A DNA stretch of 64,000 nucleotides from Antedon mediterranea (Eukaryota > Animalia > Echinodermata), in NCBI RefSeq assembly GCF_964355755.1, contig NC_092672.1, positions 19,915,237-19,979,236 of the forward strand. Direction: 5' to 3'. Shown here one piece after another: positions 1 to 64,000 of this stretch (its first letter is position 1; each line of letters opens with the position of its first letter). Under the pieces are notes generated by a model. It ran no database searches and had not been told where the DNA came from. It worked only from the letters and a program-made list of their open reading frames with translations. A program made the position numbers and the translations under genes.

Positions 1-112
1 ACAGATTTAGTTATTCAAGTTATTTAAAATGACATTAAATGCTGTATAAGTATTAATGTGTATTACAACTAAAAATATCAATGTTAGGAAAAATTTAACT
101 AGATCATTATAA

Positions 113-277
113 AGCTCTGTTTACACTATTAAACTTTATGTGACAAAAAAATGTGATTTGCCCATATATGGACAAAATGATGCCATATCACCACCATATT
201 TGGGCAAATCACCACCATATTTGGGCACATCACACATTTTTTTGTAAATCTAGTCTAGTGATAGTGTAGACATAGCT
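113..277. mobile_element. Short palindromic MITE-like element
   Basis: agctctgtttacactat pairs with atagtgtagacatagct; inner arms aaaatgtgatttgcccatatatgg / ccatatttgggcacatcacacatttt. Confidence 0.65.
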
Positions 278-1140
278 GAAGTTGAGCAACATGACAGAAA
301 GAACTGTTTTTACTATATAACAGGCACATGAACATGAGTTTTAAACCGCCTGATTATATACTGAAATTTGATTAATTAATTTGAAACAATAAAGATGAGG
401 AAACATAAGAATATTTAAATTACAAATAAATTGACATTTAGTCCTTAATTATGACACTCAAAATCTTAAAACATTAATCCTCTCAACATTTTAAAAATTC
501 TATAAGAATAATATTTAATATAATGTTGTTTTACTCTACTATCACTTTGTTCTATATTTATTTTACTGCATGTTTGTGTCTTTGTCTTTCTTATTCTGAA
601 ATATTTAAAGTTATTGGTGAACTCTACACAGTAGGCACATTGTAAATAAACTATAGAAATTGATACCAAGAACTATGTTTATCGTCATTCTTTTAGAGAA
701 TCAAGACAGATTTTGTGGATTCATTTATTTCAAGATGGATATTTTCAATAATCCTCATTATGGGATAATTTTAAAAATATGTTACCACTGTTATAATAGA
801 CAAACCAATTTCACAAGAAGAAAATATGTGAATGAAATCATTAAGATTAGATTTGGGTTATGGCTGGTAGATTGTATACATTACAATTCGTACTAATTGT
901 GATAATATAATAAGACACACTATCACTCTAATAAATAGTAAACTGAATCAACAAATTAAACTTATTATAAATGATGGCAAATAATCACAATAAAAGCTTA
1001 AAAAATGCTTGCTCATTTGACTGGCACATAATTAGTATGTTATGTTCAGGCCTAATTTGTCTAATTTTTTCTTAAGTACTTGACTACAGTCGGTAGTATA
1101 ATAGCAATAATACTTGTTATTCTTTCAATGATTATTATTA

Positions 1141-1329
1141 TTTTTTTTTTTTACCATATTTAATGAGGGTGATCCATCCAGCAATTGCTGATCATTAGGG
1201 ACCCTCAGAGGTTCACAAGACAAACATATACACAAGATACTCTACATAAACAAAGTCTTATTACAAGTTTTTGGGAGTGGAGTTGTAATGTTTTCTGACA
1301 TGTGACAGGACTTGAACCCAGGATCCTTA
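1141..1329 (-). mobile_element. 5'-truncated tRNA-derived SINE, same family as 41128..41367
   Basis: Shares about 115 nt with the 41128 copy including B box GGTTCAAGTCC; poly-T (poly-A tail on - strand) at the left. Confidence 0.65.
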
Positions 1330-2122
1330 ATTATGATAACACACTGTCTGTTATTATTTCATAGATCCTAAATGTATATCAAAGCAATGCTGAAAATTAG
1401 TATTATACAATGTTTGTTATAAAAGACATTAAGTTTTAATTGATTAATTTTATTGATTAAAATTTTTTTATTAGATTTATATTTTTTGCACGACAAAATA
1501 ATATGAAAGAAAATATATACTAAATAATTGTGAATAAAAAGTGAGGTTATGATTACACTGTCAACAATTGTGATGTACAAAATAAAAATGCCTACACACA
1601 AAACACACACAATAAACAGTAGGCCTAAATGATTATCAACAAGCTATTACAAGTTGGAGTGGTGCAATTGAATATTAACAGCTACCAACACAATTTGAAA
1701 TTTAAAATAAATTGTCCAGTTTTATAATTGCACTGTAAAATAATCCTATAAATGAAATTGTTTAAAACATGTAGGATACCTTTTATTTTCACAATAGTTT
1801 TGCATTAAAATAAAATTGATTATAGATGATATAGTTAGTATACTGTTATCTGCTTAATATTTCAGAATATAAATACCTTGATCATGAGCATAAGAATAGT
1901 TTACAAAAAAACAATACATTTTACAATGCTTTGTAGAAATAATCATTTAAAATTGATTGTTGTTTTTAGAAAAATCATTTTCAACATTGAAAAAAATATT
2001 AACTTTATTAAATTAAGGATATTTATAAGATTATTAATATTAGTCATTTTTTTGTGTTCGATATTAAGGAATATGATGTACATGTTTTGTAACTGTTGTT
2101 TATTATTTAATATTTTCAATAG

Positions 2123-2221
2123 AATGGCTGGACAGCATTAATTTATGCTGCTAATGCAGGTAATACAACCATGTGCCAACTGGTCTTAGATGGTGGAGCT
2201 GATGTCAATATGCAGACTAAT
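2123..2221 (+). CDS. Exon A, ankyrin repeat NGWTALIYAANAGNTTMCQLVLDGGADVNMQTN
   Basis: 99 nt, ag|...|gtaagt, phase 0-0, fits the 33-aa ankyrin consensus. Confidence 0.9.
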
Positions 2222-5200
2222 GTAAGTCATACACACAGTTTATAACATTAATTTAACCTTCAGTGAAACAAATCAATAAATTTAAACTATTGTTTTTAGA
2301 ATTTAGATGACTACCAGTACTATAAGACTTTAGGAAAATCATAGATGTTATATAATATCTCTATGGGAAGATTAATTTAGTTGACAATACACTACTGTAG
2401 TATCCATGTTACTATACTATTGTAGTTATATTATAATAATACCAATTCTCGTAACATTATTTTAAATATATCTTTTATATTCTTAAAATGAATAGAATAA
2501 CACAATACTGGTGTGTATATATAGGTCAATATAGAAATGATGAATGTTATAAGTTATAAACACATGCGTAATAACTTATTTTCTTCTTTTTTACAAATTC
2601 TCATACTATTACTATTCTGTTTAAATTTGCAATCAAATTTTTTTATTAAGAACATGTATACTTCAAGTTAATTGTTTACACACTGTTATACCATAACATT
2701 AATATGTGTATTAAATAAAATACACATTTATTTTCCATAATTCATTGCCGAATGCTGCTTTTAGAAAAGTGTGAAATGAATTTTACACCACAGTTTTTAA
2801 AAATTGTTGCTATTGATTAATAAAAATGCTGATAGCATGCATCTATACATACAGGGTATCAATATAACCCAATTGTACTAGGAATGTTATATGTAGTTTC
2901 AACATTATCCAACATCTTCGATCCAATTTTGTGGTCAATGGGGTGGAAATTCCCCACTTTTTGTATGTTTGTCTGTTTTTTGTTATTGCATGCATCCATA
3001 TGGTAAATAAAAATGGCCACAATTAGGGAGAGCGTGGGGTATTAATGAGGTATCAAACTTTACTTGATTGCAATTGTACTGTGTTTTAAACTATAATTGT
3101 AACTTGCCCTTGGGCAAGTACACTTACTAGTTTGAGATATACTTTTATTCAACTGTGATATATTATTGTAAAAAGATTCTTGTTGTGTTGTTTTTGTTTT
3201 ATTAACAAAAATGTGCATTTTTCTAAACTATATTTATTTTTTAAATGTTAAATAGATTGGCAATACAGCATTGCATTTGGCTGCAGCAAATGGTCACGTC
3301 GATGTCTGCCAAACATTGGTAGACATGGCAGCAGCAGTGGACCAACAAAATAATGTGAGTCATAAATTAATTTTTGTAATCGCATTCATGATCAGAATCC
3401 TAAATTGTGTACATATTAACTTTAGATTAAAATGCTTGTTCCTCAAACAGAATTGCACAAACTGCATTCCTAAAGAATGTAATTATTTTATTACGGTATA
3501 GTTATTACGGTATATGTTAATACCTTCATATTTTTTCTTATTTTAAATTTTATTCAATTGTCTAATTATTCAGCATCTTAAATTTAACAAATTTACCATC
3601 AAGATAGTGCAGGCAAGTCAACATTGACCGAAAAAAAATTAAACAAGTTTAAAATGCTATTTTTGGGGCTATTAAAAATCTGCAGTTAATCTAGCAATCA
3701 TTGGGTGGATTACTGTAATTTGGTTATTAAAATCACTTTGGTTTTGAAGTTTCTTGTTGGTATGACAACTACAACTAATGCAGCTCCTGCATTGTATCTC
3801 TCTCAGAATATCCTTGTATAATCAATCTTCTTCAAACTTTTTTTTATCATTACATTAGTAATGGTAATTTTAATACAATTTTAATATTATTGAATGCTTT
3901 TCATGTTGGCAACAAATTTGTCACTGTGTGTATAATTGTGGTAAATTAAAACAAAATAAGAATGCCAGTTTTGCTATAAAAAAGGAAAGCTTAAAAATCG
4001 TCTACGGTAAATATTTGGCGCATGCTCATTGAACACCAAAGATCGAATCAAGTTTTTCTTTTTTTGGATGATCACTCTTTCTTTACATTTGCTCATTAGC
4101 TTTTTTCTGTTAGCAAATGTGCACTATTATAACATTATATTTCCATACCTTCATTCCTATCAATCAATCCTTCTGGTTGCTATGTTTCATATAGTTGAAA
4201 TGAAGAAAGACCACAAAGACAAAGACATTCAAAATGCACATGCTCAAAATTTAGGCAGTAACACTTATTAAGAAATAATCTTTTGGTTCACATACATTTA
4301 CTTACTGTCAATCGATAGTATTATCAGCATTCATGATACTGTGGCTATTAGTCCAGTCAGAAATCACCCTCACCATGGTATAAGAATGTACCTTAATAAC
4401 ATTTCATCCGTAGGTCCTACTGTATGTATATTGGTAATAACATTTCTTGATTTTGCGTCTTGCAAAACTTGTGATTTTAAGAGAAAATTATAGTTTTATA
4501 CCCAATTTATAACCGCCTTATGTCGTATTATTGTGTACAGCGAATGCGACGAAGCGTGACTGAAATTTCGATTAACAAAGCTATTTGAAAAAAATAATAG
4601 TTTATACAATAATTTAAGTATAGTTTACAATAAATTAAGTAATAAAATACATAACATATAAAGAAAACCCAAGTATAAACTAAAATATTTACAGATATGT
4701 GTTTAAAAATGTACAAATAAAAATGGCTTTCCATAAAATAAAGTGCGCCCTCACTCGTCCTTCTTTTATTGGACTAGTATGGATTTTGTTAGTTATTGCC
4801 AATTCTCCTTTTTTTTAAGACGTGACTTAATATATACAAATAAAGTTTGTTGGTGGAGAGTAGTCCTATTGTACAATGATAATTATTATTGGACATTTTA
4901 TACACAAAAGCATCTCATAAATGATCGGTTCACCTCCACGGCCTGAAAGTTCTCACTTGGGACGAGAAAGTAAAGCCCAGAACAAAAGTTGTATATGCAT
5001 TTATTTTAAATATTGTTAGAACACAGTAGTTTAATATGTTGACTTATTCAAATGCTTATAAATAACGTTTTGAACTTAAAAGATGTATTGTCCCCAAAAG
5101 TGAAGATGGAAATTAATTAATTAATTAAATGTAAAATAATAACACAGTTATTTGTCAGACATCTTCGAACTTATATAAAGAATCTTCGGGGCAGGATTAC

Positions 5201-8200
5201 ATTTTCTAAAACACGAAATTGTTCATACGATACGGATGCCAAAAATAGACAATTCAAAGAAACTCAAATAAAACTAACAATCACAAGGATTACTTTGTTG
5301 CGGATAACCAATGAGAAAATATTTCAGACGACTTTATTCATTTCATCTTTATTATCGTATACGTGAAATGTCATTTAAATGATTCTTACTCAAATTAACA
5401 TTGACTATAATCACGAATATGCAATGCATTGTGATATCCACGCAAGTAATGCTGTGAAAAAAAAAAGAATGTCCAAAATAAAACCAGATAATTAGGAAAT
5501 CATTACGTGTTTAGCAGATATACAATATGCACTTAATTCATCATGATGGTATACTGGAGGTTGTGTTTAAATATATACAATCCTTTTTTTCCATGATAAA
5601 AAATAGAAATATATTTGTGAAAATATAATATTCTGCCTCTTGCGTAAAAAAAAGAGGCAATAACTAACAAAATCCATACAAGTCTGATAAAAGAATGACA
5701 AGTGCGGGCGCACTTTATTTTATGGAAGGCCACAAGTTTTGCAAGACGCAACATCAAGAAATGTTATTGCCAATATACATAAAACCTACGGATGAAATTT
5801 TATTAGGGTACGTTCTTATAGCATGGTGAGGGTGATTTTTGACTGGACTATATGAATGATGAAGTTAGGGTAAAGAGATATCAACATGACCAGAGGATTG
5901 GTACCTGCTGTCTCTTTTTTTTATAAATTTGTTAAATTATTAAATCTTACTTAAAACAATTTTTGCTCCTTTAATGTACAGGATATCACCATTTTAGTAT
6001 TTGAATTGTACAAATTTATCAGTCTTATGTAGTAGGTTGCACTGCATTTCTGCATAATGCATATTTTTCTTGACTTTTTACACTAGAGAATGGTCCTACT
6101 TCCCTTCCCCTGTAGAGCACCGTATCAAGAATGTTAAATAACTGACAAGAGAAAATAAAAGTACAATTGCTTGTCTACAAACACTTTATTCACAGTACAC
6201 ATATGGCTGGCTACTAGTTGATTTCATTGATTAAATAGTGATAATAATGTGGTCCCATGCCTTCTACTCTCTATCAGCATGTGTATATGTGTCCAACAAT
6301 AATGTCCAACCACCAATAGTTCTTGATAGTTCAGACACTGAATTATTTAATATTTTAAATAAACCAAAATAAATTTACACAATCTAGTATTTTTGTAAAA
6401 AATTAATAAAATATGCACTTAAATGTTAATTTTCTTTTTACCCAAACCTTGTATTATTTTTAGATAAATACAGAATTTCATTTATAGTATTGTGGTACAA
6501 AACTATGGAACAATCAAGACCTTCTGTTTATGAATTATTTCTTGTACTGTAGGTGTTTTTGATTAGTTTTATAAACTACACCTTGTCACCTTCTGTCAAT
6601 TATTTAAGAATTACTGACATTCAATGATAGAAGTTTCTCCTTCATCTAATGTTCTAGGAAGCAGTATTGTTATATTTTTTTTTATTGAGAATTGTCCTAT
6701 AATTTCACACATAAATTAATTATTCCCTGAGATTTGGAATCAAAATAAACTGTACATTGACTTAGGAATGTATTTAATAATTGCCCTGATTTAATGCACA
6801 ACTATTAATTTAGATTGTATACTGGCTTTTTCTTTTATCCAAATGTACATATGAAAAACATAAGCACTCATTTTGAGGGCTTGTGATGAGTTGAAAATCA
6901 AATAACAATATTATCAAGTTAAAGTTCAATACAATTTTTTCCATAATGGTCAAATGAATACAAAACAGAAAATATATTTAGGTTAATACATAATTTGTTT
7001 AAAAAGTAGAATGAAATGATACATGAATAAAGGTACAGTATAACCATACAGGAACTTAAAATAAATAAATAAAATCAACAGAAATATAGACAATAGTGTA
7101 TAATTTCATCAGAAAAGTAGTTGGACAGATACTGATATTTCAAATATTATTTAAAAGTCTTTATAATTAGAAACAATGGTTAAATCAAGACTATTTCACT
7201 TATATTTGGGTTAAAACATCATTGTTTGTTTAAAATAATTGGCAAACTCTACAATCCTCCAAAAAACATAGCAAGCCGCATTTAACCAACATAAAAGTGA
7301 TTGAATCAGTAGTGTACAACTCACTTGGTTTGTGAATTAAAAAATCATTTTTTGTTATTAAAATAAAATAAAGTTGTATCATCTGAAAAAAAAGGTTGTC
7401 TGGAAGATTTACTAATTATTAATTTGAAATAATGATTTGATCTGCAAGATAGCTTTTAAATCAATCTAAGAAAGGCCCCAAAATACCATAACTTAAAAAT
7501 ATAAGGGTTAAAATTAACAACATCAAATGTTTTTGATAAATCTAGAAAAAAATAAACATCAATAATTTTTTTAACATGAGGTGTATTGTTACTTTCTTTA
7601 CCAGGATTAATTATAGACTGTATTACTTCTCATTTTTTATGTTACATTTATTCTCATTGAATTTAGTTTCGTAGCATTTTTTTCTTTGAAATGTGACAGT
7701 GCAGTAAATAATGTTGCTATACTTTTTATATCTTGAAATATCGGAAAATTTATGAATTTGTTAAAGTTTATGCTTATGTTTACTAAATTTATTTAGATGG
7801 GGTGAGTAGAGGGGTGTCATCCATAGTTGTTTTCGTGTTTTGTTTTTTTCTTGAACTGAAAAAAGTATATAAAAAAATGTATCCAACATTAGTATAGTTT
7901 AGACCAATCAGTTTGAGAAAGATAAAAGCAAAATACACCTATATCTCTAATTCAGTATGAATGGTCAGGAACGTCAACCTTATTTAAAGTTAATCATAAT
8001 CAATTATTTTTGACATAGGTAAATAATCAGAGATGAATTGTAATACCCGAATAAAAAAACCAAAATTGGTAGGCCTATGGTTTGTGTAAAAATAATCAAT
8101 AAGTTCTGCATTAGTTTTTGTAATTCTCTTGATTTAGAAATCGTAAGGAAAAAAGAAAAATAGTTGATAAGATGATATAAAATAATTATTAGTTAGATTA

Positions 8201-11200
8201 TGCTTATTAAATTTGATTAAAACAATGTTGAATTCTCCCACAATATTACAAAATATTCATGATTTAAATCTTGAAAACAATTAATTTATAATAACCACAA
8301 AATGTTCTATGTTATTAGATTTCAGTTGACTTAAATAAAGCCAAATATAGAATTCTTTTTTGTTTATAAAAGCAAATCACATATAGTTCTTTTGTTAATA
8401 ATAAATCTGGTTATATTTTGTAATAAAAAAAAACAATAATTGTGTTCTGGAATGTTCATTTTTATTAAATACATTATGCGTATGACAAAAAGGGTGATTT
8501 GTTTAGAAAGATTTCTGAATCATAAACATTACACATTGTATATTGTACCTACCTACTGTAAGTCATGACCAACATATAGTATGTGTAATGATTACCATTT
8601 TTAATCACTTTCCTTCATTAAATGCCTTTTCTGGATGTCGGCAGCCGGCAGATCATCTATCACATAAAAGGGTGTTTCCATCATAGCCTTAGTTTTTCGA
8701 ATCACAATGAATCTCTACGGCCTATAGGCCTAAATGATAATGTGTCTTGGGCATAGATCTTCACCTAAATTTTTCCAGTTACAAGGTGCATTTGATCTTT
8801 TCCCTTGATGATTGTCACCAAATCTTAGGTTGTAGCTTCTAGAATGCCTTTCAACTCGTAGCAATTCAGCTTCCATGTAGCTATTGTATCCTGTTTATAT
8901 TTGATGTTTCACACATTCATGTCAAACTATCCGTTGTAGCTTTAAATCTATCCTTAGTTTTACTTTGAAGTAAATAGGTGAACAAAGCTATAGAGAGAAA
9001 ATGTTCATACTTCAATCGTCAATTATGACGTCATAAACAAGGTACCAATCGAAAAAAGTGCGATTTATAATGTACTACTCCTCCGTTATTTGTTGTAGTA
9101 CTTCTGCTCCCGGAAATAGCAAAAAATTGCTGTATTTGGTAGCAAGGTTATTGATGTGTATGTGACGTTACATCCCGTCTTCTGACGTCATTACAGCTTC
9201 TTTTGCTGTACCCCGAGTATCGCACATTCGTACTTGTTTATTCATAGCATGTTCAGTAGGCTTAGTTTTTTTACCTATACTATGAATTTGTGTTTTTCTT
9301 GTATTCATAGTTCCAGATAAAGCACTAATAATGTGTTATGAATACTCAGGCTTATATTCTTAGTAAAATGTAATTACTTTAGACTTGCAGAATTATCAAC
9401 TGTTGGGAATTAAATATTATGCAGAGCAAGTATGTCTTCACTCAGAGATGTTCATAGCACTTTAATTTTACTGTAAATAAGAATTTGAGTTCTCTACACT
9501 AAAGGTTATTCACATGACAGTATGTAATACTAATAGTGATATGTAAAAGGAATTTAATAATAAATCATAATCATCAGAAATAGAAAAATTTATTTAATTA
9601 ATACAAATTGTTCAATACAATTTAAAATATTTAATATTCCTAGAGTATTATCACAAATAGATAATCATTTCAATTTGTTGCATTCAAAATACAGTAGGAA
9701 GGTTTGTTAATTATATAATTGTATTACTCGATAATTTTTTTAACTCCATCTTTGGTATTCTTTGAAAATTACCTTTTTTTTCAATGAGCTTGCCTGAATC
9801 TTCGACTGTCTGGTATTTTCAATTCTCCTTCTCTTTTTTTATTTGGAGATAATATCATATTTTGTATCATCTTCTTCCCAACTTTTTTATTATTTTTTTC
9901 TGGGAGCCTAGGCGTAAAGTTTTTAAACTTATATAGGTTTCCTTCCACACTATGTTTTTTGTTGGTTATTATTACAAGTGTTTATATAATTATTATTTGA
10001 TGTATTTTTAATATATGTGTGGAGAACATTTATTGAATATTTATTTATTGAATATTGAACAAATCAAATCAAATAAAAAAAATCATAATATAATAATGTT
10101 GTGTATGTATGCCTTAGTAAACATGTTGTATATGAATACCATTGGGCTACTGGATTAAATTTTGGTTTATATCTAGTAGGAATACAATTAATGTGCATTA
10201 TTAGAGTAAGCTAAGCTAGTGGCATGTTTTGAAATTAAAATGACCATTTTGATTAACTGACATTATATAAATGAAAGTTAAACTATTGTTTAATAGTGAG
10301 TATACAGTACGTGTACTCTTTAATGTTATGATTTTCTAAAAACCAAATGATGGTTACCTCACTAATAGAGTTAGCCTAGGCTTCTAGGATTATAATAGGC
10401 CTACCTAGCAGACAATATTTTTGTGAATAGAATAATTAAATAAAATACTTTTTATCTTTTTCTGTTTGGACATTTGAATCAATCAAATTGAAAAAATACA
10501 TTTATAGTTGTGACTACATTAGGTGTTCTGTAAATCATTTGTCATGCAACATGGAAATATTGCTGTTTTAGGACATAGCATCATAACTCAGGTTTTCATA
10601 GCCATAAAAGACTCTCCTAATTTTAACCATGATTTGTATGGTTTCAGGCTTTTACAGTTTTTAATATTGTATTGGTGTTATGTGTGTCAGTTATTTCAAA
10701 CCTAAACTTTTAACTGTTTAGGATTTTAATAAACTTCAACAGTTTTTTTCCCTTTTTGAACATGTCGTCAAAAAACTCCCTTCTTATTTTTCTTAACCAA
10801 ATTTCTTAAATTTTCTTAACAAACTCCGTAATCCACTTTTAATACTAGGGCCTCACACGCCCTTCATCTTCCTTTAACTAAACTTTCTTTAATTCAACAC
10901 AATGTCTAATAAGTGCCTCTAAATTATTGAATGCACTTCCTAATGATATCACATGTACCCCGATCTCAAGCAATTGTTTTCTGTATTTTCATCAAATTAC
11001 TACAGTAGTATATTTTAAATGATTATTGTCAGCCGTTTTTCATCTCCTCTGTCCCATATGGCTAAAAAATTCCAATAATTACCATTTATATCGTTTAGTG
11101 TCTTTATGCTTCCTGTTTATTTGTTTGTTTTTTTTGTACGTGTTTTGTTCTGTCTTTTTGTTATATTGTACATGGCTTGCCCACCACAAGTAACTTCTAG

Positions 11201-14200
11201 TTTAGCCTCTTCTTTTTAGCATTTAAAAAAAATGTTATATGTTTATTTTTTGAAGCAGAAGTATATTTATTATTATTTTAATAATTTAACATCAAATAAA
11301 TAGTCATAAAATTAAATCTTCTTTATTTATATATATTCCTCTTTTTGTTTTCTTTTGAAAAAGATTTTAATACACCAAAAAAAACAAAAACACAAATATA
11401 AACATCTACCCTGTATACAAATGGGGTCAGATCATTTTTCTATTTGACCTATTCGCTTCCCTTCAATATCTACAACCGTCGTTAGAACAGAATAATCTGG
11501 ATTTTTTTGTTTTACATTAATCCAAGTTAATCAACTACCACACTTTATTTCAAATAATAACATTTTTTAGCATAATTATTTTTTTTGTTAAATGGCTGCA
11601 TAATTAGTTATCCACACCTTGGCGGATAACTCATTGTGATTGTATAAAATCATCATCAACTTTTTTTATCTGTATTATTCTTCTTTCATTCCATATTTCA
11701 TAACTTTGTAAAGTTTTGTGCACCTCCTACTTTTTAAAAACGTCAGAGTTGCGCAACATGCCTTTCGCACGATTTTATGAATTTAAATGATTGATCATAG
11801 ATTAAAAACCAAACGTCATTTTGTATTGACACTTTTTAAATTTAAGTCATATCAAGAGTAACTTTCTGTGGATTGAAAATGCCATGCTTCACACAAAGTT
11901 ACGAGCACAAGATTTTTTCTTATAACCAACACCTGCAATTGCTGTAACTAATAATGCGTATTTTCATTATAAGCCTTAAAAGAATTGAAAAGTCAATTAA
12001 ACCATCAAATATTATTTTAATGATTTTACTGATTTTGATTTTAAATGTATTATGGCTACCCTTACAGTACATGATGGCATTGTTAACCCTATTTCACATT
12101 GACCATTCTTATTATTTTAAATGTATTATGGCTACTCATACATGCTGATTGCATTCTTAACCCTATTTCACATTGACTATTCTTTTTATTGTACAAGTTA
12201 CTAAATGTTTTAGTTTATTTAATTCACTTCCCACAACTTAGTCAATAATCACCTTGACAAATTTCAATATAAATTTACATCCTTGTTCATCCTGTTTTTC
12301 ATCACTGTTTTCCTCCTTGTACTCTATTTGCACAAACATACTTTGCCTATTATATTATTCTTAATAGTGTTGTTGTTTACAATAGTGATGAAAGCATTAA
12401 TTTTGGAAAATTTCTGTAATTTCGCGTGGAAGTAATCATATTTATCTTAATTTATGTCATGTTCATCCCACCAAAATCTGATGATGAAAACAGTTACCAT
12501 GAAATTAGTACTTATGTAGAAACAAGGCTATAAAAAAAAAAGATAGATTCGGGGTTTAACAAAATATATGACATAATCCTAACCGACTGAAAACATCTAT
12601 TGAAATCCTCCATACATTATGTAGAAGAGCTGACTATTGCAATATGCTTTATTAGTTGATGCCATTCCAAAAGATTGTATAAGTATAATTAAGAATCATA
12701 ACAACAATATGTCTGTACATATTAAGGATGAATGTATTATAACAATTAAATAACACATAACACATAACAGCAAAATGTATACTCGCTTTAAATCAAAAGC
12801 TATTACTTCTCGTGTTTTAAACAAATGGAATGTTGCTCTCAACGCCCAAAACATAAATCCGATAAAGAAGGTGAAAAATGAAAAAATATACTAAATTATA
12901 AACCATTACATAAAATTGTTCCAACTAACTTACAGCTGTATCTGGAAATTGAAAAAAATGAATGTTATATGTGTTATTGAAAATGAAAAGCATATGTTCT
13001 TTTATATTGTATACATAACAAATTATGGAAAACATTTTTATAGGAATAGACAATAGCAGAAGTTCATTTAAAGAACCTCTTTAATGCATAGCTCAGATTG
13101 TCTACAGTATATACATATATACAGTGCAATGCTTTAAGTATCTAATACCTTGCAATTGTATATTCTTTTAACAATCATAAATCAAACAGGTTTGATAATG
13201 CATTTTTTCTCATATTTGTATAATTTTCTAACAATTTGAATAAAATAGGTGTTTATCAAGTCAATACTGTATTCAAATTTAGGAACAGCTTATAATCACA
13301 AAATGATGGGATCATTGTGCACTTTGTAATATTAATAATTCATTATATGATGTATTGATACTTTAACACTTCTTTATTGTATCTTGAAATTTGTTGTTAT
13401 CATTGATACAATAATACATGAATCAGGTGTCAAGTGTCAACAATTATAGAGCATTCATAATAACAGTTAATGTTGACTGATATGATTTTACTGTACCTTT
13501 CATCTCATCTTGAAAATTAAAAAAGTAAATAAAAATTAATCAAATATTAAAAATAATACAAATATAATCTATATATATACAGCCATGAAAAATAGGAATA
13601 CCAATACTCAAAAATACAAAAAGATGGGATTTGTAATTTAATGAATAGAGCACGCAAACAGACAGAAAACATTTTTGTTTTTGGTTATGCATTTTGTTTA
13701 ATACAATTCAATACCCACATTCTGGATTTCTGTAGTACATTTATCTTTTCAGTTCATATTTTATGCATACAAAATTGAGAACCACCAATTCATCACCATT
13801 TCCACTTACATTAAAGCAATAATTAGTATTATAGTATTTTGTTATGATGAACTATTATAATTTTATTTAAAGCAATTTCAGATAAAAGCTATGCATAGAA
13901 ATCTTTTGAATTGCAATAAATAAACACATGACCTTTTTCTACGACAATTAAAAAACGCCGTGGTTAGGATTCCGGCACCGGAACTCAACTGCCCACCGTT
14001 AGGGAATCCGACACGCTATTGCGCATGCTCAGAGCTCTGGGAGGTGAATAATTATAGCTTGTGCCATGCCACACTGCACACCACACTACCACTGCTGAGG
14101 GCTGAGAGTCGGAGTGTTAGGATTTACTGTAGCCTAGTTAGTCGTTGCGCGAGCGAGAGAGCGATGGATTAAACTTGGCCTAGGCCTATTCAGCCCACGA

Positions 14201-17200
14201 AATTCAGAAAAAAGAAGGTCGGCAAAAAATTGCCGACCTTAAATTCGCCAAGGTCGGCAGTCTCGGCAGTTCTAAAAATAGAAAATTCACCAAGGCCTAA
14301 CCTCTTGCTAACCTAAGGCCTAGCTAGGCCTAGCCTCCCTAGCTATATGTTATGCAAAAAGAACTAGCAAAATTAACTAAAATATAAAAACCTAACACTA
14401 AAATTTTAAAGATAAATTCTATTTGATAATTGCTGAACATCGTGGTTCTGGAGCTAGCCGTACACAGAGCATAGCCTGGTTGCTTGCTTGGCATAACAGG
14501 GTATTCCCCTACACACAGGTCTGTCGCACAGCGCTGTGCCCAGCCAGCTTGATAGGAAAGCAAGCAGCTCACACACAACATGATGTAATGGTTGAGTGAA
14601 TCCAGGGATCATCTTAATTCCATGGTTTGTTAACTAAACACAACATGGTGGTGAATATGCCTGTTAAAATTTCAATGATACGATCCCTTAAAGTACCATG
14701 TTGTTGCTAGGAGGAGGCTTGAAAGGAGGGATCTAGCCTAGTTTCAAGGTCGGCAATCTCTTGCCGTCCTCTGACAATTTAAGGTCGGCAATAAGGTCGG
14801 CAATTGCCGATTGCCGACGTGAAATTCGTGGGCTGCCTATTATTAATCAATAATTAAAATACGAATACGCCAGGCGCCACGCGTTAAAATAATTATTATG
14901 ATATTAATAAGAATCGGTATATCTATCTACCGCAAGAATCATAATGCTGTATTTAGCGTTGCGACCCCGACTTCCCGAACAGTTTTTTCACATCCACGCG
15001 GTGGCTGCCGTCAATAAATTAACTTGTGATTGCATGTTTTGTACAGTTATAATGCGTTATATGAAATCTTTTATTTTGTACTTGAAAAATCATAAAACTA
15101 GTCAACTCATGTAATTATATAATTCATAATTAGGCCCTATATGAAGTTTATATATGAATGAAGCAACCACTTTTTAATTACAAAATAAATAGGCCCACTG
15201 GTCACGTCTAGCTGGTAGGCCTAGCCTAGTATTTACTGTTAGTGGATCCCGTTATTAGTAGGCATCTACGCTAGTTCGCCGTGGCGGAGCTATGAAATGA
15301 TCCATCGCTGTTGAGTCACCGATTACCGGCGCTCTGGGCATGCGCAATAGCGTGTCGGATTCCCTAACGGTTGGCAGTTGAGTTCCGGTGCCGGAATCCT
15401 AACCACGGCGATTAAAAAAAGCATTATAGTGAACAAAAACTATGATTGTATTGTTTTTCTTGAAAAATCAGTAGATCAGAAATATTTAAAAAACAATGAT
15501 TAAAATGAAGTTGCAACAATTTGAATATCATTTATTAGTATAGGAATGTACAAAAGCCCTAAACTCATACTTAGAGTGAGAGCTCACACATTTCATTTTA
15601 CATACAGATGCACTTGAAAATGAAAGTTACACAATGATGACACATTATCATCAAAACAAATGTAAATGTACTTTACATTAATTGTTTCTCCACTTAACTG
15701 TTTTCACATATTATCATTTATCATTTATATGGGACTGTTTTGTACTACAATTCTTTATGCTGTTATCAAAATGACTTTGTACTATACTGCAATATTTACA
15801 TTGATCTTCTGTTCTGGTAAAGTAGACCCTATCATAGAGGCTTACACTATGTATATCAAGGTCTACTCGCCCTAATTTGGCCAACATTTTCGGCAGTTAG
15901 AAATGTATTGGCCACGAAATATTAATTACATTACTCAAAATTTGCGACACCTGAATTCTGTAGTATTTGTCCATAGTATTTCAAGAACGAATTCTGCTCA
16001 TTACAATATTTTTAATTCATTTCCACGTCTGTTCATAACTTGCCTCCAAATGTTAAAGATAGTCTAGTTTTTTCCCTTTCTTCATTTATATATTCACTTA
16101 AGAAAAACTTGCCTCAAATACCTGTCTGAACTCAATGAAATGTGAAATGTTATTTTAAACTGTTTTTCTGTATTTAAGTTTATTTAATTTTTACACTTTA
16201 GGGGGTCAGATAGTCACTTGATAGTGTTTTGTTTCACTTTTTGACGATCCCGTCTACCCCCTAAAGTGCTCTGTACCTTGTGATTTTTATTATTTATAAA
16301 AGACGAAATAAATTAAATGCATAGATTATAAATAATTACAATATTGTTTATCATGTGGATGGACGATTGTGTTTATAACCCTTTGATTAACCCCACACCT
16401 CATAGGATACATACAGTACAAAACAATTACGGCCTAGACTCTGCTTCTACAGATCATTTATTCAGACTATTCAGGCCACTGGTTCCTTCTAAGCATGCAC
16501 AATACAATTGTGTCATCATCTCCAATGAATCCTTTGCTTACAAGTAATCAAAGTGGTGGTGAAGCTTGATTTGACAGGTTTCCATGTTATTTCATTGCCC
16601 CTTGCTTATTCTCAGTAATATTTATTATAGTACGTTAACACAACTTCTGTAACACAAGGCAAATTAGTGCTGGTCTATTGATACTAACACTAAGGAATCT
16701 TCTGACAGACCTAGAGCTATAGTTTATATCCATTGTTAATCTAATTTGTTTTAATTCTGAATTGTTTGACTTGGCATAACCATCTGGTATGCAAATAACC
16801 ATCTTGTATACAAACACAACAATCAAAGGCAGTGTCCTCATTATCACATTACCTGTACAAATTGTTGTACTTTATTATTAGGAATTTAAAAGAGAAATAA
16901 ATGTTACCTTTGATTTTTAAATTACAGTATAAAAAAGTTTACTAAAAATAGAGTATGACTCTGAGAATAAGAACATGATGTTTGGTATGATAATTATCTA
17001 TATTATATGAAATATAATAACCTCTATGTGCTTAATATTTTCAGTTTTTAAGAACACCTTTGTCTTATGCTGCCCAAGCTGGTCACAGCAGCACATGTAT
17101 GTGCCTGATCAATGCAGGATCAGACGTGAATATTGCAGACACGGTAAGTCATGCACACTTGTATTTAAGTGTCCCAAGTAATTGTATATAACTTTTTTTT

Positions 17201-20200
17201 CCAATTTAAAAAGTCTAGATTAATTTTTTCATAAAATCTATAAATTGGAGTAATAAAGATTTTGTCTGATTTAATGTTGTAATTATAGATACAAAATCTT
17301 CACTCATCTTAAACCTTATTCATTATTTTAATGATTTACATTAATACATATACAACAAATACCATACATTAGTTTACAATTTTTAATGACAGGTTTGCCA
17401 AATATAATTGTGGCACATTTCAACAAATTACAGCATATAATTACTGTAGATAAAACCTGTTTAAATTACATTTGGTCAAAAGAGCATTATCGTTCTAAGG
17501 AATGTGCCTTGAAGGCTTTGGTCTTTTGCTCTATCGTCCTACTATACCCCATTGCTTGTAGTATAATATCCCACTACCCGGTCTATGTTAAATATAAAGG
17601 CATCCATGTATACTAATTCATATTATAATTACCTGTTTCTAATGAAAAAATGGATAGCTACTATTTTATAACAATTTGATCAATTTTAAATTTGAGTGCT
17701 AAATAAAACTTGTCTGCTAAATCTAAAACTTAGTTTTCTTCATCTCTCTGAGATAAAACATTATTTGAATGCCTTTTTTTTTACTAGATGTATAGCACTT
17801 TTGATATGACATGACATTGCTAGGCAATACAGAGTCTTTGGAAGCCAAGGATGATTTTACAATCAAAACATGTATCAAATGATATTTATACTCTTACTGT
17901 ACATTTGTTCTATACCAATATCATAGAAAACCAATAGGATTTGGATGTTCAATTTTGATTACCTGTGTATGACCACTTATAATCCCATGAGTGAGTATAA
18001 TCTCACTCCTGCACAACTTTGGTAATAATAGTCAGATGGAGTTTTGTATTAATATTAGGAAAAATATAAATATTTTTGCACATACAGTATAGCATTTCAT
18101 TTGTATACTACTTGAGCTTAGATACTCCATCTGGGCACACACGTACAAGTCACATGGAATTCTTGGTGCATCCAGTTCACTAGTTTCAGCTGCATGAGAT
18201 TGGCTACTCACTCGTACAAAGTTTTAATATTCATATTTCAGAATTTCAAAGATTCAACAACTAAGATGATGCGCATGCACTATGTTATGATTAGACGGGA
18301 GACACACGCATGTACTTTGGTACATTATTGCGAAGTGATGACGACAATTTTATATGCCTAGTAGTCTGGTAAACATTTGATGGGATTTTTCCCAAGAACA
18401 TAAAATGGTTCATTATTATGTGAAGATAATTTGATTTAATTCCCACCCACCCAGACCATGAAGGTATGCCTAGACCTTGCCCTGTGTGGCGTAGCTCTGT
18501 GCCCGTGGCATGTACCTTATTGGCGTTTTATTTGGCAGGTCATACGTACGAGTAAAACATGTCCTACTATAACAATTTGTCATGATCCATTTAAAATTTG
18601 AGTGCTAAATAAAACTTGTCTGCTAAATCTAAAACTTAGTTTTCTTCATCTTTCTGATTTGACAGTAAAACAAATGTAATGTCATTGCAAACCCTTGTTT
18701 ATATCACCATGGTTAAGGACAGTTTTAAAGAAAACTGAATAGGCCAAATTTGTTTTGTTACGTTCCATGTCCAGGATTTGAAATTTTTATTTTTTATTTG
18801 AGAAATTACAGTTCAGTTGTGTTTACATACCTTAGAGTGCGTAATAAATGCTTTATTTTTATTTTTTTTTATTACCATTAAAATACACAATGTCTAATAG
18901 ATTAAAAAGCCATCCATCTCAAAATTTGATTATAAAGGAAATGTGAAACTAATTATTACATTTTGTTTTTATTTATTTTATCTTTCATATGTTATTACTC
19001 TATGATTTATATATACTACAGCTTGTGTATCTGTCAGTGTTCTTTCTTCTTTTTTTAATTAAAAAATGCCCTTTTGCAGCAATGTCAAATGATCAAAGCT
19101 AAACATAATTGTCAAAAATAATAATTATTCTTAATTACAAACTGTCTTATTTACAAATGGGGTCATCACTAAGTTTGTTTACACTTGATATACTTACTTT
19201 CTGCAATGTAAATTATAATATTTAAAGTACTATGTTATTTCAAAATTACATGGAACAATAAAGTTATTGATTAATCATTAATACTCCTCACACTTTTTTT
19301 AAATTTTATTAATCAAATACTGTACTTTAATAATATTGATAATGTGCCAAATTGTTAAGTTAAATTGAGATTTGCTATTTTCTTAAAAACAAAAAACCAA
19401 TATATTCTATAGGCTAAATCTTATATAATTTATTTTAAATTGTATTTTTAAGTGTATATGGTCATTATTACAGTTATGATCATACTTCAGTTGAAAATAA
19501 TTTCCATTAAACAATTCTACAAGAGAAGGAGCACAATACATGCAATGGCTTTCTTTAACTTACCAGTATTTTTAGTTAATTCATTGCAATTATATCCTGC
19601 ATTAATATCATTGCAATTATTATACTACTATATAATTTGTATTCAAGCAAATTATGTAGTTAGACAGGGGTAATAATGTCAGCTGCATTACATCAAATCA
19701 AGAAATTTTAATACAATTACACTGCTAGAAACAATGGTCAATCCAATTGTGGTCCCAATATGTCCTTCATAAAGAATGGGAAAATAATAATAATAATGGA
19801 TAAATAAATGACAAATATTGTTTATTATTATTATAACTTTAAAATCATAGCACATGGGCAGTACTCACCAATTTTCATATTTGTTGCTCATACCAAAATG
19901 TAAAACCACTAATGCTAGAGAATTTATTTGTTACAGACTTATGGCAAAATCAGCATTGTATTAAACTATCACATGGAAGTTTTCAAATAATATATACTAT
20001 GGCCCTGTTTCTTCTGCCAAGAATATACACACTGTATATTATTTTATATGGTATTTTTTGTGGCAGCAGAAATGGGTCTCATAAAAAATATACTGTATAA
20101 ATATACCGTATAATCTTGATCATTATCCATATCGTTATCTCTGATATTTTATCATACTGTATATTTCTTGCACCTTTCTGCTGCGTTATGAATATACCAT

Positions 20201-23200
20201 CTACATTGTTCACCCATAACACAAGGTTTGTTGAGCATACCCTACTTAGAACAATTACTAAAACTAGATGGTACGCTCGCTTCGCTCGCGTACCATCTAG
20301 GTCGTGCCCACAGATGGTTCTCGAATACATAATAATTTTAGCGTTAAAAAACTGGCGATTTCAAATGTACGTACCGCAGGACAAATACATGTCGTTTACA
20401 GGAACGAATAAATAGACAATGTGATTTATGTACTCAACTAAAAATAGCACCCTGGGAACTACTTCCGAAAGAGAAACTGGTCACAAAATGAGACCAATTG
20501 TTTAAGTCAAATTTAAACAAACTTAATTTGTGTTTTGTATGTACCATTAGGGTTGAGGGATGGGGAAGAGGATGGGTGGAAAGAAAGAGGAACAATTTTT
20601 AAATATATTCTTTATCTATTTAGTAACGAAATATTAATTGTTTTCATGTTTTACAAATAATATACCACTAAACACAGTAAAACATTGCGATGTAATACTT
20701 TGTTGAAACTATACCGTCCAAGTCGATTGAAATAGTACAGTACATGTAACGATGTAACATCACTACGACGTGTATATGTTTATATAATGTAAAACAATTT
20801 GTGAAAACCACCTCTATTCGGGGAAAATCATAAATTCGATTTGATCGTCAATAAATATTAAATTATCTAACTCAACTTAATTAGTAGGCCTAATGGTTTT
20901 CAATTGTTTCTTAGAGCCAATTCATACTTAAGTTGGTTCCTACCCTACCCACCAAAGTTGTTCTGCGTTTAGGGCATGTGATGTACCGTAGGCCTATCGT
21001 CTACTGTTTTACAACGCTACTCATGCCAGTGAGGGAAGGGTGATGATGTGGGTGGTTTAATTGCAATAATAAAGATTTGTACATAATATACAGCGAGTGA
21101 AAACTCTAGCTCATTATCCGTTTAAAAAAAATGTATATCCAACCACTGCAGCACAGATTGAAAAAAAAATGGATCGAATTTCTGTTATGAGTATACAGTA
21201 CTTGCCTTTACGACGCCTGAGGGAATAGACGCTTGTGGAACAGAGATTGGAATGTTCCATTCTTCGCAAATCAATACATTTGTATAAACGTATATTAAAT
21301 CTATCAAAATAGTATTTTTTTAAGAAAATCGGCCTGTCTTCAACATTATGATGCTGTACTCGAGCTGTTCAACCGGTTTTCAGCCATTAAAAACAATTAT
21401 CGTAGGAGGAGATAGGAAAATGCGAAGCATCTTCGTATTATTGTCTGCGGGTATTTTTCAAGACGGACATCCATTAGACAGTGTATACCACGATCGAAAA
21501 ACACCCCTATTTGGGGCAAATCGTTGAACCTAAATTCGTTTTAATCGTCAATAACTAATTATCGAACTCTTTTTATTTAGTAAACAGGGTTACATCAGGC
21601 GGTTAAAATCAGTACCGAAAGTACGAACCAACTTTATATACCATCGAGTAAACATTCTAGAAATAACGCGTGATTTACCGAATTTTGCCCTTACGTAAAT
21701 TTATATATAGATGTCACAGTGGACTGAAAATCTTAAGATATTTGCTCTATTTAAATGTGATAGAACCGAGGTTTCAGGGTAATAGGAGATGTGGGGTTTG
21801 GTTGTCGTCAAAACAAGTGAACAGTAAGCAGTACAAAACAGCAATGGACAATGACTGAAAGTTAGGTAGACACGGGGTTATCCGGTCCCATATGGGATTT
21901 TACGGGATCGAACCATAGCTCTATTCCTCAATCCATATAATCCCACAAAGTAGTTTTCAAAGGAAACGGGTCACCGAATTATAATTCTAATATATTATTA
22001 CGTTATGTTTATGCTGTACATATTGTAGCAGAAACAGGGCCTATCTTACATTAATGGCTCATTGGGATGACTAAAGGTTGGTATTAATAGTAATACCTAA
22101 GGGTAGACTCACAACGTTAGGTTTGTTATCCAACACAAGGTAATCCTCTCTTGCTAGGGTTCCTATTAACGCAAATGGCGAGGCGTAACAGCTTCCTAAC
22201 GGTAATCTGCAGCTTAGTTCACATACAAAAGTATGTACACTGCTTACATAACGCCACCGTGAGTCTGAACATACCCTAAGACACTGAACAGTACTATGTT
22301 TAAAAATAAAGGTGATTAATCAAAGGCTGATAACTCCTCCACATAAAACTCCTAGAAAGTAGGAAGCCTTTTGTCCTCTTCCCTGACTGACTGAGCATAT
22401 GATCTCTCTATTAATAATTTATATTGTAAACCTTATTATGTAAACAGAAATATCAATGAAAATTCTTCTAAACTAAAAAGTTTTTAAAGATATGCTACAT
22501 TATTAGCAATTTACACCTAAATCCAGCCCTCAGTCTTAACCCTTTTCCAACATGCAATTTGTTTTTTGAGGATATTCACTACATTATTAGCAAATTACCC
22601 CCTAAATCCACCCTTTTCCAACATGGCTGTTGAAAAAGTGTGTCATCCATTGGAATAGTTTTATTGCCAGTATTGTATGTCTGTGGATTTTCCATCTGAA
22701 TTGACATAGCAGCAATCAATCATTGTGCCACTTATGAATTTCATGTGTGAGAGCATTTCCGGCCATCTAGAGGTGTCATTTAACAAAATTTGCTTTAAAT
22801 CTCACTCCCTTTTCAGATCCTGGACATTTGGGCAATCCCCTTACGGTAGTCCTGCTACCGCCCCTGTAAATAATTCTAAGCATGTGAAACAAAATACTGA
22901 TTATTGATTATTTGAAAGTGGATAATTTAAAAACATAAAATATGTTGGTATCACATGGATGACACACACACAGAGTGATATATCACTTTGTTAGTTTTTC
23001 TGTCTTGTGCTGCTATCTGTATCGTGGTATTCAAGCTTTAAAGTTTAAAAAAATTAAGATAAAATGAGTTGAATATTTATTATTGAAATGAGTAATTATT
23101 ATTCAATTACATAATAAAAAATTAGTTTTGATAGCTGAATTCAATTAGCTTGGTGTTTATGAACATTACTATTACTACATTAATACATAACTTGCTTGCT

Positions 23201-26200
23201 CATCTTGATTGTGCTAAATACTTATGCTAGGGTTTTATTTCTAGATTTTTCGTCCTCTTTTAATTCTATACAATCAAGTATTTTAATGAAATCAGTAAAA
23301 CAGCTTAAAGAATAATAGGAACTAAAGAGAACACTAAAGATATTGTTAAAAGTGCAATAAGTAAAAAGTAATTATATCTGATGAGTATCACCCTTCCTCA
23401 CCATTATCTTGTCTTTAGTAAGTTAGGGCGTTTAATATTGTTGGTGTTCCACTTTAGTGCTTGTTGACAATTAGGCTTAAATATAGTTGTTACTGTGTGC
23501 AAAACAATATCAGTTTTTTGTGGCAACAGTGTACAGTTATATGCTCTAATTTAAAATATAATCTTTAATGTGTATTATTATCAATACATAATGCTATACA
23601 TTATGTTTTTTCACGCTATGGTCATAAATTTCCATTTGAAACACTTTTTAAAACATTGAAAACAATAGTGCCTTCACCATTTTATTAAATTAATATTTTT
23701 TTAAACAGTATTTAATCAATAGTATGTTATTTTGTAGGGTTTTAATAAAGTTACTGTAATTACTTCCGTAGAAAAAAAATGGTGTTTTCACTTATAAAAT
23801 GACAAATAAATGGTTAAATTCAACAAAAACCCATTGGCTGGCAGCCAATTTGAACATTTTTTCTTTAAATTATTTATTTTGAAATTTTTTTTTCAGGGGC
23901 CATTGCATTTTTAACAAAAAAAACTTCAAAAACAAAAAAAATTTCACAAAGCTTCAATTGTTCTTACATGATTTTGTATTTTAAAAGCGCAATTTTTTAA
24001 ACAAGTCACTTAAATGCCCTATGATCCCTGTGTATTATAATGATCAAAGATGCTAGTTGTACTGAATATTTTAGTAATGACATGTTTTATTCATCATTTT
24101 TAGTAATGCATTTTGCCATACACTCTTTTATTGTCAACACACTACCAACTCCGTCCACCACCTCCTCATCATTAAATAGTGAAGAGCAATGATATTAAAG
24201 GATGTAACATAGACCCATATTAGACCCATTTTTAGTTTGTAATTATTTTTTCCCTAATACATTACAAGGGCCTATACATTTTATATTACACAGTGCCCTC
24301 ACTCATCATTTATTTTACTTAAATTCTGTTTATATTGTTAGCACTTTCAGTACCAGTGTACTGTTCAATAAAAACCCAAAAATCTGTACAAAATTTTATT
24401 TAATTTAATTTTTTTAGACCTTTTTTACAAAACAACTTTATTGAAATAGCATTTAAATAAAAAAAAAAACTATTACCAGCATTAAACTAGATGATGATTT
24501 CATTTAATTTTTTGGTCTATTTCAGTATATACAAAAAAAAATGAAATTTGGGAGACCAGGGTCAACCTAAGTGAACTTAATCACTGAGACTCTAAGCTCA
24601 CTATGTCGGTCGGTAGGTCGGTCGGTAAACACTAACTCAAATTTGCACACGTGACTAAAGCCATGTATATGGCCTTGTTAATCATCTATTTAAATAATAA
24701 TAAATACAACATAGTATAAAACTGACTCCAAATAACAATGATTCAACGTTTCAAACTTTATTTGATCACCATCAGAAATAATGATAAAATGTAATCATTA
24801 TTGTTATTATTATGGAATGCTTTATTAAATAGGTAACAGCAGTGAGCACCAGTGCTTTGCACAGTCTGTAGTATAATTAAAATGATTCCATCTTCTATCA
24901 TTGTTATATTTATTCATCTTCTTCATCATTATAAGACAATAACAAAAGCAAACTCGTTTAAATATAAATCTACCCACTGTAATGTTGGTGTTGCTACAGT
25001 TTTTCATATTTTAGAACAATGACAGATTATCAATTCTTACTTTATAGCATTCATTCAAGTATAAGCAATAATGTCAACAGTATACTATTTGAAAATCACA
25101 AAATAAAAAGATCAACTTTAAAGATTTTGTAAAGCTTAATATTTGTTAACAGAATGTCAAACTTTTATTTATCCACAAAATATCAAAGATTAAAAATAAA
25201 CTTTAAAAATGTTAAAACAGTGATCGTGCCTTAAGTTGCAAAGTTCAAAAGGATGAACTAAATCACCTAATAAAAACCTTAAAAGAGGCTACGAGGATGC
25301 TTGTTTTTATTGTCATTATTGAATAAATGTTATTGAATTGAAATTAAATTGAATTGAATTCACAGCCTACACATATAATAATATACAAATAATGAATGTT
25401 TATGAGTGTAATGGTACAAATAATGGCACGAGGTCAATGATGAAAGGTTATATATCAGCGAGGCGACAGCGCAATGTTGTGTCTTGATCTAACCGGGTAC
25501 CCATTTTATACACATGGGTGGAGAGAGGCAAACGTAAGTAAAGTACCTTGCCTATTAGATACAAGCAATGCGGCGAGAGTTGGATTCGAACCTCGATCTC
25601 ATGATCAGTAGTCGAATGTCCAACACACTGCGCCACACGCCCTCACGAGGTATTATATAATATACAATAATAACAAAATATGATATTTTAATTAAGTTGA
25701 AAATGAAAAACTACAATGTGTATTCCCTTTGCGTACTGTACACCCATTTTTTATTGTTGCAAAGTTTCAAAATGACGCAATGAACTTTACTGCGTCCATT
25801 GGATTGAATGTTAAATCGACCAAATATAAGTCCTGATAATGAACAGAACAGAGTATGCTCAGTATATTGAATAGAACAGAGTCTACTCAGTATAATGAAC
25901 AGAACAGAGTATGCTCAGTATAATGTGCATAAGCATGCGCAGATTAATATTTTGTGTAGATTACCGTATCCTTTCATCTACCGTCCACCTTCGTCTACCG
26001 TCCTGTCATAAAGTCGCTAGTAGGTTTTATTGTAAATTCAGTGAAATCAAATTTTAACAGCACAACACATGCAACAGCTATACTAAATAGTAGTACTAAT
26101 TATTGTCAGTATTTTCATTTCTATTGTAAATAAATAGTCAACAGATACCTCTTAGAATCAGGCTTCTGAGTCATGTCAGGCATACATTCTACTCATTCAC

Positions 26201-29200
26201 TCTTTATCAAAATTTGGGATTTTTAAAATGCCTTTCTTAATTTCCATCATATATATTCATTTATGACTGACAATTTTATTCTTATAGGTTCATTCTACTG
26301 TAAAACAATAATAGTCTCTTTTTCATTACATTCAGCCTCTTACATTAACATTCAAATTAATTCAGAATAAATACATTTGGATGATGAAGCCTAAAAAAAT
26401 ACAGAATAACTAAAATACAAATAAATTTTGATTTTCATTATACATTACTTATTATACTCCATTTTATAGGTATAAAACATACAGTGCTATAGTTAATAGT
26501 CAAACAGAAATAAAACTTTGTTTAATTTGGTTGCCAGCGCAATGTAGTCGCTACGCAAGTGAGTTGACCAATAACAAGCAACAGTTCGTATAATCCATCA
26601 CATCGTGATTGGTCAATTTGCTTGATTTAATTTACACAAAAATTGGATAGACTACAGACAAATGGACAGACTAAATGTTGGGACAAACAAACTTATTACA
26701 TGCAATTATTACTCAGTAATTTGATTTACAATTGTAGATAATATATTGATATTCATTTGTAGCTATACACTAGGCTTCATTATCTTAAGATTATTAGAGT
26801 ATGCGTAACAGCAGTTGATCATACGCACTGTTTATATTTTGTGTGGTGTAGTAGGTACAGGGGTAGTCCTATGCTACAGCAGTATATCATAATTACTGTT
26901 TATATTTTATGTGGTGTAGTAGGTACAGGGGTACGGTAGTCCTATGCTACAGCAGTATGATCATAATCACTATAGGGCTGGAAGTCATTCAAATATATAG
27001 GGTTGTAATTGTATTAAACTACTGTGGAGTAGGGAATAGGGCAAAACATCTGACCAATTATTAATTCTCTATTAAATAAATGTCATGAAAACTATAGCGC
27101 TTAGATTGCTTAGTGCTTGAAGTTGCTTGTTGGTATGACAACTACAACTAATGCAGACCCTGCAATGTATCTGTCTCAGAATATCCTTGTTTAATCAATC
27201 TTTTTAAAACTTTTTTAATCATTACATTAGTAATGCTAATTTTAATACACTATTATAATATTATTGAATGCATTTCATGCATTTCTCATTTGTTTCATGC
27301 TGCACAATTTTGATGTGTCAGGCATGTTTCTGATGGTAATGGTATCTTGGACGTTGTGTGAATGGATAAAAGGCAAACAACTTTGGGGAATACATTTTTG
27401 TTTATACTGATGTTGTCACAACATTTTGTAGTTTTTCTGATTTCAGGATATGTTATTTGTAAAGTAATGGCATAAAATTTTAACTGAATTCAAATTGAAT
27501 CAAATATTAAACTTCTTCTTCTACTAAAATGTAGAGTAGACATTACTCTATACATTGATATAAAGAATTAAATGTTTGAACAAGAAAAACTGTACTTATT
27601 GTTATTTTTGATCATACCCTACCTAAAATTGTTTAATAATCTAGAGCTCAGTGTTTTGTTAACTTGTGTTCTACATATTCATAGCTATAAACATGTGCAT
27701 AATGATACATAAATGAATCAGAGTATAGGCCTACCTATCATATATTATATATATATATGTGAGAATTTTATATAAATCATACTTTAAATTATAGAAACAG
27801 TGCTCATATTCGGAACATGATCTCATAATCGCGTCGAGCATAGCTCATTGGCGAAAGTTCCATACTTTTTAGTTGTATGAAATAATGTGTCTGGCGGGAT
27901 TCGAACATGCAACCTCTCTCTTACAGGGCGAGTATCATACCACTAGACCACAGAGTCATATATGGTATTTTCACAGATTTTCACCCACCAGATACATTCT
28001 CTCAATCTCATACAACAAATGATATGGACATGTTCATTATTTAAAGATGTATTGTCCCCCTGAACAAATTTTTTACATTTTTTTGTTGATTATGCCATTT
28101 TAATATCATATAATAGTTATCCACTTTGACCAAAACTTGGATTGGAAAAAAAATTATTTACCTGAAAAAACTGTAATTGAAAGCAAAGTCAAATTGCCTG
28201 CCATACCAATGGATTTTTGGTTTGGTGTCGTTTTAGTGAAACATGATTTTTTCTTCGTTTTTTTTCTACGCAATTGATTAACTTGATTAAAACTACAAAT
28301 AACCTATGAAAGTCTGATGTAATTAATCTTCATTTTTCATGTTTTTGGGGGACAATACATCTTTAAAAAAACATAACCCTAATGTCCTTGTTCTACATGG
28401 AACCCCCGCAGTTTAAACGCGGACAAAACACACAGAAGAATAGCTTCTCTTTGTTGAGCTATACTTGCTCACTTTATTTCTTTCCATCCGTTCATCCGGT
28501 AAACTAAAATAAAAACAAACAGAGAAACAATTTGACACGGCGCCATGAAGCACGTCTCTAATGTATACTACGGCTTATCATACATAATTCGTCGTTAACA
28601 TGGGCATACTATCATCATTATGTCTATCAAACCTAACTAATTCATAAGTAAATAATAATATAAGATTGTCTCCACACGGAGCATTAAAGGTGTACAACAA
28701 CGTTAATACAACGTATCGCCTATTGTGCACAGCTCTCATACCATGAACAGTGACTACAAGACAACAAACCGTGACTAGCCTAATTTACATATCAAGGTAT
28801 CAAGGTGCGATGTACATACATAACATGACTCCCTGCAAAGATAAATTATGAAACTGACAGTATCATCACTTTTGCTTTGCATACACAACAATAGTGGCTC
28901 CTTGACGGGGAATTGATTACAATAATACTAACTACTGACATTCAATGATTGAGGTTTCTCCTTCATCTAATGTTCAAGCAGTATTGTTATAATTTTTTTT
29001 TATTGAGAATTGTCCTATAATTTCACACATAAATTAATTATTCCCTCAGATTTGGAATCAAAATAAAATGTACATTGACTTAGTAATGTATTTAATAATT
29101 GCCCTGATTTAATGCACAACTATTAATTTAGATTGTATACTAACTTTTTCTTTTATCCAAATGTACATGAAAAACATAAGCACTCATTTTGAGGACTTGT

Positions 29201-32200
29201 GATGAGTTGAAAAACAAATAACAATATTATCATCAAGTTAAAGTTCAATACAATTTTTAGTCGCGTGGACGCGACTCTATAGTTCACTATGTCGGTTGGT
29301 CGGTCTGTCTGTCGTTTTAGCACGCGACTTATGGCTGTTGGCCTTGTTTTCGTAATAGTTAAATGAATACAAAACAGAAAATATATGCAAGTTACACAAT
29401 TTGTTTAAAAAGTAGCATGAAAACATATAAAATAAAATACATGATTAAAGGTAATGACCATAGGAACCAGAACTTAAAATAAATAAATAAAATCAACAGC
29501 AATATAGAAAATATAGCATATTATTTTCATCAGAAAAATTATTATATAAAAGTTTTTCTAATTAGAAACAATGGTTAAATCAAGACTATTCCACTTATAT
29601 TTGAGGTAAAACATAATTTTTTGTTTAAAATAATTGCCAAACTCTGCAATCCTCAAAAAAACATAGCAAACCTCATTTAACCAACAAAAAAGTGATTGAA
29701 TCAGTAGTGTACAACTCACTTGGTTTGTCAATTAACATGTAAATATATTTTTGTTAAATACTTAAATTTGTGGTTAAGCATCATTTTTGGGTTTAAAAAA
29801 TAATTTCTAAACCTTCACTCTCGAATTAGAGGGGGCGTAATCACCAGCCCAAACAATGTTACAGTACTGTATAAGTAAAACATTTTATTTTACTTTCTTT
29901 AGAATACTAATAAATTTAGATATTTTATTTGATAAAAATTGTTGGCAGCCAATAATCCAATTAAAAGACCAAGGAATGCTTCACTTATTAATTTTCCATT
30001 ACAAAAATATAACAATTGTTGTGTGTAAGTTTATATAAATACAATTTGTTTTAGCCGTATTAATTAATAATTGGTTTGTATTGAACCATTCACTAGCTTA
30101 CTTAACTCTAAATTTAAAAAGTTTAACAATACATCAATATTGATATAAAGTTGTATATAGCGAAACAACTTGAAAATATCATGGATAACAACATCAAAAG
30201 TTTTTTGATAAATCTAGAAAAGTACTTAATAAAATTAATTGTTTTTAAATGCAGTATTAACAGAATTAGAGAGTTTAGGAAAGGCATGACAAGTGGTATG
30301 GTATGCATACATATTTCAATATTTTTTTTTAAATGATTAAAATTAAGATTGGTAAATATTAAAATATAAAGTAGCCTACTGTATATCCGTTTTGAAATAC
30401 AAGATTAACTTAAAATTGTAATATGATTAGGTAAATAACCCATCATGAATGATTAATTAATGGCGTATGTGAGATGGCTTATAATTAAGGAGCAACCTTT
30501 TTAAGAATCATGCTCTAAACCTTTACTAGAATTAATTACTAATTATATTAAGCACTTCTGTTTCAGATATAAATGAGAGGCTTTATGGGAGGTAGTAATT
30601 AAGAGATTAGGTCTTTGGTATTTTTAGGTTAGAATTACAGAGTTTTACACATTTTTGAAAAATAATTTAATTACATTCTGGCTAATTATATTTGTATCAT
30701 AAAAATATTCATCAATCATTTTTTAAACATGAGGTGTATTTTTACTTTCTTTACCGGGATTAATTACAGAATGTATTACTTCTCATTTGTTATGTTACAT
30801 TTAATCTGATTGAATTTAGTTTTGTAGCATTTTTTTCTTTGAGAGTGCAGTAATATTGTTGCTATACTTTTTATATCTTGAGATATTTGAACATTTATGA
30901 ATTTGTTAAAGTTTATGCTTACAGTATGTTTACTAACTTTGTTTAGATGGTGTAGGTAGAGTGGTGTCATCCATAGTTGTTTTAGTGTTTGGGTTTTTTT
31001 TTCTTGAACTGCAAAAAGTATATAAAAAAATGTATCCAACATTAGAATTAACTGTATAGTTTAAACGAATCAGTTTGAGAAAGATCAAAGCAAAATGCCC
31101 CTACATCTCTATATGTGCGAAAAGGTTAAAAACCCCTTAATGCAGGCTACCGTTAAACCACCTCTGGGCCTAATAAAATTGCAGTACTATTACCGTCACG
31201 GTCGTACTGTAAGCCATGATCTGTGTGAAGAGTCCACGATATAAGGCCTGCTTATGCAGCGAAGCATTGATAAATTCGGGACATTTTACTTGATTGAGAA
31301 AGACTGTGGCAATTATTTTATGCCAAATTATTAGATTATATCAATATATATTTTTTTAGGTTAAATAATACAATGGAAGAATACGGGCAATAATAATAAA
31401 AATATAACAGATGTTGGTCCAAAGATTATTTAACTTGCTGTAACGTACGTAAGCCTATAGGCCCTAGTTAGCATAGTTCTAGCGGGAATATCCTCTGGTG
31501 TGCGCGCCTGGTGCTAGCTTTTAACAGCTTCTGATAATTAAATTGGCGTCTATTTGTAGGCCTAATAGAATTTGTTTCTGTATAATGGCCATCACGATCG
31601 GGCAGTTAGTAGCACGGAGTGGTGATGGGCAAAAATATAGGTTTTATGCATCATAATAAAAACCAATAAAACTAAACGACGGACACACCAAACCACATCA
31701 GTAAACATGTGCGCGCATGGCATGTTTCGTCGGCAGTGCCCTCCATTTTTTTTTCTAAAAAGTGCGACCTCTATTTTATGAAGACAGTAATCTTTAAATA
31801 TTGCGCCTTTTCACTGTGGCCTTTCACACAGAAAATGGTAAAATAACGGCAATAATACCGGCTTGCTTACTGGGATATTGCCGCAATTCTATGTGAAATA
31901 GGCTTAATTCAGTCTGAATGGTCAGGAACGTCAACCATAATCAATTATTTTTTAAATAGGTAAACGATCAGAGATGTCTGAATTGTAATACCCGATAAAA
32001 TATCAAAATTGGTAGGCCTATTGTTTGTTTAAAAATAATCAATAAGTTCTGCATTAGTTTTTGTAATTCTCGTTGGTTTAGAAATCGTAGGGAAAAAAGT
32101 ACAATAGTTGATATTGATGATATAAAACAATTATTAAATAGATTATGCTTATTAAATTTGATTAAAAAACAATTAATTTATAATAACCGCAAAATGTTCT

Positions 32201-35200
32201 ATGTTATTAGGTTTCAGTTGACTTGTAAATAAAGCCAATTATAGAATTCTTTTTTGTTTAATGATTTATAAAAAGCGAATCTCATATAGTTCTTTTGTCA
32301 ATAATAACTCTGGTTATATTTTGTAATAAAAAAAATCAATAATTGTGTTCTGAAATGTTCATAACAGTTTTATTAAATACATTCATATGACAAAGGTGGT
32401 GATTTGATTAGAATTTCTGAATCATAAACTATCAATTGTACATTGTACCTACCTACTGTAAGTCATGACCAACATATAGTATATGTTTAAAGATTACCAT
32501 TTTTAATCATTTTCCTTCGTTAAATGCTTTTTCTGGATGTCGGCAGCCGGCATAAAAGTTTGTTGCCTTCATAGCCTTAGCTTTTCGAATTACAATGGAT
32601 CTCTGCGGCTGCGCCTATAAATGATAATGTGTCTTAGGCATACTGTAGATCTTCACCTTGATTTTTCCAGTTCAGTGTGCATTTTCAATTGAAATATTAT
32701 TTAAGCCAAGATCAGTTTTAAATATGTGCTTTACAAGTTACATTGGATCTTTTCCTTGATGTCACCAAATCTTAGGCTGTAGCTTCTAGAATGCCTTTCA
32801 ACTCGTAGCAATTCAGCTTCCATGTACAGTAGCTATTGTATCCTGATCCTGTTTAGATTTGATGTTTCACACATTCATAGTCAAACTATCCGTTGTAGCT
32901 TTAAATTTATCCTTAGTTTTATTTTGAAGTTTCATAACATTTCTGTTTAGCAATGCTTGTTAGCCTTGCTTTAGTGATGCTTTTTCCTTGTCAATCCTAG
33001 TATTTATGTCAGCTGCTAAGCTACTCATTTCACTATTCAATGCATTCATTCAACATATTTTTTATTCATAGCCCCGTTCATAGCATGTTCAGTAGGCTCA
33101 GTTTTCTTGTATTCATAGTTCCAGATAAAGCACTATTAATTGGTTATGGAATACTCAGGCTTATATTCTCAGTGTAATGACTTTAGACTTGCAAAATGAT
33201 CAACTGTTGGGAATTAAATATTATGCAGAGCATTATATGTCTTCACTCAGAGATGTCCATAGCACTTTAATTTTACTGTAAATAAGAATTTGAGTTCTCT
33301 ACACTAAGGTTATTCACATGACAGTATGTAATAGTGATATGTAAAAGGAATTTAATAATAAATCATAATCATCAGAAATATAAAAATTTATTTAATTAAT
33401 ACAAATTGTTTAATACAATTTAAAATATTTAATATTCCTAGAGTATTATCACAAATAGATAATCATTTCAATTTGTAGCATTCAAAATACAGTAGGAAGG
33501 TTAGTTTATAATTTTATAATTGTATTACTCGATGGGTAGACACCCCAACAATTTAATTTTGTTTAACTCCATCTTTGGTATTCTTTGAAAATTACTTTTT
33601 TTTTTGCAATGAGCTTGCCTGAATCTTCGACTGTCTGATGTTTTCAATTCTCCTTTTCCTTCCTTTTTATTTGGATATAATATCATATTTTGTATCATCT
33701 TCTTCCCAACTTTTTTATTATTTTTTTCTGAGAGCCTAGGCGTAAAGTTTTTAAACTTATATAGGTTTCCTTCCACACTATGTTTTTTGTTGGTTATTAT
33801 TACAAGTGTTTATATAATTATTATTTTATGTATTTTTAATATATGTATGGAGAACATTTATTGAATATTTATTTATTGAATATTGAACAAATCAAATCAA
33901 ATAAAAAAAATCATAATATAATAATGTTGTGTATGTATGCTAACAATGCCTTAGTAAACATGTTGTATATGAATACCATTGGGCTACTGGATTAAATTTT
34001 GGTTTATATCTAGTAGGAATACAATTAATGTGCATTACTAGAGTAAGCTAAGCTAGTGGCATGTTTTGAAATTAAAATGACCATTTTGATTAACTGACAT
34101 TATATAAATGAAAGTTAAACTATTTTTTAATAAATAATAGTGAGTATACGTGTACTCTTTACAATACATATTGTGGATTGAATTGTGTCTTGTTGTGAAT
34201 GAATGATTTTTGGTCTTTATTTAAATATTATATGGTCAAATATATTATGAAGATTGTAGATTTATGACAACTACTGTATTACATATTACTGATTAACTTG
34301 TATTAATCATGTCATTGAACGAATGAACAAAAGTGCTGGTTCAAACCACAAAAGAGAGAAACAAAAGACAGTGCTAGAACCCTGGTGCATTTAACATTGT
34401 GTATAAGAGAATGACAAAGTGCATAAAGTATAAAAGTATGAAAGAGTATAAGAGCATGATGTCAATACAGAGAAGAGATTAGTGGCTTTCTGTAGTGTGC
34501 AACGCCCTTTTCATTAATTAGGTACGTCTGTTAATAGAGCATTGTCACACATTGCATACAAAAACAAGTCATGATATTATGTTATGCTCACAAAACTGAA
34601 GTCCGGAAACAATGCACAAAAAACTTCATTACTTTCCACGGAGTTTTCAATGATTGGTGAATGATCAGTAACTGAGTTATGATAAGCAAATTGTGAACCT
34701 CTATTGGTTTGTGTTACTGGATGTACTATGATGGCCATTGAAAGACTGATTTGTGGACTATGATATATTTTAGTATTACTTGTTTGGACTGTGTTATACT
34801 AAGTGTTTACATATTTACTATTATATTTATGTCAACTTCATTACTGCTTACTTGATGCAATAAAGGAAATAAATAAATAAATAAAATAAATTCAGAAGAA
34901 CATCAAACATATATTTATGAATAAAACTGAAAAAATGAATTAGTAGTTTCTATAATTATTAAATTGCTTTAAAAAAAATAATTTGGGATTTACACTACCC
35001 ATCTAAATATACATACACCTTAATCTGAATACCTTATCCAACATGATTACAGTGTTTAAACAGCGAATAATACTATGCCTTTGTAGATTCATTCCATAAC
35101 ATAGTTTCATTCCATAAAAACTACAATAGTAACATTATCATATAACCTATATAACCTACCACTTTTAATAATATAATAAACTGAATGCTATCATCTATTT

Positions 35201-38200
35201 TTTAAAACTATTTAATACACAAAACATCTACCCATCTATGATAATGCAGCATGTCAATCACGGCTAAAGACACCCTTGTAAACCTTTGTCTTATTATCAA
35301 ATGCCTTCCAACACAATGCTGCTCAGACACCACCTATATTATTCTATTGAGTTCGCTAGATCATCATATAAAAGTGCATTATGATGGGATCAGATCATTT
35401 TTATATTGTCCTTTATTAATAATTATAATATTGACAACCAATCTTATGTTTGTTCATGGTTGTGCAGAGCGATGATAATACAATTGTCACAGCTTGAATA
35501 AGGTGACAGGGAGAAAATTAAATGAACACTTTCTCAATAATATTTCTCTGCTCAAATGCTGGATTGTACTGAGTTTTTAATAGTAACTGTGTCCATATAA
35601 TTTATTGTTTGTCAAGTAGGTCTTTTACCACACTGATGTTTAATGTGAAATGGTTAAATGTATTCAGAGTGAGATCTGACAATGTAAATTATCTTAATTA
35701 AAATCATTTACATTAAAAACTTTCAATTGTATTTATATTATATTTTATTAATTTTAAGTGCTGTTTTTAAAATACAATCGCAGTCTACCAAATCATGGAG
35801 CTATAAAGCTCAATGAGACTAAAAACTGTTAACTTATGATGTACACAGCCTATTTAATAGTATACTTAGTTATTTAGAGAAATTTATAAAACTTCATCAG
35901 AGGTTTTAGAATGGTCATATCAGTTGTATTTTGATTATTTATACTACTATAACAATATATGTTCACATTTTGTAGTAATACACTACCAACATGTATACAG
36001 TAGATAGTATTTACAATACCCATCTGAAAAATTATACTACACCTTAATCTGAATACCTTATCCAACCTGAATACAGCATTTATACAGTGAATACTGTTTT
36101 GTAGTTCATTCCATAAAACCACAATTAACATTATTGAATAAATAGTCATAAAATTAAATCTTCTTTATTTTAATAGATTCATCTCTTTGTTTTCTTTTGA
36201 AAAAGATTTTAAAACACCAAAAAAAAAACCCCCCAAAATAAATATCTACCCTGTATGTGATGATACACATGGGGTCAAATCATTTTTCTATTCGACCTAT
36301 ACGCTCCCCTTCACTATCTACATCCGTCGCTAGGACAGAATAATCTGGATTTTTTTTGTTTTACATTAATCCAAGTTAATCAACTACCACACTTTATTTC
36401 AAAAGATAACATTTTTTAGCATAATTATTTTTTTGTAAAATGGCTGCATAATTAGTTATCCACACCTTGGCGGATAACTCCTTGTGATTGTATAAAATCA
36501 TCATCAACTTTTTTTATCTGTATTATTCTTCTTTCATTCCACATTTCATAACTTCGTAAAGTTGTGCACCTACTATTTTTTTAAAACTTTGCGCAACATG
36601 ACTTGCGAGCGATTTTATGAATTTAAATGATTGATCATAGATTAAAAACCAAATGTCATTTTGTATTGACACTTTTTTAATTTAAGTCATATCAACATAT
36701 CATATCATATCTTTCTGTGGATTAAAAATGGCATGTTTCACACAAAGTTACGCGCACAAGATTTTTCTTACAACCAACACCTGCACTTGCTGTAACTAGT
36801 AATGCATATTCTAAGTTTGTAAACTTAATTCTCTTGAATTTTTCATTATAAGCCTTAAAAGAATTGAAAAGTCAATTAAACCATATCAACTTTTATTTTA
36901 ATGACTTACTGATTTTGATTTTAAATGCATTATGGCTACTCATACATGCTGATTGCCTTCTTAACCCTATTTCACATTGACTATTCTTGTTATTGTACAA
37001 TTTACTAAATGTTTTAATTTACTTAATTAACTTCCCACTAACCTTAATCAATAATCACCTTGACAAATTTCAATATAAATTTACCTCCTGGTTCATCTTG
37101 TTTTTCATCACTGTTTTATGTATGTTCACGTTTTTTCCCCTTGTACTCTATACGCACAAACATACTTTGCCTATTATATTATTCTTAATGTATTATAGTA
37201 TAAGCCCATGGAGTAATTTATAATTCTTCCGTAAGCTTCCTAATTACATGTAAAGATAATAACATCGTCACATTTTGTATCTTATTTGTTTTGGGTATTT
37301 CAGTTATAAACGGCTACTACTGTAGGAAACATTTTTTTGTACTGTACAGTAATTATTAATTTAAATAATAATATTTTTTATTTGCATACCATCAATTTCA
37401 AAATTCTTTTCAATTCAGTATGTTCTAGCAATACTTTCGAATTTGTAAATAATGTGTACTTGCTTTTTTAACTTCAAATTACGGACGATATACCTAAAGT
37501 GTATTTAAAATATACAGTAGTGTAAAATATTCTGTATTTATTTTTGTTACAATGAAAGTTACTGCCCGTAAACATTCATACATAGCCTACTTTAAAACAT
37601 AGAAAATTAGATTTCAATTGCAACTCTTGCATTTTTAAGTTTAACTACGTCAACCTTGAAATCTGTTCGTCTGTAGGGCTCACACAAAGACGGGTGCTGA
37701 TGCTAGTAATTTATATGATCAGATCATTTGATATCTGCTGCTGCAGTTGAGATTCATACACTTTAAAGTAAAGTTTGATTTTATGTGATCACATCATTTC
37801 CCTATTATCATTTGATTTATAATTTTAGTTGTAATTTTGTTGTTGTCGTCGTGGTTTATGTTTGTGAAACTAAACAAGATGAACGGATTAAAGAATAAAA
37901 CATCTTACAATGTTTCTATGTTGTGCAGTGAAAATAAACTCTTTCAGTGCAATATTATAGAAACTATTTTTATCAAGAAAGAGACCATGCCCCGCTTTAA
38001 ATAGAGATGCGGTTATGTCAGGGAAAGAGAAAGAGCTTTCCATAATGTATGAAGCTCATCTGAAAACACTGTTTTCATCAAGGTCAAATATGCATAAGTT
38101 AGAACTCAGAATTAGAATGCTCAGGATATTAATGAGTATCACTGAAATATTTATTAATAAATACAAATGTTGTTGAATTGTGTTATCCTAATGTCTACTA

Positions 38201-41200
38201 CCAACCTTCATTCAAAATCAATAATTTTTTTAGGTAGATCAAGATCAAATATAGTTCTGACTTGTTAATGGTCACATGACAGTATACTGTAGTTTATTGG
38301 GCTTGCCAGTGATAATGACAAAATATTTATTATTTTGGTCTACTATTACAGTAACACTTTTTATCAATTAATGATATAACATATCAGTGCAACGTCCACT
38401 ATTATATTTTAAAAAATGAACAAAAATATATATATGTTGATTTTTATATTGGAACTGAGAAAGGCATTTATTCCTGATCTAAATTATTTTCACTTTGGGA
38501 TATTTTTGTAAATTACAACTTTCATAAAAAAATATCATTAAAACATAGTATAAATATGCACATGGTATAAATATAGAATTTGTAAAATGCATCAGAGGTC
38601 GTACATTTACAAAATAAAAAAAAAAAGGAATTTACATATTTATTTTTATACAGAGGTATAAGTGAGTGGCACTTAGTCAGTGTAACTCTTTTTTTTCTGC
38701 TATAAATGAGTTAGGAATAACATTGTCATGTGACAGAATACCAATGTAACATTTTTTTCTTTAAAATCAGTATTTTAACACCTGATGATTATGACCTCTT
38801 TCCAGAATGGAAACACTCCACTTCATATACATCTGGCTCAAAGGAATCCTACATTAGAAATGGTGACCTGTCTCATAAATAAGGGAGCGTCAGTGACATC
38901 ACAAAATAAGGTAATATATATACAGACAATTTTCAGTAATACTGTATGGCAACAATCTTTCACCTACTCTAGTACATTATTCTATTCTTTTTTTTCTTTT
39001 TTTATATCTGGTTCATCATATAATTAATAATAATGATAATTATTATTAAATTGTGTGATTTTTGGTAGACCTATTTAAAAAACCATTCCTTCAAAGATGC
39101 CAATATCTACTATCACAGCGATTTTAAACTGATAGGAAGATTGTGGGTTGTATAATTTATGCTGAGATTGGACCTAACGGATATTTTGACGACATGAAGT
39201 AATGGCAGTGGGTAGAGGGAATGTGCCCGGCTTCATATAAGTTATTTAATAAGGGCGTTTAATCCTATAACCTATGCGCTTCATTATTTTACTCTGTAGC
39301 CATCTGTATTTCAATACTGATCTACACATGCGCACAGCTCGAATCTGAATTAAATGAAAGAAAGAATATTTTCCATAATTTGTTATCCAATGAACCATAT
39401 CTTTTTTTAACTTTGCTAAATGTTGTCCCAATTCAATCTGTTTCATAAGTAAATGTTATTTTTTTAACAGATGTCAGGATTATTCTAAATGTGTAATTCA
39501 ACCTAGAAATTGACATTGAAATCTAAATCATTCAGTTAAATAACTTATAAAGAGCAGACCTCCCAACTATGCTGATAATGGCGAAAGCAATTTTGAATAT
39601 ACTGATATTTCTAATCTCTATTAAGAATCTAGATAAGAAGAAAAAGAAAATATGCTAAATATCCGCACAACGTTAGTAATAAATTCATGTATTGTTTAAT
39701 AATTAAAATATTTGTATTTTCCGCCATTTGGCATACCCATATTTACTACTATAAATACCAAAACCTTTACATTTTTAGTAGCGCCCTTTATGGTCTAATG
39801 TATTTTTCAAAATATTATAGCCCCCTGTATAGTTTTGACATGATTTCATAAAACCTCCCAATGTATCATTTGATTTGTTGAGAGGTGACAAACTTAAAAC
39901 AGCCGATTATATAAACTGAATAACAATGTATTTTACTTTACTGTTAGTGTATTGTCAGTTATAGGCCTTTTGTCTACCAAATCATGGAGCTATAAAGCTC
40001 AATGAGACTAAAAACTGTTAACTTATGATGTACACAGCCTATTTAATACTTAGTTGAAATGCCATTATTACGCATTTTTAATCATTGATTTATTTAGAGA
40101 AATTAATAAAACTTCACCAGAAGTTTTAGAATGGTCATATCAGTTGTTTTGATTATTTATACTACTATAACAATATATGTTCACATTTTGTAGTAATACA
40201 CTAACATCATGTATAGATAGTACTTACAATACCCATCTGAATAATGATACTACACCTTAATCTGAATACCTTATCCAACCTGAATACAGCATTAATACAG
40301 AGAATACTGTTTTGTAGTTTCATTCCATAAAGCCATAATTTAACATCAAATAAATAGTCATAAAATTAAATCTTCTTTATTTTAATAGATTCATCTCTTT
40401 GTTTTCTTTTGAAAAAGATTTTAATACACCAAAAAAAACCCCAAAAATAAAAACATCTACCCTGTATGTGATGATACACATGGGGTCAAATCATTTTTCT
40501 ATTTGACCTATTCGCTATCCGTCGCTAGGACAGAATAATCTGGATTTTTTTTTTACATTAATCCAAGTTAATCAACTACCACACTTTATTTCAAAAGATA
40601 ACATTTTTTAGCATAATTATGTTTGTTGTAAAATGGCTGCATAATTAGTTATCCACACATTGGCGGATAACTCCTTGTGATTGTATAAATTCATCAACTT
40701 TTTTTATCTGTATTATTCTTCTTTCATTCTACATTTCATAACTTCGTAAAGTTGTGCACCTAATATTTTTTAAAACGTCAGAGTTGCGCAACATGACTTT
40801 CTCCCGATTTATGAATTTAAATGATTGATCATAGATCAAAAAACCAAACGTCATTTTGTATTGACACTTTTTAAATTTAAGTCATATCAAGAGTCAACTT
40901 TCTATGAACTAAAAATGGCATGTTTCACAAAGTTACAAGATTTCTTACAACCAACACCTGCACTTGCTGTAACTTAATGCGTATTCTCAGTTTGTGAACT
41001 TAATTCTCTTGAATTTTTCATTATTTAAGCCTTAAAAGAATTGAAAAGTCAATTATAAAACCATATCAACTTTTATTTTAATGACTTACTGATTTTGATT
41101 TTAAATGCATTATGGCTACTCATACATTTTTATTTTATTTCATACTCATCCAACAGCCAATTACAGGATGGATAAACTATTTAATAATTTCACAAGACAA

Positions 41201-44200
41201 ACATATACACAAGATGCTCTACATAAACAAAGACTTATTATTAAGTCTTTGGGAGTGGAGTTGTAAATTGTCATGAGAAAAAAACCCTGACATATGACAG
41301 GACTTGAACCCAGGACCCTTAGATTGGTAGCCAAGCATCATAACCACCAAGCCACAGCTCCACTCCTATGCTGATTGCCTTCTTAACCCTCTTTCACATT
41401 GACTATTCTTTTTATTGTACAAGTTACTAAATGTTTTAGTTTACTTAATTCACTTACCACAACCTTAATCAATAATCACCTTGACAAATTTCAATATAAT
41501 TTACCTCCTGGTTCATCCTGTTTTTCATCACTGTTTTCCTCCTTGTACTCTATTTGCACAAACATACTTTGCCTATTATATTATTCTTAATGTATATATA
41601 GTATAAGCCCATGAATAAGCTTATTTCTAATTCTTCCGTAAGCTTCCTAATTACATGTAAAGGTAATAAAAGCGTCACATTTTGTATCTTATTTGTTTTG
41701 TGTATTTCAATTATAAACGGCTACTACTGTAGGAAACATTTTTTTGTACTGTACGGTAATTATTAATTTAAATAATAATATTAATAATATTTGCATATCT
41801 ACGGACGTACCATAATTTTCAAATTTCTTTTCAATTCAATATGTTCTAGCAATACTTTTGAATTCATAAAGAATGGGTACTTGCTTTTTTAACTTCAGAT
41901 TACGGACGATATACCTAAAGTGTATTTAAAAATAAAATATACAGTAGTGTAAAATAATCTGTATTTATTTTTATTACAATGAAAGTTACTGACCGTAAAC
42001 ATCCATGCATAGTCTTTTAAAACATAGAAAATGAGACTTCAATTGCAACTCTTGCATTTTTAAGTTTAACTACGTCAACCTCGGTGAAGTTGAAATCTGT
42101 TCATCGGTAGGGCTCACACAAAGACGGGTGCTGATGCTAGTAATTTATATGATCAGATCATTTGATATCTGCTCCTGCAGTTGAGATTCATACACTTTAA
42201 AGTACAGTTTGATTTTATGTGATCACATCATTTCCCTATTATCATTTGATTTATAATTTTAATTGTAATTTTGTTGTTGTCGTCGTGGTTTATGTTTGTG
42301 AAACTAAACAAGATGAATGGATTAAAGAATAAAACATCTTACAATGTTTCTATGTTGTGCAGTGAAGATAAACTCTTTTCAGTGCAATATTATAGAAACT
42401 ATTTTTATCAAGAAAGAGACCATACAAATACAAATGTAGTTTTATCCTAATGTCTACTACCAACCTTCATTTAAAATCAATTATTTTTTTAGGTAGATCA
42501 AGATCAAATATAGTTCTGACTTGTTAATGGTCACATGCCAGTATATAGTTTATTGGTCTTGCCAGTGTTAATGACAAAATATTTATAATTTTGGTCTACT
42601 ATTACAGTAACACTTTTTATCAATTAATGATACTGTATAACATATCAATGCAACCTCCAATATTGTATTTTAAAAAATCAACAAAAATATATATATATTG
42701 TTTTTTTTTTATTTTAGAGAAAGGCATATATTCCTGATCTAAAATTATTTTCACTTTGGGATATTTTTGTAAATTACAACTTTCATAAAAAAATATCATT
42801 AAAAAAAAGACAACATTGTATGTCCGAACATAGTGTAAATATGCACATGGTATAAATATATAGTTTGTAAAATGCATCAGAGGTCGTACATTTACAAAAT
42901 AAAAAGAAAAAAAGGAATTTACATATTTATTTATAAAGTGAGTGGCACTAGCCTTAGTCAGTGTAACTCTTTTTTTTCTGCTATAAATGAGTTAGGAATA
43001 AAATTTTCATGTGACAGAATACCAATGTAACATTTTTTTCTTTAAAATCAGTATTTTAACACCTGATGATTATGACCTCTTTCCAGAATGGAAACACTCC
43101 ACTTCATATACATCTAGCTCGAAGGAATCCTACATTAGAAATGGTAACCTGTCTCATAAATAAGGGGGCATCAGTGACATCACAAAATAAGGTAATATAA
43201 TATACACACAATTTTCAGAAATACTGTATGGCAACAATCTTTCACCTACTCTAGTAAATTATTCTATTCTTTGTTGTTTTTTTTTTATATCTGGTTCATC
43301 ATAATAAATTAATAATAATGATAATTATTATTAAATTGTGTGGTTTTTTGTAGACCTATTTAAAACCCATTCCTTCAAAGATGACAATATCTACAATCAC
43401 AGCGATTTTAAACTGATTAAAGGAAGATTATGGGTTGTATAATTTATTCTGAGAATTGGATATTTTGAAATCATGAAGTAATGGCAGTGGGTAGAGATTA
43501 TTTCATATCATATTCTAACTTTGCTTGATTTTGTCCCAATTCAATCTGTTTCATAAGTAAATGTTATTTTTTGACAGATGTCAGGAATATTCTCAATTTG
43601 TAATTCAATCTAGAAATTGACATTGAAATCTGAATCATTCAGTTAAATAACTTATATAGAGCAGACCTCCCAACTATGCTGATAATGGCGAAAGCAATTT
43701 TGGGTATACAGAAAAATATCCTGATATTTCTAACCTCCCAATATGTCATTTGAGTTTTTTAAACTTATAACAGCCGATAAATATAAACTGAAAAACAATG
43801 TATTTTACTTTACTGCTAGTGTATTGTCAGTAGGCCTTTCACTTATTCCATAAAGACAATACACATTAATGTAAATTTTTATTTTCTATGAAAGACAAGA
43901 GAAATAAATGTTACTTTGATTGATTGATTGATTAAACAATGATCCAATAAAGATTGAAATGTTGAAATATGCATTTCCTAATATTTTTGTTGTTGTCATC
44001 GCCGTCGTTGCCACCACCAAAATTTCCAGAAATAAGGCGATTTTTCGACAAAAATCACTCAAGCACGACTTAAATTGTGTTTTTCACATAGTAATACATG
44101 AAATTTTATCAATAAAATGCTACAAATGTAGGAAACATAGTGTTTGCCACGAAAATTGTATTGAATGGACTATTAGTTTAGGAGATATTGTGAAAACATG

Positions 44201-47200
44201 GGTTTTATATTTATTTGCATTAAAGTGATTGTGTTGGAAAGATGTTCTTTTTACAACTTTAAGATAGTAAAAAGATATTATTTCATCACGTGTGAATTAT
44301 GGAATTATTTTTAAGGAAAAGATAAATACAGCGTCACAATTGACATTCTTCTTTCACAAAAAAAAAAAAATTAAACTTCATGATTGATTTTTTTCCCACA
44401 GAATGGAAACCCTCCACTATATGAATACCTGATTGAAAACCCCAACCCTACTTCAGAAATTGTGATATTTCTCATTAAAAATGATGGTGCATTATTGACA
44501 TTGCTAAATAAGGTAATCTACAGAAAAATTTTTGAAATTGCTTACCAGTGGCAAAATCTGCACTGTGGTTACAAGAGTAGTACCGTTTTGATTACGATCA
44601 ATCGGGAAATTAACCTCACGATATAGATTATCTGATAAAAATACTAGAAAGTAGGAAACCTTTTGCCATTTTCCCGCTGACTGTTACATAAATAGATGTA
44701 AATTTGATGCAGAATGATAAACTTATGGGGACGGTAATTAAAAGAGCTTGACATTTATTTTGTGACATAGACAAAAGTCAGCATCTTCCGCAGACCCTGT
44801 GCACGCAAGTTTAGTGTTTGAGAAGTTTCTGCATTAGAAAGTCTAGATCTTATTAAAAAGGATAAATTAAAAATACCCAGTTAAAACCTTAAAAGAGGCA
44901 TACGAGGATGCTTGTTTATACTAATATAGCTAATGTCGAAACAACCGTTAATTTATAACAATCCACCGCTAATGTAGTAAAACCTCCAGCTGTAGAAACA
45001 CTAACAGCTTATGTTATAGTAAGTAAAAAGTCAACACCAGCTAGAATGTAGAATGGTCAACAGCTAATGTAGTAACAAAAATTGTCTCATACAGCTAATG
45101 TAGTTACTATCGCCAGCTAATATAGAAAATAAATAATTTACAAACCTGTTTAAATTTGTGCAAATGCATCTCTTTACTTAGCTATCCGTCTATCCACTTC
45201 TCGTAAGCGACCAATTATCTAAAACGACCATAAATCGTAAGCAACAATCTCTCTTAATCGACCACCTCCCGTAACGACAACCTCTCGTAAAGTAACCATT
45301 GAATGACTACCATCTCTGTAAGTGACTGCTTCTCATAATCGATCACCACTCGTAAGGGATCACCTCTCTTAAGGACCACACCTCTCTTAAGTGACCACCT
45401 CTTTCAAAAGGTCAAAACAATTGATTAACTGTGCACATATATTTATTTATCAAATCCAAACATTTAAAAGCTCACTCATATTATGGGATAAAGAGGCCTA
45501 CTTCCCATTATGGGTTTAGTGTAGTATGTGGTGAAAATTAAACACAGGAAAGCTCACTCATATTATGGGATAAAGAGGCCTACTTTCCATTATGGGGATA
45601 GTGTAGTATGTGGTGAAAATTAAACACAGGAGAGAATGCTATTCATGCTTCTACATAATAAATAGATAAAAGTTGGTTTATCCGCCAGCAGTTTTTCTTA
45701 TTGTTAGTATAGTATTACTATTTACGTTTGGATTTATAGATCTTGCCTACTACAGAACAGAGGTAGTGTTTTGGATCTGGGTGTCTATCAATTAATATGT
45801 CTTTGTAAATAGCTTGTTTAAGTAAATATTTTTTGTTTTTAGGAAGGAAAGACGCCTGAATCTATTGTAGAAACAAATATGTACATAACGAAAAAAGAAA
45901 AAATTGTGATTTTAAACTATTTTGACAGTAAGTAAAGTTTATAAATATAAATTATACTTTAATCTAAGATAGGTAAACACAGTGCAAAAGCTTTAATGTG
46001 GTACAGGTGGTCATTTGAAATTATCAATGCTACTACTATAAATTTTACAAAATTGTACTACAGAAACAAACTGTAATGTGAATATTTTTATATAAGCTGG
46101 CAGACCTTATTTTTCTGGTTCATTACAATAAGCTAAATTGGATAAATAATGTAAATAAAGCCACATGCAAAGCCAACCAAAGGATGTTTATTTTAAGAAA
46201 AATGAAGTACCTACAAATTGACAAAACTATACTTAAATTGTTTTATAACTCTGTAATTCTCAGTGTAATACTTTTTTGTAATGTTTGTTTTTATGGTAAT
46301 ACAATGCAAAAAGATAAAATTAAACTTAATCGAATAGGAAATAGAGCAATTAGACTAGTAGGAGAGCACTTACCTGATGTTGAATCCTTGTATAAAGAAA
46401 ATGTGTTAAAAAAAGTAAAAAGTATCATTGATGATGAAACACATCCTCTTCACAAACAATTTGCTCTCATGAATTCTGGCATAAGACTACGTGCACTTAA
46501 TACCAAAACAAAACGGTTTAGGTGCTCGTTTGTACCTAATGCTATACACTTATATAACTCCAGAGTACAAAGGTAAAATGTAACCGATAATTTTTATCTA
46601 ATTTTAACAATTTTTAGCCTCTTAACTTTTTGTGTGTGTTCTTGTAAATTGTATTTTATATTTTTGTATTTTGCCAGTTTTCAAATCACATTTCTGTTTT
46701 TTAAATGGACAATAAAGTATATATGACTATGACTATGACTACAAATGAATGAAACTAAATTCTCTGGATCCAGCCCAATCAATAGCATAATTGATATTTT
46801 ATTATATTAATTGAGAGTTGGTTTAATATATTTGTATTAAAGATGTGTCCCCCTGCAAAAATAATTCTTAACAAAATGTTTGTTGAATATGCCATTTTAA
46901 TGTAACATAATAGTTATCCACTTTGACCAAAAATTGGATCGGAAAAAAAAAACTGTAATTTAAAGCAAAAAATGTTGCCAATTGGTTTTTGGTTGAATTT
47001 AACCATTTATTTTGTCAATTTATAAGTGAAAACATTATTTTTTTTCATTTTTTTTCTACGGAAGTGATTATCTTTATTAAAACTATAAAATAACATAGTC
47101 AAAGTCTGATTTAATTAATCTTCATTTTTCATGTTTTTGGGGGGGACAATACATCTTTAATATTATTGTATTGCTGGTACTCGAACATAATTTAATATTC

Positions 47201-50200
47201 TTATTTCCCATGGTTCAAGTTTACCGGAGGTATTGTTAAAGTTGACGATAACTCTTGTACTGTATATGGGATGACATTTATTTTACTGTTTAATAACAAA
47301 ATACTGATAATATCAAGCATTTTTAAGGCTTACAGAGGCAGAATGAGATAACAATTTATTTTTTGTCATAATAGAATTGTTAGTTCCTGCAGAGATACGT
47401 GCCAGGGGTAAACATGCTATTAAAATATATAAAGAAGAACTTAAAACTGGTAGCATGTCTGTTGTGAATTCAAGATGTATGTTTTTAGGAAAAGAGGGTG
47501 CTGGGAAGACTAGCTGTGTAAAGGCTATGGTTGGAGAAAGGTAACAAGTAAAATTGGTATAATGTTTATAGAGTATATTACTGTACGGTATCTTAAGCTG
47601 TATTGACCATCAATAGTCAATAGTCATCAATCACATTATCTTGTGAACTGCTAAAGGAAATGTTTTATTTAATTTGAATTATTATACACTAAAGGTGACA
47701 TTGCAGTATGTTGAATATTGTGATTCTTATAAAATAATAAAAACATTAATTTTATACACTTTAATTTACTTTTAAACTTACTAATGTTCTATTCATTAAA
47801 ATTTATCAGTTGTTTTATGATTGGAATATTAAAATGCAAACCCTTTCATGATTTAGTCATTTTATACATACTATGTATGTTTCTAAAATGTACAATAAAT
47901 GTTTAACTTTACTATATAATAGATTCAATTCTGCAGAACAATCCACAGATGGAATTGTTACAACCACAGTGTTTCAAGCAAAGAAGGATTGTAGTCAATG
48001 GAAAAAGATAAAAGATGTTAATGGTGAGATAAGTAACTGAAAATGTTAAATTTTACATATTCATTATTTTGCTATAAATTTAACATTAATTTATTTTTGA
48101 TAAAATAATACTAATATTTAAATAAAAACATTCTTAAATGTATAATATAATGCCATTTACACATTGGTTATACAACAAATAACAATTCAAAATTCATTTG
48201 GCTATGCAACCATATACGGTTTGGTCTTACATTTTCAATGAGGTGATTGAAATCACCTCAGATACCAAGAATTGGAAAATTACATTCAATCTTCAAAATA
48301 TTGCTTATCGTTGTATTCCTCTCATCCCATACAACACATTGGTTTCCTAATCTAATTGTCTATTTCTTGCATTGTATAGATATTGAGCTATCAGAGCAAA
48401 TTCGTTCACATGCTTTAGGAGAAAAGGTTGATAAAAGGTTAAAAGAAGGTAGGCACAGACTAATAAAGCTTTTATAACATTTAAATCTGCATAAAAGATG
48501 TATAAATGTAGGTTGATATCGATTAGTAACACTGTTATATTGGTTTTGTTTCTGTAATTTTTTATAGAAGGCAATGTTGGAATCTGGACAAAATTTAAGA
48601 ATGGTATGTATAAGATGGTAAGAAGAAAAGAAAAAGTGAGTGACATAACTAGTGTATGGGACTACGCTGGTCAACTAGACTACTATATAACGCACAGGGT
48701 ATGTTTTCATTATTGTATTATGAATATCATTGGGTTCAGAAATAAATCAATTGGAAGCTTTTAAATACTAATAGAGCTTTATTTTCTTTTTACATGATGT
48801 GTTCTTACAGTATTGTGTACATTATTGTGAACATTTTTAACAGGGTTATTTTATCAATGTGCAACTTTTTTTTTAGACTATGCTATGTTTTTGTTGGTTT
48901 TTCTAGTTCAATTGATCTTACATGTTTCAATTACTGATTTTTTTTATCACAAGTTTTCATATGAAACATCAACAGGGGCTGAACCAGGAGAGGGGCCCAC
49001 AGGGCATTTGTACTTGTCAATATTGTCAACAGTAAAAAGGGAGGGCGGAGTGGAGTAGATGTGTGAATGAGAAGTTTAAATATATTATTTAAGCATCGTC
49101 AGTAAACAAATTAAAACAACCTCAAAACCTCAGAATACCATACCTCCACCAATTATACCAGGCCTTTCTTTCTTTCTTTCTCTTTTGTTCTTATTTCATG
49201 CAATAATGCGATGCTGAATAAAGATCAATAGGTGATCTACAATAAGCAATGCTAAAATAAGTACTTTACACATACTATTCACAATCTAATTACAACAAAT
49301 ACTATTCCTGATCTAGAAAGAAAGAAGAAGACTCATAATAAATGCAAATCACTATCCAAATGAAAAAGTAAACAGAGAGGTATATCACTTTTGAAATAAT
49401 ATCAATAATTGAATAAGTAGTATGACTGTGATGGTATTTAAAGAAATTGTATTAAATCGTAATTTATACTTACAACATTTATATTGTTTGTTTCAATCTA
49501 TGCATAAGTGTTTTTATGATTAAAATCAATATATGCAGAGAAAATGTGATTTTAAAACTGTCCTAAAATCCCATTGAGCCGAATTCCACGCCTTCCATCA
49601 TCGGAAAACATATATCAATGAAATATACACTACATTCTAACAAATAAAACAATGAATTGTACAAGTTAAACTTGAGAAGGAATTCTTTTTCGTTTAGAGT
49701 TGTACTTTTGTGGAATGGTCTTTCTGACTATGTTGTTTCAGCTAGTTCTTTAAATTAAATGAGGCTTGGATAAACCATCCATTAAAGTTCACACCGTTTG
49801 TGCAATATGACATGATAACCGTGAGGGGCTTATAAGCAATATGTTTCGCCTCAATTTCCCTCTATTCATATGACTAGAGGGATTACACGTAAACAAGTAA
49901 AAGTCATTGTAATCAAAAAAGCTTTGAATTTTAACTGCAAAAAAACACAATTTCCAACCAAAAATTGTATATTTTTTACCACTTAAAGAACTTGAACCGA
50001 TACTTGGATTTCAGTCATTAAAATTGCAAAATGATAAACATTAATTTCTTTTTGGTTAACTGAAACTTGACCTACACGCATGCACCAGTGACCTCCTGCG
50101 AGGTGAACAATGGTTGTGTAAATTCCATTTGACGTAGTGCACGCACCCCTCTTGTAAGAAATTACCACGTGTATCAATGCAAGCTGAACGATGGTGGAAA

Positions 50201-53200
50201 AACATGCATCCCTCTTACCCTAATTACCATGTGTTCCTGCCTGCATTAATGGTATCTGTTCCGATTTACAATCATATTGTTATGTATCACTCTGGCCTAG
50301 TCAATGACGACAATACGACAGGCTCATGTGTATACCAACAATGAAATTGCGCTATATTTAGACATTGACAGGGTTTGCTCACTGTCTGGGTGACAGCATG
50401 CAGCTTGTTTTTGAACGTTTAAACAAGTAGGTTAGACCTAGCCAATGGTTTTGAAATGATCATGACAACAAAACATACATAGCAATACACATCATGTCAA
50501 GTTAGTTCCTGCAACATGGGAACCACAGTCCTGGTAAGGGTCTGGTATCACAGTGTATAAAACATACATAGCAATACACATCATGTCAAGTTAGTTCTCA
50601 CAACATAGGAACCACAGTCCTGGTAAGGGTCTGGTATCACAGTGTATAAAACATACATAGCAATACACATCATGTCAAGTTAGTTCCTGCAACATAGGAA
50701 CCACAGTCCTGGTAGGGGTCTGGTATCACAGTGTATAAAACATACATAGCAATACACATCATGTCAAGTTAGTTCCCACAACATAGGAACCACAGTCCTG
50801 GTAGGGGTCTGGTATCACAGTGTATAAAACATACATAGCAATACACATCATGTCAAGTTAGTTCCCACAACATAGGAACCACAGTCCTGGTAGGGGTCTG
50901 GTATCACAGTGTATAAAACATACATAGCAATACACATCATGTCAAGTTAGTTCCCACAACATAGGAACCACAGTCCTGGTAAGGGTCTGGTATCACAGTG
51001 TATAAAACATACATAGCAATACACATCATGTCAAGTTAGTTCCCGCAACATAGGAACCACAGTCCTGGTAGGGGTCTGGTATCACAGTGTATAAAACATA
51101 CATAGCAATACACATCATGTCAAGTTAGTTCCTGCAACATAGGAACCACAGTCCTGGTAAGGGTCTGGTATTACAGTGTATAAAACATACATAGCAATAC
51201 ACATCATGTCAAGTTAGTTCCCGCAACATAGGAACCACAGTCCTGGTAAGGGTCTGGTATCACAGTGTATAAGACATACATAGCAATACACATCATGTCA
51301 AGTTAGTTCCTGCAACATAGGAACCACAGTCCTGGTAAGGGTCTGGTATCACAGTGTATAAAACATACATAGCAATACACATCATGTCAAGCTAGTTCCT
51401 GCAACATAGGAACCACAGTCCTGGTAGGGGTCTGGTACCACAATGTAAAAATGGTGAAAGTTTATTTTACAGTCTGCATTAATCTGCATGTTTGACTTGA
51501 TGAGGCATGAACAAAAGTGCTCGGAACAAAAGCAGAGCAAAATAGATAAAAAATGACTATTTATTTGCACACTAGATTACTTCATAAAAATGATAAAAAG
51601 AAGAGCTATTTTATCACCTTGATGAAACAGTACAGTATGTAGTGTGCAAATAGAATGTTGAAGTTTTTACTTGAGTCATCAAACTTTATCTATATAAAAT
51701 ATTGTAATATTATATAATTAACCATGAAAACATAATCCTTGTTAATTTCCAGTTTTTCCTGACAAATACAGTATCATACTGTGTTGCTTTCAATGTCATG
51801 GACAACTTGGATGAGCCAGCTAAACCACGGGGTTCAAAAATAGTAAGTTAAACTTTAGTACTTTAGACAATCTTGTAAACTACAAATGCTATGATTTAAT
51901 AATGTAATTTAATTTCAATATTAGTTTAAAAATATATTGTCATTGTCATTTTAGGGTCAGCTAGGAATGACTAATTTGGACATGAATTTGTTCTGGATAA
52001 GGTCCATTTATGAACACACTGTACAACATGGTTCAGCAAACACTATTTCAATTGATGGAAAGAACATAGGGTCACCTCCCATCTGTTTGGTTGCAACTCA
52101 TGTGGATAAATTGTCAGGGACAGCATCAGAAAAAGAGGAGCAGGTAAATAGTATATAAATATTAGATATTTATATCTTGTCTTTTTTTTAACTATGTCAA
52201 CATAAGCGCTCCTAGCAACTGAACACAACTGAATGCAACTATGAACCTCAACTGACTGCAACTGACAGGCGCACAACAATGTAGACATAAGCTTATAGTT
52301 ACTTTCAGTTGCCCATGTTCTATTTATACTGTAACTGAGTGAAACTGAAAATTTTTAAACGTGTCACACGTGTGATATGGGTAACGGCGACCAGTCGCAA
52401 TTGGTTTGTATATACTGGTTCCTATACAACTATGAATTGCGTTGTGCGTGTAGTAAGGTAAATTAATAGGCTCTTTAGAATTAATATTTTGCCTACAAAA
52501 GGGTTGACTGTATTAACAACCCATCAGTACAATTAGAACAAAAAAGCAGTTTGAGGTCTAATGTACATGTTTATACAATCAACTAATATAACATGAAAAT
52601 GGACCATTTAAGTTAAATATTACATGCCCTACAAAAGAATTCACATTAAAGTAGAAACACTGTTTGAGATTTTGTCATTTTCAATTACAATATGAATTAA
52701 TATAAATCAGCCTGTAACAGTTATGGAAGATTGTGACATTAGGTTGTTACATATTGTCTTGTAAACCACTGATCATGAGGATCACTGAGATCACGCAGAT
52801 TGATCTCGCTGATCATATGAGTATTCTCAGTGGATATATCATTGTCAACACTTAGCTCAGAATATGCCTGGAGGCGCAAACAAAATCCAAGATGGCGACA
52901 AAAATTCAAAATGACTGCCCATTTGATTTAAATTTTATTTATAATGCCTATTAAATGCTCTTTCAGAAAATTTTTGATTGGGTATGTCATCCTCAGAATG
53001 TATTTTGTAATTTAACATATGACTTCTAAGTCCAAGATGGTCGTCAAAATTGTATAATGCCTATTTCCTTTTTAAACTTGTTTTTTTTTAAATTTACCAC
53101 ACACATTGAATACAAAGTAAAAATATTAAATGAAATATACTATATAGATAATACAGTATATCAGCGTGATCAGTAATCATTGTGATGAGTTATCAGCGAT

Positions 53201-56200
53201 AGTAGCAATATGAATGCATTTATTAATTGAAGGTTATGCAGATGTACAAGAAAATGTTTGATAAAATGGAAGGAATGCCATATGCTCACCATGTAGATCG
53301 TGAAATGTACATGGTTGATAACACCATGAAATCACCTGAAGGTATTACAAAACTTAAGCAAAACGTTGGTAGATACATGAAGGAAATGGTGAGAGAAGTT
53401 CCAGTAAAGTGGGTTAATTTACAGGAAAGTTTGCAAAGAATTGGTGAAACAAAATTGTGTATTACGTTTGAGGAGGTAAAGTTTTGATTGTGGATTCCAA
53501 TGTAATTATATAATATGATTATTTATTGTTACGTTGTTTTTATTCCTACAGACACTAATAATATTTATAGTCCTGGCCTATCATTGAATTTTCCATTAGA
53601 TTTTCACCAGTCTCTACAAGTAATGTACTAAGTTAAGTTATTTATTTAAATTAAATTCTGTATTAGGTTTCCAAGATTGGCACTGAATGGGAAATTTCCG
53701 AAGAGGGGCTCGCCACTGCCATAGAGTATATGAATGACATTGGGATCATTTTATATTCGAGTTCTAACGAAAAACTGAAAAACACTGTGATAACAGATCT
53801 TCAAATGATGATTCAAATGGTGACAAAAGTGATCACGGTAGTTAAACCGTCTATTAAAGTGGTAGGTAGATAATGTATTTTATTATGATATTATATTGTC
53901 AAAAATGTGGATGTATAGGTGATGTTAATAATCTGTTCTTAGTAACTTGATGTGAAACAGTATAATTGTATTGATCATGTGACTGTACTGTATAAAGTAA
54001 GAATAAACTGGTTTTTTTTAATATAGAAGCAAATAAGGGTGCTGTGGAAAAGGCTAGATGAGGAAGGAATACTGGAGGAAAGACTGCTACGGTATTTATG
54101 GGAACATGAATTAGAGGAAGATCCACATCGCTTTGAAATCTTTACTGAAGTGATGAAGACATTTGGTTTGCTCTTTGAGAAATTGAAGGTAAGTTAATTC
54201 AATTCAATTTCTTTATTGCTGCTAACGCCATCAAGGGCTAATATCCACTTAAACATACTACATCATACAAACAAATACATATTTACATTTAAAATTGTTT
54301 TAAACATTTTAGATTGGCTGTCACTTAAATTAGCTTAAATGTTATACTTGTAATATTTTAATTTACAACACTTTGCTTACATCTGCAGGTAACCGAAGGT
54401 AACCGGGTATTCTTTGTTCCATCTCGAATGAAAACCGAGAAAGAGAGTCTTGAAGTTGAAACGGACAAAAAAAATATGGTTTCAATCTATCTTACACCTG
54501 TAGACTTTCTTCCTAATGCTGTCTACAACACATTGGTTGTTGCATTTCTGGACTTGATGGAGGAAAAAAATAAAGATGGCGACCAACTTGTGTCTCAAAA
54601 CCGCAGTGAATTTGACTTTAAGGATCATGGGGTCAATCTAGGCACAGTGAAAATTGAAAACAAGCATGCATTAAAGGTTTGGAAATTATTCATTTTATTT
54701 ATTTAATGTTTCAATTAAATATATTTAAAGACAAAATTGTAGATATCAAACAATGTTTTAAATGATTTCAATCAATCTTACTACTATTACACTATTACAT
54801 TTTCAATTTTATAAATAAATTGAATGCTACATATATGATGAATACAATGGTAATGTTTTGCATTTATTATTTAGCTCATTTTAAATTAACAAAGACAATT
54901 TCCTCATCAGCTTGAAATAACTCATCTGACTGAAGTTGATGGTAATGCTAGAGGCCAAATGAAAGAACCGCAGCCAAGTTTCTGCATAGAGGTAAAGATT
55001 AGCATGATATGCCTATGTGTTATTAATAACATGTTTAACACCAGCACTTGAATGTAATGATTGCCAATAAACAATGGAAATGATCATATAAACGTTTAAG
55101 TCGCCATGTACGAAACTCAAATTGCTGACTCTAATCAAAATTACAAAAGACATACTTATAATATTTTATTCTACGATATGTATATAATGTCTTTTTTATT
55201 CACACCCAAAAACTATGTAAATTCATTCCACGCTGGACCACCTAGTCGTAGGCGTAAGGTATCCCAGGAAAACTTGATACCCCAAATTGGAATTTGGCAA
55301 ACTGGCTAAATACTATATATAAACATCTTCCACCTTCTATGTAATCTTTGTTATCATGTAACACTCAGAGCCATTGAGGCACTCTGCTTAATTGTGTCAA
55401 GCACTTTTCCCTTTATGGGTTGGTTCAAGTTTTCAACCTATTATATTTTTAAATTATGTTCTACATTTTACTTGGTTTGTAGATGTTAAGATTTCTAAAG
55501 CATCAACTAGAAACTGTACTTGTCACTAGAGAAGGAGTTGGCTACAATCTATGTGTGTTGTGTACTGCTTGTAATCCAGCAGAGAAGCCTCATTTACATG
55601 ATCTCAAAAAGTGCTTGAAACTAGATACTAATAGTGTTAAATGTGGCAATGAACGCATGATGACCATTCATTTAAAGTGGCTATTTTTGGAAGGTTAGTT
55701 TAAATTTTTGATTATCAGATCATCACAATTTTCTTCAATTGCAGTATTTTTTATTTGATACCACATGTACAAAGATATTTTTCATTTAGTCCAGAGACAT
55801 CTACGAAGGCCGTTTTAATTATAGATAGGTTTTATTGTTAAAGTAATACATGGTTAAATACTTTTTTTTACAATATAATGAAAATCAGTTGACTAATTGA
55901 TTGACATTCTATGAATTCTGCAGAATATGGGGAAACAATCTCATCAGTCGCAGGTTTGTTGATGATAATACCAGATAATAAAAATGTTTTTTATGTATTT
56001 ACTAGTCCTTGCTAATGGTAGAAAATGATAACATGAAACTATCAGTATCCACCTAAGATTAAAAAAAAATGATAAACATGAAACTATCAGTATCCACATA
56101 AGATAAAAAAAATGATAACATAAAACTATCAGTATCCACCTAAGATAAAAAAAATGATAACATGAAACTATCAGTATCCACATAAGATAAAAAAAATGAT

Positions 56201-59200
56201 AACATGAAACTATCAGTATCCACATAAGATAAAAAAAATGATAACATGAAACTATCAGTATCCACATAAGATAAAAAAAAATGATAACATGAAACTATCA
56301 GTATCCACATAAGATAAAAAAAATGATAACATGAAACTATCAGTATCCACATAAGATAAAAAAAATGATAACATGAAACTATCAGTATCCACATAAGATA
56401 AAAAAAAATGATAACATGAAACTATCAGTATCCACATAAGATAAAAAAAATGATAACATGAAACTATCAGTATCCACATAAGATAAAAAAAAATGATAAC
56501 ATGAAACTATCAGTATCCACATAAGATAAAAAAAATGATAACATAAAACTATCAGTATCCACATAAGATAAAGAAAATCATCAAGGAAAGAATATAATAT
56601 TTTGTTGTTTTGTTATACAATACATTTTCATTGTAGATTCTGTCAGATTTACAATTGTTAGGATGAGATATAAACGAGCATTATAAATAATGTATTTCTA
56701 AAAATCATCATGTCTCAAGTTCAGCAAATTCTAAATAGAATTTAAACAAAAATCATAAAAGATGTGGTGGCTAGGTTTTTTTTTAAACGATTATACTAGA
56801 AATGGAAATATTTGTTTTTAAACAAAACTGTGTGAGCTATTATTTTAGGCCTTAATTATTACTGTATGTTATCTGAGATTAACAAAAGCATATAAGTATT
56901 AACTAACACTAATACACAAGCTAATTTTCCCACAAGCTGGCTTAAAAATCAAACTATTTAAAAAAAATTGATATGGTCTTCATTGCTAAGTAAATTTGGA
57001 AAAATGTTAGTATCTATATATAAATTTACGCAAGAGAAAAATTTGGTAAATCGCGCCTTACTTCTAGAATGTTTACTCGATGGTATATAAAGTTGGTTCG
57101 TACTTTCGGTACTGATTTTAACCACCTGATTTAACCCTGTTTACTAATTTAAATTGAGTTAGATAATTAGTTACTGACAATTAAAACAAATTTAGGTTCA
57201 ACGATTTGCCCCAAATAGGGAGTTTTCCAATCTGTCTAATGGAATTCCATCTTGAAAAATACCTGCACACAATAATATGAGGATGCTTGAAATTTACCTA
57301 TCTCCTTCTATGATAATTGTTTTTAATAGGCTGAAAACCGATTGAACACTTCGAGTATAGCATCATAATGTTGAAGACAGGTCGATTTTCTTTAAAAAAT
57401 ACTATTTTATAGATTTAATATACGTTTATACAAATGTATTGATTTGCGATGAATGAAAGATTTCAATCTCTCAGTCTCCCAGTATAAGTATTTGGTTTAA
57501 CACAAGTAGGTACATTTATGGGCCCTTCGAAGATAAACTTAAATCTTTAAATATAGTATTGCAATACGTACAATACTGTAAATACGTATTAACCATTTTT
57601 CGGTGCCATTTGTATCGCAAATTTCTTATAGCGAGTGTGGGTACTGTTAGATATATAAACACAAAATATACAAAACCTTTGTATTAATTAATTATTTATT
57701 ATAATTAAAAAAAATATAAACGTAGTAATGATGTATCGTTACATGTACTTTACTATTTCAATCGACTATGACAGTGACAGTTTTAACAAAGTATTAAATC
57801 GCAAATGTTCTACTCTATTTAGTGAGACAAATCTCATGACACAAAATACATGAATAAGGACCAATGTGAATGGCATAATAAAACAGTGTATCCTAGTGTT
57901 AAAAGAATGGTTTATTTAATAAAAACTAACTTTAAAATCTGTATTGAATGAATTGTAAGTGATACTGTTTTTGTTATTATGACTAATATGTTTATTTTGC
58001 ATAGATACAACAACTGCTACTCCTCTGTCTACAAGCTCATTAGAGACAGGTTAGTGGTTATTATTAGATCATGTATCATATGGACAGTTTGTCTGAAAAT
58101 ACATGAATATACATAATAGCATAACATCTTGGTGTCATTAGCAGAATAGTTGATTTAATACTGGTATTCTTGATTATGACTAATGTATATGTTTATTTTG
58201 CATAGATGCACTTATTGCTGCTCCTTTGGCTGCAAGCTCATTAGGGACAGGTAAAGGTGAGTAACATTAGATAGGGCAGTGTTACAACCATTTATGTAGT
58301 ACCAGCTATAATAAAACTACTGCTAAGAAAGAAACATTAAAGATATCATATCATTTATTTCATTTGAACAAATACAAACATGAAAACATAACAAATGTAA
58401 ATCAATGAGGCACGATTACCTAAAATAACAGCGGAGAAGCCAAAATAAGACATTCAAACATATTTAAAACATAATTAAAAGTTAAAATTGCTGTATATGA
58501 ATGACAAGATAGTTTAAATTGTATGAAGTTAAATATATTACAGCAAAATCCACCACAGGTTAGCTAATTCTTTAAAATAATCAAAGCCGAACAAATCAGA
58601 ATGGAATCGTGCTCATATTTCTTCTAACTTTCAGAAACATCAAATTATCAACATTATTTTCTTTGATATTATTAATTTGAATACTATAATAACAATTTTC
58701 AAATAGTAGACAAAACTTTTCTACGTAGGAAAGGTGGTCAAAATAATAACTAAAACATCCTTGAAAACAAAACAGCAATTTGTTAAGAGATAGATTGACA
58801 CACATATATAATATATATAAACTTTTATGGGGATAAAAATGCAATAATTATCCATCATTTGTTTTGCAGAAAATACATTGCAAGAAAAGTATTTTATTTT
58901 ACTAAAATATAAATATGCTTATTTTGCGGTGAAACATTTTAAGATTTGTTTAAGAGTGACTGGTATCAATCATAGTATAATAACTCTCAAACACTTGTTT
59001 TTGTAGAGAATACATCACAAGAACAATTCAACAAGTTGAAGTATGATCTTGGTTTACTCTATATTGGTGAGCGACTGCTGTTGTTGAAATGCTGTCTATT
59101 TGAACACGTAGACTTACAGCACCTTGGCAAGTCAAGTTGCACAGCAAATTACCTATTAAACCAACTACATGAACGTCGTTATATCACATCTACTAATGTC

Positions 59201-60121
59201 CGTCTGTTGCTAGAGGTGGCTGAGATTTCACAGTTGAAAGATGCTGAAGATCTCATAAATCAATATGTTGTAACCAACAAGGTTCCAAACACTGATGAAG
59301 GAACAAAGTCAGTTTCACCATATAGGAAACGATTGTGCATGGCATTGCAGCAATTTGACCCACATAAGTTAAATGATGTAATTGCTTACTATGGATTGAA
59401 CTTTGTTTGTTTACCAACAATTTGGGAATTAGTGTTTCACCTTGAAAGCAATAGAAAATTAGTAGAAGAATCAGAAAGAAAGAGGTTTGCTGAGCTTCTT
59501 GGACCAATCGCTAAGAAAATACTATTCAATGGTATGTATGTTGTATATTGTGCAAACATAATTTATAACAATTGAAGTCAATCTTTTTGATTTCTTACAT
59601 ACACAGTATGATTATAAATAATGTAAGCCATGTAAAGTATATTCAACTATAAATCACATCATAAATAAATATTGATAGCATAACCTGCATAATTACACCA
59701 TAATTGTTAAAATAGTAAAAATCAATCAATATGTAATTAGTATTACCTAAAGAAATCTCATAATTATACTTTAAGACTTAGCATACATGCAAGACCATTA
59801 GCACTGTATATAATGTCTTGTTTGACACAACTTTATCTATGTTTGTTGATGAAATTACTACTCTTTAAAAACAGAAAGACTTTTGATGACATTACAAGTT
59901 TTATAATACGTTGTGCTTGCAAAAATCCTATTATGAAATATATATTTTGTCTTTGTCTAATTTGTTATTGTACCTACTCCTAGTTCCTTCCTATGTTACT
60001 ATGTTATTGGTTAGTGAAAAGAATAAAAAATAAATTAATTTGAATTGAATTTTACCTATGATCACTTAAATGGCTTGTTTCAACTATATTATTAAGGGTT
60101 TTTCAATTTTTTTCAGATTAA
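2123..60121 (+). CDS. Multi-exon Roco-family gene, 5'-incomplete: ankyrin repeats - ROC GTPase - COR - linker - tandem DED-like domain; 24 exons, 3279 nt, about 1092 aa visible
   Basis: 24 exons with AG/GT boundaries and compatible phases splice into one open frame ending GAT TAA at 60119-60121; ankyrin, ROC G1-G4, COR and DED-like motifs occur in order. Confidence 0.85.
3256..3354 (+). CDS. Exon B, ankyrin repeat IGNTALHLAAANGHVDVCQTLVDMAAAVDQQNN
   Basis: 99 nt, ag|...|gtgagt, phase 0-0, GxTALHLAA..GH motif. Confidence 0.92.
4349..5850. mobile_element. Non-autonomous DNA transposon with long TIRs (TAGTCCAGTC...GACTGGACTA)
   Basis: 4349-4473 is the inverted copy of 5731-5850, and about 4724-4815 of about 5645-5731; no transposase ORF. 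Confidence 0.8.
6612..8970 (-). pseudogene. Decayed non-LTR retrotransposon (CR1/L2-group-like) with ORF1, EN and RT relics
   Basis: On - strand: ERHSRSYNLRFG, PRHIII and YVIDDLP (about 8640-8876), HRPTN and DVPDH (EN-like), FLDLSKTFDVV (about 7515-7550), FSDDTT (about 7373-7390); many stops and frameshifts. Confidence 0.6.
11281..12364 (+). repeat. 1.1-kb intronic block also present at about 36125-37188 and 40335-41590
   Basis: Three collinear copies from aaatagtcataaaattaaatc to cctattatattattcttaat. Confidence 0.9.
13956..15410. mobile_element. Non-autonomous Mutator-like (MULE) element
   Basis: About 80-bp near-perfect TIRs (CGCCGTGGTTAGGATTCCGG...), 9-bp direct repeat ATTAAAAAA at 13947-13955 and 15411-15419. 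Confidence 0.8.
14191..14835. mobile_element. Nested non-autonomous hAT-like element inside the MULE
   Basis: 16-bp TIR CAGCCCACGAA(A/T)TTCA, subterminal AAGGTCGGCA motifs in both orientations, flanking direct repeat CCTATT. Confidence 0.75.
17045..17143 (+). CDS. Exon C, ankyrin repeat FLRTPLSYAAQAGHSSTCMCLINAGSDVNIADT
   Basis: 99 nt, tttcag|...|gtaagt, phase 0-0, TPL..AA..GH...LI.AG.DVN; not in the ORF track. Confidence 0.88.
20264..21711 (-). mobile_element. Non-autonomous Helitron with both termini
   Basis: - strand reads A|TCTATATATAAATTTACG ... hairpin CTAGATGGTACGCGAGCGAAGCGAGCGTACCATCTAG|T: TC start, CTAG end, A-T insertion site, no TSD. Confidence 0.8.
25450..25646 (-). mobile_element. 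tRNA-derived SINE with CORE-like body
   Basis: A box TGGCGCAGTG and B box GGTTCGAATCC, followed by GGCAAGGTACTTTAC...GCCTCTCTCCACCCATGTGTATAAAATGGGTACC. Confidence 0.7.
25836..25925. repeat. 28-bp tandem repeat, 3 copies
   Basis: ataatgaacagaacagagtatgctcagt-like unit. Confidence 0.8.
26826..26970. repeat. About 68-bp tandem duplication, 2 copies
   Basis: actgtttatatttt(g/a)tgtggtgtagtaggtacagggg...cctatgctacagcagtat occurs twice. Confidence 0.8.
27745..27957 (-). mobile_element. tRNA-derived SINE (third family)
   Basis: A box TGGTCTAGTGG and B box GTTCGAATCC, then a non-tRNA body and a TA-rich tail; left boundary approximate. Confidence 0.55.
28045..28362. mobile_element. MITE with TTAA target duplication (Kolobok-like)
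   Basis: ttaa|AGATGTATTGTCCCCC...GGGGGACAATACATCT|ttaa. Confidence 0.8.
28933..34161 (+). repeat. Intronic segmental duplicate of 6612..10321, including the LINE relic
   Basis: Long collinear similarity with copy-specific indels, e.g. extra 29259-29346 and about 31111-31904. Confidence 0.9.
29259..29346 (+). mobile_element. Miniature DINE-1/Helentron-associated-like element
   Basis: AGTCGCGTGGACGCGACT palindrome, (GTCN)n microsatellite, repeated CACGCGACT; inserted in a T run that is empty in the paralogous block near 6935. Confidence 0.65.
38806..38910 (+). CDS. Exon D, atypical ankyrin repeat NGNTPLHIHLAQRNPTLEMVTCLINKGASVTSQNK
   Basis: 105 nt, ttccag|...|gtaata, phase 0-0, GNTPLH and L..KGA motifs. 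Confidence 0.88.
41128..41367 (-). mobile_element. Full-length tRNA-derived SINE
   Basis: A box TGGCTTGGTGG, B box GGTTCAAGTCC, A-rich tail; interrupts catacat|gctgattgcc, which is intact in the paralog at about 36941. Confidence 0.8.
43087..43191 (+). CDS. Exon E, duplicate of exon D, NGNTPLHIHLARRNPTLEMVTCLINKGASVTSQNK
   Basis: 105 nt, intact splice sites, 5 nt differences from exon D. Confidence 0.85.
44402..44512 (+). CDS. Exon F, divergent ankyrin repeat NGNPPLYEYLIENPNPTSEIVIFLIKNDGALLTLLNK
   Basis: 111 nt, cccacag|...|gtaatc, phase 0-0, visibly related to exons D and E. Confidence 0.82.
45190..45405. repeat. Degenerate array of about 18-bp units (ccacctctcgtaagcga-like)
   Basis: Roughly ten diverged units; likely a transposon subterminal relic. 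Confidence 0.55.
45467..45631. repeat. 82-bp tandem duplication, 2 copies
   Basis: aaagctcactcatattatggg...aaacacagg occurs twice. Confidence 0.9.
45843..45927 (+). CDS. Exon G, ankyrin cap/linker EGKTPESIVETNMYITKKEKIVILNYFD
   Basis: tttttag|...|gtaagt, starts with GKTP, phase 0-1 matches exon H. Confidence 0.8.
46127..46741 (+). mobile_element. 5'-truncated LINE (Rex1/Babar or L2-group RT C-terminus) with 3' UTR
   Basis: ORF 46184-46576 has HPLH..F....SG.R.R....T.RF..SF.P.AI.L.N; AATAAA then (ATGACT)3 tail. Confidence 0.8.
46841..47156. mobile_element. Second copy of the TTAA MITE; an end fragment is also at about 5081-5120
   Basis: ttaa|AGATGTGTCCCCC...GGGGGACAATACATCT|ttaa, internal sequence collinear with 28045..28362. 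Confidence 0.8.
47375..47540 (+). CDS. Exon H, pre-ROC helix VPAEIRARG and ROC P-loop CMFLGKEGAGKTS
   Basis: GxxxxGKT Walker A motif after a hydrophobic strand; phase 1-2. Confidence 0.92.
47923..48023 (+). CDS. Exon I, ROC switch I (FNSAEQSTDGIVTTT)
   Basis: STxGI ROC G2 motif; phase 2-1. Confidence 0.9.
48380..48448 (+). CDS. Exon J, ROC insertion DIELSEQIRSHALGEKVDKRLKE
   Basis: tgtatag|...|gtaggc, phase 1-1, stays in frame. Confidence 0.78.
48568..48698 (+). CDS. Exon K, ROC G3 (SVWDYAGQLDYYITHR)
   Basis: WDxAGQ..YY.TH ROC signature; phase 1-0. Confidence 0.93.
49663..49900 (+). mobile_element. CR1-like LINE 3' fragment
   Basis: Translates KLNLRRNSFSFRVVLLWNGLSDYVVSASSLN, matching the CR1 ORF2 C-terminal motif. 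Confidence 0.65.
50471..51447. repeat. 89-bp minisatellite, 11 copies
   Basis: aaacatacatagcaatacac recurs every 89 bp from 50471 to 51361. Confidence 0.95.
51753..51842 (+). CDS. Exon L, ROC (FFLTNTVSYCVAFNVMDNLDEPAKPRGSKI)
   Basis: Continues the TH-x-FFL ROC motif; 90 nt, phase 0-0. Confidence 0.9.
51955..52143 (+). CDS. Exon M, ROC G4 (FWIRSI ... PPICLVATHVD)
   Basis: W..SI and P..LVxTHxD ROC motifs; 189 nt, phase 0-0. Confidence 0.92.
53233..53475 (+). CDS. Exon N, ROC end (VDN) and COR start (VPVKWVNL)
   Basis: VDN G5-like motif and P..W COR start; weak acceptor, with an in-frame alternative cag at 53239-53241. Confidence 0.87.
53667..53861 (+). CDS. Exon O, COR (AIEYMNDIGIILY ... NTVITDLQMMI)
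   Basis: Resembles the COR consensus L.FLHD.G.I.Y...V..DP.W; 195 nt, phase 0-0. Confidence 0.9.
54027..54188 (+). CDS. Exon P, COR (GILEERLLRYLW ... MKTFGLLFE)
   Basis: G.L...L...LW and M..F.L COR motifs; 162 nt. Confidence 0.9.
54389..54676 (+). CDS. Exon Q, COR (FFVPSRM ... FLPNAVYNTLVV)
   Basis: Y/FxVP and F.P..F..L.V COR motifs; 288 nt, phase 0-0. Confidence 0.9.
54911..54991 (+). CDS. Exon R, LEITHLTEVDGNARGQMKEPQPSFCIE
   Basis: catcag|...|gtaaag, 81 nt, in frame. Confidence 0.82.
55483..55693 (+). CDS. Exon S, COR C-terminus with Cys/His cluster (LCVLCTAC...HLHDLKKC...VKC...W)
   Basis: tttgtag|...|gttagt, phase 0-1. Confidence 0.85.
55924..55953 (+). CDS. Micro-exon T (EYGETISSVA), 30 nt
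   Basis: ttctgcag|...CAG|gtttgt, phase 1-1, no stop. Confidence 0.6.
56021..56575. repeat. 42-43-bp minisatellite, about 13 copies
   Basis: Unit atgataacatgaaactatcagtatccacataagat(a)n; source of four spurious - strand ORFs. Confidence 0.95.
57013..57824 (+). mobile_element. 3'-truncated copy of the same Helitron family
   Basis: Starts A|TCTATATATAAATTTACG; 57013-57470 and about 57715-57824 match the reverse complement of parts of 20264-21711; no terminal hairpin seen. Confidence 0.75.
58005..58049 (+). CDS. Micro-exon U (DTTTATPLSTSSLET), 45 nt
   Basis: ttttgcatag|...CAG|gttagt, phase 1-1. Confidence 0.75.
58206..58250 (+). CDS. Micro-exon V (DALIAAPLAASSLGT), 45 nt, paralog of U
   Basis: ttttgcatag|...CAG|gtaaag, phase 1-1; second in-frame donor gtgagt at 58257. 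Confidence 0.75.
59007..59531 (+). CDS. Exon W, tandem death-effector-domain-like module
   Basis: Two helical units of about 80 aa: F..L...L.....LK..L ... L...L.ERRYI...NV.LL.E, then SPYRKRL...L ... WELVFHLE, similar to caspase-8/cFLIP tandem DEDs; 525 nt, phase 1-1. Confidence 0.75.
60117..60121 (+). CDS. Coding part of the terminal exon: completes Asp (G|AT), then TAA
   Basis: Strong acceptor tttttttcag at 60107-60116; phase 1 gives GAT TAA. Confidence 0.7.
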
Positions 60122-60217
60122 TAAGCAATTCCACTTCTATCTAGTCTAGCAGAAAATTGAAAGAGTACTACAGACATGTGACAAAATCAAGTAAAACATT
60201 GGAAGAAAATAAAAGAG

Positions 60218-60523
60218 TATAGTACCGTAACCAAAACGAGTCTCATTACCATGCGAGACAACCAAACGAGTAGGGTATCGTAACCAAAACAAGTATCATT
60301 ACCATGCGAGACAACCAAACGAGTAGGGTATCGTAACCAAAACAAGTCTCATTACCATGCGAGACAACCAAACGAGTAGGGTATCGTAACCAAAACAAGT
60401 CTCATTACCATGCGAGACAACCAAACGAGTAGGGTACCATAACAAAAACAAGTCTCATTACCATGCGAGACAACCAAACGAGTAGGTTATCGTAACCAAA
60501 ACAAGTATCATTACCATGCGAGA
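60218..60523. repeat. 53-bp tandem repeat, about 5.7 copies, in the putative 3' UTR
   Basis: Unit gtaaccaaaacaagtctcattaccatgcgagacaaccaaacgagtagggtatc. Confidence 0.93.
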
Positions 60524-61157
60524 CGTACATGCAAACAAATACACAGTTAAAAAGTAAAAATAAAACACCTGCAATACCATTAGTTACAATGTTATTCATC
60601 TTGTCAGATTACGTCCATACATGAAAGGTTTAAAATATTGGTATGTTGCTGTACTATATTATTTAGATTAATAGTTGAAACCAATCAAACTGTGGTATGT
60701 TTGTAAATATCATTCGTTTTGTATATCCTTGTTGAACTTTATTATTAGTATAATACAGAATATGTGCATTTCTAGTTTCAAACTTAGTAACATTCACTTG
60801 GAAACAGAATAATGTATATAATTATTATAAAGTGTCGATCATTTTGTATATTCTTGTTTGTATTCATTATTCAGTTAAACATAAGTTTATAAAAAGTATT
60901 ACTTTTTAAGATGAAATACTTTGTTTTCTTTGAATATAATTAATCATTGGTGAACACTGGATTCTTGAAGGTCATCATGTGGATGTAAAATTCACATTTC
61001 ACTGAGCATTCACAACCATTAAGAATAAATCTTAGTTACAATAAGAATATTCTGCAATGACAGTCAGTTTTAATGCCAACTTTTTTCACAATTTAATTTT
61101 TTTACTGCCATATAATTAAGTTTAGTGTTTAAATGTTTGTTTTACTTTGTTTTTCTG

Positions 61158-61163
61158 AATAAA
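61158..61163 (+). promoter_or_regulatory. Candidate polyadenylation signal AATAAA (others at 60208 and 61024)
   Basis: AATAAA downstream of the stop in T-rich context; the true 3' end is unknown. Confidence 0.3.
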
Positions 61164-62448
61164 GAAACCTTTATATATTAGTCTTTAACTGTGTATGATA
61201 TTCATAAATTAACAACATGTATTTTAATGTATTTTTATGTATAAATTTAATAATCAGCAATTTTTCAAATTATTTTCTTAATGCTAACTCCTTTTCATAA
61301 CTATGATACCAGTTATTCCGATATTTACTTTTCAATTCAATTTCGTAACCGATATATGGCTAGAAATCCCATTTCTAGCCGTCCAATCTAATGGAATGGT
61401 ATTGATGCTTTTATACAACATACTTGTTATATAATCTATCCACATTTCTTGTTTTATGTAGTAAATATCATGTTTTTAATTGTTACCGTCTTTTCTTATT
61501 TGTTTTTAAGATTGCCAAACCTTGTACGGCTTTGCTATTCTTTCCATTTAAATATATGTCGGGATTCTATTGTGATACATCTAGTGAATCACACAAATCA
61601 ATTGGTTACCCACCAATTATGCCCAGTCTCAGCTGAAATATGTCCTATGTGTTCACAACCCTTATATATATATATATATGTATAAATCAAAAGAAAGTAA
61701 AACATGCAAACTAGATTGAAAATGAAAGCCATTTATTATACGATTGTACACAGCTAATATGTTATGATACCATATTATATAGGAATCAGTTTATAAAATG
61801 TAGTGTTAACTATCTGTCGGTTATTTTGTACTCCAAAGCAGATGTATTTTGTGATGTAGTTAAGTATCTATGGACGTTTAATTACGAAAGGAAAATTATA
61901 AAACATATTTTAAATATTTTTATATCACTATTTTGAATTTAAAGTATCTAATTTACAGTACTAAATTGTTTATATTTGTATGATAAAATATTATAAATGA
62001 ATAAAAGCGGGATGATATTTCCATGAAATATTTTTGAATACCGTGATAATAATTTGTATATTTTGAGCTTAATTCATTTTAAATCTTTGTCATTGTAAGA
62101 AGAGAACACCAAGTATTGCATCCGCGTCTCTTTGGTTGTCGTTTAAATATCACGTCATCGTTCATCATCATTGCCGTTCGTGTTCATTATCATTGTCACT
62201 ATCGTCATTATTATCAAATCATTCGTCACCATCATTCGAAACGGTATATTAAAATGCAACATATTTTTTCGGAATTCTGTGGGGCAATTTGTACGAATGC
62301 GTGTCTTTAAATTATCTCTAGACTTCAAAAGTACATAATTAAATGCACCGTGCAGGAATCAGTAACTTCCAGAAAGAGATCCAAATACTTTGAGGAACTG
62401 TAAGCACGCCGAAAAAAAAACAACTCATCATGGTGAAGTGAACATGAA

Positions 62449-62554
62449 CAAGGCCAACAGCCATAAGTCGCGTGCTAATACGCATAGTGATACCGGACCG
62501 ACAGACCGACCGACCGACCGACATAGTGAACTATAGAGTCGCGTCCACGCGACT
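62449..62554 (-). mobile_element. Second DINE-like copy; a degenerate third copy is at about 24587-24678
   Basis: Reverse complement of 29259..29346 with a longer (GGTC)n tract. Confidence 0.65.
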
Positions 62555-62845
62555 AAAAATAGTAGGCAAACATCATGAGTAAAAAATGGTCACGATAACT
62601 GGTGTGTAATACAAAATTGCTCAGTTGACCATAAATACAATAATATGATAATACGTCATAATCATCGTAACCAACAACATTAAATAGTTAGATTATTCCT
62701 CATGAATGCTATAAATAATAAACTGAATGAAGCTACTCTAAATAAATATAAAGTTTAGTTTGGAGTTAACCGCTTAATGATGAGACCAGTGAGTTTGCAG
62801 AATTTGATAATTACCAACTTAATACAAAAAATAGAAAGACAAAAG

Positions 62846-62964
62846 AAAGGAGGTGGTCTATATTGCCAACGGAACTATTATGTGAGACACTTACCGACCA
62901 CAACAAAAGGAGGTGGTCTATATTGACAACGGAACTATTATGTGAGACACTTACCGACCACAAC
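62846..62964. repeat. 60-bp tandem duplication, 2 copies
   Basis: aaaggaggtggtctatattg...ccgaccacaac occurs twice. Confidence 0.9.
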
Positions 62965-64000
62965 AACTGCCCTTTTGAATGCCTTTTGATTAAAGTTACA
63001 TTACCAAGAATGTGCAAACTCTTTAGCACCAATCGGTCGAACCATCGCAACTTTATTCTTATATGCCCGACGAAAGAGATAAATACTAAGATCATAAATC
63101 ACAATGAAGACACAGTTCTACGAGAGTTCGTCAGTTAGATCTTTCGGCCAATGTATACAATGGAGATGATCCTTTTCTCTCGGATGGTAATGTTAATGCC
63201 AAAACTAATTTATATAATTCAATTATGCATGATACTTACAATGGGCATTTCCCAGTGATTACTAGCAGTAAGCGGGTTACAGATAAAACTGACGCACAAC
63301 ATAAGAAAATTAGTTAATTAATTAAGTTGCTAAATTTAATTTGAGATAAATTTTAAAAGCTGATCAATGGGCCAGACTTCGGAATTTTGTACAAAAAATA
63401 ATTTAGTTTACCAGCATAATTGCCATCAAGAGAACCTCCCCAGTTATATTCATATACTTTTTTTTGTATAATTTGTTCATCATTTGTATATTGTAATTGT
63501 ATTTCTTTCATACGGTCTCGTGGAAGAACACATTTTGTTGTGAACGAGCCTCCGTTTTAAAATAAATATATTGTTATTATTATATATGCCTGGAAAGTAC
63601 GGAAAAGGCTTAATATAGCTTGATTTAAAAACATCTAAAGCTGGTCATCCCGACAATTAACCAGTGAGCTTAATAATGGATTTTGCACCTACTAACTCCA
63701 ATTATCACGAATATGTTGAACAGTGTACTAGTGAAAGATATTTTTTTTGGAGGATTGGAAGAAGTCCACTCAGTTTACAATATAAAAGGTTAAAAATGCC
63801 AAGACTTTAAATGTGCTTAGACCTATCTCGCTCTCTCCATTTTTGTTTGAATATTTCATTTTTCAATGGATTCTCTAGAATAACAGTGACGGATAAGAGG
63901 CAATAGCTGCAAGCAGAGCTCGACAACTTTCCATCTTATCAGCGTCATTGACAAATCCTGAAGGGTTTTAAGAGAGATAGCTTTGATGCAAATATTTGTG

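Follow-up and report, generated by a model that had tools for sequence, protein, structure and literature searches.

The window analysed here, a 64-kb stretch of the genome of the crinoid (feather star) Antedon mediterranea, likely encodes a single kinase-free Roco protein in which, judging from the sequence, an ankyrin arm, a Roc-COR GTPase switch and a tandem death-effector domain (DED) tail are spliced into one frame. We give slightly better than even chances to this protein being an immune sensor that would recruit caspases or TIR proteins with a DED pair like its own. The 24-exon model spans 58 kb of the forward strand (positions 2123 to 60121; Table 1) and runs from six ankyrin exons through Roc, COR and a linker to exon W, which encodes the DED pair. 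All 23 introns have GT-AG borders, and the 1,092 codons contain no frameshift or internal stop, the sole stop being terminal (60119 to 60121). The sequence-only reading, which had claimed an intact spliced ankyrin-ROC-COR-DED frame without a kinase after COR, is upheld in both respects, as COR is followed only by the linker, the DED pair and the stop. The frame is open at its 5' end; the model contains no start codon, the 5' end lying beyond the window or being unfound, and a search within the window for further ankyrin or cap exons found none.

Table 1. Features of the 24-exon model (positions in the window)
Feature	Position	Strand	Description	Evidence
Ankyrin exon 1	2123..2221	+	33 aa, phase 0-0	Pfam Ank E 1.6e-8; AG/GT ends
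Ankyrin exon 2	3256..3354	+	33 aa, phase 0-0	Pfam Ank E 3.2e-9
Ankyrin exon 3	17045..17143	+	33 aa, phase 0-0	Pfam Ank E 1e-6
Ankyrin exon 4	38806..38910	+	35 aa, family-type repeat with variable loop, phase 0-0	Pfam Ank E 1.7e-6
Ankyrin exon 5	43087..43191	+	recent duplicate of exon 4	Pfam Ank match
Ankyrin exon 6	44402..44512	+	37 aa, divergent, phase 0-0	family profile E 1e-6; no Pfam match
Cap exon	45843..45927	+	between ankyrins and Roc	matches P0002, P0009, P0012
Roc exons	47375-47540, 47923-48023, 48380-48448, 48568-48698	+	P-loop GKEGAGKT in the first, QSTDG in the second, WDYAGQ in the fourth	
Roc exons	51753-51842, 51955-52143	+	ATHVD in the second	
Roc/COR junction exon	53233-53475	+		
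COR exons	53667-53861, 54027-54188, 54389-54676, 54911-54991, 55483-55693	+		
Possible linker exon	55924..55953	+	30 nt, phase 1-1, doubtful	AG/GT, in frame
Linker exons (two)	58005-58049, 58206-58250 (or -58256)	+	Thr/Ser/Ala-rich, phase 1-1	
Exon W	59007..59531	+	whole tandem DED, 525 nt, phase 1-1	AlphaFold, Foldseek, VIA-align, profile
Terminal coding exon	60117..60121	+	contains stop codon	final residue same as P0001

At least six ankyrin repeats had been proposed, and six of six were recovered by a family profile built from 18 paralogue repeats, five of them also by the Pfam cut-off (E values of 1.7e-6 to 3e-9). A six-frame scan of the window with this profile returned exactly these six exons, all other matches having E values of at least 0.29. 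Each exon (99 nt for exons 1 to 3, 105 nt for exons 4 and 5, 111 nt for exon 6) encodes one repeat and all six are phase 0-0; because such exons join in frame in any combination, the open frame across them is weak proof that they belong together. Exons 2 and 3 are separated by 13.7 kb and exons 3 and 4 by 21.7 kb. The paralogue P0009 joins the same exon types over the long-intron junction, with identities of 10/12 and 6/12 on its two sides, and between the exons of the locus there is neither a further ankyrin exon nor a second set of Roc exons. Exon 3 is identical at 13 of 14 residues to the start of P0009 and exon 6 shares 25 identities with P0009 repeats; the order of repeat types is unlike that in P0009. 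Across 24 family repeats, variability is highest in the loop after helix 1. Exon 4 sits in a 1.1-kb block with a second copy at 42426 to 43496. Exons 4 and 5 differ at 5 of 105 nt, with four silent changes and one replacement, inside the variable loop. Because their identity (95.2%) is close to that of the flanks (94.1% and 94.5%) and four of the five changes are silent, this pair shows no fast diversification.

The four Roc motifs, which we take to be G1 to G4, are intact, in order and conserved in paralogues; the earlier claim that all ROC G motifs are present stands for these four, whereas the assignment of G5 is tentative. Pfam detected Roc in P0002, the closest paralogue model (93% identical; E 1.2e-9), and gave no match to the split Roc exons of the locus by themselves. 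The exon-exon joints at 51753 to 53475, which cover Roc exons and the Roc/COR junction exon, are matched by P0002, P0010 and P0011. COR follows Roc directly, with Pfam COR-A matching exon 53667-53861 (E 6e-6) and the NCBI-annotated protein P0001 (E 3.1e-15), to which the COR region is 100% identical, and COR-B matching P0001 weakly (E 0.004). Pfam found Roc/COR instead of NACHT in P0001 and P0002. Among proteins of solved structure, prokaryotic Roco and LRRK2 are the best relatives in sequence.

P0001 begins inside exon 53233-53475 and contains only the last 594 amino acids of the model, without the ankyrins and most of Roc; P0002 also lacks ankyrins. The P0001 donor at the last linker exon lies 6 nt further on than that of the model, and the 30-nt exon at 55924-55953, supported by no paralogue model, is removable without a change of frame. 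The Thr/Ser/Ala-rich linker unit recurs many times in P0007 and P0009. Sequencing runs X1, X2, X3 and X5, aligned to 42430 to 50400, behave as DNA, since introns were covered and no exon-exon joints occurred among the rows shown. The truncated annotation, the many partial models in the family, the several internal duplications within the long introns and the existence of a 93%-identical paralogue are consistent with the locus being a recent copy in a cluster under birth-and-death evolution, with no single long mRNA made from it, whether it yields a COR-DED product only, carries first three ankyrin exons that are foreign or stranded, or is a fresh pseudogene. We regard this as improbable, given the uninterrupted 1,092 codons, the canonical introns, the intact Roc motifs, the way in which P0009 bridges the long-intron junction and the lack of an intervening ankyrin or second Roc set at the locus.

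Exon W is predicted with high confidence to encode a caspase-8-like DED pair, which agrees with the earlier proposal that it adopts a death fold. Its AlphaFold model (pLDDT 96, pTM 0.89) is closest to the caspase-8 tandem DED in Foldseek (TM 0.72 to 0.74, E 3e-4) and aligns with caspase-8 in VIA-align at Z 15.4 (rmsd 3.0, 160 residues aligned), where the top 12 rows are all DED proteins; among the death domains listed, the highest Z is 9.3. A profile search with W reaches human caspase-8 (E 9e-8). Identity of W to the tandem DEDs of caspase-8/cFLIP is 17 to 19%. W alone had no matches by Pfam or by single-sequence PDB search, and a profile comparison of its two halves did not detect an internal repeat (probability 0.4%). 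The second half of W is recognizable as a DED by fold only. A first model of W, based on five sequences and poor over its first 40 residues (pLDDT 65), was superseded.

Tandem DEDs also act as inhibitors, as in cFLIP and viral FLIP. The whole protein may be real and its DED pair a cFLIP-like brake or non-lethal adaptor under control of the Roc switch, which would cap or compete for NLR and caspase DED filaments or feed kinase/NF-kB signaling. cFLIP, MC159 and vFLIP are indeed among the fold matches of W (Z 12 to 13), the protein itself lacks a catalytic effector, and the same DED clade is found not just on caspases but also on NHL-repeat proteins, kinases and a deubiquitinase. We nevertheless consider a brake or adaptor unlikely, as both fold searches place caspase-8 chains at the top, a variable repeat arm with a nucleotide switch would better fit a trigger than a constitutive brake, and the HEPN or Death tails on the sister cores of P0018 and P0021 fit an output position.

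Paralogue counts drawn from protein databases identified 43 of 48 Roc-COR matches as crinoid (17 from Antedon and 26 from Anneissia), and close relatives, in many copies, were found solely in crinoids. Lineage expansion is typical of immune receptors. The family anticipated by the sequence-only reading was also found in complete form: P0012 and P0146 carry the whole Ank-Roc-COR-DED architecture, and the complete paralogues P0012, P0146 and P0048 begin with a short cap and ankyrins. P0009, 70.5% identical over residues 1 to 899, joins both ankyrin types to Roc-COR.

DAPK1 has the domain order kinase-Ank-Roc-COR-death domain. Its kinase is N-terminal according to the accessible part of PMC4104024. 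The locus could in principle be the 3' end of a conventional DAPK1-like gene with kinase exons upstream of the window and a housekeeping role in cytoskeleton/autophagy control: it shares the Ank-Roc-COR-death fold order, its 5' end is not within the window, and atlas look-alike clusters of P0012 are auto-named "death-associated protein kinase 1-like." This is highly improbable, because a kinase domain is listed in 0 of the 48 Roc-COR matches, the N termini of complete paralogues are a cap with ankyrins, the crinoid-only, multicopy relatives are unlike a conserved single-copy orthologue, and the tail resembles a DED pair more closely than a death domain. When longer Roco relatives were sought, three proteins came up, none of them DAPK, which is weak evidence; the rows of the Roc-COR tree were crinoid, bacterial/other and one LRRK-like.

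The tails of the family vary. Among 46 crinoid Roc/COR models, a W-type pair is present in 11, a different DED pair in 14 and neither in 21, the last including three with HEPN and one with Death; P0018 and P0021, with HEPN or Death tails, have Roc-COR cores that are sister to the locus. Comparison of gene models identified COR regions only 26% identical with tails 94% identical, and COR regions 91% identical with tails 50% identical. The COR and W trees are in conflict (AU test P values of 9e-4, 5e-6 and 1e-33, for groups picked after the trees had been seen). A single phase-1/1 DED-pair exon thus appears to have been swapped between gene models, a pattern that comes partly from automatic models in a tandem cluster, where neighbors can be joined. 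Tail swapping between paralogues was absent from the sequence-only reading. Its apparent occurrence between related models suggests that the locus likely encodes an intracellular immune sensor that would recruit a matching caspase.

Caspase-8 had been proposed as a possible direct partner, but the nearest candidate partners by sequence within the same species are the lineage-specific tandem-DED caspases P0108 and P0126 and the tandem-DED TIR protein P0136, not a canonical caspase-8. In 86 newly scanned relatives, the W clade was found on 14 NACHT proteins, three caspases, two TIR proteins and three kinases, and its presence on NACHT proteins strengthens the NLR-like logic that had been suggested. 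In Antedon, NLRs, caspases and a TIR protein bear DEDs of this clade, which makes them closer candidate partners than caspase-8. P0108 and P0126 retain the catalytic motifs SHG and QACR; identity between W and the P0108 prodomain is only about 23%.

If the protein is an immune sensor of this kind, the ankyrin arm, with one repeat per phase-0 exon and a loop behind helix 1 that varies, would bind a microbial or altered-self protein. Ligand binding would then shift the nucleotide-dependent monomer/dimer state of Roc-COR (a Roco dimer model is given in the accessible part of PMC4104024). DED pairs on the flexible Thr/Ser linker would be brought together to seed a DED filament, which could recruit the caspases P0108 and P0126 or the TIR protein P0136 and lead to cell death or inflammatory signaling. 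Exchange of the DED exon between tandem paralogues would likely rewire the pairing of sensor and effector over evolutionary time. A more ambitious and rather doubtful extension is that crinoids have a second NLR-like system built on Roc-COR, with exon cassettes at both ends: ankyrin cassettes would provide specificity, and the DED exon would serve as an exchangeable address label directing each sensor to a lineage-specific caspase or TIR effector of its own. If true, animals would have an equivalent of the variable-effector Roco systems of bacteria, and the Roco switch a readout that needs no kinase.

In LRRK2 and DAPK1, the route from the Roc-COR nucleotide cycle to output is still debated. 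With a polymerizing DED pair as the sole output of a kinase-free Roco protein, caspase activation would directly report the state of the switch. For comparative immunity, animals would gain a further receptor family alongside the NLRs, one with P0108, P0126 and P0136 of the same genome as candidate partners and with evidence from gene models that the output exon moves among GTPase cores that differ widely. The family is readily overlooked, because the locus is half annotated and all members are labeled uncharacterized.

The Roco family as treated in the accessible part of PMC4104024 (LRRK1/2, DAPK1, MFHAS1/MASL1 and Chlorobium tepidum Roco) shares with the locus a Roc domain with a P-loop and WDxAGQ motif, with COR next; the locus differs in its C-terminal tandem DED, its dozens of crinoid paralogues and complete paralogues without a kinase. 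LRRK1/2 have LRRs before Roc and a kinase after COR, whereas the locus has ankyrins and a DED pair in these positions. It resembles DAPK1 in having ankyrins ahead of Roc-COR and a death-fold tail, but the family here is fast-evolving and multicopy, with a DED-pair tail and no kinase in its models.

Earlier descriptions exist of Roco proteins that bear death-fold or TIR domains and of exon-shuffled Roco receptors. Fusions of Roc-COR to immune adaptor domains are reported from Trichoplax (PMC4104024), Aplysia (PMC9334734) and sea anemone (NG1 and NG3; PMC5094078) as possible immune signaling proteins; in the accessible parts of these sources they have LRR, TPR or kinase arms with CARD, Death or TIR domains, and neither a tandem DED nor an ankyrin cassette is described. 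About forty animal domain combinations appear in Figure 2 of PMC11378527. Brown-algal LRR-ROCO receptors, in the accessible parts of PMC3341825 and PMC11378527, likewise have one repeat per phase-0 exon before Roc-COR and form a clustered, expanded family for which an immune role is proposed only; the locus differs in being animal, in having ankyrins rather than LRRs, and in its death-fold output on an apparently exchanged exon. Bacterial LRR-AP-GTPase-COR systems combine sensor repeats, a Roc-COR (AP-GTPase) switch and an interchangeable C-terminal effector of at least 24 kinds, and DED, HEPN, ZU5 and ankyrin recur in marine-invertebrate polymorphic expansions around TRADD-N (PMC8195603); in the accessible part of that source, the variable-tail Roc-COR proteins are bacterial, the invertebrate expansions are those around TRADD-N, and an animal Ank-Roc-COR-tandem DED protein is not among them. 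A search of largely open-access main text did not find an Ank-Roc-COR-DED family described. The suggestion of a poorly described invertebrate family is borne out as to a large paralogue family, but its novelty is smaller than the sequence-only reading suggested because invertebrate, bacterial and algal Roco precedents are in print; what is new here is the DED pair as a single exon that appears to be exchanged.

Compared with caspase-8 and cFLIP, W has a similar modeled fold and interdomain packing but is C-terminal, lacks a protease domain and belongs to a crinoid-expanded DED clade. The locus shares with NACHT-based NLRs a repeat sensor, a nucleotide switch and a death-fold output, and crinoid NACHT proteins share its DED clade, but its switch is a Ras-like Roc-COR GTPase and its domain order is reversed.

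The window has a G+C content of 30% and is devoid of long open reading frames, as in intron-rich animal DNA. Scans for motifs and splice sites delineated 24 exons (mean G+C, 38%) and 23 introns, all with GT...AG ends. The predicted spliced reading frame runs uninterrupted through 1,092 codons to a single stop at its end. The ankyrin (Ank)-Roc-COR-tandem DED layout proposed in the sequence-only reading holds for this gene model; the 24-exon model contains no start codon, and its 5' end either lies beyond the window or was missed. Of the ankyrin exons, five scored above the Pfam cut-off, and a sixth was recovered with a profile built from 18 paralogue repeats, which found no seventh in the window. 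All six are phase 0-0, each encoding one repeat. The Roc motifs occur in order, with COR-A downstream, and 3' of COR are short phase 1-1 exons rich in Thr, Ser, and Ala (a 30-nt linker exon here is doubtful), followed by the 525-nt phase 1-1 exon referred to as exon W.

The window also carries other elements. An intronic reading frame of 164 codons has high read depth in the mapped runs and only a weak Pfam match (ALKBH8_N; E, 0.004); we take it to resemble the terminal part of a LINE-type reverse transcriptase. A second intronic element, at very high copy (depth of 15,000 to 39,000, versus about 20 elsewhere, in sequencing run X1), is probably a short transposon. Three tandem arrays lie in or just 3' of the gene, and a tRNA-like Rfam match at threshold (29.4 bits; cut-off, 29) is possibly part of a SINE.

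Features of the locus and coordinates in the window
Feature	Coordinates	Strand	Description
Gene model	2123-60121	+	24 exons
Exon in which model P0001 starts	53233-53475	+
Exon W	59007-59531	+	525 nt
Duplicated blocks, first pair	6609-12365 vs 28930-37189		long introns; blocks of 0.3-1.2 kb, 78-94% identity
Duplicated blocks, second pair	35783-39217 vs 39972-43496		long introns; blocks of 0.3-1.2 kb, 78-94% identity
tRNA-like match	27886-27957	-
Intronic reading frame	46082-46573	+
High-copy intronic element	46686-47217
Tandem array	50470-51451		89 bp x 11
Tandem array	56022-56578		42 bp x 13
Tandem array	60211-60524		53 bp x 6

Both exon W and the COR region are 100% identical to an uncharacterised Antedon mediterranea protein (P0001), which is therefore probably the gene model of this locus. 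P0001 lacks the ankyrins and most of Roc, and this truncation is the chief argument against a single long product. Models of paralogues argue for one, though these are automatic models rather than transcripts: P0002 (93% identical to the window's protein) joins Roc, COR, and W; P0009 (70.5% identity, residues 1 to 899) joins both ankyrin types to Roc-COR; and P0012 and P0146 carry Ank-Roc-COR-DED within single models, with a short cap at the start. Close matches to paralogue models were found at junctions 8 to 18 and 21 to 22, the ankyrin junctions being matched less closely. That the locus is instead a split or unexpressed copy, as the truncated model might suggest, we regard as unlikely.

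Exon W alone had no match in Pfam or among PDB sequences. The ESM Atlas placed it near DED clusters (0.91 to 0.92), and a five-sequence profile retrieved 89 proteins at E values up to 0.001. Of the 86 relatives that were new, no fewer than 56 had a Pfam DED match (E up to 0.001), mostly under the curated cut-off, a lower bound counted from the five families displayed per protein. The AlphaFold model (51 aligned sequences; pLDDT, 96; pTM, 0.89) had the caspase-8 tandem DED as its top Foldseek match (E, 2.9e-4; TM, 0.72). VIA-align gave a best Z of 15.4 (rmsd, 3.0; 160 residues aligned), with DED proteins in all of the top 12 rows, followed by pyrin domains (10.6) and death domains (9.3). The profile also matched human caspase-8 by sequence (E, 8.9e-8) and a caspase-8-like Anneissia protein, P0137 (probability, 98%). 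Judged by its modelled fold, exon W is a tandem DED, as the sequence-only reading had put forward.

The tail exon appears to move between Roc-COR cores, judging from gene models of the 11 proteins that have both COR and W. The window's protein shares 26% identity with P0003 in COR and 94% in W, versus 91% and 50% with P0010 and P0011; P0006 and P0010 share 26% and 95%. For the W tree, AU tests performed without P0036, on groups defined after inspection of the trees, rejected the COR grouping (p, 8.8e-4); for the COR tree, they rejected both W groupings (p, 5.5e-6 and 1.3e-33). P0010 and P0011 retain the window's linker at 93 to 97%, and the sequence switches after it, which puts the apparent exchange within the intron that precedes W. 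Each of the models compared sits on a contig of identical length. Symmetric phase 1-1 exons are suited to shuffling, and W also forms the C-terminal end of the ZU5 proteins P0004, P0005, and P0016. It is possible that the swap is an artefact of mis-joined gene models; however, this would require the identical error in three of them (P0007, P0010, and P0011).

The ankyrin arm seems to grow and shrink through local duplication. One pair of duplicated blocks includes ankyrin exons 4 and 5, which are about as similar to each other as their flanks, and the repeat types follow a different order from those of P0009. In a comparison of 24 repeats of the family type, both sequence and length vary most in the loop that follows the first helix. 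Fast change was not seen in the window's duplicate pair, exons 4 and 5, which have 5 differences in 105 nt (one replacement, in that loop, and four silent changes).

Residues 1 to 660 of P0002 retrieved 48 proteins (17 from Antedon, 26 from Anneissia, and 5 weak matches that are bacterial or unnamed), none of which had a kinase domain listed. A 20-row Roc-COR tree, built from a set without DAPK and with long branches and unsure deep nodes, placed the window's protein inside a crinoid clade (support, 100/99) separate from a second crinoid type (P0006 and P0008), bacterial rows, and one LRRK-like row. The tail does not fit DAPK, and an ordinary DAPK at this locus is highly improbable. Among 46 crinoid Roc/COR models, many of them partial and counted without P0004, P0005, P0045, and P0048, a W-type pair is present in 11 and a more distant type of DED pair in 14; the other 21 have neither, three of them having HEPN_DZIP3 and one a Death domain. 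The HEPN-bearing P0018 and Death-bearing P0021 are sister cores in the tree. Unusual arrangements include two Roc-COR units in P0145, four W-type DED pairs preceding Roc in P0054, and the orders W-LRR-weak COR-Death (P0069) and COR-DED pair-ZU5-W (P0016); via short repeated units, the linker from COR to the DED pair ranges from short to long among P0007, P0009, and P0012. Atlas clusters resembling P0012, for which Ank and Roc families are listed, occur most often in molluscs, sponges, and arthropods; as no more than a lead, this makes a wide distribution of Ank-Roc proteins among invertebrates likely.

Domains among the 86 new W relatives include NACHT (14), caspase (3), kinase (3), Roc (3), NHL repeats (3), and TIR (2), with single cases including a PARP14-like protein, a URGCP GTPase, and a deubiquitinase; of 10 checked for species, 8 are from Antedon and 2 from Anneissia. 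The tandem-DED caspases P0108 and P0126 and the tandem-DED TIR protein P0136, all from Antedon, scored E values of 5e-15, 2.5e-7, and 2.9e-4 (P0137, 3.9e-4). Their accessions are near-consecutive on one contig, an apparent cluster. P0108 is annotated as caspase-6-like despite its long DED prodomain; the SHG and QACR motifs are kept in both caspases. Because DEDs bind DEDs, these three proteins are the foremost candidate partners of W. In the most likely reading, which we hold at slightly better than even, a ligand would be bound by the ankyrin arm, the nucleotide-dependent oligomer state of Roc-COR would shift (a dimer model is described in PMC4104024), and the clustered DED pairs would seed a filament recruiting a caspase or TIR protein of the same DED clade. 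A less probable role for the DED pair, to which we give perhaps one chance in five, is that of a cFLIP-like brake or a non-lethal adaptor.

A literature search of mostly open-access running text found no paper on an Ank-Roc-COR-DED family. By both features tested the window's protein is a Roco, and it is a member of neither the NLR nor the LRRK group. The feature at the locus is real, and its elements have precedents: a Trichoplax Roco carries CARD and death domains (PMC4104024), Aplysia and anemone Roco proteins carry TIR or Death (PMC9334734; PMC5094078), bacterial LRR-AP-GTPase-COR proteins have at least 24 variable effectors (PMC8195603), and in brown-algal ROCO genes each repeat has an exon to itself (PMC3341825; PMC11378527).
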